Origin: Candidatus Latescibacterota bacterium | GTDB lineage: Bacteria > Latescibacterota > UBA2968 > SICM01 | NCBI GenBank assembly: GCA_965217865.1 | Contig: CBDCJO010000002.1 | Span: forward strand, 2,304,001 to 2,368,000 | Reading direction: 5' to 3' | DNA length: 64,000 nucleotides | Part shown: positions 1 to 64,000 of the stretch, piece after piece | How the letters are laid out: each line of letters starts with the position of its first letter | How positions within the stretch are numbered: position 1 is the first letter of the stretch | Notes under the pieces: generated by a model | Told to the model about the DNA's origin: nothing | Databases searched by the model: none | Seen by the model: the letters and a program-made list of their open reading frames with translations, nothing else | Translations under genes and position numbers: made by a program

Positions 1-16
1 TCGTGCTTGTTGCCAC
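1..16 (-). CDS. 5' end of a gene running off the left edge
   Basis: Minus strand reads AGGAGGAGAA-GTG GCA ACA AGC ACG: strong RBS followed by a GTG start at 16. Confidence 0.5.
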
Positions 17-55
17 TTCTCCTCCTGAATAGGGGGCGTCTAATTGAAGAGACTT

Positions 56-312
56 TTCAATCTTCAATACTCAATCTTCAATTCCCCGAACCCTTCCACG
101 GCCTTTGCTTTTCCTGCTACTGCCACCTGCTATTGCTCTTCCCGCTCAGTTTCACGTCTCACGTTTGACGTTTGACGGCCTTTCAATCTTCAATTCCCCG
201 ACCCCCGCCCCTGCCTTTTCTTTTCCTGCTACCGCCACCTGCCACTGCTACTGCTTTTCTGACCTCTGACCTCTGACCTCTGACCTCCGGCCCCTGCTTT
301 TTGCATTTCCCC
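56..312. repeat. Intergenic short-tandem-repeat mosaic
   Basis: (tcttcaa)n, (ctgcca/ctgcta)n, (tctcacg/tttgacg)n and (ctgacct)x4 blocks. Confidence 0.9.
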
Positions 313-1191
313 CTATTCGGGAAAGCCGTCGTCGCGCGCATCGCGACGAAACCGGGCCATCCTCCGCCAATCGTGATCCTTGCCCACGACCCAGTCGGTC
401 GGAGGCCGTGGCTCACCGAGCAGCCACCGCTCCTCGTCCGTGAACTGGGACATGTCACCCGGATAGGGCACGTCCCGATGGATCGGGTGCATTAAGGTCG
501 GGCAGTACTGAAAATAACAGATCCGGCGGGGATGCTCGGACGCGTTCGGCTGCGCCTGATGCCAGATTCCGTTGTGAAAGCAGACAATCGTGCCTGCCTT
601 TGCCCTGACGGTAACATGGTTGTGGCTGAAATCCACTTCACGGTTCTTATTCCATCGCACGTAACGCAGCGATGTGCGGGCCTGTAATACAGGTTTGAGG
701 TGCGAGCCGCGAATCACCTCCAGAGTGCCCGAGTCCTCGTGCAGCGCATCCGAGAGAAAATAACCGAACCGCAGGGTGTGCATAGGGCAGCGGCCGTCTA
801 CTTCCGGGAATCCGACCGGACCGTCGGAATGCCAGCCAATGCTTCCACGACTCCGTTCCGGATTCTGGTATTTCACCCGCCACGTATCTTGTCCCAGGTG
901 AAACATCGGGCCAAAGACATCGTAGCTCAACTGCAAGGCGGGCTTGTACATCAGAAACTCACGGAAAACCGGGTCCGACTCCACGATATTCGTCTCTATG
1001 AAGAAACGCTGTTCGGGATCTTCCGCCCGGCCTTTTTCACAGAACGTGTCCATATAAGCTATGGCGCGATCGACCATGTCCTGCGGCAATGTGAACGGCA
1101 GGATGGCATAACTGTCTGCCCCTATGCGCGCAAGGATCTCGTCGCGCTGTGCATCGGTCAATGAGTGTTCGGCCTCTCTTGTTCCGTTCAT
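313..1191 (-). CDS. Phytanoyl-CoA dioxygenase (PhyH) family Fe(II)/2-oxoglutarate dioxygenase
   Basis: WHSDG (HxD), LEVIRGSH and FHNGIWH motifs give the HxD...H facial triad. Confidence 0.9.
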   Translation of the reverse strand: MNGTREAEHSLTDAQRDEILARIGADSYAILPFTLPQDMVDRAIAYMDTFCEKGRAEDPEQRFFIETNIVESDPVFREFLMYKPALQLSYDVFGPMFHLGQDTWRVKYQNPERSRGSIGWHSDGPVGFPEVDGRCPMHTLRFGYFLSDALHEDSGTLEVIRGSHLKPVLQARTSLRYVRWNKNREVDFSHNHVTVRAKAGTIVCFHNGIWHQAQPNASEHPRRICYFQYCPTLMHPIHRDVPYPGDMSQFTDEERWLLGEPRPPTDWVVGKDHDWRRMARFRRDARDDGFPE

Positions 1192-1266
1192 GGCCCTCTT
1201 TCATTCACGCATCGGGTTCGTATAGGACCTTCGCTGAAACCCTACACCCGATCCTGACTATCGGTT

Positions 1267-1326
1267 TTGACTTCCCTGACCTCTGACCTCCGGCCTCTGC
1301 TTTTTGCATTTCCATTTTGCATTCCC
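1267..1326. repeat. Intergenic repeat mosaic
   Basis: ctgacctctgacctccgg followed by (ttttgca/ttttcca)n. Confidence 0.85.
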
Positions 1327-2217
1327 TTAATCTGGAAACCCATCGTCCCGCGCATCGCGACGAAACCTCGACATGCGTTTCCATTCCTCTTCGGTTCCGA
1401 CCCCCCAGCTGGCGGGGGGGCGCGGCTCGCCCAGAAGCCAGCGCTCCTCGTCCGTGAAGGGCGACATATCCCCCGGATAGGGCGTGACCCGATGGAAGGA
1501 ATGCATCATTGTTGGGCAGTACTGAAAAAAACAGATCTTTCGCGGCTGATCCGACCGGTTCGGTTGGGCCTGATGCCAGATCGCATTGTGGAAGGCGACA
1601 ATCGTGCCTGCTTTTCCCTTCACCGTCACATGGTTGAGCGTAAAATTGTCGTCACGTTTATCCTCCCGCACGTAGCGAATCGACCGGCGGGCGTGCAGGA
1701 CCGTCTTCAGATGAGAGCCACGGATCACTTCCAGGGTCCCCGAATCGTCATGCAAGGCATCCGATAGAAGATAGCCGAAGCGCAACGTATGTAGGGCGCA
1801 GCGCCCGTCCACCTGGGGAAAGTTCACCGGGCCGTCAGAGTGCCAGGTAATTGATCCCGGATCTGCTAACGTCGTCAGATCCTTTGGATCATGGTATTTC
1901 ACGCGCCACGTATCCTGTCCCAGGTGAAACATCGGGCCAAAGACATCGTAGCTCAACTGCAAGGCAGGCTTGTACATCAGAAACTCGCGGAAAACCGGGT
2001 CCGACTCCACGATATTCGTCTCACTGAAATAATATTGCTGTGGGTTTTCTGCCCGGCCTTTATCGCAGCACGTGTCCATATAAGCAACGGCGCGATCGAT
2101 CATGTCCTGCGGCAATGTGAACGGCAGGATGACAAAACTTTCTGCCTCTATGCGCGCGAGGATCTCGTCGCGTTGTGCATCGGTCAATGAGTGTCCGGCC
2201 TCTGTTGTTCCTTTCAT
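1327..2217 (-). CDS. PhyH family dioxygenase, tandem paralog of 313..1191
   Basis: WHSDG and FHNAIWH motifs; long identical stretches with the neighbouring gene. Confidence 0.9.
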   Translation of the reverse strand: MKGTTEAGHSLTDAQRDEILARIEAESFVILPFTLPQDMIDRAVAYMDTCCDKGRAENPQQYYFSETNIVESDPVFREFLMYKPALQLSYDVFGPMFHLGQDTWRVKYHDPKDLTTLADPGSITWHSDGPVNFPQVDGRCALHTLRFGYLLSDALHDDSGTLEVIRGSHLKTVLHARRSIRYVREDKRDDNFTLNHVTVKGKAGTIVAFHNAIWHQAQPNRSDQPRKICFFQYCPTMMHSFHRVTPYPGDMSPFTDEERWLLGEPRPPASWGVGTEEEWKRMSRFRRDARDDGFPD

Positions 2218-2399
2218 AGCCCCCCTCCCTTAATACAAAGGTTTCGTATCGAAACGATCCTGGAATTGAAATAAAACCCGGGTTCAATCGTGTTATTAGA
2301 GTCTTACGATCCAACTTCTACTCAAGATCATACACATCTTTTTGTTTCGGTTGAATACTGCGAAACCCGCAAAAGGGAGTATGACATTCAACCGAACTT

Positions 2400-2455
2400 C
2401 CCCCTCTCCCCGTACCCTGGGAGAGGGGTGCCGAGCTTGCGAGGCGGGGTGAGGG
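2400..2455. repeat. REP-like hairpin element
   Basis: cccctctccc-N8-gggagagggg stem followed by ...ggggtgaggg. Confidence 0.65.
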
Positions 2456-2608
2456 AGCACGACGGCATGTCAAAATATCATATCACCTTCCGGAAAATTC
2501 ATACGCACAGTGCTTGCATCTTTTTGGTTGCTGGTGAGGAAACCGAAGGCGCGATAGGATAAAAAACGAAAAGAACAGATCGAAAGCCTATTTTGCTGCA
2601 GAATCACT

Positions 2609-3553
2609 TTACAAAAGATTAAGTTGAGTCTGACTGGCTTGACGGTCGTGGTGGCCCTTCGATTCTTGCACCACCCTGCAGGAGTAATCGAAGTATTCAT
2701 CGTCTATCTCGAATCCCGTGAAATCGATCCCAAGACTTTTTGCAGCCAGAGCAGAATGTCCTAAGCCCAGGAAGGGATCCAAAACGTGCTCTGCTCTTTC
2801 GATTCCATGAAGAAGGATGCAGTTCCGGGGGATTTTCCAGGGGAAGGTTGCGGGGTGGGGTCGTTCCCTGTCCCGCCTCTGTATTGTCGTATACGGAACG
2901 AACCAGGTATTGCCACGACACCTCAGGTCCTTTCCTCCGGTATTCCACCTGGAAACGTTCGACTTGTCCTGGTACTCAACACCGATTGCCAGCCGATCGA
3001 GCGGCACATCGCCGTTCTTTGTCAGATGAAAGATGTATTCGTGACAGTCATGGATGAATCGAGGACTGTTAATCGGCTTGTAGTGGCCGACTGCAAATCC
3101 CCCGGGAATCCCAGTTTGTTTTCCGACATCGTCAGCGTCGACGGCGATCGACTTGATCCAATGAATCACATTTTGTAGACAGAAATGTTGTCGTAATGCT
3201 GACACCACCTCAAACGGCCCCCAGGGATCGGATGGTTTATGGCCAATGTTGAGAAAAAGAGACCCGCTGTCATCCATCACTTCCTTTAGGACTTTCCCCC
3301 AGGATGCGATCCAGGCGATGTATTCCTCCCGGGGAACAGAATCATCGTATTTTCCGTATTTGACTCCAAGATTATAAGGCGGGGAAGTCACCACAACATC
3401 GATTGACCTGGGCTTCAATCCCTCTCTGATGCCTGCGATGCAGTCCTTGTGATAAAGTGTAATCTTCGAGTTTTCCGTCTTCCAGACATACGAGTCCTCG
3501 GATTTCCTTTTTTGTCCTTCGTCCATTACGTTCGCTTTTCCAGACAATGCCAT
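2609..3553 (-). CDS. Orphan beta-class N4-C/N6-A DNA methyltransferase
   Basis: N-terminal motif IV TSPPYN, HPATFP, C-terminal motif I VLDPFLGLG; no adjacent restriction endonuclease. Confidence 0.92.
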   Translation of the reverse strand: MALSGKANVMDEGQKRKSEDSYVWKTENSKITLYHKDCIAGIREGLKPRSIDVVVTSPPYNLGVKYGKYDDSVPREEYIAWIASWGKVLKEVMDDSGSLFLNIGHKPSDPWGPFEVVSALRQHFCLQNVIHWIKSIAVDADDVGKQTGIPGGFAVGHYKPINSPRFIHDCHEYIFHLTKNGDVPLDRLAIGVEYQDKSNVSRWNTGGKDLRCRGNTWFVPYTTIQRRDRERPHPATFPWKIPRNCILLHGIERAEHVLDPFLGLGHSALAAKSLGIDFTGFEIDDEYFDYSCRVVQESKGHHDRQASQTQLNLL

Positions 3554-3574
3554 CTGCTACATCCTTTTGCACGC

Positions 3575-3699
3575 CTCATGTTTCACAGTTTCTCTTCCCC
3601 GACCCCTGATCTCCGACCTCCGACACCTGACTTTGCCTATCCTGTCTCCTGCTACTACTACTGCTACTACCTTTTCCCGTTTCACGTCTGACGTCTCAC
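3575..3699. repeat. Intergenic repeat mosaic
   Basis: ccgacct/ctgatct units, ctgcta/ctacta units, tttcacg-tctgacg-tctcacg; last unit overlaps the TGA of 3696..6923. Confidence 0.85.
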
Positions 3700-6600
3700 G
3701 ATTTCCCTTCCACCTCTCCGACCAACCCTTTATCTCGAACCGCCTTCAGCAAAACCTCATCCTCCATCAGTCTCAGAAACCGCAGCGCTTCAGCCCGGTC
3801 TCCCGGATCAGTGCCCAGAAGTGCCACCCGCGCAAGCAAGTCAGCCGCTTTCTGTTCTCCGCTCCTGGCCAGAGACGCCTGTGCGGTCCGCCGGACGATT
3901 GGATGCGGGTCGTCCAACATAGACTGAATCCTCTCCAGGTCCGGGGACGAGAAAGCGCCTATCCTGCGTAAGGCATCCTGTCGGACCTTCCAGTCCCGGC
4001 TCCCGAGATTTTCCATCAGAGTCTCATAACCAACCGGAAGCTCCGGGTCCACCTCCCACTGCCATCTATTGGCGGACGAATCCAGGGAAGCCATCGGATC
4101 GGTCGGAATGCCCGAAGACGGGTCCGGCATGCCGATGTAAAGATTTCCATCCCGTACGATCTGCCCGGCCCCTCGGAGCCAGGGATAGAAATTTTGATCC
4201 TTGCCGCAGCGCTGAACCTCTGAGGACGTTGCGATGCGCGGTCCGGACATCCGTTCTCCGGACAACTCCTGGTGATCAATGTCATCCCACGCGGTCCCAA
4301 AAGGCGTCACGCCGTAAATTTCCCCCTCTCGGGTCTCGATGGACAGGACCTCCCCGCTGATTTCCGAAACGTCGCCCTGCGTCAACGATTCGACGCGTAC
4401 CCTCTCCCGGCCCCAGGGGTTTGCGACCCGGCAGGTTCCGTCGTGTGTTCCCCGGACCGAAAAGGTGGCCACCTGATCGCCCCTCCGTTCGGAACTGAGC
4501 AGGAACCCCCCCTCGATCCTGAAGTTCGCGAACCGCATCGGTTCCCCCGGCAAGGCCCCCGGGAAAAGATGCACCACCCCGTGCCTAACTTGTAAAAGCC
4601 ACTCGTGGACACACGCGCAGAGGACATTCGTCCCCTCGACGATCGACAGCCGTCCGATCTCCCACTCCCCCTGTCTCAGATCGGCGAGGGCGACCTGTCC
4701 GTTCGGCTTCAGGCAGAACCTCAGAAACGGACTGTAGAACAGATTCCGGGAAAGATCAGGAAGGTCGAGCCGGGAAGCGACGATCGGAAGCCACCCCGAC
4801 GTGAACCCGACCGGTTCAAATCCTCCATCAAATCCCGGAAACGCCTCGTGCCTGGCCACACCCCGGTAAGCGATCAGGTCCGTCGTGATCTCCAGAGTCT
4901 TCAGGAATTTTTCATAAAGGGGATGGTTGGGTGTGACCTCGCAGACGGGATAGACCCCCGCGAACACCGAGGGGTGACAGCGGTACGGATGGGCGACCAT
5001 TTGGGACTCATGAACCGATTGGCCGTCCTGGGGGTAGTCGAATAGACGCTCTCTCATCTCCAGCCATGTCCGGTTCTCATCCTCCTCTCCAAGAACCTCC
5101 CCCGCCTCGATCAGGTGGTCCATGAGCGAACCGAACATCGCCCGGTCGATGGCAGGGTCGAACCCGGACCCGGATTGTTCGGGAGATTGCGATTCGACCA
5201 GGTGGACCCTGCCGTCCTTCCCCTCACTCATCACCGACTCGCCGTACCGGGCGCAAGAGGCCATGAGCGGATAGAGATAGTCTCGAAGAAAGGCCACGTC
5301 CCCGGTCAGCTTGTAGTGCTGCCAGAAATTAAGATGGAACCACGGCGTCGACGATTTGTGAGGGTTCGGATAGACGGTTGCCAGCCAGCGATGCCCCCCT
5401 GCCCATAGCGGGAGCGCCTGGTGCGCGACCTCCATTCCCCCGTGGGGAGAATGCTCGATGAACTCCGGGATCATCTCCAGGAAAGTGCGCACGTAGGGAT
5501 ACCCCAGATCGAGTCTGTTGGAGGGATAGATGGACCACCAGATCACGGGTACCTGTGCGTCCGTGGTGTACCCGTCCATCCAGGGTGGATTATCGCGCAT
5601 GTAGGATAGCCCCATAAAGGAGGTAGCCTGTTCGCTGCGCGACACGCACGCCTGCTGATACATCCCAAAGTAGTACGCGTGCTCGATGAACTTATCCGGC
5701 AAGTCCACGAACGATGCGTTCCAGTATCTGCCCCACCTGTCGCGATGCGTCGACCGGTCCGCTTCGGGATCCACGGATGCGCCTTCCGCTGTCATGTCCC
5801 TTGCTCGGGCAAGAGGCGTCCCGCACTCCCGGTCTGTGACGATCGATACCAGGATTTCAAAGTCGAACGAACGGGAAGACGGAAGTTTCAAGCTTCGTCC
5901 GTTCCTGTCCGCCACGTTCTCGTGGCCGACTTGCGCCTCGGAGCTTTTGACGATTGCCGAGATCGCATACGACATGTTCGGAAGCAAGTGTTCCATCCAG
6001 ATCTCCCGGTCTTTCCCGTCGTAGCCGATTGAGCTCGAAGCCCCTGTAGCAGGGAATTTATGAGCTGGCCGTTCCAGACTGATCCGTGGCGACACCGGCC
6101 CATCCGATCGGACGTGACAACGAATCCTCGCCAGGTTCCGGTCCCCCTGAACGTAAGCGGCCACACGAGCTTCCCACCCATCCCCTGACCAGGTGCGCTC
6201 GACCCTCCCCTCATACAGCGACAGCCGGTCCTCGAATCGGTCGGCTTCGGGATTGAAGGGCCTTCCTATGTCGATGCTTAACAGCCCCCCCCAGCAGCGG
6301 CCCGTCCCCACGCCCCGGTCATCTGTTGCCCAGAGATCCGTCTTCTGCATCCAGAAACAGAATCCTTCCCCTCCAGTAATCATGCCCCCGAAATCCCCAT
6401 TTCCGACCAAGAGCCCGTCCTGCCAGTGATCCACGGGACGTCGATAAACGATATCGTGCTGAGAAAGGTAGGCCTCCACGTCAGGCCGGAATCGAGATCC
6501 CGCAAAACAATCTCCCGCCCAGGCAGATTCCTGGATTCGCTGCCGCAGCGTCTCCCCCATTCGATCGAGGCGCAGGGGAATTCGCACGCGTTTTGGGACC

Positions 6601-6923
6601 GTGAAATTTCCCGCGGCCCACTGAACTCCCCGGGTTAATTCTACCTCCACCCCAACTGGAATCTCCTTCCCAACTTCACCCTCATCCACCGGAATCCAGA
6701 ACCCCAACCGGACCTCCTCTTTCTCACGAACATCGTGCGTCACCGACTTGACTTCTTCCCCATTCCCGTCCGTACGCCGCAAAGTGATTCGACACCCCTC
6801 CGGGAAACCATCTCCATCCGAAAGGGTCACAAATACGATCTGCCGGTATACCCCGTCCTTATCGATCACCGCTTCCGGTGCTGCGCGAATGGCGTGGATA
6901 TTCACGTGTAAAACCTTGTCCAT
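3696..6923 (-). CDS. GH95-like (alpha-L-fucosidase-like) glycoside hydrolase with C-terminal HEAT-like repeats
   Basis: WQDGLLVGNGDFGGM N-domain, SQSPEQ, YRCHPSVF, HEWLLQ...LFPG...FANFRIEGGF; C-terminal DWKVRQDALRRIG...DDPHPIVRRTAQASL. Confidence 0.75.
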   Translation of the reverse strand: MDKVLHVNIHAIRAAPEAVIDKDGVYRQIVFVTLSDGDGFPEGCRITLRRTDGNGEEVKSVTHDVREKEEVRLGFWIPVDEGEVGKEIPVGVEVELTRGVQWAAGNFTVPKRVRIPLRLDRMGETLRQRIQESAWAGDCFAGSRFRPDVEAYLSQHDIVYRRPVDHWQDGLLVGNGDFGGMITGGEGFCFWMQKTDLWATDDRGVGTGRCWGGLLSIDIGRPFNPEADRFEDRLSLYEGRVERTWSGDGWEARVAAYVQGDRNLARIRCHVRSDGPVSPRISLERPAHKFPATGASSSIGYDGKDREIWMEHLLPNMSYAISAIVKSSEAQVGHENVADRNGRSLKLPSSRSFDFEILVSIVTDRECGTPLARARDMTAEGASVDPEADRSTHRDRWGRYWNASFVDLPDKFIEHAYYFGMYQQACVSRSEQATSFMGLSYMRDNPPWMDGYTTDAQVPVIWWSIYPSNRLDLGYPYVRTFLEMIPEFIEHSPHGGMEVAHQALPLWAGGHRWLATVYPNPHKSSTPWFHLNFWQHYKLTGDVAFLRDYLYPLMASCARYGESVMSEGKDGRVHLVESQSPEQSGSGFDPAIDRAMFGSLMDHLIEAGEVLGEEDENRTWLEMRERLFDYPQDGQSVHESQMVAHPYRCHPSVFAGVYPVCEVTPNHPLYEKFLKTLEITTDLIAYRGVARHEAFPGFDGGFEPVGFTSGWLPIVASRLDLPDLSRNLFYSPFLRFCLKPNGQVALADLRQGEWEIGRLSIVEGTNVLCACVHEWLLQVRHGVVHLFPGALPGEPMRFANFRIEGGFLLSSERRGDQVATFSVRGTHDGTCRVANPWGRERVRVESLTQGDVSEISGEVLSIETREGEIYGVTPFGTAWDDIDHQELSGERMSGPRIATSSEVQRCGKDQNFYPWLRGAGQIVRDGNLYIGMPDPSSGIPTDPMASLDSSANRWQWEVDPELPVGYETLMENLGSRDWKVRQDALRRIGAFSSPDLERIQSMLDDPHPIVRRTAQASLARSGEQKAADLLARVALLGTDPGDRAEALRFLRLMEDEVLLKAVRDKGLVGEVEGKS

Positions 6924-7013
6924 CGTGTTGATGAATGTTACCCAGAACTTGGAATCCGGAACTATGGAGAGAGGAGATCATATGTTTGAAGTTTTGAGGA
7001 AATAAAGCGACAT

Positions 7014-7046
7014 CCCCCTTCCCTTTAGGGAAGGGGGCGCAGGGGG
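7014..7046. repeat. REP-like hairpin
   Basis: cccccttccct-tt-agggaaggggg perfect stem at 7014..7037. Confidence 0.6.
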
Positions 7047-7084
7047 TCTGACACTTAACCGAATTCTATAAGTCCGTCGCTGGT

Positions 7085-7261
7085 TTTCCGAATCACGATC
7101 CACGGTCCCCGGTTTTTTCCGACCTCCGACCCTTGCCTTCGCATTTCCTGCTGCTGCCACCTGCCACTGCTTTTCCCTGCCTCCGCCACTAGTTCAGTTG
7201 AATCTTCAATATTTAATTTCCTTTGTCCCCCGACCTCTGACCCCTGCCTTTCCTGCCACTG
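7085..7261. repeat. Intergenic repeat mosaic
   Basis: ccgacct, ctgccac, tcttcaa and ctgaccc blocks. Confidence 0.85.
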
Positions 7262-7265
7262 GATT

Positions 7266-9029
7266 TTATCCATCCGACGGCATCGACCATGGTCCCCCCA
7301 TCCTGAAACCGTCCAGGGAAACCATCGGCACGCACCGGAACAGGCTCTTGGCGAACGATTCCATCTCCGGGGTCCCAAGTTCTTCCTGATGGCCAAGCAT
7401 CCTGTGCATCGCCCATCCGGAAAGACGTGAGATGCGTCCGTGGGTGTCCCAGAAGCACAGGCCATCCACCCCCATTGCATAGCAGGTCATCGCACGAACC
7501 CTCATCGAGTCCCCGGATTGGCGACGCGGATAGAGGTCTGCATACAACCGGGTCTCCGTCCCGTCCGTAAACTTTTTAAACGCTTTAAGAATCGGCACGG
7601 CCCCGCTACCGTCCGGAGCCCCCGTGGCTTCAATGTGAACGACAAGATGGTCGACAAGCCCATCGTTCACCCAGGTTTCTACATCCATCCCGTAACATTT
7701 GCAGCTGGTCAGCGGACCTTTGTCCGGGAAGTCTGGCAGCCTGTACGTCGTGGGTATCACATAGCAGGTCTCCAGCCGCCGTCCCTGCTTCACCCCCACC
7801 TCGTCCAGCATGGCTCTCGTCTCCCGCAGGAGTTGCGTCAGGAATCCCGCCTGGTGAGCCAGCACCCGCTCGTCGTAAGGCTCAAGGCTGAGGATGTCCT
7901 CGCCGTGTTTCTCTCGGAACGATTCTCGAACCAGTTCTTCGAAGAGGGCATAAGGCCAGGATCTACAAAAGATGATGTTCACCCCGTCGGCTTCGTAGTC
8001 TTCGACCCACTCCCTGAACAGCGCGACGTACTTCGCCCGTACCTCCGGGAAGGCATGGCTCAATACCCGGGCCGGGTGGCCCTCGCGGGTCACGCAACAC
8101 CACTCAGGATGATCAAGTTGAAACTGTCCGGGACCGCAGTAGCCGAGGTGATTCGGAGGCAGCTGCACCCCCTCCATCCTAACTTGCGGAAATATTTCGA
8201 CTCCGATCTCGTGTGCGCAGCTCACCGCCGCCTCAAGCGGATCGAATCCGGCTTTCCGGTACCGATTTCGGGTTTCATTCGCGATCGCGCGGTACCCGCG
8301 AAACCCCGGTGTCCAGACCTGCTCCGTACCCACCCTCGACGGATAAAAAGTACCCAGCCCCAATGCACACCCCCAGAGGATCGTCCTGAAATCGCTGTCA
8401 AGGAGTCCCTGGAATTCGTTCTGCATATCCTCCTCGGATGCATAACCCCACCGGGAGTGCTGTCCGCTGTCGTGGTTGGCGATCAGCCGCCGCGTATCCC
8501 TCCGGGCCCGGTCCCCTTCAGCCCGTTCAGCCTCGGTCTGCGAAAGCGGAACGATTCGCACATAGCATATGTTTGTTGGGGACTCAGCGTCAACTCCCGC
8601 TTGGGGACGGTGAAACACCAGATCCTGTCCGGTCAGGTTTGCGAATTTCCAGAACGCCTCGCTGATGTCGGCCTCACCCGGAATCATCTCCGGAGGCACG
8701 ATATCCTTATTCGGCCTGAAGTTCTCAACGGTCGCATACGAATAGGCCGGATCCCCCGTTAACTTCAGAAACAAGATCAGGTCATCCGACTGATATGAAG
8801 CGCCGGGATAGGTTCCCACATAAATCGCGTGCCAGCCCTCGGCACTCAGCTTGAGGACGATCGGGGGGGCATCCATATCCGGCCCACAGAAAAGCATCCG
8901 GCCGGTGCCCGCCTCGATCTCATATTCGACCGCCGTCCATTTTCCCTTCTCAAACTTCGAGGAGATGGAGGATTTCGGCTCGCATCGGGAAAGGTCCAGA
9001 AAATATTTCGATTCGGATTCTCTATCCAT
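7266..9029 (-). CDS. GHL10/DUF187-like glycoside hydrolase (TIM barrel)
   Basis: FDPLEAAVSCAHEIGVEIFPQVRM, HPEW, AFPEVRAKYV, ADGVNIIFCR; start set at MDRES by alignment with 23224..24978 (the ORF-track extension lies in repeat DNA). Confidence 0.75.
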   Translation of the reverse strand: MDRESESKYFLDLSRCEPKSSISSKFEKGKWTAVEYEIEAGTGRMLFCGPDMDAPPIVLKLSAEGWHAIYVGTYPGASYQSDDLILFLKLTGDPAYSYATVENFRPNKDIVPPEMIPGEADISEAFWKFANLTGQDLVFHRPQAGVDAESPTNICYVRIVPLSQTEAERAEGDRARRDTRRLIANHDSGQHSRWGYASEEDMQNEFQGLLDSDFRTILWGCALGLGTFYPSRVGTEQVWTPGFRGYRAIANETRNRYRKAGFDPLEAAVSCAHEIGVEIFPQVRMEGVQLPPNHLGYCGPGQFQLDHPEWCCVTREGHPARVLSHAFPEVRAKYVALFREWVEDYEADGVNIIFCRSWPYALFEELVRESFREKHGEDILSLEPYDERVLAHQAGFLTQLLRETRAMLDEVGVKQGRRLETCYVIPTTYRLPDFPDKGPLTSCKCYGMDVETWVNDGLVDHLVVHIEATGAPDGSGAVPILKAFKKFTDGTETRLYADLYPRRQSGDSMRVRAMTCYAMGVDGLCFWDTHGRISRLSGWAMHRMLGHQEELGTPEMESFAKSLFRCVPMVSLDGFRMGGPWSMPSDG

Positions 9030-9057
9030 AAACCAACCCCCCTTGAGAGATACCCTA

Positions 9058-9241
9058 ATTTTCATTTCCCCTGACTTCCGACCCACTGTCTTTGTTCCTG
9101 CCACTGCCCCCTACCACTGCTTCTGCTTTCCCTGACCGTCCTACCTCTGACCTACTGCTCTTCCCGTTTCACGTTTGACGTTTGACAGCTTTTCCGACCT
9201 CCGACCCCTTTTGCATTTTCCAATTTCCATTTTTCATTTCC
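9058..9241. repeat. Intergenic repeat mosaic
   Basis: ctgactt/ccgaccc, ctgccact, tttcacg-tttgacg-tttgaca, (ttttgca/ttttcca)n. Confidence 0.9.
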
Positions 9242-11749
9242 CTACAACTCAATCCCCAGTTCCTCCATCCTCCGATATATCGCTTCCCGTGCCTCTATGA
9301 AGGGCCTCTGCAGGTAGCCAAGATGATCCGCCTCACCGTGATGGTGCGTCACCCCGCCCCTGTGCCGCGCGGCCGTCTCCCGGATATAGATCAGGTCACC
9401 CTCGATCAGCGTGAGCATGTATTGCGCCGCCTCCTTATCGAACAGCCACCACTCTCCCCCGCACGCGACGTAGATCGGTGAGGTGTGCGCAAAGATCCCT
9501 CTCTGCCAACTATCGAGATGTGGAATACTCGTGTAGTTCGGACCCCCGCAGCGAGCGGCCAGCCACGTGTGACCGTCCACTTTGACCTTCGCCGTCAACG
9601 TCAACCGGCGCGTCCCACCATCCTCCTCCGTCGAAGCCACGACCCGCCCCTGCTGAACGACCTGGAGTGTGTGGATCGGGAAGATGCTCTCCGCCCAGGC
9701 CTCCACCTCGACGGTCCCGGGTCCGGACATCTGTAAGGTATCCCCCACGCGTTGTCCATCCACCGTGAACTGAATAATCGGACCCCCGCTGTGAAAAGTC
9801 CTTCCCAGTGTCACGCTCCGGCACCAGTTATCATAGTTGAACTCCTCGTCCTCCGGAACATATGCATAGGTCCGGTAGATCCCCACCGGGACATCGCTGC
9901 TCATCTTGTCCGTTCCGCCGACGAGAGGCAGGCGATAACCGCAGTTCAGATATCGATAGTATTCGATGTGAGGGAACGAATCGTGACGGAGCATCTCGAT
10001 GCCGTCGGCGCGACCTGTGGCGATCAATGCCACGGGTTCTCCGTTCGGGCTGGGCAGGTGGGGGATGATCACCGTCCCCCCCTGCTCGCGGCACTGGTCC
10101 GCCCAGTCGGACATCGTGATCTCCAGTGTGCCCCCCGGTTCCGCCTCTGACGGACCGTCGCTGCACCATGGCATCACCGGCCGCTTCAATCCCCAGAGAA
10201 TCAGGTGTCCCAGGAAATGCTGTCGGTTCTCCTGAGAGATATAGACGATGTTGTTCCCATCCCGCGAAAGGCTCGGCCCGCCGGTGAACTCCTCCGTGTT
10301 GGTGAACAGGCTCCCCCACTGGGACTGAAGCAGGTTGACCACATTCAGATCCTCCCCCTGGGACTCCGTATGGCTACCCTGCGTCGAGAGGAAATGGACG
10401 TGCGAGTCGCCGCTGAACCATCGCTCGGCGTTCATGTTCGTCCAGCGCTTCAGGCGCAGCGTGAGTTCCCGCTGACCCGGTTCGATCTTCACCTGCGTCC
10501 GAAGCGGTTCATACTCGAATCCGCGCGCTACGTCGGCGATCACATCTCCCCTTGGAAGCCATCCCTGGCAGGTGCCGTCGATGTAGGCGTAGGTGATCTG
10601 CCCCAGGCGCATGTCACCTCCCACGTCGATGTGCCAGGTCCCCAGGTTGGAGTTCACCTGATTGTGGTAACCGTGCGGCTGATACGGGATTCCTTCGGGC
10701 GATCGAAAGTGGACGCGGCAGGGAACCGGTTTGTTCGTCTCATCGTCGAGAACCGTCACGTGCACCCAGTTCCTGCCCCGATCCAGCAATTCCACCCGCA
10801 TACGCGGGGTTTCCACTGCACCCTTTTCCGCTACCTCTCCCCAGTTGACCGTCCCGATCTCCTCCCGGCTGTTGCTCACCTTCACCGAGGCCGAAGGGAC
10901 CGCAGCGATCTCCACATAGGCCGGGCTGGACTTGCGATTCTGGGCCTCCCCCCAGCCTTTTCGCGGATCGTCCAGAAACGCCTCCGAAGTTGCCTCCGGT
11001 AGAGGATGGACATAAGTGGCCAGGCCCCGGTCGACCGCCACATCCAGATCGAACGGCGCCTCCGCATCCTCGGGGTTTTTCAGGATAATCCGGGTCTCCT
11101 GCCTGCCGTGTCGGACAAAGGGGTGCTCGTCCACGTGCCCCAGCGTAACCGCAGCGATGATAAACCCGGGCCCTTTCGGAACCACTTCAAACGACTCGAT
11201 CGTCCCGTCAGGCATCGGATTCTCCCATGCCCACAGATAATATCCCTTGGGGGTCGCGCCCGACGCCTCGGTCTGCCGGCGTCCGGTCTGTTCCCAGGGG
11301 CCCTCGTAGCGAGGAATCATGGCCACCTTCTGGTCCGGGACCGCACTGAATGGACCCCCGGCTCGACTCGGTGGGACCACCCCGATCTCGAAACGTTCCC
11401 GGATCGGGACGCTTGCCGGTTTCTCCCCCTGAGCTCCGGTGAGATGAAATATATACTCCGCCACCGGAATCCCGAGTGCCCCGCCCTCCATCAAGGAAGA
11501 CTCCAAAAGCCGGTGCGCGACGATAATCCGGCGGGCGTTTTTTCCGACCGGAATGGTCACCCCGCCGTCTGAGTCTCCGAACGCGATAAAACAATCATCC
11601 TGGCTATCGGTCCCTTCCTCCCCAATCAGGAACGGCAGCCCGTGAAAGGTCTGTTTGCCGACGGGGGCTTGCACACCTTCACCGAGTAGATCCGTCCCTG
11701 CGTTACACTGACCCGACAAATCAATAGGTTCGTAGTCCGCCATATCCAA
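9242..11749 (-). CDS. CehA/McbA-family (PHP-like) metallohydrolase
   Basis: WFSGDSHVH, QENRQHFLGH, IPHLP, YRYLNCGYRLPLVGGTD, AHTSPIYV. Confidence 0.8.
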   Translation of the reverse strand: MDMADYEPIDLSGQCNAGTDLLGEGVQAPVGKQTFHGLPFLIGEEGTDSQDDCFIAFGDSDGGVTIPVGKNARRIIVAHRLLESSLMEGGALGIPVAEYIFHLTGAQGEKPASVPIRERFEIGVVPPSRAGGPFSAVPDQKVAMIPRYEGPWEQTGRRQTEASGATPKGYYLWAWENPMPDGTIESFEVVPKGPGFIIAAVTLGHVDEHPFVRHGRQETRIILKNPEDAEAPFDLDVAVDRGLATYVHPLPEATSEAFLDDPRKGWGEAQNRKSSPAYVEIAAVPSASVKVSNSREEIGTVNWGEVAEKGAVETPRMRVELLDRGRNWVHVTVLDDETNKPVPCRVHFRSPEGIPYQPHGYHNQVNSNLGTWHIDVGGDMRLGQITYAYIDGTCQGWLPRGDVIADVARGFEYEPLRTQVKIEPGQRELTLRLKRWTNMNAERWFSGDSHVHFLSTQGSHTESQGEDLNVVNLLQSQWGSLFTNTEEFTGGPSLSRDGNNIVYISQENRQHFLGHLILWGLKRPVMPWCSDGPSEAEPGGTLEITMSDWADQCREQGGTVIIPHLPSPNGEPVALIATGRADGIEMLRHDSFPHIEYYRYLNCGYRLPLVGGTDKMSSDVPVGIYRTYAYVPEDEEFNYDNWCRSVTLGRTFHSGGPIIQFTVDGQRVGDTLQMSGPGTVEVEAWAESIFPIHTLQVVQQGRVVASTEEDGGTRRLTLTAKVKVDGHTWLAARCGGPNYTSIPHLDSWQRGIFAHTSPIYVACGGEWWLFDKEAAQYMLTLIEGDLIYIRETAARHRGGVTHHHGEADHLGYLQRPFIEAREAIYRRMEELGIEL

Positions 11750-11859
11750 TTCCTCCCAAGACTAGATTGAAGATTGAATATCGGAAATTTGAATGTTTGA
11801 AAAGCCCAGGACTCTCTTATAACTCAATGGATCTCTTTGAGCTTCAATCTTCGATCATC

Positions 11860-11973
11860 CATTTCCCTGGCCCCTGCCTTTGCTCTTCCTGCCACAGCCA
11901 CTGCCACTGCATTTGAACTTCCTCTAACCTCCGACCCCTACTTTTTTCACCTTGCACTTTCCTCCTTGCTTCC
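11860..11973. repeat. Intergenic repeat mosaic
   Basis: ttcaatcttcgatc, ctgccac/agccac units, ctaacct-ccgaccc. Confidence 0.85.
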
Positions 11974-14200
11974 CTACCCGATCTCGATCTCATACCTCCA
12001 GGCGTGCGAGTCCTGGGAGGGCTCGAACATAAGCTTTCCGTCCTCAATCCGGGAACCGCGGATCTCATAAACCGGATCTCGTCTAACGCGACGACCTTCA
12101 AACACCGTGTGAATGGCCTTCAGCTTATAAGGCCCGGGTCTGCCCAGGATCTCCCGCAAACGCAGGATGATCAAATCCCTCATCTTCCGGATCTCATACA
12201 CTATGAGGTGATTGATATCGGGAACTCGGATGGCATAGGCACCGTGGATCGAGGCGGGGCCGAAGTCGTGCATCTCCGGGGATGCAAAAAGCCAGTAGTC
12301 AGGGCTTTTGACGAACTCTACGCAGAAGTCTTTTCCCTTCGGCACCTCGCAGTACTGAAGAAAACGCGGACCTTTTATGGTATAGCAGGCCTCTTTGAGC
12401 CGACGTCCCTCAACCGTCCATTCCCGATCTCTCAGATTCACCCGTATCGTGACCCCGTGGTCGTACATCACCTCAAGGTGATGAAGGTTTCCCTCGGCGA
12501 ACCCGATTTCACGGATTCCCTTCGTCCCGAGCAGCCGGTGAAAAGCGCTGTGAAGGTAATAGGACATCAACCGCGAGTCGATGCGACTCAGGTCGGTGGG
12601 CCAGTAGCATCCGATCAGCTCCGATCGGCCGAACAATACATTAAGGGCTGCCCGTCGTTGAAACATTGACTTACGGTCTCCCCAATCCTTTTCACCATTA
12701 AGATTATCCCCGTGGTGGCCAACCGAAACTGGCAGGTGATGCCGTCGGTGAACCTGGTCCAGGTTCGGATAGTATTCCCAGTCCTTCCCCTTGATCCCCC
12801 AGTAAGCCGGACCGAAGACCGCATTGAACGCGCCCCCGTCCATCGCCTCCGCAAGCCATTCATTCCCGAACTCCGAGAAGATCGGAGCATCCCCTCCGGT
12901 TCGGCGAGCAAGTGCAAACAAGTCTGAGGTGTGTTTCAGGAATTCACGCTGTGAGTAGTGGTTGCCCTTGTTGTCGAAATAGTGTGCAGGGTAGATTGCC
13001 GCGTGCACGTCGAAGTAGAAGGCATTGGCGCGCATCACCTCCCGGTAATCCGTCAAGTTGAAAAAACCCTTCCACATCTTCCCCCGTCTCGCCCACTTCT
13101 GGTAGAGGTTTGGAAGAAGGCGCGTCGATTGGTGATACCCTCGCTGGAAGTCCCCGTTCTCTTCGCAGATGCAATGTTCGGGAGCCCAATCCGGAGAAGG
13201 CCGTCTCCCCGCCTCGGCAACGGAGTCGAAGTAGTCGATATAATTCGTGTACGGACAGAATAGGCTGTTGGACTCATCGGTCATCCGCCGGTTCACGTCG
13301 TTGTGCCAGTTCGTATAGCATAACCAGATCAGATCCCTTGCTCCCCGTCCGGTGAACTCCCGATACCACCATTCCAGATTGTTTCTGAGGGGGTACCACG
13401 TCATCACAATACATCGGCCCGGAAGTTTCGCGAGTGCCTTTGTGCGCAAGACTTTTGCTGTGTTGCCGGATCGCTTCCTGGCCGCCTTTCGAAGTCACCA
13501 CGAAAGTGTACGTCACGGGGGAGGAGCAGTAGGTGTGCATGTCGTATACCGCCCGACTGCCCCCGGGTTTACACCTAAAACCAACGGGTGCGACGTCCAT
13601 TCCCTGCATCTCGGTCAGGCCGTTCTCGAACTCCATCGTCCAGTAGCGATTCGTCGACCGCATCGTATGTGTCTCGGGGCGGTCGCCGGGACAGCCGATT
13701 TCGAAAGGTTTGATCGGTCCATTGATCACACACGTCCCGAAATACATTCGCTTACACCCGAGGCCCCTTCCGGAGTGCGGTCCCACCCCCAGGTAGTCCA
13801 GGTGCTGCCCTTTTCCGGCAAGCGCGATCCGAAACCGCACCGCCTTATCCCTGGATGATATCCAGACTTCGAACCGTGCCCGCGTAAGTGAATCCAGCTC
13901 GGGATGCTTAAGCTCCTGAGTGATGATGACCCGGTTGTTTTTCACATTGGATCGTTCCTTCAGAACGACCCATCCGTTCGTCGATTTTCCGTTTAAGGAG
14001 GCTGAGAAACCCTCAAATTGAAGGACCCTGCCTTCCACCTGGAAGGTCACGGGCTGATTTAACAATCCACCCTGTCCCGGGAAAGAGACTCGAATATCCT
14101 CATCCCCCTGGCGCCAAAGAATGAATTGCCCCCTCCATTTTGAAACTGAAATCCGACCCGAACTGTTTTTAGTATTCTTCACACGGACATTCCTGTTCAT
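11974..14200 (-). CDS. Uncharacterised ~740 aa protein, possibly a GH101/GH129-like barrel; split by one frameshift near 13450
   Basis: ORFs 13274..14200 and 11974..13449 join by removing one base (KS|LRTKAL); FYFDVHAA and IFSEFG resemble barrel motifs. Confidence 0.55.
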
Positions 14201-14223
14201 AGATCAGGTTCTTCTTGTTTCAC

Positions 14224-14340
14224 TCTTCAATCTTCAATTTCCCCCGACCTCTGACTTCTGCCTCTGCCTTTCCTGCAACTGCAACTGCAACTGCTACTGC
14301 TACTGCTTTCCCCCGACCCCCAATCTCAATATTCATTCCT
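14224..14340. repeat. Intergenic repeat mosaic
   Basis: (tcttcaa)x2, ccgacct-ctgactt, (ctgcaa)x3 then (ctgcta)x3. Confidence 0.9.
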
Positions 14341-17010
14341 TTATTCGTACCCCTTGATCACCCCCAACGACCTTCGCTTGGGCCGACCCTTTAGCCCCGG
14401 TTTCTTCGGCAGCTTCTTCGCAACATCCTCGACCTCCTGGATCCACTCCTGCTCCAGGCGATCCAGCTCCTCCGCACTGTGTTTAGTCTCCGCTTTTCTC
14501 ACGGCCTCCATCATCGGCGGGATGATGCTTCCCCAGCACACATATGTGAATGTCGTTTCCTCGGAAAAGGTGGGGAAGTGCTCGCGGATGTAATAACGGC
14601 AGAAGGCCGCGTACGCGGGGTCTTCGGTCACCTCGTAAGAATAGGCGATAAGAGGCCCGTTGAAGTAGGGATCGATCCGCATGACTTTTTTGGGGCCGAC
14701 AAGAAATGTTTCGATGATGACCGGCTCCGGCCCCCGGATGAAATGATTCGACATCCCGAGCAAGGCCTCCTTGTAGATCGGGTCGTCTTTCCCGAAAAGA
14801 CGATGCCCGTCATAGAGCATCTGAGGCGTCATCCCGCCCGCTTGTCGCAGATGCCAGCCGTCCTGCTCCACCTCAGCCTCGTCCCCCCGTTCGCCGGCCG
14901 TGTAGATGCTCTCGGGAAAACTTCCCGGTTCGGGCAGAGCCAGAAGGAGCCACTTGAGACTTCGCCGGGCGAGCTCCCCGTACTTGTGGTCCCACGTCGC
15001 CTGGTAGACCTCCAGGAGGTTCGCCACCGGCGTCGTGAATTCCCGCACGAGCGTACCCTTATTCCGGTAGATGCCGCAGGGTTCCTGCCTGGCCAGGATC
15101 CAATCCGCCACCTCACGGCAGACATCCAGAATCCTGCGGTTCCCCGTCAGGTAATACTGCAGCATCAACCCGGCCAAGCACGTGTGCGATGGTGAATATC
15201 CTCCCGTCCAGTGTTCACAGTTGTGGTAGTGCATCACCCCACCCGGCGTTCCGTCCGGATAGACGTGGATGATGTCCAGATCCGCCATGTGCTCGCCATA
15301 GGCCTCCGCCGCCAGGAAGTACTTCCGTTGACCCGTGTGCACGAAAAAACTCCACAGGGCGTTGACCTGGTCGTTCGCCTCGTTGTTGTACGAACGCGCG
15401 CAGTGCTTCATCCGCTCGATAATGTCCGGCTCATCCTTGAAGTTGAGCCACATCTCCACCGGGGATCCGGAGTGGGAGCACATTAAATCCCCGTAGTCGA
15501 TCATCCCGTAGGTCCTCAGCACGCGGCGCAGCTCCGTCACGATCCGCTCGAACAGGCCGTCAAGCCCCTTTTCAGCTTCTGCAAAACGCTCCTTATCAAT
15601 CGGGGCCATAGTCCGCATCGCCCCCGTACCGCAGGCATAGGAAACGTCCGCAGGTGCGATCACCGGTTCCTGAACGCAGATCCCGAGGGCTTCGGCCGTT
15701 CCATCCGAAATCCGGTCGGCCGAAAACTGCAGATGGAACTCCGTGGTCTTAGCCGCCCCGAACCCGTTATTCGTCCCCGTGTCATTGTAACAGGCCGGAC
15801 GATCAGGCGCGTACTTCGCCACCATCTCTTCCACCCAGAGCAACTCTTCGGGAGTCCCGGCCCCGGTGCTCTTCAGGTTCAAAGGAGCCGTGGGCTTCTC
15901 CTCGACAAGCCGCTTGAACTCCGCCTCGTCTCGCGTCCCATTGAAGAAAACAGCCCATTCTTTCCACGGGGTTGAAAACTTGAGCGTCTGGCCGTACTCC
16001 ATCGGCCAAATCTGCACATCGATCCCGTCGCTGTCGATTCGAATCCCCTTCGGATACTCCTTCCACATATCCCTGATCACCGCGACAGCCGAACCCGCAT
16101 CCCCGCTCAGACACCCCCAGCCCTGTGTCTTTCCCCCTGAGCCAAAGGGTTCCTCATCCCGATTCACCCGATACGCGATGTCCGAGGTCTGAAGAATGCG
16201 GCCCTCCTCAAACCGGGTCGCCCAGTGAGATCTCTCCTCGCCCCCAAACGCCATTCGCAAGTCACTGCCCAATTCCAGCGGGAACGAGACCCCCACCTCC
16301 GACAGCTCAATCCGTTCGACGTCCTGGTCAAACACGAAGGTATGATAAACGTGCATGTCGGATCGGCCGGCATAGAGATGGATCCGGAGCACGTATGGGC
16401 AAAATCGCCTCCCATCGTCCGAAGCGTGAAATCCCCTGATGCACACGGATGCCCGTAGAGGGCCCGAATCCTCAACGAGGATTTCGGGGGGTGGGGCCCC
16501 ACTGCAGGAATCGTAATAGGACCCCCACTGATCCGACATGTAGAGATAAGGACCCGGCTTTCCCCTGATAAGGTTCCTCCATCCGTCAGATGTTCGTAAC
16601 CGGCAAGCGGCCATAAAGTCCGGGTCCCCTCTCCGAAAGTCCACCTGCATCGCCCCGGTGTCGATCCGGATAACTTCATCGATCTTCTCGACAACTACCG
16701 CCTGTTCCGGCGTAACGGGCGTTACGCCCGGTCCGTACTCCAGGAAGACCTCTTTCGTCTGATTTGCCGGAAGGTCAACCTGAAAGTCCACGAGCAGCCA
16801 TTTCACGTACTTAAGATCGGGATGCCACGTCGTCTGACAAAAGGCCTGCGCAGGCAACTCCTTTCCATCTTCCGCCACCACGCGAACAGGGTCCCCACGC
16901 TCCAGTTCACCCTCTGTAAACGGCACACCTTGCGTGATCGGCCACATCTCACGATCCACGCCTCCCGGTTCCTCGATGCTGAGCCTGACCCGCTTTACCT
17001 CATTGGCCAC
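14341..17010 (-). CDS. PcRGLX/YetA (PL26)-like exo-rhamnogalacturonan lyase family protein, divergent
   Basis: WPITQGVPF, WHPDLKYVKWLLVDF, VEDSGPLRASV, YGMIDYGD, YNNE, HMADLD; collinear with 61130..63688. Confidence 0.7.
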   Translation of the reverse strand: MANEVKRVRLSIEEPGGVDREMWPITQGVPFTEGELERGDPVRVVAEDGKELPAQAFCQTTWHPDLKYVKWLLVDFQVDLPANQTKEVFLEYGPGVTPVTPEQAVVVEKIDEVIRIDTGAMQVDFRRGDPDFMAACRLRTSDGWRNLIRGKPGPYLYMSDQWGSYYDSCSGAPPPEILVEDSGPLRASVCIRGFHASDDGRRFCPYVLRIHLYAGRSDMHVYHTFVFDQDVERIELSEVGVSFPLELGSDLRMAFGGEERSHWATRFEEGRILQTSDIAYRVNRDEEPFGSGGKTQGWGCLSGDAGSAVAVIRDMWKEYPKGIRIDSDGIDVQIWPMEYGQTLKFSTPWKEWAVFFNGTRDEAEFKRLVEEKPTAPLNLKSTGAGTPEELLWVEEMVAKYAPDRPACYNDTGTNNGFGAAKTTEFHLQFSADRISDGTAEALGICVQEPVIAPADVSYACGTGAMRTMAPIDKERFAEAEKGLDGLFERIVTELRRVLRTYGMIDYGDLMCSHSGSPVEMWLNFKDEPDIIERMKHCARSYNNEANDQVNALWSFFVHTGQRKYFLAAEAYGEHMADLDIIHVYPDGTPGGVMHYHNCEHWTGGYSPSHTCLAGLMLQYYLTGNRRILDVCREVADWILARQEPCGIYRNKGTLVREFTTPVANLLEVYQATWDHKYGELARRSLKWLLLALPEPGSFPESIYTAGERGDEAEVEQDGWHLRQAGGMTPQMLYDGHRLFGKDDPIYKEALLGMSNHFIRGPEPVIIETFLVGPKKVMRIDPYFNGPLIAYSYEVTEDPAYAAFCRYYIREHFPTFSEETTFTYVCWGSIIPPMMEAVRKAETKHSAEELDRLEQEWIQEVEDVAKKLPKKPGLKGRPKRRSLGVIKGYE

Positions 17011-17071
17011 CTTGAACCCTCCTTTTATACTGCTACTGCCGTCTCACGTTTGACGGTTTTTCAATCTTCAT

Positions 17072-17676
17072 GAAAGTATTTGGACTTGGATACCCCTTCC
17101 TTTGGAAGGGGAGGAAAAGTTTAGCTTGCCGAAGGCAAGCTAAAAGGCTGTCTTATCGTGTGCAGACCACTGAGACTCATATCGACTCAGGAGGCATACG
17201 ATGGGACTCCGACGGACCAGTCACGCAGTCTATGATAGCCAGTATCATCTGGTATGGGCACCGAAGTATCGGAAATGGATTTTGCGAGGTGACCTTCGAG
17301 AGTATGTGGGCAAGCTGTTTCATCGGATAGCAGAGGATTTTGGTTTTGACATCCAAGAGATGGAAGTGGCCGAAGATCATGTGCATATTTTCTTGTCGTT
17401 TCCTCCCCAGTATTCGATTTCTAAGGTAGTGGGCATTTTGAAGAGTATTTCGGGCAGCGGGGTCTTCCGAGAACATCCAGAGGTGAAACGGGAGTTATGG
17501 GGTGGAGAATTCTGGGAAGATGGTTATTTTGCCCGCACCGTAGGCGACAAGGTGACTTCTGAAGTGATTGAGCAATATATTCGGTATCATCGTCAAGAGC
17601 AGAAAGGGCCCCTACAGTTGGATCTGTTTGGGGATGGGAGTGGTTAATGCCCCGCCCTTTGGGCGGGGTGGTTTAC
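17072..17676 (+). mobile_element. IS200/IS605-family element, tnpA only
   Basis: Left hairpins ccccttcc-ttt-ggaagggg and tttagcttgcc-gaa-ggcaagctaaa; right hairpin ccccgccc-ttt-gggcgggg then tggtttac; inserted after TTCAT with no TSD. Confidence 0.8.
17201..17647 (+). CDS. tnpA: Y1 HUH transposase TnpA
   Basis: YHLVWAPKYR, EDHVHIF (HUH), FWEDGYFARTVG, YI..Q. Confidence 0.95.
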   Translation: MGLRRTSHAVYDSQYHLVWAPKYRKWILRGDLREYVGKLFHRIAEDFGFDIQEMEVAEDHVHIFLSFPPQYSISKVVGILKSISGSGVFREHPEVKRELWGGEFWEDGYFARTVGDKVTSEVIEQYIRYHRQEQKGPLQLDLFGDGSG

Positions 17677-17832
17677 CCTTCGATCTTCGATCTTCAATTT
17701 CTCTGACCCCTGCCTTTGCCTGCTACTTCCTTTGCTTTCCCCTGACCTCTGACCTCCGACCCTTGTCATTGCATTTCCTGCCACTGCTACTGCCTTTCCG
17801 TCTCACGTTTGACGTTTGACGGCTTTTCCGAC

Positions 17833-19782
17833 TTACGTCTTGCCCGTCAATATTCCGATAATCGATCCCACGACAGTGATCACTGCGTGTCCCATCATCA
17901 AACCCAGAAAGAAGGGTCGGAGCTGGCCGTAAAGAGACGGCCCCCCATACTTCAACACATTCTTCTTGATCAGCCAGGCCAGAAAAACATTGATCAACCA
18001 GGCATGGTAATATATCCCGATCGGAAAGCCGACGGGGTGGACAGGCCACCAGAACAGCCGCTTACGAATCAGGGTCAGTAGCACCATCACGATCCCCCCG
18101 ATACCCAACCACAAGATCCGAATCGGTTGTCCTTCTCCCGTGGGTTCGCTGATGGCGCCCCCGTAGTATGTGAGGTGGTAATTCAGGGCTTTGATCACAT
18201 ACCACGTGTATGAAAACCCATATGTCCCCAGAGTATAAGCATAATGGATCAGCGTCACCGCCGCGGTCCCCCCACCCACCACAAGGGCAAGTACCATCAG
18301 ATAGAAAAGGTTTCGGGATCTGCGTCCCGGTCGGTGTGTCAGTTTTAACGACGTGGATGCACTGGCCATCACGTGCGGACCGCCGGGGAAAGCCCATGGC
18401 TGGGCAAGAAAGAATCCGGACATCGTCGACGCTCCGACGGTTTCAGTTCCCGCTGAATGGAACAGCACCTGCATCGGGCTCAGGGGGGCCTGCAGTACCA
18501 CCCCGGACTCGGCAAGGATACGGGTCACCCCCAGAAAGGTTCCCAGCATCAATACCATAAAAATCGGGACAACCCACACGGATATCCCCGTGACCATCAG
18601 CCACAGGGTGATGAAAGCCGTCCCCCCCAGGGTCCCTACCACGGCCGCACGATAGGAGAGCATCTCATCTCCGTCATCCACCTCCGGAGCCGTCCCAAAC
18701 GCCTTCCGAAAGACATCCCGGAGGTGATGTCTGGCCTCGTAAAGGCCGAATAACACAAACAAGATCAGCGCCCCCAGAGCCTCATGGTGCAGATGGAAAT
18801 TATATGCGGATGGACGGTAGGGAGGGGTGGAAGGAACCGCGGTTCCGGTGAGGTTGACGAAAAATTGCTGAATGTACCCGACTAAATTGAACAGGAGGAT
18901 GCTCCCCAGGACCTCCAACGATACCAGGTAGCTGATCCCCAGAATGAAAAAATGAGTGTAAAAGTATAGTCCTATGGAGTTCCGGAAGATTCGCGTGTAG
19001 AAATTGAGATTCGGCGAGGGGATAAATGAGACGAATCGATGAACGATGGACGATAAACCCAGGAGGGCGGGGATGGAAAACCCGTACCAAAAAATCGAAT
19101 TCCGGGAAAGGGATTTTTCTCCCCCGGTGCCCTCCACCAGCGCCTGGGGAAGCTGCGCCATCGGAAATGGCAGTCGCTCCTCCTCCATCCAGCGTTTTCG
19201 CAGGATCACCACCAGTGAAATCATCGTGACATACAGGCCGCCGAGAAATACACCCCACGCACACAAAGTCCACACCCAGGCACCATAGGGGATCTCTCCT
19301 TCAGGACCGATACCCTCAAAAAAACTTTTTGCTACAACGGGATCTTTGATGGCCAGGCCGTCCGGCAGCTGGGGCAAAACCTTGCTCTCCCATTTGTTTT
19401 CCGGTGTGGCATAATGCGCGAAACCTGCCAGATGGGGGATCAAATAGACGATTCCCCCTCTTGTGGTGACCCCGGAGACAATCAGGAGCATGGAGAAGAT
19501 GACCAACAGTTCCTGTGGCCTGAGTCCCAAACGTACGGAGAAAAACCGTTTTAGAAGAGACAGCAAACCCATAAGGGAAAAAATCAGGAACAGCGCACCC
19601 GTTCCGAATCCGCGTGCCGAAACACCGTCATTTGCTCCCAGGGCTTGCGAGCAGATATCAAAGAAACCCAGAAGGGCACACAGAACCGTCCCGATCAAAG
19701 CCGCCTTCCAGGTCGCCCCCGAAGATGATTGGTCCTCTTCTGCGGACGATTCGATCCTGGGCACCGATTCTGTTTTGATCAT
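17833..19782 (-). CDS. DUF6785/DUF6784-type polytopic membrane protein (putative transporter)
   Basis: Many hydrophobic helices; RKRWMEEERLPFP and WWPVHPVGF...LKYGGPSLY..LRPFFLGL; start placed at MIKTE after GGGAGA (ORF track starts at 19866). Confidence 0.75.
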   Translation of the reverse strand: MIKTESVPRIESSAEEDQSSSGATWKAALIGTVLCALLGFFDICSQALGANDGVSARGFGTGALFLIFSLMGLLSLLKRFFSVRLGLRPQELLVIFSMLLIVSGVTTRGGIVYLIPHLAGFAHYATPENKWESKVLPQLPDGLAIKDPVVAKSFFEGIGPEGEIPYGAWVWTLCAWGVFLGGLYVTMISLVVILRKRWMEEERLPFPMAQLPQALVEGTGGEKSLSRNSIFWYGFSIPALLGLSSIVHRFVSFIPSPNLNFYTRIFRNSIGLYFYTHFFILGISYLVSLEVLGSILLFNLVGYIQQFFVNLTGTAVPSTPPYRPSAYNFHLHHEALGALILFVLFGLYEARHHLRDVFRKAFGTAPEVDDGDEMLSYRAAVVGTLGGTAFITLWLMVTGISVWVVPIFMVLMLGTFLGVTRILAESGVVLQAPLSPMQVLFHSAGTETVGASTMSGFFLAQPWAFPGGPHVMASASTSLKLTHRPGRRSRNLFYLMVLALVVGGGTAAVTLIHYAYTLGTYGFSYTWYVIKALNYHLTYYGGAISEPTGEGQPIRILWLGIGGIVMVLLTLIRKRLFWWPVHPVGFPIGIYYHAWLINVFLAWLIKKNVLKYGGPSLYGQLRPFFLGLMMGHAVITVVGSIIGILTGKT

Positions 19783-19897
19783 GAAGCTTCTCCCGAGTTG
19801 ATGATGACTTTTTTCCCCTCCCCGATTTGGCATTGTCGAACGAGGACCTGCCAAAACTTCGCCCACGATAATTCAATTTCCGACCCGTGTCAATATG

Positions 19898-19935
19898 AAA
19901 AAGACCCCGAAGGAACCTCCTTCAGGGTCTATTTT
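19898..19935 (-). terminator. Rho-independent terminator
   Basis: Minus strand: agaccctgaagga-ggt-tccttcggggtct followed by a T tract. Confidence 0.75.
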
Positions 19936-20104
19936 AACCCTGCATAACTGTGTGTATTGTATCTTTTTCCGGGTCGGGAGACAAAGCAACGGCCCCTCAC
20001 CCAAACCACCAGCCCCTTAATGCTCACCACCCGGTCAGATGCAGCCGTCAGATCAGCAAAGGCCACCGGTGTGAAATTATCACTTTGCACTTTCCATTTC
20101 CCTT

Positions 20105-20623
20105 CTAGTTTCCCGCATCCCTCGGTTCGCCGATCAGATCCTCCATTTTTGTCATCAAGCGCTCGATCGTATCACCGGAACGGTCCAGCCTGGAATTCGT
20201 TTCACGCAACCGCTCTGCCATCATTCGGACCACATTTTGTAATACCTTGAGGAATATCCCTTGCTCGATCTTCAACAGGGCGTCGAATTCCATTTTTCGA
20301 ATCTTAAAACCCGTCACAGCCTGCTTGGTCACAATATCGGCAGAGCGGGGCTCCCCCGTAAACAGACCCATCTCGCCGATGCTCATCCCCGATTTCGCCT
20401 CCCCCAGTTCGGTGCCATCAGGTGTGAGCACCGAGAGTGTCCCGCTCACCAGTAAAAACATCTCATCAGCGGCGTCCCCACACCGGTAGACCGTCTCCCC
20501 TTCATCATAGCGCTCTGGCCGGCAAACCTGCAATAAAGTCATGACCTCCCCTGTGGTCAGCCCCTGAAAAATCGCTACCTTCTGGGCGATTGAGATCAAT
20601 CGTTGTGTTTGCGCTTTGTCCAT
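20105..20623 (-). CDS. Stand-alone cyclic nucleotide-binding domain protein
   Basis: IFQGLT...GDAADEMFLLVSG...IGEMGLFTGEPRSADI; no HTH. Confidence 0.88.
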   Translation of the reverse strand: MDKAQTQRLISIAQKVAIFQGLTTGEVMTLLQVCRPERYDEGETVYRCGDAADEMFLLVSGTLSVLTPDGTELGEAKSGMSIGEMGLFTGEPRSADIVTKQAVTGFKIRKMEFDALLKIEQGIFLKVLQNVVRMMAERLRETNSRLDRSGDTIERLMTKMEDLIGEPRDAGN

Positions 20624-20647
20624 ACGTTCCGTCTCCTGGAACCGTCT

Positions 20648-21253
20648 TTACTCTTTTTTCCCCGGTTCAGGCTCTGGCGCTGGAACTTTCTTTCCCTCAT
20701 CGGCCTCAGGCGCTGGAACATCCTTTGCCTCTTCGGCACTCGACCCGGGATCCTTCTTCACCGCTTCCGCGCTTTTCTCTTCTTTCTCTTCCTCTTGACT
20801 TTTCTTGGCAAATCTTTCGATCTGGATGTTTGCCTCAATGAGACGCTCGCTTAGCAACTGTATGATGTTTTCGAGCACTTTGCAACGCATCGCCCAATCC
20901 CGATCCAGCAGAGCATCTAATTCGGGTTTGCGAATGACAACCCCAACGGTTGCGTCCGTGGATAAGACACTTGCGGATCGAGGTTGGCCCGTGAACACCC
21001 CCATCTCGCCCGTTGACGCCCCCGGCAAAATCTCTCCCAGGACGGCTCCGGTGGCACTGACGGCTTTAAGCTTGCCTTTGACCAGGATCAACATTTCGTC
21101 ACTCGGTTCACCGGCCGTGTAAATCTGTTCCTTTGGTTCGAAATTTTTAAAGTGGCACAAATTGAGAAGACCCTGCAAGTCCCTTGGAGAGAACCCCTTG
21201 AACACCCTCATTTTATTTATGATCTGCTCTAAAAAATATTGTCTCTTGTCCAT
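20648..21253 (-). CDS. Cyclic nucleotide-binding domain protein with charged low-complexity tail
   Basis: GEPSDEMLILVKG...GEMGVFTGQPRSASV; E/K/P-rich C-terminus. Confidence 0.88.
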   Translation of the reverse strand: MDKRQYFLEQIINKMRVFKGFSPRDLQGLLNLCHFKNFEPKEQIYTAGEPSDEMLILVKGKLKAVSATGAVLGEILPGASTGEMGVFTGQPRSASVLSTDATVGVVIRKPELDALLDRDWAMRCKVLENIIQLLSERLIEANIQIERFAKKSQEEEKEEKSAEAVKKDPGSSAEEAKDVPAPEADEGKKVPAPEPEPGKKE

Positions 21254-21290
21254 GGCGAGATAATCCTTTGTCCTGATGCTCTCTTGACAT

Positions 21291-22751
21291 TCAACTTTTA
21301 CTGGGCAGGGTGAGCTTGAAAGACGTTCCTTTGCCGACTTCGCTCACGACCTGGAGATCGCCTCCGTGATTTTCAACGATCCTATTACAAATCGACAAGC
21401 CGAAACCGTGTCCCGTTCGCTTGGTTGTAAAACCGGTTTCGAAAATCTTGGCTAGGACCTCATCTGACATTCCCGGCCCATTGTCGTTCACCTCGACGAC
21501 CACCTTTCCCACATCTCTCAGGTATTCGGTCCTCGCAACGACTTTACCCTTGCCCATAGCGTCAGCGGCGTTGGAGAAGAGGTTAAGGAGAACCTGCTGG
21601 ATTTGGCCGGGGTCGACATTTAACTTTGGGAGTTTCTCTTCAAGACCAAGATCGAACATCACGCTTCGAAACCTGTGCTGGGGCTGGATGAACTCGATTA
21701 GTTTGACAATCAGATCGTTCAGGTCCGTGGCCTGTTTCTTGGCATTCTGTGCTGAGAAGTCCATCAGGCTGGAGGTAAACTTAGATATTTTTTGAACTTG
21801 ATCATTGATTATGCCAAGGGTTTTGACGGCCTGAGGAGATGCCTGGAACTCCGGCCTGGCGCCGAGCAGTTGGGCATGTCCGGAAATGATGAAGATGTAG
21901 TTGTTGAGTTCATGTCCGATATCCGCCGCCATCTGTCCCGACATGGCAAGTTTTTCTGATTGGATAAGTTGGTTTTCGAGAGATTTGACTCCTGTAATAT
22001 CCCTGTTGGCGATGACCGCCCCCAGCACCTGTCCGCTGGGCTGGTATGGAACAACGATCGTATCGATGTAGACCATGCCGGCTTCTTCGTCCTCGTACTC
22101 GACCTGAAAACGGGCATCCTTTCCGTTCTCGATAACACCCTCGATCCGCTCCCGGAACCCTTCCTGTAAATGGGGCAGAAGCACGAATACATCACCTCCG
22201 ATGAAGTGTTCCGGCGACACGTCGTGGGCGATGAGCTGCCAACGATTCGGAGCTCGGTTCCATTCCAGGATGCGCAGGTCCCGGTCCACCACGATGACGC
22301 TGTCATAGATGCTCTGGATCAGATTTTCGTCCACCCGACGCAAACGGCCCGACATGATTCGGACCAGGTTTTCAAGAATAATGTGATGAACAGAGGGGCT
22401 TTTTGCGAAAATCTCGTCGATATAAACCCTTTTAAAAACCCGGACCTTCGTATCGCCTATAGAACGGACAGTGGCGCTTCGGGGATGGCTGTCGACCAGG
22501 GACAGCTCGCCGAAACATTCTCCCGGCCCGAGCGATATGAGGGCTTCCTGTTGCTGGTCCAGAGTCACCTTTTCCACCATCACGGATCCGGACGCCACAA
22601 TGAAAAGGTTGTCGCCTTCTTCCCCTTCGACGATGATCACGTTCCCGTCTGAAAAAGACCGTTCCTCGGAGATGCCGAATAAAGACGCTTTCTCTTCATC
22701 CGTCAGGCCATCAAAGAGAGGTAGATGGAGTTTTTCGAAGGTCGAGGTCAC
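21291..22751 (-). CDS. cNMP-binding + PAS sensor histidine kinase (soluble)
   Basis: FGELSLVDSHPRSATV; PAS-like region; H box IGHELNN, N box LNLFSNAADA, DNGPG, GFTTK..GHGFGL. Confidence 0.92.
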   Translation of the reverse strand: MTSTFEKLHLPLFDGLTDEEKASLFGISEERSFSDGNVIIVEGEEGDNLFIVASGSVMVEKVTLDQQQEALISLGPGECFGELSLVDSHPRSATVRSIGDTKVRVFKRVYIDEIFAKSPSVHHIILENLVRIMSGRLRRVDENLIQSIYDSVIVVDRDLRILEWNRAPNRWQLIAHDVSPEHFIGGDVFVLLPHLQEGFRERIEGVIENGKDARFQVEYEDEEAGMVYIDTIVVPYQPSGQVLGAVIANRDITGVKSLENQLIQSEKLAMSGQMAADIGHELNNYIFIISGHAQLLGARPEFQASPQAVKTLGIINDQVQKISKFTSSLMDFSAQNAKKQATDLNDLIVKLIEFIQPQHRFRSVMFDLGLEEKLPKLNVDPGQIQQVLLNLFSNAADAMGKGKVVARTEYLRDVGKVVVEVNDNGPGMSDEVLAKIFETGFTTKRTGHGFGLSICNRIVENHGGDLQVVSEVGKGTSFKLTLPSKS

Positions 22752-22859
22752 GTCGATTGCACCCTTTCGTATTCTATATTCGGATGATTCACCGACAACT
22801 GACTTCAGAATCGATTAAAAAGAAACGATGTAAATTCTATAAGGAATTTTCGGCCCATA

Positions 22860-22970
22860 CGGAAAAACCGCACCTCTGCGGATGCGGTTTATCACCGTCG
22901 ATCTCCTGAGATGCCTTAATACTACCACCACCTCCCGACGTGAAGGCAAGGATATCAGGGAGAATTTACC
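22860..22970 (-). ncRNA. Candidate structured small RNA or leader
   Basis: Upstream TTGACT-N17-AATATT; long imperfect stem 22902..22963; terminator stem 22865..22890 plus U tract. Confidence 0.35.
22863..22890 (-). terminator. Rho-independent terminator
   Basis: aaaccgca-N10-tgcggttt followed by tt on the minus strand. Confidence 0.6.
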
Positions 22971-23061
22971 CCGTAAATATTGCCCTCTCGGGGGCGAAAG
23001 TCAAGTAGAATCCAACTTAGTTCCTCTCTCTACCTCCAACCCCCATTTTCGCCTCAAGGAT

Positions 23062-23220
23062 TTCAAATCTTCAATCTTCGATCTTCAATTTTCCCTGACA
23101 TCCGACCTTTGACCCCTGCCTTTGCCTTTCCTGCCACTGCCATCTGCTACTGCCTTTTCCCGTCTCACATCTCACGTCTCACGGTTTTCTTTTCCCTGAC
23201 CTCCGACCTCTAGCCTCTTT
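23062..23220. repeat. Intergenic repeat mosaic
   Basis: (tcttcRa)x3, ctgacat-ccgacct, ctgcca units, (tctcacR)x3, ctgacct-ccgacct. Confidence 0.9.
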
Positions 23221-23223
23221 CAC

Positions 23224-24978
23224 CTATCCATCGGTCGGCAGACAATACGGATTCTCGATCATATATCCGTCCAGGGAAATCATTGGAACGACGCGGAAAA
23301 AGCTATCCGCGAACGCCTTCATCTCTGGAAATTCGTCCCTGTGACCCAGCAACCGGTGCATGGCCCATCCGCTCAGGCGATTTGACCTTCCGTGGCTGTC
23401 CCAGAAGCAGAGTCCGTCCACACCCGCCTCGTAGCAGGCCATGGCCCGGACCCGCATCGAATCCGCCGACTGCCTTCTGGGATACAGGTCCGCATGTACC
23501 TGAGTCTGGGTCCCTTTCGCCAGATCTACACAGGTTTTGATGATAGGAACCCTGTCGCTGGCATCCGGTTTCCCCACGCCTTCGATGTGCACCACGAAGT
23601 GGTCCACCAGTCCCTCCTTCACCCACGTCTCCGGATCTATTCCGTGAGAGCGAGCTCCTGTAAACAGACCCAGATCCGGGCAACCCTTCACCCCGTAGCT
23701 ATCTACAGGTACGACATAGCAGGTGCCCAGGCGACGGCCTTGCTTTGCCCCGACCTCATCCAGCATCTCCCGGGTTTCACGCAGAAGTTGGGTGAGAAAT
23801 TCTGCCCGGTGGTTGAGGACCCGCTCGTCGAAGGGATCCATCTCTTTCATATTCTCACCGTACTTCTCGCGGAAAGACCGGGTGACAGGTTCCTCGTAGA
23901 GGGCATAAGGCCAGGAGCGGCAGAAGATGATGCACACACCATCAGCCCCATAATCCTCCACCCACTCCCGGAACAGTTCGACGTACTTGGCCCGGACTTC
24001 CGGGAAGGCCTGGCTCAGATGGTGGGTCCGGTATCCCTCCCGTGTGAGGCACCGCCACTCGGGATGTTGCGTCTGGAAATCACCGGGGCCCACATAGCCC
24101 CGATGGTTTGGTGGGAGTTGCTCGCCGATCATCCGCACCTGCGCATAGATCTCGATCCCGATGTCATGGGCACACTGCACCGCCTCTTTCAGGGGATCAA
24201 ATCCGTGACGGCGATATCGGTCCAGAGTCTGCCAGGCTTTTCGGATTCGACCCGGCAGGCCGAAGGACCACTTCATCTCGGAACCTACATGGGAGGGATA
24301 GAAGGTCGCGAAGGATCCCGCGCATCCCCAGAGCATCATCCTGAAGTCGCTGTTGGCCAGGGCCTGGAACTCGTCCACCATCTCCTGATGCGTGGCATAG
24401 GCCCACATGTTGTGCTGCCCGGAATCGTAGTTGGCGATCAGAAGCCGGGTGTCCGTTCGAGTTAAATCGTGCTCAGCACGCTTCTGTTCCGCACGGGACA
24501 GAGGCACGAGACGGATATAGGAAATATTTGTAGCCCTCTCGGACATTTCGCCCCCTGAAGGCCGATGAAAGATGATCTCCCGTCCTGTAAGGTCCGCCGA
24601 CTTCCAGTAGGCCTCGCAGAGATCCGTTGCTCCGGGAATCATCTCCTCCGCCACCAGATCCTTTCCGACACGAAAGTTCTCGGGCACAGATCTGGTAAAT
24701 CCCGGATCATCACTCAACTTGATCAGGAGACACGTCGACGGATTAAGCGGAGGAAGGAAAGTCCCAACGAAGATGTGGTGCCATCCGGTCACCCCGGGTG
24801 ACAGCCTGATCGGAGGCGCCGCCGTGTCCGGACCGCAGAAAAGCATCTTGCCCTCTCCCTGCTCGATCGCGAAGTCAACGGCCGTCCACTTGCCCTTCTC
24901 AAAGTCCTCGGATACGGCATCCCGGGGTTCACAAGCCGTCATATCCAACAGATAGATCGATTCGTTTTCCCTGTCCAT
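23224..24978 (-). CDS. GHL10/DUF187-like glycoside hydrolase, paralog of 7266..9029
   Basis: Shares motifs throughout, e.g. ADLYPRRQS.DSMRVRAM and GWAMHR.LGH. Confidence 0.78.
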   Translation of the reverse strand: MDRENESIYLLDMTACEPRDAVSEDFEKGKWTAVDFAIEQGEGKMLFCGPDTAAPPIRLSPGVTGWHHIFVGTFLPPLNPSTCLLIKLSDDPGFTRSVPENFRVGKDLVAEEMIPGATDLCEAYWKSADLTGREIIFHRPSGGEMSERATNISYIRLVPLSRAEQKRAEHDLTRTDTRLLIANYDSGQHNMWAYATHQEMVDEFQALANSDFRMMLWGCAGSFATFYPSHVGSEMKWSFGLPGRIRKAWQTLDRYRRHGFDPLKEAVQCAHDIGIEIYAQVRMIGEQLPPNHRGYVGPGDFQTQHPEWRCLTREGYRTHHLSQAFPEVRAKYVELFREWVEDYGADGVCIIFCRSWPYALYEEPVTRSFREKYGENMKEMDPFDERVLNHRAEFLTQLLRETREMLDEVGAKQGRRLGTCYVVPVDSYGVKGCPDLGLFTGARSHGIDPETWVKEGLVDHFVVHIEGVGKPDASDRVPIIKTCVDLAKGTQTQVHADLYPRRQSADSMRVRAMACYEAGVDGLCFWDSHGRSNRLSGWAMHRLLGHRDEFPEMKAFADSFFRVVPMISLDGYMIENPYCLPTDG

Positions 24979-25063
24979 GACTCGCCTCCCTTCGTTCCAG
25001 GTTTAATAGTCTTCGGCCAATAATTCTTCACACTCTCCGCCACTTAACGTTCTCTGGGTCTTT

Positions 25064-25168
25064 CCTTTCCCCGACCTCTGACCTCTGACCTCTGGCCTTC
25101 GACATCTGCCCTTGCCATTCCTGCCACTGCTACTGCTTTTCTCTTAGCTCCGACCCCTGGCCTCTGAC
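25064..25168. repeat. Intergenic repeat mosaic
   Basis: ccgacct(ctgacct)x2, ctgccactgcta. Confidence 0.85.
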
Positions 25169-26224
25169 TTACCATTCCGTTTGGACGACCTTACCGTTCA
25201 GCAGAGCAGAGCGAAAATCCTCAAGCGACAGTTTCTCCGTCCTGACAAGAGTTCCCTCATACCGGGTGTGGCCCCCACAACCGACACTCATCACAACACG
25301 GCCGGATCGTGCGTCTATACCGACGTGGCGCTCGATCGGTTCACCCCAGAGGTCCACCCTTGTGACGGAAGCCGGGGGGAAGTCGACCACCACAACGTGA
25401 GGGGGGTCCATGATCCCGTGGATCCCTTCGAAGAATTGGGCTGCGAAACGCCCGTCTTTCGTCTTGACGATATAGAGGCGGACATGGTCGGGCATGGAGA
25501 TGTCGTCCTCGACGACCGTGGCCTCCAACAGCATGGGGCTGCAGGAGCGGTTGATAAACTCGAAGCTGCGCTTCATCGGCCTGGACAGACCAAAGGCGCG
25601 GGCCATGTGAATCGGGAAAGTCGCACTGCAGTAGGACCAATCTCCGCCGAATACCACAAACTCGACACTGGCCGGGTCGAAGGTATAGCCGCGTTCTTCC
25701 AGCTGCCTCCTGAGATCGAAAGCCCAGGCCTTGGAAAGAGCCCAGTTGCGAAGCTCCGGTCCCGTCTCCATACCCGGAACGGCGTCGTCAGTTTCCATGA
25801 GTGCCCGTTCCTGGAGTCCTCGATTCTTCAGGGCCTGGATGCGGTCCTCCTCTATTCCCTCGAAGAGGCTGTCGCCGGGCTCGCCCATCTCCGCCCGCAT
25901 TCTATTCCAATCCGCTCTGGAATAAGTGCCTCCGAACCGGCAGACGACGCAACGGGGGCCGAATTGTTCCTGGGAAAACCGGGTCAGCGCTTTGTTTGCG
26001 TCGAAATTCGGATCCGGCAGCAGGAAGATGCCTTCATCCTCGCAGGGGTCACTGATCAACCGGTAAATCATCTCTTTCTGCTCTAACTCAGCCTTGTAAC
26101 TAAGCTCGCACCTTCCCGGGAATTGGTCCCACCCGGGCTCTTTTCGTCTCGGGTCACCCGGGGGAAGATCAAGCCAGACCAGCGAGTGAACGGAAAGGTA
26201 TATCTTGCGCAGTGTGATCATCAT
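25169..26224 (-). CDS. Hypothetical protein
   Basis: Long ORF in operon context; GGAGAA RBS before ATG at 26224; no family recognised. Confidence 0.7.
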   Translation of the reverse strand: MMITLRKIYLSVHSLVWLDLPPGDPRRKEPGWDQFPGRCELSYKAELEQKEMIYRLISDPCEDEGIFLLPDPNFDANKALTRFSQEQFGPRCVVCRFGGTYSRADWNRMRAEMGEPGDSLFEGIEEDRIQALKNRGLQERALMETDDAVPGMETGPELRNWALSKAWAFDLRRQLEERGYTFDPASVEFVVFGGDWSYCSATFPIHMARAFGLSRPMKRSFEFINRSCSPMLLEATVVEDDISMPDHVRLYIVKTKDGRFAAQFFEGIHGIMDPPHVVVVDFPPASVTRVDLWGEPIERHVGIDARSGRVVMSVGCGGHTRYEGTLVRTEKLSLEDFRSALLNGKVVQTEW

Positions 26225-26231
26225 TTCTCCA

Positions 26232-27898
26232 TTACGCCTGCGTTGGCCAGCTCGCGGAAACATCGGCCTCGACGGCCTCGACAACGAGCGATCCGACTTC
26301 CGGTCTTTCCGCGAGGGAACGCAGCCGGAGGTACGACAGCCCGCCTGATTCCCGTCGTAGATGCAGTGAACCTACCTGCTCGCCGTCCAGCAAGACCTGG
26401 CACTGCCATGCCTCGCAATCCCAGTGGAGTTCTAGATCGTGCCAGCGTCCCTTTTGCAGTTTCCCCCCGATGCTCATATTGCCATCCGGGGCGATGTCCA
26501 GATTGACCACGTTGTTGAGCACGTCTTCAAAATCGAACGGGGTGGAGAAGTGGTCTGTGAGCCCGATGTTGACGCCATGTTTTCCATCCTGAACCATCAG
26601 TCGCAGTCGCAAAATGCCCTTTTTTCCTATCGGAAAGTTCCAGACCGCCGTCGCCGGAAACTCATGGTCTGTTCTTTGAATGCGCAGAACCTTGGTTTTT
26701 GTTCTCTCCGGATGGGGCGCCGTTTCGACGCCCCTCGTTCCGAACACGGACCAGTCGTCGAGTCCCTCCCAGAAATCGGTGCTCTGAGCCGTTTCTTCCA
26801 GATATGCGGGGGTCCATGCGTATGACGCGCACTCGACCCTCGCCCTGCCCGGTACGGACGATCACCGCATTATCCGCGGTTGTCGCCGGAAATGGGTATG
26901 CCGTTCCGAAGTCTCCTTTTGTGGGTGGGGGTTCGTTTCGGAGCGGGTCCCGACCTACCTCACGATAGCCCCGCCATGTGTCTCCATCATCATCCGAAAT
27001 GGCTGCGTGGATTACGTGTCGACCGCCGTAGGCGTAGGGAAACCGGAGGCAGTTGTTCCAGAACAGAACGATGCGCCCGTCATCCAGCCGGAGGATGCCG
27101 GCCGGAGAATCAGACGAGATGAAACGCGAAGGCCGTGGCTTCGACCAGGAGGCCCCGTCATCCGAGAACGACTCATATATCCGCCCCATCTGCGTACGCA
27201 TCAACATCCAAACGCGTCTGTCCTCGAGTTCTAACACCACCGGCTCATTCCGCACCGAAGGCAAAGGTTATGTCCGGCACGACTCCCTTGGCATCGTCGG
27301 AAAGTGTCCAGCTCGTACCCCCGTCGTCGCTGTAGATCGCGACGGAATTGAAGGCGCCAATGAACGTGAATGCTTCCAGACCTTCATTACGGTTGCGCCA
27401 GGTGCGCGATGTCGCATAGGAGAACGGTAGAAGAATCCTTCCGTTCCTGAGCTGGATGACTGAATTCAACGCCCCGGCATATCCCTTCCAGATGCACTTG
27501 GGAGCCTGCCAGTGTTGACGCTCGTTCTCCGTGCGCGCGTGCCAGATGTCGATCCGCTGCCCGCGATACCTGAACCACCCTTCTTCTTCCCTTTCCGCCT
27601 CGCCGCTGTCATCGGGCTTCCACATGCGGAGTAGAAACGCATGGACCTCCCCCTGTTGGTCAACAAGCGCAACAGTCACTCCCCCCAGCCCCTCAGGCTG
27701 ATCAGCAAGCGAGAAGAGCGTCCGGGGCACGCTCCAGGTCATGCCGTTGTCATCGGAAAAAAGGCCAGAGACCACCCGGTCACTTCGGTCCGCGTCGTGG
27801 ACGAAGGCCATCAACGCGCCGTCGGGGAACCGTACGATCAGGGGGACCTCCTCAAACACGTCCGCTCCGATCCGCTTCAGTAATTCACACCTCGCCAC
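26232..27898 (-). CDS. BNR/Asp-box sialidase-like protein with C-terminal beta domain; two 1-nt frameshifts
   Basis: Three ORFs join by removing one base at ~27250 (FGA|NEP) and ~26810 (G5 run on the + strand, MDP|AYLE); Asp boxes SDDNGMTW, SDDGGTSW, SDDGASW, SDDDGDTW; GTAYP. Confidence 0.75.
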
Positions 27899-27925
27899 GG
27901 TCGTCTCTCCTGTGCCTTCTGTTCC

Positions 27926-28037
27926 TCATACCCATACCCCACACGCTCTCTCCCCGGCACCTGACGCCTGACTTTGCATTTGGTCTTCTTCTGACTTCTG
28001 TATTCTGTACTCCGGGGAGGGTGGAATGGAAGGGTCT
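27926..28037. repeat. Intergenic repeat mosaic, homologous to 32160..32300
   Basis: catacc units, ctgacg, ttctgacttctgtattctgta...ggaagggtctt. Confidence 0.75.
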
Positions 28038-28093
28038 TCATTCCGACTTCGGATAATTGTACTTCTCCCCGGGCGGCGGCACCTCAAGCCTAG

Positions 28094-29615
28094 CAGCCTG
28101 TTGAAAAAGTGCGTTTATGCCAAGATGACTGTTGTCTTTCCTTGTGGTTTGGTCCTATGATATATCAGGTTCAAACTGAGAAGGGAGGACGAGCAAATGG
28201 CAATGGGAAAACGAGGCAGAGACAGGAAAACCTGTTCATCGCATCGAACACTTTGGTGAAATCTCCGGGTCATCCGTTCTACGAGAAGCTGAATCAGGTA
28301 TTGGGGGCGAACGGCTTCGACGAGTTCGTCGAGGGGCTTTGCCAGCGGTATTACGCTCCTCATATGGGTCGCAAGGGCATTCCGCCCGGGGTTTATTTTC
28401 GGATGCTTTTGATTGGGTATTTCGAGGGACTTGATTCGGAACGTGGGATCGAATGGCGTGTATCTGACTCGCTGACGTTGCGCCGGTTTTTGGGGTATGC
28501 CCTTGACGAACAGACCCCGGATCATTCCAGCCTGTCTCGCATCCGGCATCGGCTTCCCTTGGAAGTTCACGAAGCGGTTTTCAAGTGGATCCTGAGGGTC
28601 TTGTGCAAAGCGGGTCTGGTGAAGGGGAAGACGTTGGGCGTGGATGCTACGACACTGGAGGCCAACGCCGCGATGCGCAGCATTGTACGCCGTGACACGG
28701 GTGAAGGCTACCAGGCATTCCTTGAGAATCTGGCCAAGGCCTCGGGCATTGAAACGCCTACCCGCGAGGACTTGTCCAAGATCGATAAGAAGCGACCGAA
28801 GAAGGGATCGAACCAGGACTGGGAGCACCCGCACGACCCGGATGCCAAGATCGCTAAGATGAAGGACGGTCGCACGCACATGGCGCACAAGGTGGAGCAC
28901 GCGGTGGATCTGGACACCAATGCCATTGTGGCAGTGGCGTTGTCGGGAGCAGATGAAGGAGATACCGAGTCGTTGCCCTGGACGCTGCTCGAGGCGCAGC
29001 TCAATCTCAAGCAGGTCGCGAAGGACGAAAAAGCTGCCAAACGTTTGCACAGACAGCGTATACGGGAGGTGGTTGCGGACAAAGGATATCATAGCAACGA
29101 TGTATTGACCAGTCTGAAGCAAGGCGGCATCCGGAGTTACATTTCAGAACCGGATCGGGGACGCCGCAAGTGGAACGGCCGACGAGATGAGCAGGCCGCG
29201 GTATATGCGAATCGACGCCGGATCAAGGGAGATCGCGGCAAGGCCTTGCGCCGAAGTCGTGCAGAACGGGTGGAAAGAACCATCGCTCACACATATGATA
29301 CCGGTGGCATGCGCAGGTTGCACTTGAGAGACCGCGGCAATATCCTCAAGCGTTTGCTGATCCACATCGGGGGCTGCAACCTGGCTCTGCTCATGCGCAA
29401 AGTGATGGGCGTAGGTACTCCGAAGGCCCTCCAGGACCTGGCCAAGGCCTTGCAGCGTCTACTGCTCGTCCTACAATCACGTTTGCTGCCCTCGGTCACC
29501 TTTTTAACCTCTTATCAGCGTCTCCTGCTCAATCTCCTTACCTTGATTTATCCGACCCGCACTCCAGGCGTCTTTTCCGTTTATGTGCGTTGAAAGGTAG
29601 TTCTTCAACGGGCTG
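28094..29615 (+). mobile_element. IS1182/IS5-like insertion sequence
   Basis: TIR CAGCCTGTTGAAAAAGT vs CAGCCCGTTGAAGAACT (14/17); CTAG TSD at 28090..28093 and 29616..29619. Confidence 0.9.
28197..29593 (+). CDS. DDE transposase (DUF772-like N-terminus + DDE); RBS-linked start is out of frame by one base
   Basis: GRKGIPPGVYFRMLL, TPDHSSLSRIR, GVDATTLEANA, ADKGY, VERTIAH; GGAGG precedes ATG at 28197. Confidence 0.88.
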
Positions 29616-30894
29616 CTAGGCCCGTACACGCCCCGGTAACTCCGTGTCCAACGGCTTCCTCCCACAAACACCCAGTCCCTGCTATCATCGTCATACTTCT
29701 TGGCCTGAAAAGGAGTGAACAGCGTACCGTCGGAACACTCCACCGTGTTGACCGTGCACAGGCCGTCGGAGACGGGAATGTCGTCGCGGAGCACCTACTT
29801 CCTCACTCCAGGTCTTGCCGTGGTCAGAGGTGAAACGCGCGCGCACACCGTAGGGCTGCGCAAACCGCCTCTGGTAGGAGCATACTATCGTTCCATCGGC
29901 CAATGCTGTCGGCCAGGGATGCTTGGCGCGAATCGGTGTCTGTTGCGGCTCAGACCAGCTCCTGCCTCCGTCCGAAGACGATATGCAATAGGCAAAGTTG
30001 GCCAGCTCCGTGCGCAGGATGACGAACATGCTGCCGTCGCCATTGATGATTGGAAAAGTCTCGTTGAAGCCTTGCTGGGCCGGCGACTTCTTGCCGTCGG
30101 CCGCGCGGACCGCTTCCCACGTCTCGCCGGCGTCGTCGGATCGTACGCAGTAGACGCTCCAGCGCCCATGGCCGTAACTGTGGAGGCGGCCCTCCACCGT
30201 CGCGGAATGATCCTCCTTTGCGGAGATGCGTTCCTCCGGGGTACAGCCATAGGCGAAGTAGACTAGGGAGCCATCCTCCAGCAGTCGCAACGGGCCGCGT
30301 GCTACGAAGTGCGCGAAGAAGGGCAACTGCTCGTAGATGTCCCGCTTCTCCCAGGTCTTGCCGCCGTCCGTTGATCGCTTCTGCCACATGTCATAGATGA
30401 TGGCGCAGAAGTTCTGCCCGGATCCCGCTTCTCCCCGGTTGCCTGGGCCGGCGGCCTCCTTCCCGCCCAGGTCCCACACATGATACCCTCCTTCTCCAGC
30501 CGCTTCACCTCCGTCCGCGGGTACCGGACATAGCCGCTGCCGCCCACCTCGATGATGGTGCCACCGGGCATCGTTACGCGATTGTGGCTCGGCCCCGGCC
30601 ACGGCTGGTCGGTGATCTGCCAGGTCAGCCCTTGGTCCTCCGAGACGAGCACGATGCTGCTGGCCACGAACCACCCGGCGTCACTGGTCTGACTGGCATC
30701 AAAACTGATGCTCACAGTCATCCATATTTTGTCCTGCTCATCGAGGTGGAGCAGCCCCGCGCTCACGTTCTCGTACTGCGGGCTGCTCAGGATGTCGACG
30801 TCAATTTTCCAGGGCTTTGATGAATCCGGCACAAAAACCTCCAATCGTCAATTTGCCCAGGTTCGATTCGGTTCCCGATCCCCGCCCTTCACGC

Positions 30895-32106
30895 TCATCT
30901 TGGATAGTTGTACTTCTCCCCGGGCGGAGGAACCTCCAGCTTCGGACCGTACGGGCCCCGGTAACTCCGTGTCCAACGGCTGCCTCCCACGAAGTACCAC
31001 TCCCGGCCCTCATCGTCATACTTCTTCGCCCCGAACGCCGTAAACAGTGTCCCATCCGACAACTCCACCGTGTTTGGCTCGGCAACACGTCCCCCTTTGC
31101 TCGGAGCTGGAATGTCATCACGTATCACCACTTCCTCGCTCCAGGTCTTCCCCATGTCCGACGTGAATCTAGCTCGCACCCCGTACGGTTGAGCAAATCG
31201 CCTCGGATACGAGCACACCACCGTCCCGTCTCTCAAGGCCGTCGGAATCGGATGTTTCCCTCGAATCGGGGTCTGAACTGGCTCAGACCAGCTACTGCCT
31301 CCGTCTGGAGACCATACAGAAAACGCAGGTTCGCCCAGAGTCGTTCGCAGCATCACGAAGATGTTCCCATCCCCCTGGATTATCGGAAAGGTTTCGGTAA
31401 ACCCTGCGCTGGAACAGGAATGCCGCCCGTCCGCCATCAGGACAAGATCCCAGGTGGTGCCATTATCAGTACTTCGTAGGATATAGGTGCTGGACCGGCC
31501 ACTATTGTAGCTGGATCGTAACCCCTCCTGTTTCTCGAGGTGCCTGTCTTCCACCCCATACCCGTACGCAAGGAAGATCAACGTGCCGTCGTCCAGCAAT
31601 CTCAATGGACCCCGGGCGGCGAAGTGCGCAAAAAATGGAAGCTGATCGCCAATCGATCGCTCCTCCCAGATCTGCCCCCCATCCCTGGAAACCTTCACAT
31701 TTGCGCCATCGAGAACCGCACAATAGCCTTGTTTTTCACCGAGGTCCCAAACGTAGTAGCCCTCGGCCTCGAGACGCTCGACCTCGGTGGGGGGGTACCG
31801 AGTCCAGCCCCTCCCCCCCATCTCGATCATCGTGCCATCTGGAAGGACAACACGGGTGCGGGATGGGGCAGGGCTCGGACGATCGGTGATCTGCCAGGTC
31901 ACCCCCCCGTCCTCCGACAGCAGGACGATCACGGTCTCCAACGCAGAAAAGGCATCCTCACTCTGACTTTCATCGAAGCAAATCCACACAGGCAGCCAGA
32001 GTCGGTCCTCCGCGTCACAATACACATGGTTGTTGCCCAAACTTTCGTACTGCGGGCTGCGCAGGATGTCCACATCCCATTTCCACGGCTTTGACGGATC
32101 CAGCAT
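30895..32106 (-). CDS. Asp-box (sialidase-like) beta-propeller paralog B, intact
   Basis: Five Asp boxes: SEDGGVTW, SRDGGQIW, STDNGTTW, SPDGGSSW, TSDMGKTW. Confidence 0.88.
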   Translation of the reverse strand: MLDPSKPWKWDVDILRSPQYESLGNNHVYCDAEDRLWLPVWICFDESQSEDAFSALETVIVLLSEDGGVTWQITDRPSPAPSRTRVVLPDGTMIEMGGRGWTRYPPTEVERLEAEGYYVWDLGEKQGYCAVLDGANVKVSRDGGQIWEERSIGDQLPFFAHFAARGPLRLLDDGTLIFLAYGYGVEDRHLEKQEGLRSSYNSGRSSTYILRSTDNGTTWDLVLMADGRHSCSSAGFTETFPIIQGDGNIFVMLRTTLGEPAFSVWSPDGGSSWSEPVQTPIRGKHPIPTALRDGTVVCSYPRRFAQPYGVRARFTSDMGKTWSEEVVIRDDIPAPSKGGRVAEPNTVELSDGTLFTAFGAKKYDDEGREWYFVGGSRWTRSYRGPYGPKLEVPPPGEKYNYPR

Positions 32107-32151
32107 AAGGATGCCCCCAGCGGTCAGTTATTCAGCACTAATTCGGTTACA

Positions 32152-32386
32152 TTTCCTTCCATACCCCATACTCTCCCACACGCTTTTCTTTCCCCGACCC
32201 TGACTTCCGACTTCCGGCCTCTGACACCTGACATTGCATTTGGTTTTCTTCTGACTTCTGTATTCTGTATTCTGGGGAGGATGGGTGGAAGGGTCTTACT
32301 TGCTGCTGCTTTTCCCGTTTCACCTCTCACGATTGACGTTTGACGGCTCTTTCGACCCCCGACCTCTGACCCCTGGCCCCCTTTTT
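32152..32386. repeat. Intergenic repeat mosaic
   Basis: catacc, ctgactt/ccgactt, (tattctg)n, tctcacg/tttgacg, ccgacct. Confidence 0.9.
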
Positions 32387-33600
32387 TCAATCCGACTTCG
32401 GATAGTTATACTTCTCCCCCGGGGCCGGCACCTCCAGCTTCGGACCGTAAGGTCTCCTGTAGCTCTTCGTCCACCGGCTCCCCCCCGAAAACACCCATGC
32501 CCTCCCTTCATCGTCGTAATTCTTCGCCTGAAACGCAGTGAAAAGGGTCCCATCGGCCAGCTCCAGAGTATTGGCCTCGCACAGACCGTCCGATTCGGGT
32601 ACGCAATCACGGATGACCACCTCGTCGCTCCAGGTTTTGCCCATGTCCGACGTGAACCTTGCCCGCACACCGTGAGGCTGGGCAAACCGCCTTTGATAAG
32701 AGCAGATAATCGTCCCATCTCTCAAAACCGTCGGTCGGGGATGCTTGGCCCGAATCGGGGACTGAACGGGCTCAGACCAGGTTTTCCCGCCGTCTGAAGA
32801 CGATACCGAATACGCAGGCTCGCCCAGCCACGTGCGCAGCATGACAAATATAGTGCCGTCCCCGTTGATAATCGGAAAGGTTTCGGTAAACCCGGCCTCG
32901 GAACACGAATGTCGTCCGTCCGCCATCTGGACCAGGTCCCAGTTGGCCCCATTGTCAGCACTCCGCAAGATATAGGTGCTGGCTCGGCCGCTATGATAGC
33001 TTGAGCGCAACCCCTCCTGCTTTTCGGGATGCCTGTCGTCCTTATCATACCCGTACGCGATGAATATCAACGTTCCGTCGTCCAGCAATTCCAAGGGGCC
33101 CCGGGCAACGAAGTACGCAAAGAAAGGAAGCTGGTCGCGAATCGACCGATCTTCCCACGTCAGACCACCATCCCTTGAGATCTTCACGATTAGATCATTG
33201 GTATGGGATGGCACAGTAGTCATGCTCTTCTCCAAGGTCCCAGACGTAATAGCCCTCGCCCTCGAGTCGCTCGATCTCATTGCGAGGGTAACGCTCATAA
33301 CCGGGGCCCCACATTTCGAGGTGCGTCCCGTCTGAAAGAACCACTCCGCCATAAGAAGACCCAGGCCACGGGCGGTCTGTGATCTGCCAGGTCAGCCCCC
33401 CCGTCCTCCGACATCAGGATGATCGAGGTTTCCACCCCCCACCAGGCATCAGTGGTCTGGCTTGCATCGAAAGAGATCGTCACAGGAAGCCATAACCTGT
33501 CCTCCTCATCGCAATACAGCAGGCCCTGAATTATGTTCTCGTACTGCGGGCTGCGCAGGATGTCCACATCGATTTTCCACGACTTTGACGGATCCAGCAT
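32387..33600 (-). CDS. Asp-box propeller paralog C, two frameshifts
   Basis: MLDPSKSWKID start; extra base in a C7 run at ~33399 and an indel at ~33205; conserved C-terminus. Confidence 0.8.
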
Positions 33601-33619
33601 AAAAATCCCCTAGAGTTTG

Positions 33620-33839
33620 GAGTTTTCATTGCATTTGTATTTTCGTCCCCTGACCTCCGACCCCCCTGACTTCATTGGATATTCGAAAACCTCAGGACTT
33701 TCTTGTGGCTATATAGATCTCTTCGATATTGAATCTTCAATTCCGACTGTCCCCTGCCTTTGCATTCCTTGCCACTGCAACGTGCTACTGCTACTGTGCT
33801 TTTCCCTGACCCCTGGCCCCTGACTTCCGATCCCCGTCT
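33620..33839. repeat. Intergenic repeat mosaic
   Basis: ctgacct-ccgaccc, tcttcRa, ctgcta, ctgaccc/ctgactt blocks. Confidence 0.85.
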
Positions 33840-34499
33840 TCAACCCGACTTCGGATAGTTATACTTCTCGCCCCTCGGCGGAACAGCCAGCTTCGGACCG
33901 TACGGCCCCCGATAACTCCGAGTCCACCGACTGCCCCTGTCGTCCTTACCATACCCGTATGCAATGAAGATCAACGTCCCGTCATCCAACAAACTCAATG
34001 GCCCCCGGGAAACGAAGTGAGCGAAGAAAGGAAGCTGGTCGCGGATCGACCGCTCCTCCCAGGTCTGCCCTCCATCCCTGGAGACCTTCACCAATACCTC
34101 ATTGATATATGCGCAGTAGTCATGTTCTTCCCCAAGGTCCCAGACCATATAACCCTCGGCCTCGAGCCGCTCGATCTCGGTCCGGGGCATTCGGATCCAG
34201 CCCGTACCGCCCATCTCGACTATTGTGCCATCCGACAGAACCACATGGTTATGGGAGGGCGCAGGCCACGGGCGATCCGTGATTTCCCAGGTCAGCCCCC
34301 CATCCTCCGACAGCAGGACGATCGAGGTCTGCACCGCAGTCCATGCATCAGTGTCCCGACTGGCATCGAAAGAAATATCCACAGGAAGCCAAAGCCCGTC
34401 CTCCTCATCGCAATGTAGCAGACCCTGGCTGACGCTCTCGTACTGCGGACTGCGCAGGATGTCCACATCGATTTTCCACGGTTTTGACGGATCCAGCAT
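33840..34499 (-). pseudogene. Asp-box propeller paralog D with a large in-frame internal deletion
   Basis: 219 aa vs ~400 aa; junction AYGYGKDDR|GSRWTRSYRGPYGPKL. Confidence 0.8.
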
Positions 34500-34554
34500 A
34501 AAAACCTCCCATGGCCAGTCTGCTCAGCTCCGATTCTGTTTACCACTCTTGGTA

Positions 34555-34652
34555 TTCCCCGACATCTGACCCTGCCTTTGCTTTTCCTGCTACTGCCACT
34601 GCTACTGCCTCTTGCCGTCTCACGTTTGACGTTTGACGTTTTCTCAATCTTC
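34555..34652. repeat. Intergenic repeat mosaic
   Basis: ccgacat-ctgaccc, (ctgcta/ctgcca)x4, tctcacg(tttgacg)x2, tcaatcttca. Confidence 0.88.
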
Positions 34653-34872
34653 ATCGGCGAACCAAGATCACCTTCACCAAATCTCAAGTCAAGTACAATC
34701 GGAACTCAACGATCCTTCAGCGCTTTGGAATTGTTTTTTGCCCGCATTTGTGTACATTGAGGCCGGTGATTTCGTTTCCTCTGAGCGACTCGTGTCGCTG
34801 GGGAGGGAAGAAAATCCGGAATCGCATCACCTGCGTCGAGGAACCGCCGGATAGATTGGGAGGACAGGACGA

Positions 34873-35721
34873 ATGGATAGACTCACCGCAGCGATGGCTC
34901 AGATCGTATGCGTGCCCTCGGATGTTGAGGCCAACATCCGAAAGATCGAGACCACCTGTGACGATGCGGCAAAGAAGGATGTGAAATTGGTCGTCTTTCC
35001 GGAGGTGGCCCTGACCGGATCCCTGCAGCAGCTCCCTGGCGGACACAGACCCCACGATTTCGCCACGAAAGTGCCCGGTCGGGAGACTGAGCGACTGCAA
35101 GAGACCTGTCGGAAACTCGACCTCGCCATCGTCGTTGGCACGGTCGAAGCGGATCAGGAACAGAAGCTTTACAAAACGGCTTTTATTGTCACGCCGGACG
35201 GATACCTGGGTAAATTCCGCAAGGTACAACCCTCACAGGGCGAAAGGGACATCGTGGCACCCGGCTCGGAACTTCCCCTCTTCAGAATCTTCGGCTGGAC
35301 CTTCGGGATCGGGATCTGCTGGGACCTCTATTTTCCCGAGCTCGCTCAATTTTACGCCCTCAAGGGCGCGGATGTCTACCTTGTGCCCACGGGTGACAGC
35401 GCATTTCCGGTCGGCGATGATGATAAAGCGTACACCGCCTGTGTGGCCAACCAGACCAACCTCACGGGGTTCAAGCGAATCGGTCCCGCGCGAGCGTCCG
35501 ACAACGGGCTCTATGTGCTCATCCCCGTCGACTCGAACTCCGGAGGCGGGAGCATCGCCTTCGATCCGACGGGCGAGCAGATCGCGTACGGACGGACGGG
35601 GGAGGCATTGATACCTGTCGAGCTCAGGCGTGACTTGGTTGACGGAGCGAAACCAGGTTTCATCCCCTATCTTCGGCCGGAGATTTTTCGCCAAATGGCG
35701 GATGCTTGTGAGCAGGCGTGA
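34873..35721 (+). CDS. Carbon-nitrogen hydrolase (nitrilase superfamily)
   Basis: VVFPEVALTG (E), FRKV (K), GICWD (C) catalytic triad. Confidence 0.92.
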   Translation: MDRLTAAMAQIVCVPSDVEANIRKIETTCDDAAKKDVKLVVFPEVALTGSLQQLPGGHRPHDFATKVPGRETERLQETCRKLDLAIVVGTVEADQEQKLYKTAFIVTPDGYLGKFRKVQPSQGERDIVAPGSELPLFRIFGWTFGIGICWDLYFPELAQFYALKGADVYLVPTGDSAFPVGDDDKAYTACVANQTNLTGFKRIGPARASDNGLYVLIPVDSNSGGGSIAFDPTGEQIAYGRTGEALIPVELRRDLVDGAKPGFIPYLRPEIFRQMADACEQA

Positions 35722-35734
35722 AAAAGTCCCGACT

Positions 35735-36646
35735 TCACGAACTGGAAAGCAAACCGACCTGTTCCATGGTCGAGCGTATGCGCTCGAGGTCCTCGTCCGT
35801 GACCGACAATTGCGGCGGTCGCAAATAGCGGGAAGCCACGCCGTTAAGCTCCAATGCCGCGCGCCACACCGTTTGCCAACCTTTTTCGAGACCCGGGGCA
35901 GCAGTCAGATCCTTCATCGGCTTCTCCACCGCGACCGTTACCCGGGCTGCCTCGGCTGTGTCGCCGCGGCGCAGGGCCTTCCAGTAACTCGCACCGACGT
36001 GAGGCGCGAACGAAGTGGACCAGTCCATGAAGGCCGTGCATCCGAACGGCCATTCAAGAAGGTGCCGCCACAACCAGCCGCCTGTCATGACCTTCAGACG
36101 AGGGCTGTATTTCTGTAGCGTTTGGACGGCATACGCCTCCGGGCCGTCCTCTTTGAGGCAGCAGATGCCCGGTTTGTCGTCCAGCATGTCGAGCACCTGG
36201 TGCGCCGGAAATCCAACGAGCATAACAGGTATGATCCTAGACAGCGCAGCATAGTGCGCCGCCAGTCCCGCAGGGTCTGCGCCAAGTATTTCCGTTGTGG
36301 ACATAAGCAGATCCGCGCCCCATTCGACGCACTGCCGGGCGAAGGCCTCCGCCTGCCTTGTGGACCATAAACCTGTGGCCGCGACGGTCAGTGCCCGTCC
36401 TGCTGTACGGTCTATCGTGAAGCGCGTCAGTTGCGCGATCTCTGCTTCGGTCAAAAAGAAAAGCTGGCTGTCGCCGGCCGTCAGCAGGATCACTCCGCTG
36501 CCCCCGCCGATGGCGACCTCGATGATGTTGCCAACCCCGCCCCAATCGATATCGCCATTCTCCTTGAACGGTGTCGGAATCGACGACACCGGTCCTTCCA
36601 GCAGCCTTCGAATGTCATCTGGAGATTTGCGTTCTCGTCCGTTCAT
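35735..36646 (-). CDS. DHDPS/NAL-family class I aldolase
   Basis: IPTPFKENGDID, LKED Schiff-base Lys, LRPP. Confidence 0.85.
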   Translation of the reverse strand: MNGRERKSPDDIRRLLEGPVSSIPTPFKENGDIDWGGVGNIIEVAIGGGSGVILLTAGDSQLFFLTEAEIAQLTRFTIDRTAGRALTVAATGLWSTRQAEAFARQCVEWGADLLMSTTEILGADPAGLAAHYAALSRIIPVMLVGFPAHQVLDMLDDKPGICCLKEDGPEAYAVQTLQKYSPRLKVMTGGWLWRHLLEWPFGCTAFMDWSTSFAPHVGASYWKALRRGDTAEAARVTVAVEKPMKDLTAAPGLEKGWQTVWRAALELNGVASRYLRPPQLSVTDEDLERIRSTMEQVGLLSSS

Positions 36647-36670
36647 CTCCTGCAGCTCCTTCGGAGGTGG

Positions 36671-37615
36671 TCATGATGAGGCCCGACGTGCGCCCATTTC
36701 GACGAAAAAATCCGTGAACTTCTCCAACTCTGCGATCACATCCCGAGCTTGCTCTTCGGTCGCAGAGACCAGCGGAGGCCGCAGCTTCCGGCTTTCGGAA
36801 AACCCCATATACTGCATGTAGACCTGATTTCTCGCCAGGTTGTTCAGTTTCCCCAGGCTGACCTGCAGGCCATATTCACGCCGGTCGATAAAATCAATCA
36901 CTTCTTCCATGCGCTCCTCGTCAAGCAACTTGAGGAGGCTGAGCGCCGAACCTGGACTGAACTGGCCGAAAAGCTCGCCCTGCTGTGGGTGGTGATGAAA
37001 GAACACGTAGTTGCGCACCACCCCACCCCCGATGATGCAAAACCGATCGCCGAACCTCCGGATAAGATCCATTCGGCCTGGAATGCTGTTGAAATCCTCT
37101 TTCAGCCCGACGATATTCTCCTGCTCGGCCAGTGATTCGTAGTCCGTCATGCCCATGTTTGAAGTGCCGGGTTCTATCGAGGAAATGTTGTTCACGAGGA
37201 GGAGCGGGAACTCAGTCTGGCTCGCGACCGAACGCAGGAGGGCACGGTATTGGGCAGCGGGCCAACCGTCCGGCTCTGGCATCACGAAAACCGAATGGGC
37301 CGCCAGTTTCTGGATCTGCCGCACCACGTTCACAGTTGCCGAAGCGGAATCCAGATGGGTGCACCCTATGAATACCGCGCGGTCCCCGATCACATTGGCG
37401 ATGGTGCGTGTAACATCGATCAGTTCGGCTTCCGAGACGAACCCGATCTGGCTATATCCGTGAGTCAGGCAGGTATTGGTCATCCCCGCATCCAGTATCC
37501 ATGCCACGTACCGCTCGATGCCCGCGTGGTCAATCGAAAGGTCTTCCCGATAGAGCATCGGAAGGGGCACAGTCGGCCCCTTGATCTTCTTCCGGAAATC
37601 TTCATATATACTCAC
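36671..37615 (-). CDS. DHDPS/NAL-family class I aldolase
   Basis: YREDLSID, NIVGLKED, LRPPL. Confidence 0.85.
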   Translation of the reverse strand: MSIYEDFRKKIKGPTVPLPMLYREDLSIDHAGIERYVAWILDAGMTNTCLTHGYSQIGFVSEAELIDVTRTIANVIGDRAVFIGCTHLDSASATVNVVRQIQKLAAHSVFVMPEPDGWPAAQYRALLRSVASQTEFPLLLVNNISSIEPGTSNMGMTDYESLAEQENIVGLKEDFNSIPGRMDLIRRFGDRFCIIGGGVVRNYVFFHHHPQQGELFGQFSPGSALSLLKLLDEERMEEVIDFIDRREYGLQVSLGKLNNLARNQVYMQYMGFSESRKLRPPLVSATEEQARDVIAELEKFTDFFVEMGARRASS

Positions 37616-37973
37616 TTCTTAAATCCTCCCACAAGCCAATCCCTGGCGCATCAGTTCGGTCTAATCCACACTTCGTTTTTACTGTTCTTAGTTCCAGCAA
37701 GGACACGTCGAATTTCCAGTCCAACATCCATCTTTTTATGTTCCTTTCTCCAGGCCTGACTCAGCCTCGACACGACAACCCGTGTCACGCCTCCAATCAT
37801 AGGAAGTATATAGGGCTTTTTCTACAAGGTCAATTATTAATCGACAGGCGCTGGATGTTCGCTGCCGGCCTCTTCAGTCACTCCGACACACCCACCGGCT
37901 CGCCGATTCTTAACACGTGGCGCGACACCGAATCGCTCAACGCTACTCTGCACGCGTGGTAGTTCACCGTCAT

Positions 37974-38026
37974 CAGACTGACCAGCAGATCCCTGACCAC
38001 AGACTGACCAGCAGATCCCTGACCAC
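37974..38026. repeat. Perfect 26-bp tandem duplication
   Basis: (cagactgaccagcagatccctgacca)x2. Confidence 0.9.
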
Positions 38027-38255
38027 GCGTTGGCCGACATGTGCTGTTCCGCCCGCTCCGAAACCGCTCCAGCCACCCTCGATTTCGCCCAACCCCAACC
38101 CGCATAGGAACCCTTTGCCTGACCCCAAAACGAAGTTGCTACGGGCTTTGAATTTCCTATATTTCAACTTTTCTATATTTCCCAGCTCAGCAGTATCTTA
38201 GGCATTGAAATCCTGGTGGTGTTGGGGTAATCTGAAGCAATCAACACGGCCCTAG

Positions 38256-40088
38256 CCCTAAAATAAGCGAATAGGCTTGTTGAGCGGTGTGTTATACAAG
38301 ATTTCGGAGCATTTCAGACTTGTGACTTGGTGGAGATGATGTCTGGGCTGTTTTTGTGATTGTTTCGGCATGCGATTGTCTAATTAACTGAGTTTGCGGA
38401 CGTGTTTTAGCCGGGGTGGACGGACTTGTCCCTGTGATGTTACGACGACAGGTGCTGACATGGCAGTCAGGCCGGTTTGAGCCATCTGATTCTGTTCCAG
38501 GCCGGGAAGAAGTCAGTCATCCACCGGTTGTAGCCCAAGACACGATAGATGATCTGTCTTCCCCGGGTCACGATCTGGCAGGGGATCCAGATCAGATTCT
38601 GGAGGAAGGCGCGAAACTCCATTCTCAGAAGTTGATCGCGACGCTCACGCTTTCGGATCATCAACGCGAACCAGGCTTTGAGGTTCCACGCCAGGGCGGT
38701 CATGACCATGTAAGCCCAGTTGCTCATCAGGTTGTCGACGGGCATCCGCATGGCGTTGACCCCGTTCTTGAGTTGTTCAATCACGTTTTCCTGATCGCAC
38801 CGTCGATTGGCCAGCCTCACGATTTCCGCGGCCGTAAGATCTTTTCGGGTGGTAATGTAGAAGAAACAGCGCTTGTCATCGAACAGGGCGTTTTCGCCGC
38901 GTTCGACGCTCAGGTTCTTTTCGAGGATCACGAGTCGACAGGTCTTCCTGCATCGAGCAGGACGATACGAAACCCCGGCAACACGTTCACTGGCAAGTCG
39001 GATGTTTTTGAAGCCGCGCTCCCGGATGATCCGGGCTTTCACGTTCTCGCGTTTCTGTCTCTGGGAGGTCTTGACCTGGTATTTGGGTTGTCGTTCAAAG
39101 GGCTCCCAATCGCTCTGTGACAGGGATTTGGCGATCTTGACCAATCCCCGGTAAGCATCCATGCCGAAGACGAAGTCGACCTTTTCCGACCAACGATCGA
39201 AGTGCCGGGTGAGTGAGAAGCCGGTGTCTCCGCGCAGGCAGATGCGTTTGGCGAAAGGGGCGACCAGCGCGATGGCGCGATCGATCCACTTTACGGCACC
39301 GTCGTGGCTGGGCACATTGCCGGGTCGATTCACAAGAAACAACACCTCCCTGGTGTTCGCCAGAGAGACCACGAGAGGATGGTATCCCCAGATACCGTTG
39401 TATGACAGGGCCATGCCCTGCTTGCGTTCTCCGAGGGTGGTGGCCAGGGTGCCGTCGATGTCGATGAGGGCTTCTTTGAGTTCGCCCCTGGCGCGCTTTT
39501 TCCAGATCCGGGTGCGCACCCGGTTGATGCAATCCATCAACGTCTCGATATCCGATGGCCGGAAACGACGTGTAAAGTCGCCTGCTGTGGCCGGATCCGG
39601 GAGACGCTGAGCGCCCAAAGCGTTCAGGAACGTGGCATCCTGCCGGCGCAGCTCAATGTCTTCAAGGCGTTGACCACCAACCAGCGCATTGTAGGCGATG
39701 TTCAGAACGTGGTCTGATTCGTGACAGGGCAAATGCACTTTCAAAAGATGAAGATGACGGTCAATCTCTTTCACCAGCCCAACCCTGCGGACCATGTGGT
39801 GAAACGCGCCGATCCCCCCACACGTGATCGCCTCGGCCTTCCCACTCATCTCGTAGTGGATGTTTCCCCCAGACATCATAGGCTTGACCTGACTGCACCA
39901 CTGCTTCCGACGCAAACGACGGACAATTCGTGCTTCCCTGTTCCGAAGAATCTTCCTGTATTCTCTCATCTGAAATGCCCCTTTTTGATGGCCTCTTTTT
40001 GTCTTTCATACTACAACTATAGGCCTGAAAACTGGGGCATTTCAACTTTTTTCTACTAAAACCAAGAAAAATTCACGCTTGTATAGGG
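38256..40088 (-). mobile_element. IS1380-family insertion sequence
   Basis: Imperfect TIR CCCTAAAATAAGCGAAT vs CCCTATACAAGCGTGAAT; CCTAG direct repeat at 38251..38255 and 40089..40093. Confidence 0.8.
38467..39969 (-). CDS. IS1380-family transposase
   Basis: IDIDGT, WGYHPL, NRPGN, LRGDTGF, RCDQENVIEQLKN. Confidence 0.92.
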   Translation of the reverse strand: MREYRKILRNREARIVRRLRRKQWCSQVKPMMSGGNIHYEMSGKAEAITCGGIGAFHHMVRRVGLVKEIDRHLHLLKVHLPCHESDHVLNIAYNALVGGQRLEDIELRRQDATFLNALGAQRLPDPATAGDFTRRFRPSDIETLMDCINRVRTRIWKKRARGELKEALIDIDGTLATTLGERKQGMALSYNGIWGYHPLVVSLANTREVLFLVNRPGNVPSHDGAVKWIDRAIALVAPFAKRICLRGDTGFSLTRHFDRWSEKVDFVFGMDAYRGLVKIAKSLSQSDWEPFERQPKYQVKTSQRQKRENVKARIIRERGFKNIRLASERVAGVSYRPARCRKTCRLVILEKNLSVERGENALFDDKRCFFYITTRKDLTAAEIVRLANRRCDQENVIEQLKNGVNAMRMPVDNLMSNWAYMVMTALAWNLKAWFALMIRKRERRDQLLRMEFRAFLQNLIWIPCQIVTRGRQIIYRVLGYNRWMTDFFPAWNRIRWLKPA

Positions 40089-40091
40089 CCT

Positions 40092-40388
40092 AGTGGGTTG
40101 CAATGGGCTCAGTAGGGTAGAGATTTTGCGTCCCATGATTCGGTGAGACTCGACTATCTGAAATTCTGCAGCGCCATATCGGGGGTGAAGGCCGTGAGTG
40201 GAGGAGCCACTCGGGATGAATTCGAAGCCGCTCTGGAGGAAGCTCACGCCCACCGCGGTCTATCCGTCGTGCATGTCCCGGTTTATTGCGGTCCGGACGA
40301 ACTGGGAACCCTGGGTGCCTGGGGAGAATGGAATGTCGGCAATTGGTGTGAAGGGGTCCAGCAGGAACATCAGAAACTGGGTGTTTGA
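40092..40388 (+). pseudogene. C-terminal remnant of a probable TPP-dependent enzyme
   Basis: SGLQWAQ*GRDFASHDSVRLDY...EAALEEA...GLSVVHVPVY; no start codon, internal TAG, abuts IS1380. Confidence 0.55.
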
Positions 40389-40461
40389 GGATGTTAATCC
40401 CGGATCGCAACGGGATGGAAAACACCAGCCGAGTGTCGCGTGTGCAACCTGAAGGAGCATT

Positions 40462-41403
40462 ATGTCTAACAAACGTCTGGTCTACTTCAACGGAGAGTTC
40501 ATCCCGGAAGTCGAAGCACGCATCTCCATCTTCGATTGCGCGTTGATGTACGGGGACATGGTTTTCGAGATGACGCGCTCGTTCCAGCAGAAGCCGTACC
40601 GGTTGTGCGAGCACCTGGAGCGACTCTACGGATCCATGAAGTACGCGGGAATCGACTGCGGGATGGCGATCGCCGAGATGGAGTCGGCGACCCTCGAGAC
40701 CATCGAGCGCAACCTGCCGGAGTTGGAGGGCTACGACTTCCAGATCATGCACGACGTGACGCGGGGAGCGTCGCCGCTGTACGACAGCCTGGTTAGAGAA
40801 GGTACGGCCCCGATCGTCTCGATCAACGTCATCCCTCTGGTGCGCCATATCGGCGGCATGGCCGGGAAGTACGAGAAGGGCGCACACTTCTTGATCACGC
40901 CGCAGCGGTCGGTGCCGGCGCGCTACATCGATCCCAAGGCCAAGAACAGGAGCCGCATCTACTACAAGATCGCCGAACTGCAGGCAGATCGCATGGAAGA
41001 AGGAGCCATGGCTCTGCTGACCGACGAGCACGGGTTCATCACAGAGGGAACGGGGAACAATTTCTTCATGGTCCGGGACAATAGGATCCTCACCCCGAAG
41101 CCGCACGACATCCTGCGCGGCGTGTCGCGCGGGGCCTGCATGGAACTGGCGGAGAAGCTGGGCATCCCGGTATGCGAGGCGGACATCGAGCCGTACGATG
41201 CGCGCCTCGCGGACGAGGCCTGGTTCACGAGCACGACAATCTGCATGGTGCCGATCACACGGTTCGACTTCCAGCCGGTAGGCGATGGCAGTCCGGGGCC
41301 GATCTACCGAAAGCTCCTGGCCGCATGGTCAAAGGATGTCGGCGTGGACATCGCGCGTCAGGCCCGCGAATACGGGGAACTGGCGAAGAAATGGACACCC
41401 TGA
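40462..41403 (+). CDS. Class IV PLP aminotransferase (BCAT/DAT-like)
   Basis: YGDMVFE, AKNRSR, ITEGTGNNFF, ILRGVSR, ADEAWFTST. Confidence 0.92.
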   Translation: MSNKRLVYFNGEFIPEVEARISIFDCALMYGDMVFEMTRSFQQKPYRLCEHLERLYGSMKYAGIDCGMAIAEMESATLETIERNLPELEGYDFQIMHDVTRGASPLYDSLVREGTAPIVSINVIPLVRHIGGMAGKYEKGAHFLITPQRSVPARYIDPKAKNRSRIYYKIAELQADRMEEGAMALLTDEHGFITEGTGNNFFMVRDNRILTPKPHDILRGVSRGACMELAEKLGIPVCEADIEPYDARLADEAWFTSTTICMVPITRFDFQPVGDGSPGPIYRKLLAAWSKDVGVDIARQAREYGELAKKWTP

Positions 41404-41500
41404 TGGAGCGCGGCATGCGCACGACCGGATCCGGCTTCCGAGGGGGACGAGTCCGGTATGGCGGCACGTGTTCATCCTGCTTCGTCGAGGAGGCTGTCTG

Positions 41501-42409
41501 GTGCAACTGAGAGCTATCGCCAACACCGACCTGAAGGTCTCTCCCCTCTGCCTGGGCACCATGACCTTCGGCACACCCGTCGGGGAAAAGGACGCCATCG
41601 ACATCGTGCACTGGGCCCTGGACCACGGCCTGAACTTAATCGACACGGCCAACGTGTACGAGGGCTATACGCGCTGCATCGGCTCGGCTGGAGGCGTGGC
41701 CGAGGGGATCCTCGGCAGGGCGCTGGCCGTGCTCGCGACCAAGGTGGGGATGAAGATCGGGCCCGGCGAGGATGACGAGGGTTTGAGTCCCCCACACATC
41801 CTGCGCGAGTGCGACCGTAGCCTCGAGCGTCTGGCCACCGACTGGATCGATCTCTACTACATGCATAAGCCCGACGACAAAACGCCGATCGCCGAGTCGA
41901 TCCAGGCTTTCGCGGAGCTCGTGCAGGCCGGCAAGGTCCGGCACTGGGGACTGTCCAATTTCGACGCCGGCCAGGTACGGCAGGTGCTGCAAACCTGCGA
42001 CGAGGGTGGCTGGCCTCGGCCGGTGGTACACCAGCCCCCCTACAGTCTGCTCAACCGGGCGATCGAGCAAGATCTGCTGCCCCTGTGCCGGGAGGAAGAG
42101 ATCGCCGTGGTGCCCTACCAGGTGCTGCAGGGAGGGCTGCTCACGGGCAAGTATGCGGACCCGGCTGCGCCGCCGGAATGCTCGCGTGGTGCCGAGAAGC
42201 CTGAGTGGATCCCCATGCTGGAGGACGGCGATGCGCTGGAGGAACTGGTCCGGCTGCGTGCACGGGCCGAAGAGAAAGGCTTGAACCTGTTCGAGTACAC
42301 GATTCGCAAGACCTCGAACACACCAGGCATCACGAGCATCATCCTGGGGGTGAAGCGATCGGAGCAGATGGAGCAGGCCATTCGCACGCTTTCTGACGAC
42401 CGTGAATAG
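41501..42409 (+). CDS. Aldo/keto reductase
   Basis: LCLGTMTFG, IDTANVY, LATKV, IDLYYMH, WGLSN; GAGGAGG RBS before GTG at 41501. Confidence 0.9.
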   Translation: MQLRAIANTDLKVSPLCLGTMTFGTPVGEKDAIDIVHWALDHGLNLIDTANVYEGYTRCIGSAGGVAEGILGRALAVLATKVGMKIGPGEDDEGLSPPHILRECDRSLERLATDWIDLYYMHKPDDKTPIAESIQAFAELVQAGKVRHWGLSNFDAGQVRQVLQTCDEGGWPRPVVHQPPYSLLNRAIEQDLLPLCREEEIAVVPYQVLQGGLLTGKYADPAAPPECSRGAEKPEWIPMLEDGDALEELVRLRARAEEKGLNLFEYTIRKTSNTPGITSIILGVKRSEQMEQAIRTLSDDRE

Positions 42410-42415
42410 AGTGCC

Positions 42416-42636
42416 ATCGTAACCCCAAGCCGTTCATCAAATCGATCCACGCCTGGCACCCCACGCTCGTACCCCTCGGCGATGGGGAAATCCTGGCCGG
42501 CTTCGACCTGGCCGAGGCCATCTCCGCCAGCAACTACCGATCGTATGTTTCCCGCTCCACCGACGACGGCGAGATTTGGAGCGATCCGGTCAGACTCGCG
42601 CCCGGCCACATGTCACGGACTTCATCCGCCTCAGCC
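42416..42636 (+). pseudogene. Partial duplicate of the 5' end of 42922..44016
   Basis: Near-identical to 42953..43177, lacks a start and has a small deletion. Confidence 0.85.
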
Positions 42637-42762
42637 TGAAGGAGAGCTTGAGCTCAACATAGGCGGCTTCTTCCGGGCTGAGAGACAGGAAATCTGCAAG
42701 CGTCACCGATATCGCTGTCCCCCCCGACATCGTAAGGCCAAGCTAATCTGCCTGGATTTTGT

Positions 42763-42791
42763 TTGACAGCGGTTGCACAGCGACGTATCAT
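42763..42791 (+). promoter_or_regulatory. Sigma70-type promoter
   Basis: TTGACA-N17-TATCAT upstream of 42922. Confidence 0.7.
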
Positions 42792-42921
42792 ATTGCCTTT
42801 GCCTTGCCAACGGGGGACAGGGTTGCGCTGATCTTTCGGGTTCAATATCTGGGACGAGGCATCCCTTTCGCTTACGCTTGGGTCTCACGTTTTAACCCTT
42901 CTAAGACCAGAGGGGGGAATC

Positions 42922-44016
42922 ATGATCGAGGTTGTAGCCACCGGACTCGTCTATCGCAACCCAAAGTCGTTCATCAAATCGATCCATGCCTGGCACCCCA
43001 CGCTCGTACCCCTCGGCGATGGGGAAATCCTGGCCGGCTTCGACCTGGCCGAGGCCATCTCCGCCACAAACTACCGATCGTATGTTTCCCGCTCCACCGA
43101 CCACGGCGAAACCTGGAGCGATCCGGTCAGACTCGCCCCTGGCCACACCGATGTTACGGACTTCATCCGCCTCAGCCGGCTCTCAGACGGCACGATCATC
43201 GGCGTGGGGGTTCGCAAGGAGCCGGATGAAGAGACCCAGGGGTGGAACCCCGAAACCTATGGGTGCCGAGAGGGAGAGTGGTTCACGATCCGGAGCAGCG
43301 ATAAAGGAGTGACCTGGAGCGATCCGGCTGTGTTCGAGCCGACGTTCACCGGGCAGCCTTACGAGCTGTGTCACGCCATCGTCGAGGTGAGTGATGGCCG
43401 GCTGCTGTTGCCGACCGGATTGGTGCGCACCTGGGAGGGTGACGCGCCGCACGGGCTCATGACCATCGCCATGGTCTCGCACGATCAAGGCGCGACCTGG
43501 CCGGATTCCATCGAGCTGTTCAAAGACCCCGAAGGTGAGGTCCTCTACCACGAAGTGAGTCTGATAGAGCTGCCGGGCGGCGGGTTGCTGACTGTGGCGT
43601 GGCCATTCAACCCCTCGGTGGGGCAGACCGTTCTTAAGGTGCCGTTTGCGGTGGCGCCCGACGGCAAACAGTTCACGGTGCGCGGATCGACGGAGATACC
43701 CGGCGAGACGACCAAACTCGTCAGTCTCGGTGACAATCGCGTGCTGGCCCTCCTGCGGTGTACGGACAAACCCGGGTTGTGGGCGTACGTGGCGAGGTTG
43801 GAGGGGAATCAGTGGATCAACGAAGCCGAAGCGCCCGTGTGGCAAGGGTCCGAGTCCAGGATGTTCGGCGAGACAGCCGCGGCAGCCGAACTGGCCGCCC
43901 TGCACTTCGGTTTTCCAAATATGATCCGCCTGCCCGACGGCGACGTTCTCGGGGCCTTCTGGTGTCGCGAGGACTGCATCCACAATATCCGCTGGTTGCG
44001 TATCCGGGTGGACTGA
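42922..44016 (+). CDS. BNR/Asp-box sialidase-like protein
   Basis: STDHGETW, SSDKGVTW, SHDQGATW; FGFP at the position of GYP. Confidence 0.82.
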   Translation: MIEVVATGLVYRNPKSFIKSIHAWHPTLVPLGDGEILAGFDLAEAISATNYRSYVSRSTDHGETWSDPVRLAPGHTDVTDFIRLSRLSDGTIIGVGVRKEPDEETQGWNPETYGCREGEWFTIRSSDKGVTWSDPAVFEPTFTGQPYELCHAIVEVSDGRLLLPTGLVRTWEGDAPHGLMTIAMVSHDQGATWPDSIELFKDPEGEVLYHEVSLIELPGGGLLTVAWPFNPSVGQTVLKVPFAVAPDGKQFTVRGSTEIPGETTKLVSLGDNRVLALLRCTDKPGLWAYVARLEGNQWINEAEAPVWQGSESRMFGETAAAAELAALHFGFPNMIRLPDGDVLGAFWCREDCIHNIRWLRIRVD

Positions 44017-44062
44017 GGTTTCGAGAGGTGGGTAATAAGGTGTGATGGACGGAACAGTCTAG

Positions 44063-44251
44063 CACCAAAGCGGCTCGCGCTACGGCAGGGTGCAGGACCT
44101 GGTCAATACCGTCCAGCTGGTCGCGGAAGGGAAAATAAAGTCCATCATTCCAGACCTGTTTCCCCTCGAGGAGGCAAACGAGGCGATGGCTTCCCTGCGC
44201 GCCGGTAAGGTGTTGGGGCGAACGGTCCTCCTGACGGAGGCGGGTTGGTAG
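44063..44251 (+). pseudogene. C-terminal remnant of a zinc-type alcohol dehydrogenase (not in the ORF track)
   Basis: GSRYGRVQDLVNTVQLVAEGKIKSIIPDLFPLEEANEAMASLRAGKVLGRTVL. Confidence 0.75.
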
Positions 44252-44378
44252 GCTACATGAGTTCATTCACCCACGGCCAAGGGGATCTGGTGACCCATCA
44301 TCTGCTTGACGCCTTTTTGCCGGGTTGCCCTGCGATGTCGGATGGTGTGCCGTCCCGAGAGGCCCTGAGGGAGGTGAC

Positions 44379-45305
44379 ATGAGCGCTTACGATGATTTTC
44401 GACGAAAGATCGCGGGGCCGATGGCGCCGCTGCCGATCTTCTACAAGGACGACCTCAGCGTCGACTACGACGGCATCGGCAAATACACGGCGTGGCTGGT
44501 CCAGGGCGGGATCAGGAACATGTGCCTGACCTACAGCTACAGCCGGATCGCCTTCGTGACCCAGGCCGAGCTGATCGAGGTGACGCGCACGATCGCGCGA
44601 GTCGTGGGGGACCGTGCGGTCTTCATCGGCTGCACACGGATGGAATCCGCTGAGGAAGCCGTCGAATCCGTGCGGCAAATCCGCGAGGCCGGGGCCCACG
44701 CCGCGTTCGTCATGCCGCAGATGGAATGGCTGTCCGGGACGCTCTGTCGGAACTTCCTGCGCCACGTGGCCGCAGCGACCGACGTTCCCCTGCTATTCGT
44801 CAGTCTTCCGACGCCTGGGGATCCGAGCAAACCGAACTTGAGTGCCGACGACTACGAGGTGTTGCTGGAGCACGAGAACATCGTGGGAGTCAAGGAAGAC
44901 TTTAACGACATCCCCTACCGCATGGCGCTCATCCGCAGATACGGTCAGCGTCTCTGTATTATCGGAGGCGGGGTGCTGCGCAACTACCTGTTCGTGCACC
45001 GGTATCCACAGCAGGGAGAGTTGGCCGGGCACTTCAGTCCTCGGGCGTCCGGGCGCTTCGTGCAGCTGCTCGATGAGGGCTGTCTGGACGAGGCCATCAC
45101 CCTGATCGAGCAGCGCGATGTGGCCGTCAACGATTTCCCCCAGGGGCTGGACTGGCAGTCGAAAAACCAGGTCTACATGAAGGGCCTGGGGTTCGCCGAG
45201 AGCGTGCGGATGCGTCCCCCGCTCGTGGCGGCCACTGGCGACCAGGTCCGTGACGTGATCAAGCGGATGCGCAAGTACCCCACTGTCTTCGAAATGCCTT
45301 CCTGA
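44379..45305 (+). CDS. DHDPS/NAL-family aldolase, close paralog of 36671..37615
   Basis: MSAYDDFRRKIAGP vs MSIYEDFRKKIKGP; NIVGVKEDFN; GGAGG RBS. Confidence 0.85.
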   Translation: MSAYDDFRRKIAGPMAPLPIFYKDDLSVDYDGIGKYTAWLVQGGIRNMCLTYSYSRIAFVTQAELIEVTRTIARVVGDRAVFIGCTRMESAEEAVESVRQIREAGAHAAFVMPQMEWLSGTLCRNFLRHVAAATDVPLLFVSLPTPGDPSKPNLSADDYEVLLEHENIVGVKEDFNDIPYRMALIRRYGQRLCIIGGGVLRNYLFVHRYPQQGELAGHFSPRASGRFVQLLDEGCLDEAITLIEQRDVAVNDFPQGLDWQSKNQVYMKGLGFAESVRMRPPLVAATGDQVRDVIKRMRKYPTVFEMPS

Positions 45306-45356
45306 ATCCGGTCCTGAAGGCCCAACCGCTGAGTTGTTATCACTGCGAGCCAACTT

Positions 45357-46889
45357 TTGAGCACCCGACCGAACATCCTTCTGATCCTCACCGACCAGCA
45401 CGCGCCGAAGGTGGCCGGGTTCGCCGGGGACCCGGATGTACGCACGCAGAACCTTGACGCCCTGGCCCGGGGTTCGGTGCAGTTCCAGCAGGCGATCTGT
45501 CCTTCCCCGTGCTGCACGCCATCACGCATGTGCATGCTGACCGGCAAAGACGTCGAGCATTGTGCCGCTTGGGCCAACCACTGGATCATCTTTCCGGAGC
45601 ACCTCACCTGGCCGCAGCATTTCGCCGATAACGGCTACACCACCTGCCTCGTCGGCAAAATGCACTTCGGCGGGCGGGACCAGATGCAGGGCTTCACGCA
45701 TCGACCCTACGGTGACCTGCGGCACGGATTGGGTCACCAGCCCGATCCCCTGTCCATGTTTCCGGGTTACCACCACGTGGAAAGCGCTGGGGTCACGGAA
45801 ATACCTGAAAGTCTCTTACAGGACGTCGTGGTCACGGGAGAGACACTGTCGTTCCTTCGTGAGCATCAGGATCAAAATCCGGACAAGCCGTGGTTCGTGT
45901 GTGCCGGGTACTCGCGGCCTCATTCGCCTCTGACGGCGCCGGGTCGGTACATTCGACGTTACCGCGACCGATTGCCCAAAGTTGAAGAACCGAAGCCGGA
46001 CCGGCTCGAGCCCTTCGCCCGGAATCTTTATGACCGGATCTCCGGTGCGTTAAACGCAGAGCAGAGACAGCGAGGCCTGGAAGCCTATTACGCGTGTGTG
46101 GACTTCGTGGATGACTGCATCGGGGAGCTACTGGAAGGTCTGGAAGAGAGCGGCCTGCTTGACAACACGATCGTGATCTACACCAGTGACCACGGCGAAA
46201 TGGCGGGTGTGCACGGGTTGTGGCAGAAGGGGGTGTATTACGAGCCGTCGGTAGGAGTTCCCCTGCTCATGCAGGGGCCGGGGATCGCGCCGGGTCACCT
46301 CGACGTGAACCGGGTGATCTCGTTGATCGACCTGTACCCGACCACAAGTGCGCTGTGCGGTCTGCCGGTTCCGGAGGGCCTGGATGGTGTGGATTTCAGC
46401 CGTGTTTTGCGCGATCCCGCCTCAGCGGATGCTCCCCGGCCTTATGCCATCTCACAGATGTTTGCCCAGGGATCGCGTGTCGCGTCCATGCAGGTCCCGA
46501 TCGACACACCGTATCGCGCGTGGCGGGCCATCCGGACCGAAGGGTGGAAATATATCGACGTGCAGGGCGGTGACCCCCTGTTGTTCGATTTGCGGAACGA
46601 CCCGGGCGAATCGACGAACCTGGCAGTAGGCCATCCGGACCACGCCGCCCGCTGTCAGGAGCTGCGCGCGTTCCTGTTCGAAGGTTTCAGCTGGAAGCAA
46701 GCCATGCGTCAACTGGAAGACGACCGGCGACGGATTGGGGAACACCTTTCGGGACTCAAACCGACCGTGCCCAATCAATACATGCTTGCGGATGGACGGA
46801 CCTTTGATGCCGAGGCTGGGCTGTATGGAGCCCGATGGCTGGTCGAACCCGACGCGACCGGCGGCATCATCCCACAGCAGTTTGGGTAA
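45357..46889 (+). CDS. Formylglycine-dependent (S1) sulfatase, choline-sulfatase-like
   Basis: RPNILLILTDQH, CTPSR, GKMH, YTSDHG. Confidence 0.92.
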   Translation: MSTRPNILLILTDQHAPKVAGFAGDPDVRTQNLDALARGSVQFQQAICPSPCCTPSRMCMLTGKDVEHCAAWANHWIIFPEHLTWPQHFADNGYTTCLVGKMHFGGRDQMQGFTHRPYGDLRHGLGHQPDPLSMFPGYHHVESAGVTEIPESLLQDVVVTGETLSFLREHQDQNPDKPWFVCAGYSRPHSPLTAPGRYIRRYRDRLPKVEEPKPDRLEPFARNLYDRISGALNAEQRQRGLEAYYACVDFVDDCIGELLEGLEESGLLDNTIVIYTSDHGEMAGVHGLWQKGVYYEPSVGVPLLMQGPGIAPGHLDVNRVISLIDLYPTTSALCGLPVPEGLDGVDFSRVLRDPASADAPRPYAISQMFAQGSRVASMQVPIDTPYRAWRAIRTEGWKYIDVQGGDPLLFDLRNDPGESTNLAVGHPDHAARCQELRAFLFEGFSWKQAMRQLEDDRRRIGEHLSGLKPTVPNQYMLADGRTFDAEAGLYGARWLVEPDATGGIIPQQFG

Positions 46890-47069
46890 TAACCGCATGA
46901 GTTTGGGTCCACGATCCTTCTTCGAAAACCTTGTACACCCCTTTTTCTACTATCCTGCAAAGCTAACCCTCGCACATTGAACCCGCATCATCCACACTCC
47001 GGTCCTCATTGAATGGCACTTTGAAATAAACCAGGCGATGCTTGGATGCCTATCCTCTTTTTCAGTGGT

Positions 47070-48383
47070 CTACCGCTGGGGGCTTTCCTCGACGGCGTCT
47101 GTTCCGGATTCCGGGGTAGTTCGCCGGGGGAAGACCCCGGGGGGATAGTCCAATTGCTGTCCCCGGGGCCGTACGAAGTCGGGGCTGTACCGGCTTCCCA
47201 CGATGTAGGTGTGAAACCACGGGTGAAGGATGAGGGTTTCTCCGTACTCCACCTGATCCTCGGGTTTCAAACCGGCGATCTTGCTGATTGCGCAGACCGT
47301 GAACAGGCTGTTGTCGGAAAGCTGCACGGACTGGGGATACCCCACCCCTTTGGGCAGGGATTCATCCCTGATGATTTTCTCGTTTTCGACGTCCCAGCTC
47401 CGGCCTTCGTCGTGACTGATGCATGCCCGCACACCTGTGGGGTGGCGGCGATGGGCGTAGGTGGCCATGATGTCGCCGTTCATGAGGTTGATCAGCTTTG
47501 CGGGAAATCCCCAGAAAGGCACCTGTTCCGGAACGCTCCAGGTGAGACCTCCGTCCTCGGAGGTGCTCTGCCATAGGTTCTGGTCCGCTGCAAACTGGGG
47601 TCGTGCAACGGCCAGGATCCGGCCGGAGGGCATGGCCAGCAGGCTGGTTTCGTTGTATCCGATCTCGTCCGCGGGGTCGAAGAACACCGGCGTGAAGGTC
47701 CAGGTCCTTCCGCTGTCCGTGGAACGGGTTGACCAGACCCGGGTCGTTCGCTCGGTTCGGTTCAACCGTCCGTACACGGCTCCCAGGATGGCCCCGTCGG
47801 GAAGGAGAAGCCCGGATCCGAAAAATCCTACCATGTGGGCAGCCATAGGAAAATCCCCGTGCGGCGCATTATCTATCGGGCTGCTCTTCCAGGTTTTTCC
47901 GTCGTCCTCTGAACGCCAGGTCACGATCTCCGGGTAAACGGCCACGATTCCCCCAAACGCATCATCGACCTGCCATCCTTGAGCCTCGAGTTCAGCCCTT
48001 TTCTCTGCCTTGTACAGGCGATAGGCCATCAGTCCATCGGGCTTGTGCAGATGCCCCAGTCCCTCGCCCTCCAGATGCTCCCGAAGAGAATCCCCGCCCA
48101 GCGTCTGCCCTCCGATGTAGACTCGTGTGCCATCAGGGGCTCTGACCCCGGGGGGAGGAAGCTGATCTTCCGATTCCTCCCACGAGATCCCCCCATCCTC
48201 TGACTGAACCTGCGTTGTCCTGTGATCCTCCACGAAGAAGTCATCGTAGAGTCCGGCCTCCGATTCCGAACTGATGCTCACGATCAGCCGGTCGTCATCC
48301 GCCAGATAAATCACCGCGCTGTTGCTTGAATAACCGGTAAGATCCAACAACGTCATGTCGAATTTCCACGGACCAGCAGCCAT
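47070..48383 (-). CDS. Asp-box sialidase-like protein, distant relative of the paralog array
   Basis: PWKFD N-terminus, five Asp boxes, YNETS, VGYPQSVQLSD. Confidence 0.82.
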   Translation of the reverse strand: MAAGPWKFDMTLLDLTGYSSNSAVIYLADDDRLIVSISSESEAGLYDDFFVEDHRTTQVQSEDGGISWEESEDQLPPPGVRAPDGTRVYIGGQTLGGDSLREHLEGEGLGHLHKPDGLMAYRLYKAEKRAELEAQGWQVDDAFGGIVAVYPEIVTWRSEDDGKTWKSSPIDNAPHGDFPMAAHMVGFFGSGLLLPDGAILGAVYGRLNRTERTTRVWSTRSTDSGRTWTFTPVFFDPADEIGYNETSLLAMPSGRILAVARPQFAADQNLWQSTSEDGGLTWSVPEQVPFWGFPAKLINLMNGDIMATYAHRRHPTGVRACISHDEGRSWDVENEKIIRDESLPKGVGYPQSVQLSDNSLFTVCAISKIAGLKPEDQVEYGETLILHPWFHTYIVGSRYSPDFVRPRGQQLDYPPGVFPRRTTPESGTDAVEESPQR

Positions 48384-48477
48384 CTTAGTACACTCCTTTA
48401 TTCCATTCCAGACTCAGGTTCGGCACGACAACGGTGTCTTCGAGTCTGCGAAAGAGGATTTGGGTTGTTCATAGCAA

Positions 48478-48534
48478 CTTGCACTTTTCATGTTGAAATT
48501 TGCAATTTTCTCCCCTGACCTCCGGCCTCTTCCT
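48478..48534. repeat. Short intergenic repeat mosaic
   Basis: cttgcac/tttgcaa units and ctgacct-ccggcct. Confidence 0.6.
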
Positions 48535-49732
48535 TTATCCTGACCTCGGATAATTATACTTCTCCCCAGGCTCCGGAACCTCCAGCTTCGGACCATATGT
48601 TCCCGTGTAACTCCTTGACCATCGACTGCCACCCGCGAACGGCCAGGGCCTCCCCTCATCGTCATACTTCGTGGCGCTATATGCAGTGAACAGCGTCCCG
48701 TCGGAAAGCTCCACGGTGTTGACCTCCGAAACACGTGCTATGGGAATGTCATCACGGATGATGACCTCCTCGCTCCAGGTTTTGCCCACGTCAGACGTGA
48801 ACCTTGCCCGCGCACCGTATGGCTCTGCAAACCGCCTCTGATAAGAACAGATAATGGTCCCATCCTGCAAGAGCGTCGGTCGCGGATGCTTGGCACGAAT
48901 TGGGGTCTGCACGGGCTCAGACCAGTTCCTCCCTCCGTCTGAAGACCATACAGAATACGCGAAGTTGCCCAGCTCAGTACGCAGCATGACGAATATGTTC
49001 CCGTCTCCGCGATGATCGGAAAAGTCTCCGTAAACCCGGCGTCTGAACACGAGTGTCGCCCGTCTGCCATTAGGATCAGGTCCCAGTTTACGCCCCTGTC
49101 GGAACTTAAAAGGACATAGGTGCTGGACCGCCCATCATAGTAATCAGAGTTTCCCCGTTTCTTGAGATACCTCTTGTCCGGGCCATACCCGTACGCGATG
49201 AAGATCAACGTCCCGTCTTCCAGCAATCTCAATGGACCCCGCGCCACGAGTGCGCGAAAAATGGAAGTTGATCACCAATCGATCGCTCTTCCCAGGTCTG
49301 ACCCCCATCCTTCGAAACCTTCATAAAAATTCCATCGATATACGCACAATAGTCGTGCACTTCACCGTGATCAAGGACCATATAACCCTCGGCTTTGAGA
49401 CGCCCGATCTCGGAGCGCGGGCAGCGAGTCCAGCCCGTACCGCCCATCTCGACCATCGTCTTGTCCGGCAGCACCACACCTCCGTGGGAAGGCGCTGGCC
49501 AGGGGCGATCCGTGATCTTCCAGGTCAACCCGCCGTCTTCGGACAGCAGTACCACAGATGTTTCCTGGGCTCTCCAGGCATCGGTGCTCTGACTGGCATC
49601 GAAACAGATGCTTACAGGCATCCATAGCCGGTCCTTTCCATCGCAATAGAGGAGACCCTGGTTCACTTCTTCATACTGGGGACTACACAGGATATCCACA
49701 TCCCATTTCCATGGCTTTGTTGGATCCAGCAT
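48535..49732 (-). CDS. Asp-box propeller paralog E, two 1-nt deletions
   Basis: Three ORFs join by restoring one base at ~49249 (FAH|FVARG) and ~49011 (PII|RGDG). Confidence 0.8.
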
Positions 49733-49754
49733 AAAAACACCCTAGGGTTTGGGG

Positions 49755-50323
49755 TTTTCATTGCAACTTGCACTTTGCTATTTCCCTCGCCTGATCCTGC
49801 CTTTGCTCTTCCTGCCATTGCTACTGCTTTTCCCGTTTCACGTCTCAAGTTTGACGTTTCACGTTTTTTCTTCCCCCTGACCTCCGACCACCATTTTCGT
49901 AGCCTGTTGCAGTTGCTTAACGCTCTCCTTCCGGAGAGAACCAGCCTGTATCTGCGCGGCCAGTTCCCGGCTGCCTCAAACCGTGTCTATCTGCTTCCTG
50001 GGAAAAGAGATACCGTTTGTACTCCGACGGGCATTTTATGAGCATTCGGTAGTGCGTCCAGGTCAATTTTGAACGCGCGTTCAAAATTGACCTGGACGGG
50101 TGAAACCGAAGAAATTCTTACAAATCCTCACGCTGGCCCCCGGCTTTTCACGTCCAGGTTAATTCTGCGCGCGCGCGCAGAATTGGAAAGCGATTTCGTT
50201 ACGTAACATACTGTAAATATTTATGATAAGTGAATTTATTGTCTCGGACTATAATAAGCCTGTTAGCTCATGCCTTGCCACTGCTACTGCATTTTCGTCC
50301 CCCTACCTCCCGAGCCTCGTTCT
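49755..50323. repeat. Intergenic repeat mosaic (49755..49897, 50269..50323) interrupted by a palindrome-bearing insert
   Basis: Standard repeat words on both sides of an unrelated ~360 bp segment. Confidence 0.75.
50055..50098. repeat. Perfect 44-bp palindrome; related 24-bp palindrome at 50161..50184
   Basis: cgtccaggtcaattttgaacgc|gcgttcaaaattgacctggacg; aattctgcgcgc|gcgcgcagaatt. Confidence 0.95.
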
Positions 50324-51547
50324 TCAATCCAACCTCGGATAATTATACTTCTCCCCGGCCTCTGGCACTTCCAGGTTCGGGCCGTATGGGCTCCGGTAGC
50401 TCCTCGTCCACCGACTCCCACCCAGAAACGGCCAATCCCTCCCCTCATCGTCGTACTTCTTGGCACCGAACGAAGTGAAAAGCGTCCCGTCCGACAGTTC
50501 CACTGTATTGATCCCACCCAGCCCGTCATCTACGGGGATACAGTCACGGATCACCACCTCGTCGCTCCAGGTTTTCCCCATATCCGAAGTGAACCTTGCA
50601 CGCACACCGTAGGGCGGAGCAAACCGCCTTTGATACGAGCAGGCTACCGTCCCGTCCCTCAAGGCCGTCGGTTCAGGATGCTTGGCACGGATCGGGGTCT
50701 GAGCCGGCTCAGACCAGGTCTTCCCTCCGTCGGAAGACCATACGGAATACGCGAAGTTGCTCAGCGACGTGTGCAGCATAACGAATATGTTCCCATCTCC
50801 TTGGACTATGGAGAAAGTCTCGGTAAACCCGGAGTCTGAACACGACTTTCGCCCATCCGCCATCAGGACCAAGTCCCAATTCGCACCGTCATCAGCACTC
50901 CGTAAGATATACGTGCTGGATCTGCCGCTATTGTAGTTGGAGCGCAACCCTTTCTGTCCCCATGGCCCCCCCTCTGCCGGATGCCTGTCTTCCTTCCCAT
51001 ACCCGTACGCGATGAAGATCAACGTCCCGTCGTCCAGCAAACGCAGCGGACCCCGGGCAACGAAGTGCGCGAAGAAAGGAAGCTGGTCGCGAATCGATCG
51101 CTCCTCCCAGGTCTGACCTTCATCCCGGGAAACCTTCACCAATACCTCATTGATGTACGCACAGTAGTCGTGTTCTTCCCCAAGGTCCCAAACCATATAA
51201 CCCTCGGCCTCGAGCCGTTCGATCTCGGTTCGGGGCAATCGCGTCCAGCCCGTACCCCCCATTTCGACCATCGTCTTGTCCGAAAGAACGACATGGCTGT
51301 GAGAAAGCCCCGGGCGAGGACGATCCGTGATCTGCCAGGTCAGCCCCCCGTCTTCCGAAAGCAGGACGATCGGTGTCTCTACCGAGGTCCAGGCGTCGGT
51401 GTCCTGACTGGCGTCGAAGCAGATGCTTACAGGCAGCCAGAGACGGTCCTGTTCTTCGCAATGGAGCGGCCCATGGCCCATGCCCTCGTACTGCGGGCTG
51501 CGCAGGATGTCTACATCCCATTTCCACGGCTTTGATGGATCCAGCAT
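50324..51547 (-). CDS. Asp-box propeller paralog F, intact
   Basis: MLDPSKPWKWD start after GGAGG; five Asp boxes; conserved C-terminus. Confidence 0.88.
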   Translation of the reverse strand: MLDPSKPWKWDVDILRSPQYEGMGHGPLHCEEQDRLWLPVSICFDASQDTDAWTSVETPIVLLSEDGGLTWQITDRPRPGLSHSHVVLSDKTMVEMGGTGWTRLPRTEIERLEAEGYMVWDLGEEHDYCAYINEVLVKVSRDEGQTWEERSIRDQLPFFAHFVARGPLRLLDDGTLIFIAYGYGKEDRHPAEGGPWGQKGLRSNYNSGRSSTYILRSADDGANWDLVLMADGRKSCSDSGFTETFSIVQGDGNIFVMLHTSLSNFAYSVWSSDGGKTWSEPAQTPIRAKHPEPTALRDGTVACSYQRRFAPPYGVRARFTSDMGKTWSDEVVIRDCIPVDDGLGGINTVELSDGTLFTSFGAKKYDDEGRDWPFLGGSRWTRSYRSPYGPNLEVPEAGEKYNYPRLD

Positions 51548-51636
51548 AAGATGCCCTCCAGTCGTCAGCTTATTTGGCACTGATACGGTTCACATTTCCT
51601 TCTGTTCTGACCCTGGCCGACTGAGTTGAATGTAAG

Positions 51637-51785
51637 TTTTCTTCTGTATTCTGTATTCCGGGGGGGATAGGTGGAAGGGGCATTCTTCCCCGTCTCACGG
51701 TTCACGGTTTTTCTTTTCCCTGACCCCCGACTTCTGACCTCTGGGTTTTCCCGACCCCTGGCACCTGACATCCGAGCCCTTTCCC
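51637..51785. repeat. Intergenic repeat mosaic
   Basis: (tattctg)n, tctcacg/ttcacg, ctgaccc-ccgactt-ctgacct. Confidence 0.85.
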
Positions 51786-52973
51786 TTACCCTCCTCTCGG
51801 GTAATTATACTTCTCCCCGGCCTCCGGCACTTCCAGCTTCGGACCATACGGTCCCTTATAGCTCCTTGTCCACCGGCTGCCACCCACAAACGGCCAACCC
51901 CTCGCTTCATCGTCGTATTTCTTGGCGTCGAACGAGGTGAACAAAGTCCTGTCCGACAGTTCCACCGTGTTGGGCTGATGAAGGCCGTCCGAGATCGGGA
52001 TGTCATCTCGGATGACGACCTCCCCGGTCCAGGTCTTGCCGTAATCAAGGGTAAACCTTGCCCGCACCCCGAAGGGCGGATCGAAGCGTCGCTGATAGGT
52101 ACACAGGACGGTCCCGTCCCGGAGGAGCGTCACCCTCGGGTGCTTTGCTCGCACGGGCGTCTCAAGCGGTTCGGTCCACGTCTGTCCCCCGTCCGAGGAC
52201 CACACGCTGTAAGCGAAGTGTCCCATCTGGGTGCGGAGCATGCAAAAGATCCTGCCATCCCCGTGCACGACGTGGTAATTCTCTCCGAACCCTCTCGCCG
52301 TAGGACCGAATCGTCCATCCGCAATCTGGATCAATTCCCACTTCCTTCCCCCATCCGTAGACCGCACACACCACGCATGGCTCAATCCTCCCAGTTCACT
52401 GGATTTGGACAATCCCTCCGGTTTATAGCCATATGCGAAATTGATGAGTGACCCGTCGTCGAGCATATGTAGAGCCTCCATCGAGAACCGGGCGAAAAAG
52501 GGCAGCTTCTCGTGGAGCCGATCTTCCTTCCATGTCTGTCCCCCATCCGTCGAATGCCTGACGACCATGCCATAATTGACGGCGCAATAATCGTGTTTCT
52601 CCCCCAGGTCCCATACGTAGTACCCTTCCGCCCTCAGCCGGTCGATCTCTGATCGGGGATATCGCTCCCAACCGTACGTGACAGTCTCTATGATTGTTCC
52701 GTCCGCCAGGACGCGACGGTTCTCCAGAGGCGGTCCGGGCCATGGATCGTCCGTGATCTCCCACGTGAAACCACCGTCCTTCGACAACAACAAAACATGC
52801 GTGGCCTGCGCGGCCCATGCATCCGTCGTCTCCGCTTCATCAAAACTGATCATAACGGGACTCCAGAGGAAGTCATTTTCGTCACAGTACAGGTTGCCCT
52901 GGCCCAGGGCTTCGTACTGTGGACTCCGCAGGATATCCACATCGATTTTCCACGACTTTGATGGATCCAACAT
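51786..52973 (-). CDS. Asp-box propeller paralog G, intact, more divergent
   Basis: MLDPSKSWKID start after GGAGG; Asp boxes; GGSRWTRSYKGPYGPKLEVP tail. Confidence 0.88.
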   Translation of the reverse strand: MLDPSKSWKIDVDILRSPQYEALGQGNLYCDENDFLWSPVMISFDEAETTDAWAAQATHVLLLSKDGGFTWEITDDPWPGPPLENRRVLADGTIIETVTYGWERYPRSEIDRLRAEGYYVWDLGEKHDYCAVNYGMVVRHSTDGGQTWKEDRLHEKLPFFARFSMEALHMLDDGSLINFAYGYKPEGLSKSSELGGLSHAWCVRSTDGGRKWELIQIADGRFGPTARGFGENYHVVHGDGRIFCMLRTQMGHFAYSVWSSDGGQTWTEPLETPVRAKHPRVTLLRDGTVLCTYQRRFDPPFGVRARFTLDYGKTWTGEVVIRDDIPISDGLHQPNTVELSDRTLFTSFDAKKYDDEARGWPFVGGSRWTRSYKGPYGPKLEVPEAGEKYNYPRGG

Positions 52974-53011
52974 GAAACCTCCCATAGTCAGTCCGATTGA
53001 CTCCGGTTTAG

Positions 53012-53120
53012 GTCTTCTTCTGTATTCTGTATTCTCCGATCCTGCACCCTGCCTCTCCCCTTTGCGGTTTGCCGTCTGCCGTTTCACGGCTTTTCTTTCC
53101 CTGACCTCCGACTTCTAACC
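53012..53120. repeat. Intergenic repeat mosaic
   Basis: (tattctg)n, (tttgccg/tctgccg)n, ctgacct-ccgactt-ctaacct. Confidence 0.85.
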
Positions 53121-53987
53121 TCAAGTTCCTTTATCCGTTAACCACCGCAAGTGTTCTTCGTGGGAAATCTCGGCAAGTCGGAAATTCTCCTCGGTGATGC
53201 TGAGATAGCGCGAAACCTCGCGGTAACCCCTGATGAACGTTTCGGCGTATCCGATTCTCGCCTTCCATCCCTGATATCCGACGGCGGATTCGACTCGCTT
53301 TTCCGCAAATTCGGGTGTATGCCCCTGGGATTCGAAAAGCATCTCCGCTTTTTTCCGGCTGGCCACCTGGTCCGCAATATCGATGCATATATCAGCTTCA
53401 TGATATGCATAGTCATTGGCCAGGTAGTAAATGGCGGCCACTCTATGAGGAGCCTGGCCACCCTTCGGGTCCGGAATGTCGACACGTTGCATGGCCTTCT
53501 GAACCGCGATGCCGGTCGCCGTATGATCGTTTGCCCACGCAAGGTTGAATCGCCGGTCCGGCAGCGTGTAAGGTGCGTGCGTCAACACCATCTGCGGTCG
53601 AACCTCGTACAGGGTCTCCGCCAGGGCTTCTACGACCTGGTCAGTCACCTCCAGGGGATTGTCGGAAAACGGCAGGATTCTCACATCTTTTACCCCGAAG
53701 ACCGCACAAACCTCCTTTAGCTGCCCAGCCTTGCTCTTTGCGTATTCCTCCTGGGATTCCTCGACGACCGCCATATCTCTCTGCTCGGACACCTTGCGCA
53801 TCTCATCGGCGAGTTTCTCGTTGTGGGTGGTAAGGCCTCCCGTGACTGCGACCACCGTGACGCTGTCCCCCCGTTCCACGTGATGAGCGCACGTGCCTCC
53901 CATGTGACAAAGGTCGTGCGGATGGGCGACGACGGCAAGAATCCGGATGTTTCTTGATTCCACTGACATGAAAGAATCCCCTATCAT
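53121..53987 (-). CDS. PIG-L/LmbE-family deacetylase
   Basis: ILAVVAHPHD, MGGT, NDH, FESQ, YAETF. Confidence 0.85.
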   Translation of the reverse strand: MIGDSFMSVESRNIRILAVVAHPHDLCHMGGTCAHHVERGDSVTVVAVTGGLTTHNEKLADEMRKVSEQRDMAVVEESQEEYAKSKAGQLKEVCAVFGVKDVRILPFSDNPLEVTDQVVEALAETLYEVRPQMVLTHAPYTLPDRRFNLAWANDHTATGIAVQKAMQRVDIPDPKGGQAPHRVAAIYYLANDYAYHEADICIDIADQVASRKKAEMLFESQGHTPEFAEKRVESAVGYQGWKARIGYAETFIRGYREVSRYLSITEENFRLAEISHEEHLRWLTDKGT

Positions 53988-54041
53988 CGACGGAGTATAT
54001 GTAGAAAGTTGACTCAGTAACTTGGAACTATCTTTTCCCTT

Positions 54042-55285
54042 TCACCCTTCGTCGGTCCCGCTACCCTGGGTCAACTCTCGACGGAAAGTCGGAAAATACC
54101 TGTAGCCCTCGAGCGATACGGTCTTACCAGGCTTTGCCCAGGGAATGTCCAGCCCCGAAAAGAGGGCCGCCTTCTCGAATGCCAGCATAACCGCGTCAGT
54201 CATGCCGTCTACGGAGATCCTGCCCGTCGAGGAATCCTCCCGCAGCAGGTTTCCCGAAAGGTCATGAATCTCGGATGACTCGAAAGTCCCGCAGGCACAA
54301 AGCGTTTGTGCCCGCGTGATATCTATCGGACAGGACAAGGAATCCTTTTTCCCAAGAAGCACCAGGGCAAGATCTTCTGCAACCCGGGGTTCCTCCTCTT
54401 CGGCCTGGGAACGCTGTTCGGAGCTTCCGGTCCGCACGACCGTGGTCCAGGATCCGTGAGTCCATTCCACCTGAGCCTGTTCCCCTTCCACGACGATCAG
54501 CGGATCGGTTTCCCGTTCGGTGCAGTGACTCGCGGTAAAGAACACCTCCACGCCCTCTTCCGTCTGAGCCCGAAAAGCCACAGTATCGGCTGATGCAATC
54601 GGATTTGCCCGGTAGAGCTCTGCCTGGATAAGGGTCGGATTGAGGGACGCCCCTTGTCGGCGGCAGCCCAGATAGCACAGGTCATTCACCATGTGTGCCA
54701 GGGCATTGTTGTGCGGGCTGTCCAGGATCCAGTTATCTCCAACCCTCAGACATCCCGCCCAGTCGTTCCGGTTGTAATATTCGCGATCGCGAGAGCCAGC
54801 AGGCATAGCCTTTAACCCTCTTGATCGTCCCCAGCCGTCCCTGGCAAACCTGGTCCTTGATCCTCTGGACATCCGGCCGACAGAGGTGCTGGTATCCTAC
54901 CGCGCAGAGCCGGCCCGACTCGTCTCGGGCCCGGATCATGTCGTCCACATCCTGGATGGAACCCGCCGCAGGCTTCTCGACGAGCACGTGAGTTCCCGCT
55001 TTGAGGGCTGCCACCGTCATCGGATGATGAAGATGGATCCCGGTTGGGATGCACGTCACATCGATTCGGTCCACTGCCTTTTGGAGCATCTCCTCGAGTG
55101 ACGAATAAACCCCTCCCGACCCGCTCAAATCTTTTTACCTCCTCTGCATAGCGCTTTCGGTCCGCGGGAATCGCCACCTGTGCCACGTGTCTTCCAAGCC
55201 CGGTCCTCTCCAGCCGCCGGACATATTCGATATGGGCGCGCGCGAAGCCCCCCATTCCCACCACAGCGAAGCCCGGGACCTTCAC
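54042..55285 (-). CDS. Gfo/Idh/MocA oxidoreductase, two 1-nt frameshifts
   Basis: VVGMGGFA, HVLVEKP, AVGYQ, NNALAH; extra bases at ~55133 (T5 run on the + strand) and ~54794. Confidence 0.82.
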
Positions 55286-56085
55286 GATTTACTCCCATTG
55301 CCATCGGCCTTCCATCTGCGCGCAAAGTCGTTGAACTTCATGAATTCCATTCCCCTTTTTTTGACCTCGGACAGAAATGCGGACACCTGCATGCACTCCG
55401 GGTCAAACCGCCGGAGAGACCAGGGGTGCATCGTTGGACCATAGTAGGGCATGGATCCGGATACGGCCGTTTCAACATCCGAGATAAAAGGCGCCATCCA
55501 CCCTTCGATGTTCCGGGGCGCCTCCGAACTCAAGGGTTGTGAAGGGGACTGCCAGGGGTGGACCCGGGTAAACAGATTTTCGTGCCAGCCGTGAATGGGG
55601 ATCTCCAACAGTCCCGGGAATCCTTCTTCCCTATAGTCAAAGGGGGGAATCACGGGGGCGGGCATGGTTTGTCCCGGTCCCCAGCCCTGGGAGCTGACAT
55701 ACGCAAATCCCATTTCGGCAAAAACGGAGAGCCGCTCCCGATCTCCGCGATACCCAGCCGTTGTCCCCCCCGGCGTGCGGAATCCCACAGGCGCACACCC
55801 GAATACCTCCCCCAACAGATCCTGCGTCCGCCGAAGCTGGTCCCGAACCTCCCCAAGGGGCATCGACTCGATATGACGATGCATATAAGTGTGCGAAGCC
55901 ACCTCGAACAGGTCGTCGTCCAGCAGATCCTTCAGCTCCTCCCGATTGTGCTCCACGAGAATGCCTACGAGGAAGAACGTCGCCGGGATTTCCTGCCTTC
56001 GGTGAATCCCCACCAGGCTGCGAACCGCTTCCACACACATCGGTTGTTCGGTATCGTAACCGGCCAGATATACCGGAGTCATCAT
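55282..56085 (-). CDS. Polysaccharide deacetylase (CE4-like)
   Basis: GYDTE, PATFF, ASHTYMH, GFRTPGG, MHPW. Confidence 0.88.
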   Translation of the reverse strand: MMTPVYLAGYDTEQPMCVEAVRSLVGIHRRQEIPATFFLVGILVEHNREELKDLLDDDLFEVASHTYMHRHIESMPLGEVRDQLRRTQDLLGEVFGCAPVGFRTPGGTTAGYRGDRERLSVFAEMGFAYVSSQGWGPGQTMPAPVIPPFDYREEGFPGLLEIPIHGWHENLFTRVHPWQSPSQPLSSEAPRNIEGWMAPFISDVETAVSGSMPYYGPTMHPWSLRRFDPECMQVSAFLSEVKKRGMEFMKFNDFARRWKADGNGSKS

Positions 56086-56107
56086 CTATCTCCATTCTAT
56101 GTTAGAA

Positions 56108-58480
56108 TCAATGCATTATGACCGGGGAAGCCGAAAAGACTTCAAGTTGGTTTCTCAGCTTCAGGACGGCATGATCCCAGCTCGACTGATCCCCGCCCAC
56201 CGGACAGACCGTGTCAAAATTGAAGTTCCTCATCAGATGATCCGAAAGAATCCGGAGCCGATCCCAAGTCCCTTCCAGTCCCTTGGCGAACCCCACCTCA
56301 TTTGAGTCGTTAGAGAGCAATTCGTGGTAGCTGGATATCAGTTCTGAAAATAACTCTCCGACCTGCAAGCACTTTTCCAGATAGACCAGATCTTCTCGGA
56401 CGCTCGGTTTCAAATCAGGTGCACTCAGGGCCTCTCCCACCCTTTGTCGACCGCGTCCCGTGACCCGGGCATAAAGTCCCCATACATGACTCAGCCTCCT
56501 CTGCCAATCCCCGTAGGTAATCCCGAGGTCCGTTACGGTCGCCTGAGGCTTTGAATCGGGAGACGACGGATTCCAGTGGTTCTCGTCCAGAGCCAGAATC
56601 CTCCAGAGGATGGACAGCGGGAACAGCTTGTCAGGAAGCACGGGGGCCAGCGATTCGCCGTTGGAACGGGGCTGGCACACGTAGTCGGAAAAGAACGAGT
56701 ACATTGCTCTTCCAGCCTGCCCGCCGTAGATCTGCCGACACGCCTCCCCGAGAAAGCCATCCTCCGAGCAGATCGATTCAGGCATATTCTCATACTTCAT
56801 GAGGGCCTCCCAGGCTTCGGTGCAGTCCTCATGCGTATCTGGCATCAGAGACCCGGGCGCCCGAACATTCCACGCGAACTCTGCGTTCAGCAATTGAAGA
56901 GGTTCCTGGTTAAGCCCCCCGTTGAAGTGATACAGCGAAGTCCCCCCCTCGAACATTCCGCTCATGATGGACGTAGCCACAAAAGGGTAATTGAACGAGT
57001 GCCACGAATACTGATCTGCTCCGCCCAGGAAGAAAATGAAAGTCTTCGAATTTAGCCCTCGGGACTCGAGCCTCTCCTTATAGGCGTCCACCCACCTCTG
57101 ATTCGTGGACTTGCGCGGAAAGATTTCACGAAAGCCGATCTGAATATTCGGGTGATCAGGCAGAAGGGACACCACGTTGGACCACAGGTCCAGGACCCGA
57201 CCCCAGTCGTCCTCCGAATCCGATTCCACGGCATACGCAGGCGAAATCGGGATAACCGTACAATCCCTGGATGCGTCGTAACCGGTTTCGGAGTTCCGGA
57301 CGCCAAAGATCGCCTCGACCAGAACGCGACACCCGTGAGCAATCGCACCTGCGCCTCCGTCCGATTCCGCAAAATCATCGTTTGGCCAGCGACTCCTGCA
57401 TTCGGGACAGCGCTCCAGCCACCGCTCCTGTGCGCGTTCGAAGAGCCCCATGTCCTCGAAGTGAATGTAGAGTGCGCCGGGCTCGACGGACCGGACGAAA
57501 GTCGACATCTCCGTTGACTTGATCAGATTCAAGGCTTCATTTGACCGGCACGTCCCGAGCATAGGATGCTCCGGGGTGCGCACCTCCCCGAAGCAGGGAT
57601 AGATCTGTCCCCGGGGATACGCCTCCCGATTGTAATGTACCCGGCCGATGTTGTGTTCAGGCTGCACCTTGGCCGGGTCATAGTTGGCCCCGAAGCCTGA
57701 AAAGACCAGCTTGATCCCCCTGTCACGGGCATAGCCGTTGAGGTCCCTCATCATACCGGCGTACCCCGGGAACTTCTCACTGTTCCATCCGAACCCGTCG
57801 AAGAAGACCATGTTGATCTTATACCGCAGGCAGAAATCCAGCTGTCGTTTGATGCGCCGAACGAATGCCTTCTTCCCATCCCCCCAGTCATATGCCCATC
57901 GGTTGATTTCCGCTCTCAGGAGCCAGTCGGCGGATGCCCGATACGGGAAATCCGGATAGTCCCGCACGTGCGCCTCCTGAATCCTCAGTCCCTTTTCAGA
58001 CGGCTCTAGAAGCTGTAGAAGCGTCGCTGCAGCGTAGAGCATACCCTGCGGACCGGCCGCCACCATCCAGACCTCACCCCGATCGGGCAGCGTTCGGATC
58101 ACGTAATCCTGTTCAATCCCTTTTGAATCGTCCAGGACCTTCCGGTCTTCGGGATCGAGAATCCGGGCGACCCTGTCCTTCAAACCTGACGGCCGACTCC
58201 AATCGATCAGATGGATCCCGGGCGAAGTCTCCCCCACCGGCTCAAACACGAACTCCTTCCTCAGAATCGGCCTTCCACCCATCTCCCATTCGACCTCGTC
58301 TGCGATCCATTCGACGGCGAGCTGCTCCTTCTTCGAAACCCCTTTGGAGAGTCGAAGCGGAAAGGATGGACCCTCCAACGGGACCTCGATATACCTTTTT
58401 CCCCAGGTTTGAAAGTGAGGGAAGGGAATGATACGAGGAGGGTTGTGTGTAGGAGAGGGGGTATTGGATGCGTGCTCCAT
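56108..58480 (-). CDS. Glycoside hydrolase with GH20-type zincin-like N-domain and GH20/GH84-like barrel
   Basis: IIPFP, DYVI...GPQGMLYAAATLLQL...RDYPDFPYR, YKINM, IHFED, AEFAWN. Confidence 0.7.
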   Translation of the reverse strand: MEHASNTPSPTHNPPRIIPFPHFQTWGKRYIEVPLEGPSFPLRLSKGVSKKEQLAVEWIADEVEWEMGGRPILRKEFVFEPVGETSPGIHLIDWSRPSGLKDRVARILDPEDRKVLDDSKGIEQDYVIRTLPDRGEVWMVAAGPQGMLYAAATLLQLLEPSEKGLRIQEAHVRDYPDFPYRASADWLLRAEINRWAYDWGDGKKAFVRRIKRQLDFCLRYKINMVFFDGFGWNSEKFPGYAGMMRDLNGYARDRGIKLVFSGFGANYDPAKVQPEHNIGRVHYNREAYPRGQIYPCFGEVRTPEHPMLGTCRSNEALNLIKSTEMSTFVRSVEPGALYIHFEDMGLFERAQERWLERCPECRSRWPNDDFAESDGGAGAIAHGCRVLVEAIFGVRNSETGYDASRDCTVIPISPAYAVESDSEDDWGRVLDLWSNVVSLLPDHPNIQIGFREIFPRKSTNQRWVDAYKERLESRGLNSKTFIFFLGGADQYSWHSFNYPFVATSIMSGMFEGGTSLYHFNGGLNQEPLQLLNAEFAWNVRAPGSLMPDTHEDCTEAWEALMKYENMPESICSEDGFLGEACRQIYGGQAGRAMYSFFSDYVCQPRSNGESLAPVLPDKLFPLSILWRILALDENHWNPSSPDSKPQATVTDLGITYGDWQRRLSHVWGLYARVTGRGRQRVGEALSAPDLKPSVREDLVYLEKCLQVGELFSELISSYHELLSNDSNEVGFAKGLEGTWDRLRILSDHLMRNFNFDTVCPVGGDQSSWDHAVLKLRNQLEVFSASPVIMH

Positions 58481-58596
58481 TCAGAGGCTCGAGAGCGAAG
58501 ACCCGGTAGTGGAGGTTGGAGCTAGGCATCTACCCCGACCCCTGACCCACAATCCCGGATGGTGTGAACTGAGGTTAATCCGGTACGCTTGGGCGA

Positions 58597-61044
58597 TCAC
58601 GAGAATTTTCGAGCACGCGCTTCGCGCAGGACCACAGGCCCCATCAGACCCGACGACAACTGGAGCCCGTCGTAGTGGTTTGCCATCGTGTTCGTCACGC
58701 GGATCTCGAGGTGGTTTGCGCCCGGACGGCACGCTTTCGAGATCTCCAGAACATGCGGCGCCCAGGGGAGCACACCGATGGGATTGTCGTTCAGCCACAC
58801 CTCGGCGATATTCCCGACCCGTCCAAGGTCCAGAAATAAAGAATCCGTCCCTTTGGGCCGTTCAAACTCGGTCGCGAACCGGAGCGTCCCTGAAAATATC
58901 TCCCACTCCCGGATCTGAGCCCAATCCCCGGGACACGGTACCGCGATCGCTTTGCCCGAGGCATCCATCGCTTTCCACGGTCCCGGAATTTCCGCGACCA
59001 CCTCACCGGCTACCGGAGGAAGCGATACTTCAGGGTCCGGCTCTCCTGAGGGATCCACGGCCAGGACCAGCCCCTGACGCCGATCCAGGCGTAAATGCGT
59101 ATGCATTCGCCCCTCTCCCAACCGTGCCGGCCACGGCCGTTGACTTCCGTCCATCGGGTCCCAGAGCTCCAGCGAACCCGTACTCCGGAGCGATAAGTCG
59201 CTTTCCAGGGCCTCCTCCCCTTCGTTCACCAGAAGGTAGAGCTCCTGACCCGCCTTGCGATAATGGAAGACACGAAGGTCCGGCACGTTCGGCCAGTCCA
59301 CGTCACGGCCGAGAGCAGAGGCGATCTGGTCGCACAAATCCTCGGGCTTCCAGGATTCCAGCACAAGTCCGCCCGCATCTCGAAACGACTTCAATTTGGC
59401 CTGTTCAGCCTCCCCGGCGACATCCGGCGGATCGCACACCACCGCTCGAAAACGCTGCTCCCCGAAAACCAGCCGGCCGTCCTCGATTCGAGCCTCGCCG
59501 AGCGTCACGTCGTCCACAAACACGAAATCGATCTGATCCTGTGTCATAACCTTCGCCGCATTCCAGGCCATGTGGTTGGGCTCCGTCAAAACCGCCACAT
59601 CGCACACCTCAACACCGTCCGTGATCAGGAAGGAAGCCCGGCGGATATAGTCCCCGATCACGTTAAAATAGGGCCACCAGACATTATGAACCCCGATGTC
59701 CGGTTCGCTCTCAAAAGCCCGGCGTCCTCGGATCGAGTAGAAACACGCGTGAAGCATATACAGGTTGTTCCCCCGGCTCAGGTGCCAGTCCAGGAGCCAT
59801 TTGGTCTCGTCCAGGGTCAACCGCCAGCCGTAGGCCCCCATCGCTTCGGTCCCGTTCCTGCGGCGCCCCCCCACGATCGCAGCGCTGCTGGCGGCCTTGG
59901 CCGCGAGACTGTGGCCCCCTTCCAGGGCTGTCGACTTCCCCGGTTCGACATATCGCCACACCATATCCTGCCCCGGCCACTGGAAGTGCCGCAGGGCTCC
60001 CATCTCGTTGCTCTCCTCCGGATGTCCGGTCAATGCGATCCCGTGCGCTTCGCACCACCTGCTCTGCCCCGCATAAAAGACCTCCTCGATCCGATCGTGC
60101 CAGGCACGGTTGTAGACGGATCGAAACGCCTCCGTTCGCAGGCCGCAGTCAATCCACAACGCGGGCAGCCAGGTTTTCACATCGCCTTCCCACACCCGCT
60201 CCACATCCTCCAAAAAACCCTCGGTGAAGGGCTTTGGATGGGGACCCCGCTTCGGGGCCCTCCCCAGCGGGTTCGGTTCGTCTGTGAACATGGCCAGGAT
60301 CGTCGTCCCGAAGTATTCTTTGAGATGTTCATAATAGGCGTCGTGAGTGAGACGAATGAAACACCCCACCGCTTCAGGATCCATCAGCGAACCGGCCGCA
60401 GGCGCATTGGCATGCCTGTCATCCTCCTCGTCGAACAATCCCCGGATGGTCCCACCGCTGTAAACATTCCAACAGGCCACAAGTCGCCATGTCCCCTCCG
60501 GGACCTCGTAACGCACCAGGCCCGGCCCCTCAGGGGACAATAGGGTCAGGCTGTCGGGATCGAGGACATTCTCTTTTATCTCCCGTCCCTGGACAACACA
60601 CACCAGCCGGTCCTGCATCGCCCTGCCTGGATTCGGGCGCCAGTAGCCTTTCGCTGGTCCGGTGACCCGATGCTCCTGGGGGATCAGGCATCGTGCCGCG
60701 TATTCCGGGTTCTCCGCAACCACTCGGCCTTGCGCAGAGCCTGAGGGATAGCACCCTTCATCATACAGAATCACCTTCATGCCCAGCCGGTCCGCCTCCT
60801 CAACCACGAGCCTCGTCAGGCGAAAGTACTCCTCTGTGAGATATCCCACCCGTCGGGACAGCCCGATCCGGGAATGGATCAGAAATCCGCCAAACCCCTT
60901 GGCGTGGAACTCATGGATCTGTCGAAGCAGTTCTTCGTCCTCCAGATCATCGTTCCAGAACCAGAACGGGAGCACCCCGAACTCCCTAGGGGGATCGGCA
61001 AACACCTGACCCAACGTATTTTTATCCACCCTCACCATTTTCAA
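58597..61044 (-). CDS. GH106-like glycoside hydrolase
   Basis: FADPP...PFWFWND, LYDEGCYPSGSA, FTDEP, LTGH, GTEAMG; C-terminal LDLG.V.NIAEV.LN. Confidence 0.8.
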   Translation of the reverse strand: MKMVRVDKNTLGQVFADPPREFGVLPFWFWNDDLEDEELLRQIHEFHAKGFGGFLIHSRIGLSRRVGYLTEEYFRLTRLVVEEADRLGMKVILYDEGCYPSGSAQGRVVAENPEYAARCLIPQEHRVTGPAKGYWRPNPGRAMQDRLVCVVQGREIKENVLDPDSLTLLSPEGPGLVRYEVPEGTWRLVACWNVYSGGTIRGLFDEEDDRHANAPAAGSLMDPEAVGCFIRLTHDAYYEHLKEYFGTTILAMFTDEPNPLGRAPKRGPHPKPFTEGFLEDVERVWEGDVKTWLPALWIDCGLRTEAFRSVYNRAWHDRIEEVFYAGQSRWCEAHGIALTGHPEESNEMGALRHFQWPGQDMVWRYVEPGKSTALEGGHSLAAKAASSAAIVGGRRRNGTEAMGAYGWRLTLDETKWLLDWHLSRGNNLYMLHACFYSIRGRRAFESEPDIGVHNVWWPYFNVIGDYIRRASFLITDGVEVCDVAVLTEPNHMAWNAAKVMTQDQIDFVFVDDVTLGEARIEDGRLVFGEQRFRAVVCDPPDVAGEAEQAKLKSFRDAGGLVLESWKPEDLCDQIASALGRDVDWPNVPDLRVFHYRKAGQELYLLVNEGEEALESDLSLRSTGSLELWDPMDGSQRPWPARLGEGRMHTHLRLDRRQGLVLAVDPSGEPDPEVSLPPVAGEVVAEIPGPWKAMDASGKAIAVPCPGDWAQIREWEIFSGTLRFATEFERPKGTDSLFLDLGRVGNIAEVWLNDNPIGVLPWAPHVLEISKACRPGANHLEIRVTNTMANHYDGLQLSSGLMGPVVLREARARKFS

Positions 61045-61129
61045 TTCCCTCTATGAAAAAGTTTCCATGTCTCTTCTATCCTTTTCAGATCTGAATTCAA
61101 ATGCCTGGAATTGAAATCTGTTTGCTTCA

Positions 61130-63688
61130 CTATACATTTTCCTTTCCCGGCAGAAAATCCCCGATCAAATCCAGACACTCAATGACGTTCAGGCTCCACT
61201 GAGCCGCAACGTTTGTAAACCCCACGTCCCTTTCCAGCAACATAAAATCCGGAACAACCCCCCCGGTGTTCTCATCCTTTGCCTCCCGAAAATAGATTTC
61301 GTCTCTCAGAAGGGTCTCCCAGGCCAGCCGGGCAAGATCCGGATCCCCTTTTCGAAGAGCGGCGTATGCGATCACCCTCGCCGCAAAGATCGTTATTTCC
61401 TGCCCCCGGTGGGTCGCCATCCCGTTTGGGACAAGCTTTTTCCGTTCCTCCGGATCCATAGCCCACAGTTCGCCGTACCCCCCCAGTGCATCTGCCCATT
61501 CTTTGAGGTCCAGGAGCTGGGCCATCTCCATCCAGATCTCCGGAGCGCCGAATGGCAGCATCATATGATAGGAGTAAGGTTCCTGGTCTTCGATGAAGGA
61601 CATCTCTCCGCTTTCCGGTTCAAACATGAAAAGGGGACCTGCGATCAGAGCGGGTTTACGGGCGAGTATACCTTCGATACCCCGAAGCATCTTGTCCCGG
61701 TATCGCGGGTCTCCCGTCCTTTCCCAGGCGGTCACCCAGTTCCAGCAGAAACAACCCCACCAGGGCGCGGACTGCACCTGGTGCGGTTGGGTTGGCCAGG
61801 CGTCGCACGTCTCCGTCAGAATCTCCCCGGTCCGCTCGTCGCCCGTCATGAAGTAGTAGAAACGGCGATTTCCTGCCATGCTGATCCGGGGCTCGATACA
61901 CGCACAACCCCAGTGGATCACGTTGTGTCGGCCTCCGAGCCCGGCATGTTGGCCCAGATGGTAGATGTCAACCTCGCTCGTATGCCGCGTCATCGCCTCG
62001 GAGAGTCGGAACACATCCGCCCGGCCGGTCCTCAGGAACGAGTACCAGAGCCAGATGTCCGTGGAGCACTCCGTGTTGTCCCAGGCGTAGCCCCCCTCAT
62101 CGTAGCGCCACGTATGACGGTCCGGATCGTAGCTGTGCATGAAGTCCCCATAGTTCCAGAACCCGTACCAGTTCCTCCGATCCACCTCCTTCACGTAGTG
62201 TTCGAGCACCTCATCGAGCCGATCCTCCAGGTTGCGCGCGGTCGCCGTTTCACGGTTTGGAAGACTCCACACCCCGAAGACGCCCGTTTGTCGATAATAC
62301 TCCGGGTCACACACCGGAAGAACTGGCCGGGCGATGGACTTTGCCATGGCCGTGATGTCCCCCCTGCTCGGAGAACCGGTCAGAGTCCACAGGGTCAGCT
62401 CGCTGGTCCGGGCGATCCCGAATGGATTACTGCGCTCCGGGTTGAAAGGGCCAGACTCCCACTCCAGGCAGTTGTGACATTCATACATCGGTCCGTACAT
62501 CTGATCGGAGTAATGGCGCATGTCTGACGGTTCGGTTTCGGGAGGCCAGAGCCACGCCGTCACGACAGCCGGACGCTCCGGGTGACCCGCGTCTTCAATC
62601 GTAAACCCGGAGGGGTGCGACTGCCAGAAATCCCTGATTCCGATCCCGAGCCCTCCGGTCGAATCGCTGATCGCCGCCGTCCCCAGGGCTCGCCTCCCGT
62701 GATGCGCCTCGATCTGTGCGAACTCCGCTCCGCACCCCTTCCGAATCGCGAAATGATCGGCGCTATCCTGGACGAGTGAAAAGCGGTTCCAGACGGGCAT
62801 AGCCGCAACGCCCCCCGGCCGATTCAAATGCTCCCCTCCAATGTGTCTGGGTCGTTCAGGATTACGACCCATGTCGTGTGAGCGGGGCAACATCGGCGGC
62901 ACCAGGCGTACCGGTTCCGACCACACGCCTTCCTCGTCCCCTGAGAACCATACCCGGCGGTTGTGCGGTGCATCGCGCAGAGGAACCGCAAATCGGAGCC
63001 CCAGGCCCGCCAGGAAGTCGGTGTTTGCCTGGCCGTCGTACACGAACGTGTGGACCATGCGTACGGAGGAAATTCCTGCGTAGAAATACATGCGGAGGAC
63101 AAACGGCAAAAACGCCTCATCGTCCTCCAGGCGGCGATGGATCCCTTCCAGTCTGACCACGGCCCTCAGGGGTCCGGCGTGTTCAACCGTCCCCTTTTCT
63201 ATCATTCCCGTGAACTCAAGGCACTCCCTGACGGAATCCGTCCCACGTGATGTTCGACGTTCGCGTCTGCAGACCAGGCCCGCTCCCGCGCATACCTCGA
63301 GTTCTCTCACCGATATCGTTCTGAAGAGGTCCGTTCCGGCCTTGCCGATCTCGCACTTCAGCTCGCCCGTATCCACGCGGATCCGGTCGGGCGTCTCTTC
63401 GATCGTGAGGGAGACGGGATGCTCCCCCGGCATTCCTTTCTCCACGATCAACCGTCCGTTCGACGTGCCGTCCAGCACGGCTGCGAGCGCGGTCCACTTG
63501 ACGCTTCCGTCAGGCCAGTAGCCCAGCGGCCAGGACTGCACGGGCAGGTCCCTGCCCTCCCCGGTGCCTAGCCGCACGCTTTCTCCCTGGGCAAGACTTC
63601 CCTGTTCCCAGGGAACTCCCCAGGTTACTCCTGTTGGCACCTCGGGCGGATCTCCCTCCAGCCATTTCAATGCAATCGGGCTTTCCAT
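61130..63688 (-). CDS. YetA/PcRGLX (PL26) exo-rhamnogalacturonan lyase family protein
   Basis: TWGVPW, WPDGSVKW, WYGFWNYGDFMHSYD...WRYDEGGYAWDNTE, AMTRHTSEVD, RHNVIHWG. Confidence 0.88.
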   Translation of the reverse strand: MESPIALKWLEGDPPEVPTGVTWGVPWEQGSLAQGESVRLGTGEGRDLPVQSWPLGYWPDGSVKWTALAAVLDGTSNGRLIVEKGMPGEHPVSLTIEETPDRIRVDTGELKCEIGKAGTDLFRTISVRELEVCAGAGLVCRRERRTSRGTDSVRECLEFTGMIEKGTVEHAGPLRAVVRLEGIHRRLEDDEAFLPFVLRMYFYAGISSVRMVHTFVYDGQANTDFLAGLGLRFAVPLRDAPHNRRVWFSGDEEGVWSEPVRLVPPMLPRSHDMGRNPERPRHIGGEHLNRPGGVAAMPVWNRFSLVQDSADHFAIRKGCGAEFAQIEAHHGRRALGTAAISDSTGGLGIGIRDFWQSHPSGFTIEDAGHPERPAVVTAWLWPPETEPSDMRHYSDQMYGPMYECHNCLEWESGPFNPERSNPFGIARTSELTLWTLTGSPSRGDITAMAKSIARPVLPVCDPEYYRQTGVFGVWSLPNRETATARNLEDRLDEVLEHYVKEVDRRNWYGFWNYGDFMHSYDPDRHTWRYDEGGYAWDNTECSTDIWLWYSFLRTGRADVFRLSEAMTRHTSEVDIYHLGQHAGLGGRHNVIHWGCACIEPRISMAGNRRFYYFMTGDERTGEILTETCDAWPTQPHQVQSAPWWGCFCWNWVTAWERTGDPRYRDKMLRGIEGILARKPALIAGPLFMFEPESGEMSFIEDQEPYSYHMMLPFGAPEIWMEMAQLLDLKEWADALGGYGELWAMDPEERKKLVPNGMATHRGQEITIFAARVIAYAALRKGDPDLARLAWETLLRDEIYFREAKDENTGGVVPDFMLLERDVGFTNVAAQWSLNVIECLDLIGDFLPGKENV

Positions 63689-63807
63689 AAATGGATTTTT
63701 GACCTCCTGAATCAGTGTGGAATCCCCCGACTCGGTCGACGCCTTACCGATTGTGGTCGCTTCCCATCACTGAGCGGGTCCCCCCCCCTCGATTGTGGCG
63801 AAGCGTT

Positions 63808-64000
63808 TCACGGCGAATGAGCCCTCACGATCTCACGCGTTTCTCGGAGACTGTTTGCGTATCCTTCTCTCACCACATTCAGATCATTACCGCAATTCAA
63901 CCACCGCACCCCTCTCTTAACGACCTCCACCATCGCCTCACCCGGATTGACCGCCGTGCCCATGACCTTGCCGTTCGCTCGGCATGCCTCGCCCACTCGG
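63808..64000 (-). CDS. C-terminus of a probable HpcH/HpaI aldolase (truncated by the window edge)
   Basis: RVGEACRANGKVMG...RGVRWLNCGND. Confidence 0.65.
   Translation of the reverse strand, partial: RVGEACRANGKVMGTAVNPGEAMVEVVKRGVRWLNCGNDLNVVREGYANSLRETREIVRAHSP

What the first reader, a model, noticed from the sequence alone, without database searches (positions are those of the whole stretch)
56..53120. Intergenic spacers written in a shuffled vocabulary of 6-7 short-repeat words, strand-locked to transcription
Seen: about 18 spacers between minus-strand genes are mosaics of the same words. On the mRNA strand these are (RGAGGTC)n, (GCAGTR)n with a GCAGGAAAAGCAAAGGC-like tail, (ARACGTS)n, (TYGAAGA)n, (AAAATGS)n, (CAGAATA)n and (GTATGG)n. 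Order and copy number change per locus, orientation never flips, and the mRNA strand is always purine-rich. They are absent from 34.7-47 kb and nearly absent beyond 53.2 kb. Known: heptamer short tandemly repeated sequences (STRR) exist in cyanobacteria with unclear function. Inference: a dispersed multi-word element, possibly C-poor spacers that avoid Rho in long operons, binding tracks for an RNA/DNA-binding protein, or homology and scars that drive gene insertion and duplication. Local slippage alone does not explain the same words recurring in different orders.
Basis: partly seen in the sequence, partly recalled or inferred. Interest (0 to 1): 0.75.

Follow-up and report, generated by a model that had tools for sequence, protein, structure and literature searches.

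The report
Replication-oriented stacks of hairpin half-arms
The repeated 6-7-letter 'words' between these genes are real and genome-wide: they are stacked halves of small hairpin elements, several matching the arms of four-helix-bundle gene cassettes, and they point along the inferred direction of DNA replication more than along transcription, which suggests they were likely written at the replication fork.

Summary
Observation confirmed: 17 window spacers hold multi-word stacks and 5 hold one word; short-read contigs match them. Genome-wide there are 194 single-polarity stacks. Their purine strand is the G-rich (inferred leading) strand in 169 of 194. Beside lagging-strand genes, 26 of 36 run against transcription. 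A blind skew segmentation switches inside dnaA. Two complete, asymmetric hairpin families are oriented the same way (48 of 51; 18 of 18), and IS families are not. Four words are arms of this genome's four four-helix-bundle (PF05635, 23S-IVS protein) cassettes. In two same-family genomes several of the words form mostly intact hairpins (57-70% paired, versus 13% here). Best reading: stacked left arms of IVS-like hairpin elements, likely built by fork-coupled templated copying that drops the far arm. The mechanism is inferred, not shown. The scan had found the heptamer-hairpin/four-helix-bundle link on other DNA; I found no note or paper on replication polarity, and one paper reports none in Xanthomonas. 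In relatives the polarity is mixed. Rho avoidance is at most a secondary filter.

The parts
54..308 (-). Stack E-A-B-D-C-B-D, starting at the stop of a PhyH gene
   Evidence: contigs
1273..1324 (-). Stack E-A after the stop of the paralogous PhyH-like gene; same opening as the first stack
3570..3703 (-). Stack C-(B)-A-C; strain X7 has a 22-nt module insertion and a 14-nt deletion here
7094..7248 (-). Stack A-D-B-A-G
9068..9242 (-). Stack E-A-C-A(-B)-A
11763..11960 (-). Stack E-A-B ending in a complete D hairpin (left arm, conserved core, inverted right arm at about 11763-11790)
14219..14307 (-). Stack B-A-D
17028..17058 (-). Stack C-B in a divergent spacer beside an IS200 tnpA
17683..17824 (-). 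Stack C-B-A-A-D in a convergent spacer
20077..20099 (-). Single E arm
23065..23218 (-). Stack A-C-B-A-D
25069..25170 (-). Stack A-B-A
27995..28012 (-).
32198..32380 (-). Stack A-C-F-A between BNR-repeat gene copies
33644..33830 (-). Stack A-B, a degenerate D hairpin, then A and E-like words: modules continue after a complete hairpin
   Evidence: read by eye
34559..34643 (-). Stack C-B-A in a divergent spacer
38157..49330 (.). Block of opposite G-skew starting near the IS at 38467-39879; covers most of the word-free stretch (context, not part of the element)
48511..48531 (-). Single A arm (E-like words follow)
49829..49892 (-). Stack A-C(-B)
50276..50366 (-). Short stack A-B at a BNR-gene stop
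51640..51744 (-). Stack A-C-F
53016..53116 (-). Stack A-C-F
58533..58549 (-). Single weak A array

Best explanation
The spacers hold stacks of single arms of word-armed hairpin elements, four of whose words frame four-helix-bundle (23S-IVS protein) cassettes in this genome, laid down in the direction of the inferred leading strand and likely built at the replication fork by templated copying that keeps the near arm and drops the far arm. SHOWN: (1) the words, their grammar and their start at the neighbouring gene's edge; (2) the match of words to cassette arms; (3) mostly intact hairpins in relatives versus mostly solo arms here; (4) polarity with the G-rich strand, for stacks and for two complete asymmetric hairpin families. 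INFERRED: the G-rich strand is the historical leading strand. A nascent leading strand entering a hairpin would stall with a purine arm at its 3' end. It would then pair by a few bases with the same word at another locus, copy the next 20-30-base module (sometimes a whole D or G element), and rejoin past the original hairpin. Repeats of this would give one-way mosaics with a word grammar. Slippage then tunes copy number. Selection likely thins stacks that land beside start codons or put the C-rich strand on an mRNA. The stacks are probably neutral scars, not a regulatory code.
For: POLARITY: 169 of 194 stacks are purine-on-G-rich strand, 146 of 157 where skew is strong. Lagging-gene spacers 26 of 36, convergent 27 of 33, divergent 14 of 21. 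26 of 31 skew blocks agree by majority. Solo arrays 263 of 287. Background: 50.6% purine in word-free spacers, 160 of 323 five-mer doublets; largest IS family 34:33. The skew switch falls inside dnaA. D elements 48 of 51, all 11 in convergent or divergent spacers; G cores 18 of 18, 6 beside lagging genes (read by eye). Where hairpin and stack co-occur the origin-proximal side is longer in 55 of 65. ARM IDENTITY: the four PF05635 cassettes carry C, J, B and E arms. Of 114 cassette loci, 35 have C-family flanks, 16 E and 1 A; 63 have an inverted repeat of 10 nt or more. RELATIVES: paired arrays 24 of 42 (G002) and 16 of 23 (G001) versus 53 of 399 here. GRAMMAR: C>B 39 versus 9, A>D 33 versus 7, D>C 20 versus 3; 139 distinct strings in 194 stacks; tight junctions. 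STRAINS differ by whole words and modules.
Against: No step of the mechanism was observed. Only 4 of 194 stacks share an exact 30-mer across two families, so any copying is old, short or error-prone. Transcription has an independent effect (z 3.7), and 3 of 7 D elements beside lagging genes follow the mRNA. In E. coli, hairpin slippage is reported to prefer the lagging strand (PMC1851657, passages), whereas this model needs leading-strand events. Polarity is not general: solo arrays lean leading in G065 (18:3, confounded with gene strand) and G001 (9:1), but not in G002 (20:14) or pooled genus g13 (14:16). One G002 family follows mRNA 9:1. Full cassettes in relatives are unbiased (15:11 and 4:6 among callable loci). 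D, F and G were not shown to be cassette arms, and the D core did not match 157 cassette 3' ends significantly. Rare 7-8-mer control doublets also lean leading (58 of 81), probably because they include word variants. The genome has about 55 skew blocks and 9.3% contamination, so the present replichores are uncertain.
Confidence: 0.5

Rival explanations
1. Cut and rejoin. SbcCD cuts hairpins on the lagging-strand template, the 5' tail (far arm) is resected, and Ku with LigD extends and joins the 3' tail (near arm) by microhomology, capturing further modules.
For: It predicts the same polarity. G000 has sbcD and Ku next to a 768-aa gene that looks like LigD (by eye). The two Ku-positive genomes tested have few paired arrays (19%, 23%) and leading-biased solo arms; the three groups without a Ku match have 48-66% paired. 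PMC1851657 (passages) describes SbcCD-type deletions running from near the centre to outside the palindrome.
Against: Two genomes versus three groups, small hand-picked regions, and incomplete MAGs. sbcD is in all 5 genomes tested. It does not by itself orient intact D and G elements. G001 has no Ku match yet leans leading 9:1.
Confidence: 0.2
2. Dedicated oriented insertion. A mobility system, perhaps using the four-helix-bundle protein, inserts hairpin elements into single-stranded DNA of the lagging-strand template next to stop codons or earlier elements; right arms are deleted afterwards.
For: Complete D and G elements are oriented. All 4 cassettes in G000 are sense to the G-rich strand. 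Modules continue after a complete hairpin (window 33644-33830). IS200/IS605 and group IIC introns behave this way (recalled, not checked).
Against: Cassettes in relatives are unbiased. No linked transposase, RT or integron integrase: the three RT matches sit apart from words, two of them beside IS elements, and no integrase reaches the cut-off. It needs a second, one-sided deletion step; right-arm remnants are at chance level (4 of 120 versus 2.1).
Confidence: 0.2
3. Transcription-selected spacers: C-poor runs that avoid Rho, or binding tracks for an RNA-binding protein.
For: Stacks are 16.5% C on the purine strand; rho is present. Occupancy is 123 of 922 leading-gene spacers versus 27 of 742 lagging-gene spacers, and the transcription term is significant.
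Against: 26 of 36 lagging-gene stacks and 59 of 72 solo arrays put the C-rich strand on the mRNA. Convergent spacers are as often occupied (35 of 293). Intact hairpins fold no better on mRNA (28:28). Stacks differ between strains.
Confidence: 0.07
4. Local slippage plus strand-biased mutation, or an assembly artefact.
For: Copy number differs between strains by whole units; the assembly has many skew blocks.
Against: The same words occur at hundreds of loci with a grammar; background purine bias is near 50%; short-read contigs match exactly.
Confidence: 0.03

Closest known systems
Intergenic heptamer repeats of Xanthomonas and Nostoc (Rehm et al. 2015, PMC4692102; passages read) and cyanobacterial STRR (recalled)
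   Same: 7-base tandem units, intergenic, within about 50 bp after a stop on the sense strand or before a start on the antisense strand; some inverted pairs.
   Different: One dominant word per genome there; about ten families stacked with a grammar here. That paper reports no leading/lagging preference in Xanthomonas; here 87% follow the G-rich strand.
Heptamer direct repeats of Beggiatoaceae, Cyanobacteria and Bacteroidetes (MacGregor 2015, PMC4679880; abstract and sections 10 and 23 read)
   Same: Intergenic heptamer sets, sometimes mixed with other heptamers; unknown origin. All 8 sampled convergent sets in Microcystis shared one chromosomal orientation, left unexplored.
   Different: Mostly a single word just upstream of start codons, read as translational control; here stacks mostly start at stop codons and track replication.
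ORF-bearing 23S rRNA intervening sequences (S23p, PF05635; Coxiella, PMC4990558; passages read)
   Same: Four-helix-bundle gene between inverted repeats, with heptamer direct repeats of variable number at the 5' end. Four such cassettes in this genome carry four of the words.
   Different: Window loci have no gene, are not in rRNA, and mostly lack the right arm, so they cannot form the stem that RNase III cuts.
Replication-direction-dependent palindrome deletion in E. coli (PMC1851657 and PMC12708500; passages read)
   Same: Hairpin rearrangements whose asymmetry depends on fork direction; both slippage and SbcCD routes are described.
   Different: Those events delete sequence. They are not described as adding modules from other loci or orienting intact elements.
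REP/BIME mosaics, IS200/IS605 and group IIC introns (recalled, not read)
   Same: Mosaic intergenic hairpin elements; insertion oriented by the fork.
   Different: No linked mobilising enzyme found; the units are tandem words, mostly unpaired.

Membership tests
Intergenic heptamer repeats (STRR / Rehm class) | Tandem 7-base units enriched in intergenic DNA | tested here: met
   for example 78 intergenic versus 2 coding doublets for the top word; 6- and 8-base families also occur
Intergenic heptamer repeats (STRR / Rehm class) | Close to a stop on the sense strand or a start on the antisense strand | tested here: met
   95 of 111 sense stacks within 40 nt of the stop; 19 of 29 antisense stacks within 40 nt of the start
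Intergenic heptamer repeats (STRR / Rehm class) | No leading/lagging preference (as reported for Xanthomonas) | tested here: not met
Intergenic heptamer repeats (STRR / Rehm class) | G-quadruplex formation | not tested
   No call
IVS-like four-helix-bundle cassette | PF05635 gene between the arms | tested here: not met
   No match in the window; 5 matches (4 loci) elsewhere in the genome
IVS-like four-helix-bundle cassette | Arms built from the same words | tested here: met
   B, C, E and J in G000; C, E and A in other genomes. Not shown for D, F, G, H
IVS-like four-helix-bundle cassette | Inverted arms forming a stem | tested here: not met
   53 of 399 arrays paired; D and G elements are the main exception
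IVS-like four-helix-bundle cassette | RNase III excision from the transcript | not testable with these tools
   No RNA holder listed
Fork-oriented ssDNA insertion (IS200/IS605-like) | Orientation fixed by replication direction | tested here: met
   leading strand inferred from skew
Fork-oriented ssDNA insertion (IS200/IS605-like) | Cognate HUH transposase acting on the element ends | tested here: inconclusive
   19 Y1_Tnp matches, mostly near-identical IS200 copies; no link to the words shown
MITE | Target-site duplication | not tested
   No empty orthologous sites available
Retroelement (DGR, retron, group II intron) | RT gene linked to the repeats | tested here: not met
   Three RT matches, none with words in the 400 nt printed on each side
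Integron cassette array | Integron integrase | tested here: not met
   No match over the TIGR02249 cut-off in G000, which is 96% complete

The most novel reading that the evidence does not exclude
A fork-coupled writing process records successive visits of hairpin elements as a one-way tape. Each event adds one 20-30-base arm, or a whole D or G element, to the 3' end of the previous one on the leading strand. Stacks would then be a readable, time-ordered history and a marker of ancestral replication direction: they keep their polarity in 71 of 83 cases inside blocks now inverted against the chromosome arm. The same process, driven by the four-helix-bundle protein or by Ku/LigD, could be the long-missing source of bacterial heptamer repeats.
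Probability: 0.2. Interest if true: 0.8.

Novelty: new variant of a known kind. Interest (0 to 1): 0.55.

Why it matters
The origin of bacterial heptamer repeats (STRR and relatives) and the role of the 23S-IVS protein are old open questions. This genome adds a directional clue: the arms, and two intact elements, follow replication rather than transcription, and the same words are intact hairpins in sister genomes. That gives a testable claim about which strand, which arm and which enzymes, and it moves attention from regulatory roles to DNA transactions at the fork. If the polarity is special to this lineage, it is a curiosity of one rearranged genome.

Tried and rejected
1. Transcription lock: rejected as the primary rule. 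2. Present-day chromosome arm as predictor: fits 110 of 194 stacks versus 169 for local skew. 3. RT involvement: three RT matches, unlinked. 4. GxxExxY family PF13366: no match. 5. Integron integrase: none over cut-off. 6. sbcD: does not separate the 5 genomes tested. 7. Other ORFs between same-family inverted arms: none convincing beyond the PF05635 loci. 8. Orientation of full cassettes in relatives: unbiased, and 18 of 45 phylum loci and 31 of 41 other-phylum loci were not callable; the uncorrected skew was discarded. 9. D core as a cassette 3' end: it reads like the last codons of such a gene with one frameshift, but the profile search was not significant. 10. Folding asymmetry: none in G000; leading-favoured in G002 (11:1) and G001 (4:1), which C-to-T mutation bias could explain. 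11. Cross-phylum loci were too sparse to test polarity. 12. Alignment-based locus searches failed for lack of conserved stretches, so only relatives of the L001 protein were sampled; this inflates the C-family count. 13. No RNA holder listed. 14. Literature: searches returned 0 papers; searches returned none whose listing describes replication-polarised heptamer stacks. Subscription journals are not covered, no supplements were read, two older E. coli papers were not held, and PMC13648401 (abstract only) was not used. 15. Relatives were sampled only in part: 0.71 of 4.9 Mb (G002), 0.38 of 7.1 Mb (G001), 0.46 of 5.7 Mb (G065), 0.34 Mb pooled for g13; the G065 and g13 regions were mostly chosen around cassettes.
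Full report
Labels. All families were derived by computation from perfect intergenic doublets. Genes were called with my own dicodon model. A 'stack' is a spacer with two or more families, all in one polarity.

1. The observation. The window lies at G000:C2:2304001-2368000 of a 6.43-Mb, two-contig genome. It holds 17 multi-family and 5 single-family spacers, among PhyH, glycoside-hydrolase and BNR-repeat genes. Genome-wide there are 1810 arrays in 4767 spacers, against 234 after shuffling. Short-read contigs reproduce several spacers exactly, and strain X7 differs by whole words and one 22-base module. The word-poor stretch largely overlaps a block of opposite skew at 38.2-49.3 kb, and spacers beyond 53 kb are short.

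2. Polarity follows replication more than transcription. Among codirectional multi-family spacers, 111 are purine-only on the mRNA, 29 pyrimidine-only, 61 purine then pyrimidine, 4 the reverse and 17 more complex. I estimated the leading strand from G/C skew at four-fold codon sites, corrected for gene strand and independent of the spacers. A blind two-state segmentation switches at C2:2240482, inside dnaA. Beside leading-strand genes 101 of 104 stacks are purine on mRNA; beside lagging-strand genes only 10 of 36 are (Fisher p 5e-17). Convergent spacers follow the G-rich strand in 27 of 33 and divergent spacers in 14 of 21. Overall 169 of 194 do, and 146 of 157 where skew is strong; 26 of 31 blocks agree by majority. 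Background is 50.6% purine and 160 of 323 control doublets; rare 7-8-mer doublets lean 58 of 81. IS families show no such bias. Both terms survive a joint fit, with z 6.4 for replication and 3.7 for transcription. The genome has about 55 skew blocks, with boundaries nearer long repeats than random. Stacks follow local skew in 71 of 83 cases inside blocks inverted against the arm, so the signal is historical, or the assembly is shuffled at IS copies.

3. Intact elements are oriented too. D hairpins have an asymmetric core of about 50 bases: 48 of 51 lie the same way on the G-rich strand, including 11 of 11 in convergent or divergent spacers and 4 of 7 beside lagging genes. A profile search gives 65 of 73. 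Of 21 G hairpins, 18 share one core, all in one orientation, 6 of them beside lagging genes (read by eye). Polarity therefore cannot come from arm loss alone.

4. What the words are. The genome has four PF05635 loci. One has a C left arm with an IS just downstream, one has J hairpins on both sides, one frameshifted gene has a B left arm and inverted right arm, and one has E arms. Among 114 cassette loci, mostly relatives of the C-armed protein, 35 have C-family flanks, 16 E and 1 A, and 63 have an inverted repeat of at least 10 bases (no shuffle control). In sampled DNA of same-family genomes A, C and E words form short-loop hairpins, with 24 of 42 arrays paired in G002 and 16 of 23 in G001, against 53 of 399 here. 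A looser count gives 48%, 66% and 19%. Modules here are 18-26 bases at the median, with right-arm remnants at chance level. D, F, G and H were not tied to cassettes.

5. Grammar and placement. Transitions carry 0.52 bits against 0.25 in shuffles, with 139 distinct strings in 194 stacks. Junctions are tight and A/G-rich, but only 4 stacks share an exact 30-mer across two families. Sense stacks start a median 5 bases after a stop. Occupancy is 13% and 12% where the origin-side neighbour ends in a stop, and 4% where it is a start. Flanking genes are paralogs about four times as often as at word-free spacers.

6. Mechanism (inferred). On either strand a hairpin begins with its purine arm. A nascent leading strand that stalls on entering the hairpin would end in purine words, could pair with the same word elsewhere, copy onward and rejoin beyond the far arm. 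This one process would give the polarity, the missing right arms, the grammar and the oriented D and G elements (confidence 0.5). Rivals are SbcCD cutting with Ku/LigD joining (0.2), dedicated oriented insertion followed by arm loss (0.2), transcription-level selection (0.07) and slippage or artefact (0.03). G000 has Ku; G001 and G002 show no match; 20 of 140 phylum genomes do. The two Ku-positive genomes sampled have the fewest paired arrays, which is a lead only. Against generality: polarity in relatives is mixed and full cassettes are unbiased. E. coli slippage is reported to prefer the lagging strand (PMC1851657, passages).

7. Relation to what is known. Heptamer repeats with the same stop/start geometry are described, with no leading/lagging preference in Xanthomonas (PMC4692102, passages). 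Mixed heptamer sets of unknown origin are in PMC4679880 (abstract and two sections). Heptamers at the 5' end of an S23p-bearing IVS are in PMC4990558 (passages). STRR, REP/BIME, IS200/IS605 and group IIC behaviour are recalled. Earlier scan notes report the hairpin/four-helix-bundle link in other genomes; a look-up for replication polarity found no note holding all words. Ten paper searches listed nothing on polarised stacks, within an open-access library.

8. Verdict. A real feature and a new variant of a known kind: not a member of the IVS cassette family in the strict sense (no gene, no stem at most loci), but built from its arms. Interest 0.55. The replication polarity is well supported in this genome and makes the origin of heptamer repeats testable; the mechanism and the generality are open.

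Noticed in passing
L019, L020, L023, L024 (G001, G035, G008, G012): A four-helix-bundle cassette with inverted word arms appears to sit inside a protein-coding gene (DNA methylase or restriction-like, judged by eye), at the same site in four genomes, like an intervening sequence in an mRNA.
   Followed up: no
G000:C2:2240482; whole genome: Four-fold-site skew switches inside dnaA; about 55 skew blocks and 365 long repeat copies on C2 suggest many IS-mediated inversions or mis-joins.
   Followed up: partly
G000:C2:1097804-1101931: Ku next to a 768-aa LigD-like gene; Ku matched 20 of 140 phylum genomes and neither same-family genome.
   Followed up: partly
window 29.7-34.5 kb and 47-53 kb: Several tandem paralogous BNR-repeat genes, some apparently frameshifted, with stacks after several of their stops.
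   Followed up: partly
window 2410-2466 and 7010-7090; genome-wide: Other GC-rich palindromic repeat families share the spacers; some lean to one replication strand (30:7, 20:8, 16:5), others do not (19:17, 11:13).
   Followed up: partly
G000:C2:451254, 487638, 814892: Three RT matches, two of them near-identical copies among IS fragments; they look like defence-type RTs (by eye).
   Followed up: no
G002 and G001 hairpins: Intact hairpins fold better on the inferred leading strand (11:1 and 4:1) but not on the mRNA strand.
   Followed up: partly
G000:C2 IS200 copies, including window 17201-17647: All five full copies between dnaA and 5.4 Mb are on the plus strand, two of them inside minus-skew blocks, hinting that those blocks were inverted before the IS200 spread.
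   Followed up: no

Follow-up and report, generated by a model that had tools for sequence, protein, structure and literature searches.

Organisation of the paralog array

The window analysed here is a stretch of 64,000 nucleotides from Candidatus Latescibacterota bacterium (contig CBDCJO010000002.1). Seven paralogs were located on its minus strand by tblastn and DNA alignment, in two clusters (copies A to D and E to G), at the positions given by an earlier sequence-only reading of this DNA. The conserved ends of the proteins and all four lists of variable motifs described in that reading also match the sequence. The paralogs display 56-84% protein identity to one another and each copy corresponds to a single propeller of 395-408 amino acids.

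Copy A is a pseudogene. Its 5' part (29616..30832, minus strand) begins with a GTG start and contains two frameshifts, near 30486 and 29796, and a 42-nt insertion, whereas its last codons and stop (28038..28093, minus strand) are severed from the rest by an IS1182-like element of 1,522 bp (28094..29615, plus strand) with the sequence CTAG duplicated on both sides. IS1182 is the best NCBIfam match of this element, under the NCBIfam cut-off, and about 90 near-full-length copies of the element were found in the genome. Copy B (30895..32106, minus strand) is intact and encodes 403 amino acids. Copy C (32387..33600, minus strand) contains a +1 frameshift near 33400 and another near 33208 and is intact in other strains. 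In copy D (33840..34499, minus strand) an in-frame deletion of 564 nt has removed most of the region spanning blades 3 to 6; other strains possess full-length alleles. In the second cluster, copy E (48535..49732, minus strand) is interrupted by a -1 frameshift at each of two sites, near 49250 and near 49011, and is likewise intact in other strains. Copy F (50324..51547, minus strand) is an open frame of 407 amino acids in which a His replaces the otherwise invariant Arg247, and copy G (51786..52973, minus strand; 395 amino acids) is intact and was chosen for structure modelling. Four of the seven copies (A, C, D and E) are thus pseudogenes in this strain, B and G being the sole entirely intact copies, and the count of six full-length copies made in the sequence-only reading was overstated, as open frames are limited to B, F and G. 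An eighth copy, H, is intact and localized elsewhere in the genome (G000:C2:3109930-3111153).

A distant BNR propeller, hereafter neighbour N (47070..48383, minus strand), has about 26% identity with the paralogs. In a quick tree with N as outgroup, A groups with H, and G falls in another subclade than B-F. Counts from a promoter and terminator scan of the region 46500..56500 did not rise above chance.

The lesions in copies C, D and E are genuine and limited to certain strains. Sequencing error is ruled out as the source of the frameshifts, the contigs of X1, X2 and X4 sharing the lesions while X8, X9 and X12 have C, D or E in open form. The runs X1 and X2, in which the lesions of copy A are identical, come from two studies, and X1 may be the source sample. 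Copy D is damaged in another way in another strain (P0056). Copy A is thinly covered in X8 and X12, a thin cover that is not proof of absence. Two sponge metatranscriptome runs contain just 0.15-0.17 of the words and give no evidence on habitat or expression.

Predicted fold and distribution of the subfamily

The paralogs match the Pfam families BNR and BNR_2, and the Pfam matches, the structural model and the fold searches all indicate a six-bladed Asp-box propeller. The AlphaFold2 model of copy G (pLDDT 92.7) has as its top fold match Dfer_1899 from Dyadobacter fermentans (5hx0; Z 24.4, rmsd 4.3, 327 aligned), and also matches NanA (2vvz; Z 21.3, rmsd 4.5, 301 aligned) and NedA (1eur; Z 20.4, rmsd 5.1, 300 aligned). 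Foldseek is in agreement with this ranking, where the top-ranked characterised folds are all sialidases. No GH181 chain was present among the best 50 matches listed in a wide fold search, neither B, F, G nor N reaches the cut-off of any NCBIfam family, and the ESM Atlas, queried with the homologue P0016, returned just BNR_2 clusters with automatic names. As modelled, the paralogs are six-bladed GH33-like propellers and represent a small uncharacterised subfamily. Among loci with a name, the closest share 59-61% identity and bear the labels Latescibacterota, Gemmatimonas and Planctomycetota, and most loci of the subfamily contain one copy each. No paper on this Tyr-less subfamily was found in a literature search whose coverage excluded CAZy and most subscription journals.

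A signal-peptide-like N-terminus was detected in 29 of 51 homologs. A hydrophobic N-terminal extension is found in no array copy, in line with the lack of signal peptides noted previously, and the array proteins are likely cytoplasmic, as judged from their predicted N-termini.

Conserved and missing residues of the putative pocket

The pocket was placed by blade topology and sequence alignment, not by distances. The residues E231, K277, H278, P279 and R296 are conserved in all 51 members, and D51, R247 and R295 in 50 of the 51. In alignments to the solved GH33 chains 4bbw, 1eur and 4x47, E231 and R247 fall on the Glu and Arg of those proteins, whereas R296 was assigned via 5hx0 and blade topology; HMMER also gave a NedA alignment displaced by one blade. 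Asp51 lies in the blade-1 loop, 13 residues ahead of the first Asp-box, and is by this spacing a candidate counterpart of Asp92, the acid/base of NedA. Asp51, Glu231, Arg247, Arg296 and the Lys-His-Pro motif show little or no variation, so that, of the two options in the earlier wording "binders or enzymes", an enzyme is favoured over a binder. That the copies are pseudo-enzymes binding carbohydrates or metabolites without catalysis is quite unlikely: two canonical GH33 residues are gone family-wide and copy F tolerates the loss of Arg247, but Asp51 and Glu231 remain invariant down to about 45% identity, active Tyr-less propellers are known, and the copies possess neither an anchor nor an export signal.

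GH33 sialidases use the Arg of a RIP motif and a C-terminal Tyr as nucleophile. The RIP-motif Arg is absent from all eight copies; the positions 24-25 are variable, with Arg at each in 2 of 36 outside members. Position 333, at the start of blade 6, corresponds to the nucleophile site and, in the alignment to 5hx0, to the Tyr of its GYP motif. It is a Tyr in none of the 51 members (E in 20, Q in 12, N in 5, G in 4, and others; 32 of the 51 have Glu or Gln), whereas a Tyr occupies the corresponding site in 154 of 178 outgroup rows; the loss is therefore older than the array. Among the copies, this position is Thr in A and H and Gly in F, and a His-Gln pair occurs only in G. The sequence-only reading was right that N keeps GYP, here within GVGYP, and that the Tyr is found in no copy; N also keeps the Glu and two Arg. 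The loss extends to the subfamily as a whole, composed mostly of single-copy loci, and does not characterise this array alone. The His278 site is a His in 23 of 178 outgroup proteins, some of which also have the Tyr.

Since both the RIP Arg and the Tyr nucleophile are missing, the retaining mechanism of GH33 is unavailable, and the view that these proteins are not ordinary GH33 members holds. A retaining sialidase that recruits a Tyr from another loop appears extremely improbable. The fold is GH33-like, a member is named "sialidase family protein" in some databases, and Tyr20 and Tyr293 are conserved in the subfamily; against this, there is neither a RIP Arg nor a blade-6 Tyr, and Tyr293, found also in 151 of 178 outgroup proteins, is probably structural because it is common in Tyr-bearing proteins.

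Variability and selection

Positions at which at least four different residues occur, as counted over A, B, C, E, F, G and H, are over-represented on the top face, where they make up 32 of 146 positions, compared with 20 of 214 in strands and bottom (Fisher P=0.0012). A variable top with a conserved bottom is described as general to Asp-box propellers in PMC2716378. [quoted passage not shown] Of the variable face proposed earlier, the enrichment and the location of 15 so-called reader sites at top-face loops stand, whereas hypervariability does not: the per-site dN/dS analysis found no positive selection (2dL=0 for both M1a/M2a and M7/M8, with no class of omega>1), although simulated selection was detected in 12 of 12 simulations. 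Overall omega is 0.146, and it reaches 0.50 at the 15 reader sites, still below 1 (2dL 20.9). Synonymous divergence between pairs of copies is 0.43-2.6 with omega of 0.13-0.30, so the copies have long been kept under purifying selection.

Among strain alleles (related to one another, clustered at 90% identity and not independent), the reader sites are polymorphic in 3 of 60 site-by-orthogroup cells for 12.2 expected (P=0.0004). Compared with equally divergent sites, they are polymorphic in 2 of 44 cases against 36 of 164 (P=0.007). The same sites are also variable in 36 outside members (entropy 2.3 vs 1.4 bits; Spearman 0.49). The reader sites behave as stable, copy-specific pocket residues, and their near-fixation among alleles is what would be expected of specificity determinants, in support of the diversified specificity suggested from the DNA.

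Two other explanations bear on these sites. A hypervariable recognition repertoire engaged in an arms race is largely refuted and we regard it as very unlikely. The top-face enrichment and the mosaic look of the alleles P0012, P0020 and P0010 would suit it, but no class of omega>1 was recovered despite sufficient power, the sites are near fixation between strains, and no conversion tract among the copies of this genome remains significant once the 21 pairs are corrected for (best P=0.008). That the copies are redundant duplicates in an IS-rich genome, differing mostly through relaxed constraint at catalytic positions left vacant and forming no functional panel, is improbable. It would account for the variation of the same sites across the 36 outside members, the four broken copies out of seven, the different damage of D in P0056 and the abundance of the IS; it agrees poorly with sites that are less polymorphic than equally divergent ones and with the long purifying selection on the copies. 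Overall, the observations of the sequence-only reading are confirmed and its interpretation is partly supported.

Comparison with characterised propellers

Dfer_1899 is the best fold and profile match and has no assigned function; neighbour N belongs to its GYP-bearing BNR_2 group. It shares with the subfamily the Glu, the LRT Arg, the HP motif and the blade-5 Arg pattern, but it has the GYP Tyr and no invariant Lys277, at about 21% identity. The GH33 exo-sialidases (NedA of Micromonospora viridifaciens, pneumococcal NanA and BTSA of Bacteroides) have in common with the subfamily the six-bladed Asp-box propeller, the Glu, two Arg and probably the Asp; they differ by the RIP Arg and the Tyr nucleophile, and identity is 12-18%.

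As in GH181 (Amuc_1547 of Akkermansia muciniphila), the Tyr and one Arg are missing while the Glu and two Arg are kept, with the same Glu-Arg spacing of 16 residues (E218/R234 in GH181, E231/R247 here). GH181 is defined by an invariant Gln (Gln350) after the His at the Tyr site (PMC10067855). The GH181 enzyme acts on the sialyl-T antigen with inversion. Copy G shares this His-Gln, which the subfamily does not conserve. Contrary to GH181, the copies have no C-terminal CBM-like domain, and the profile match is weak (E about 4e-7). The loss of the Tyr is likely independent of that in GH181.

The GH58 phage endosialidases (endoNF of K1F, and phi92) are also six-bladed, 4hiz giving a whole-fold match only (Z 18.4, rmsd 4.4, 304 aligned), and endoNF is not known to carry the Tyr. 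In contrast to the 395-amino-acid single domain of copy G, these enzymes are phage tailspikes with a beta-helix stalk, endo-acting on polysialic acid, and show 10% identity. Their mechanism is inverting, and their key residues are a His, a Glu and several Arg (PMC12632334). Panels of paralogs whose top faces vary are already known, as are inverting sialidases that lack the Tyr, and the array does not represent a novel type of system.

Putative mechanism and specificity of the copies

Starting from the predicted fold, the residue pattern, the family-wide loss of the Tyr and the lack of a signal peptide, we propose, with a little less than even confidence, that the proteins are cytoplasmic and hydrolyse keto-acid sugars with inversion, that their specificities have diverged, and that they work in the manner of GH181 and GH58 but belong to neither family. 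The carboxylate of the substrate would be bound by Arg247, Arg295/296 and Lys277. A water molecule would be activated by Glu231 with the help of His278, in the space vacated by the Tyr, and the leaving group would be protonated by Asp51; direct attack of the water on terminal keto-acid sugars would result in inversion. The variable residues 22-27 and 332-334 would represent the two vacated catalytic positions, the residues 53-57 directly follow Asp51 and residue 249 follows Arg247. These residues may tune the fit of the sugar or aglycone, so that substrate preference would differ per copy. Purifying selection on the copies, fixation of copy-specific residues between strains and gene loss in individual strains were observed. 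The panel would bring together three older lineages (G; A/H; B-F), with duplication of B-F in place, copies being lost strain by strain in a birth-and-death process.

Enzymes of diverged specificity acting as lyases, dehydratases or anomerases on an acidic sugar, with His278 or Lys277 as base, are a less probable possibility, to which we give about one chance in four. The invariant Lys-His-Pro adjoins the Glu and Arg positions, the fold list includes propeller lyases and a dehydratase (7esk, Z 18.3; 4a7k, Z 17.5; 5uam, Z 16.2), and free sugars could serve as substrates of cytoplasmic copies. However, the characterised top folds are all sialidases, the Glu/Arg spacing is that of GH33 and GH181, and the signal-peptide-like N-terminus of the 29 homologs recalls glycan-degrading enzymes.

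An extension of the inverting-hydrolase proposal is more speculative and rather doubtful at present. The subfamily might be an undescribed glycoside hydrolase family marked by the invariant Lys-His-Pro, a further independent route from retaining to inverting catalysis, and the array a natural segment-shuffled enzyme set for different rare keto-acid sugars, with specificity readable from about 15 pocket residues. Automatic annotation labels such proteins as sialidase or GH33, yet the GH33 mechanism is closed to the subfamily; if active, they would constitute a new inverting family. The eight natural variants, 56-84% identical, and about 15 strain-stable specificity sites would offer a compact test of substrate change in a propeller pocket, and would also open the large unstudied group of Dfer_1899.

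Genomic context

A PIG-L-family de-N-acetylase (53121..53987, minus strand) is localized directly upstream of G on the same strand. Two aldolase-like genes of the DHDPS/NanA/KdgD superfamily (35735..37615, minus strand) lie upstream of D and a third is found at 44325..45305 (plus strand), all under the curated NCBIfam cut-offs, and a sulfatase (45357..46889, plus strand) is situated between the two clusters. Sugars released by the putative hydrolases could be processed by these neighbouring deacetylases, sulfatase and aldolase-like genes. The aldolase neighbourhood is not conserved, since near 15 outside loci none of 89 ORFs (of 122, from crude ORF calling) matched the DHDPS family. No conserved operon was detected across these 15 loci; DUF1501-type neighbours recur in 8 of them.

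Loss of the catalytic tyrosine in a subfamily of sialidase-like propellers

The model of copy G, one of the seven sialidase-like paralogs of the window (A to G), is a six-bladed Asp-box propeller (pLDDT 92.7). Its top fold match is Dfer_1899 (5hx0; Z 24.4, rmsd 4.3, 327 aligned), followed by GH33 sialidases. GH33 catalysis is described as relying on three arginines, a Tyr paired with a Glu, and an Asp (PMC6811678). The GYP Tyr of 5hx0 aligns to position 333 of the copies, where Tyr is found in none of the 51 aligned members of the subfamily versus 154 of 178 rows of the outgroup of related propellers (those of the 372 aligned segments that covered both positions). In these rows, the Glu is kept in 172 sequences and the two Arg in 172 and 170. 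As Tyr never occupies position 333 in the subfamily and is frequent in the outgroup, its loss is a derived trait common to the whole subfamily. Glu231, Lys277, His278, Pro279 and Arg296 are present in 51/51 members, and Asp51, Arg247 and Arg295 in 50 of 51. Glu231 and Arg247 align to their counterparts in solved GH33 chains; HMMER also gives a register shifted by one blade. The site of the RIP Arg (first arginine of the GH33 triad) is variable in the subfamily.

A second group without Tyr was observed among distant relatives (P0179, P0183, P0058, P0177, P0188, P0197, P0231 and P0289), with Gly at the Tyr site and an aromatic residue or His three places before it. This group suggests that the nucleophile was lost repeatedly within the superfamily.

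GH181 enzymes are reported to function without the Tyr and one Arg, a water held by Glu and Gln being found at the Tyr oxygen (PMC10067855, PMC12018670), and both GH58 and the Tyr mutants of a retaining sialidase are described as inverting. By analogy with these three cases, catalysis would survive the loss of Tyr. Lys277-His278 stand at the beginning of blade 5, with the Glu in the preceding blade (4) and the vacated Tyr site in the following one (6). Glu231 and His278 would activate the water, Asp51 may act as the acid, and the carboxylate would be held by Arg247, Arg295/296 and Lys277. The likeliest substrates would be keto-acid sugars. On the features tested, the subfamily falls outside GH33, GH181 and GH58, and it likely works as the inverting ones among them do.

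Distribution and phylogeny

The homolog search recovered 620 proteins, of which about 55 far outscore the remainder, and the same narrow core emerged when 1.84 billion representatives were searched with a profile. A close member was detected in three of 41 genomes searched (the source genome and the two of its taxonomic family); in the remaining 38, no E-value was better than 1.3e-24. In the stretch fetched around each of the 26 outside loci examined, the copy was always single. A quick tree placed the subfamily on one side of a branch with a support of 99, and distributed the copies among three subclades: G alone, A with the distant copy H, and B, C, E and F, joined by strain alleles and by full-length alleles of D. 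By these subclades, the array combines older lineages with a local expansion.

Among the 51 homologs, 29 have an N-terminus resembling a signal peptide (scored by hydrophobicity window). Another 18 begin, like the window copies, at the mature end, and four are ambiguous. The longest contig of 23,461 is common to P0019, P0036, P0037/P0142 and P0144, and that of 14,455 to P0024, P0039 and P0141/P0143. These shared sizes among divergent members suggest that a further multi-copy cluster, independent of this one, exists in a different subclade whose members keep signal peptides. P0165 is a 747-aa relative with two tandem propellers.

Organization and integrity of the array

Searching the window by tblastn with the intact copies revealed two minus-strand clusters, A-D (28038..34499) and E-G (48535..52973), and the distant GYP-bearing propeller N (47070..48383). 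The seven paralogs and all motifs quoted in the sequence-only reading were recovered, as was the absence of signal peptides: every copy starts at the conserved first strand, without a hydrophobic leader. Each start codon is closely preceded by a purine-rich stretch. The eighth copy, H, is localized on the same contig, 753 kb from the array. Such propellers are numerous in this genome: the family profile picks up 48 ORFs in its six-frame translation.

Copies B, G and H are intact, and F has an open frame with His in place of Arg247. Copy A is interrupted by a 1,522-bp IS1182-like element, with duplication of CTAG, and carries two frameshifts, as do C and E; D lacks 564 nt. Assembly errors were ruled out as the source, since the same lesions occur in contigs of sequencing runs (those of A, C and D in X1 and X2, those of E in X4). 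C is open and D continues in X8 and X12, E is open in X9, X12 and part of X2, and the protein collection includes alleles of all three copies at full length. Because lesions are shared by some runs and open forms occur in others, different strains lose different copies.

Another BNR propeller gene, split into two frames, lies directly downstream of copy A (26662..27898, minus strand). Copy H comes after a further BNR propeller gene (the two together at G000:C2:3108449-3111153; L181:8453-11154), the type of which has at least two more relatives in the genome.

Variable sites

Positions were assigned from blade topology, not from model coordinates. Those with at least four residues among seven copies (A, B, C, E, F, G and H) represent 32/146 of the top face, 12/139 of the strands, 8/75 of the bottom and 0/35 of the termini (top face against strands and bottom, P=0.0012). 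Asp-box propellers in general are described as having a variable top face (PMC2716378), and in 36 outside members variation falls at the same sites. The codon models gave an overall omega of 0.146 and found no positive selection, neither M2a nor M8 improving on M1a and M7, respectively. Selection simulated at 15 sites with omega 2-5 was recovered in 12 of 12 runs. At the 15 sites picked in the sequence-only reading (within 22-27, 53-57, 249 and 332-334), omega is 0.50, about three times the rest and below 1. The sequence-only interpretation is supported in part: the hypervariability was not borne out, and the distinction from ordinary GH33 stands, the Tyr being absent and the RIP Arg site variable.

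Among strain alleles (B, n=6; C, n=5; G, n=6; H, n=5; fragments and duplicates dropped), the picked sites are polymorphic in 3/60 cells, where sites matched for paralog diversity predict 12.2 (P=0.0004); the alleles are kin and the P values of this test therefore optimistic. For the most variable sites, the values are 2/44 versus 36/164 comparison cells. The picked sites differ between copies and are fixed within them, as is typical of specificity-determining positions. Certain alleles have a mosaic look: P0012 changes from D-like to C-like and then to E-like sequence, and P0010 departs from F in blade 4. Gene conversion among the copies of this genome was not significant.

Mobile elements and gene context

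The IS1182-like element of copy A (28094..29615) has 90 near-full-length copies genome-wide and inserts at CTAG-like sites; the window copy lacks 4 nt near 28216 present in others. A second expanded family, IS1380 (38467..39969), has 26 near-identical copies. Degenerate strand-biased repeats occupy intergenic spacers (27954..28038, 32214..32371, 34544..34645, 49771..49889, 51641..51741 and 53072..53122), with 31-143 blastn matches per spacer across the genome, and are possible substrates for unequal crossing-over.

The array is accompanied in the window by three aldolase-like genes, two deacetylases, a sulfatase and an amidase-like gene, a predicted pathway fitting released sugars. This context was not conserved at the 15 outside loci scanned. 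Sponge-associated genomes are described as enriched in GH33-annotated genes, with Latescibacteria among the glycosidase-rich lineages (PMC8163846). The sulfatase and the third aldolase-like gene have another distant BNR propeller beside them (42922..44016, plus strand). The region upstream of the PIG-L deacetylase contains a gene spread over several frames (54042..55285, minus strand), which by eye we take to resemble a Gfo/Idh/MocA oxidoreductase; the two pieces of it that were scanned gave no Pfam hit.
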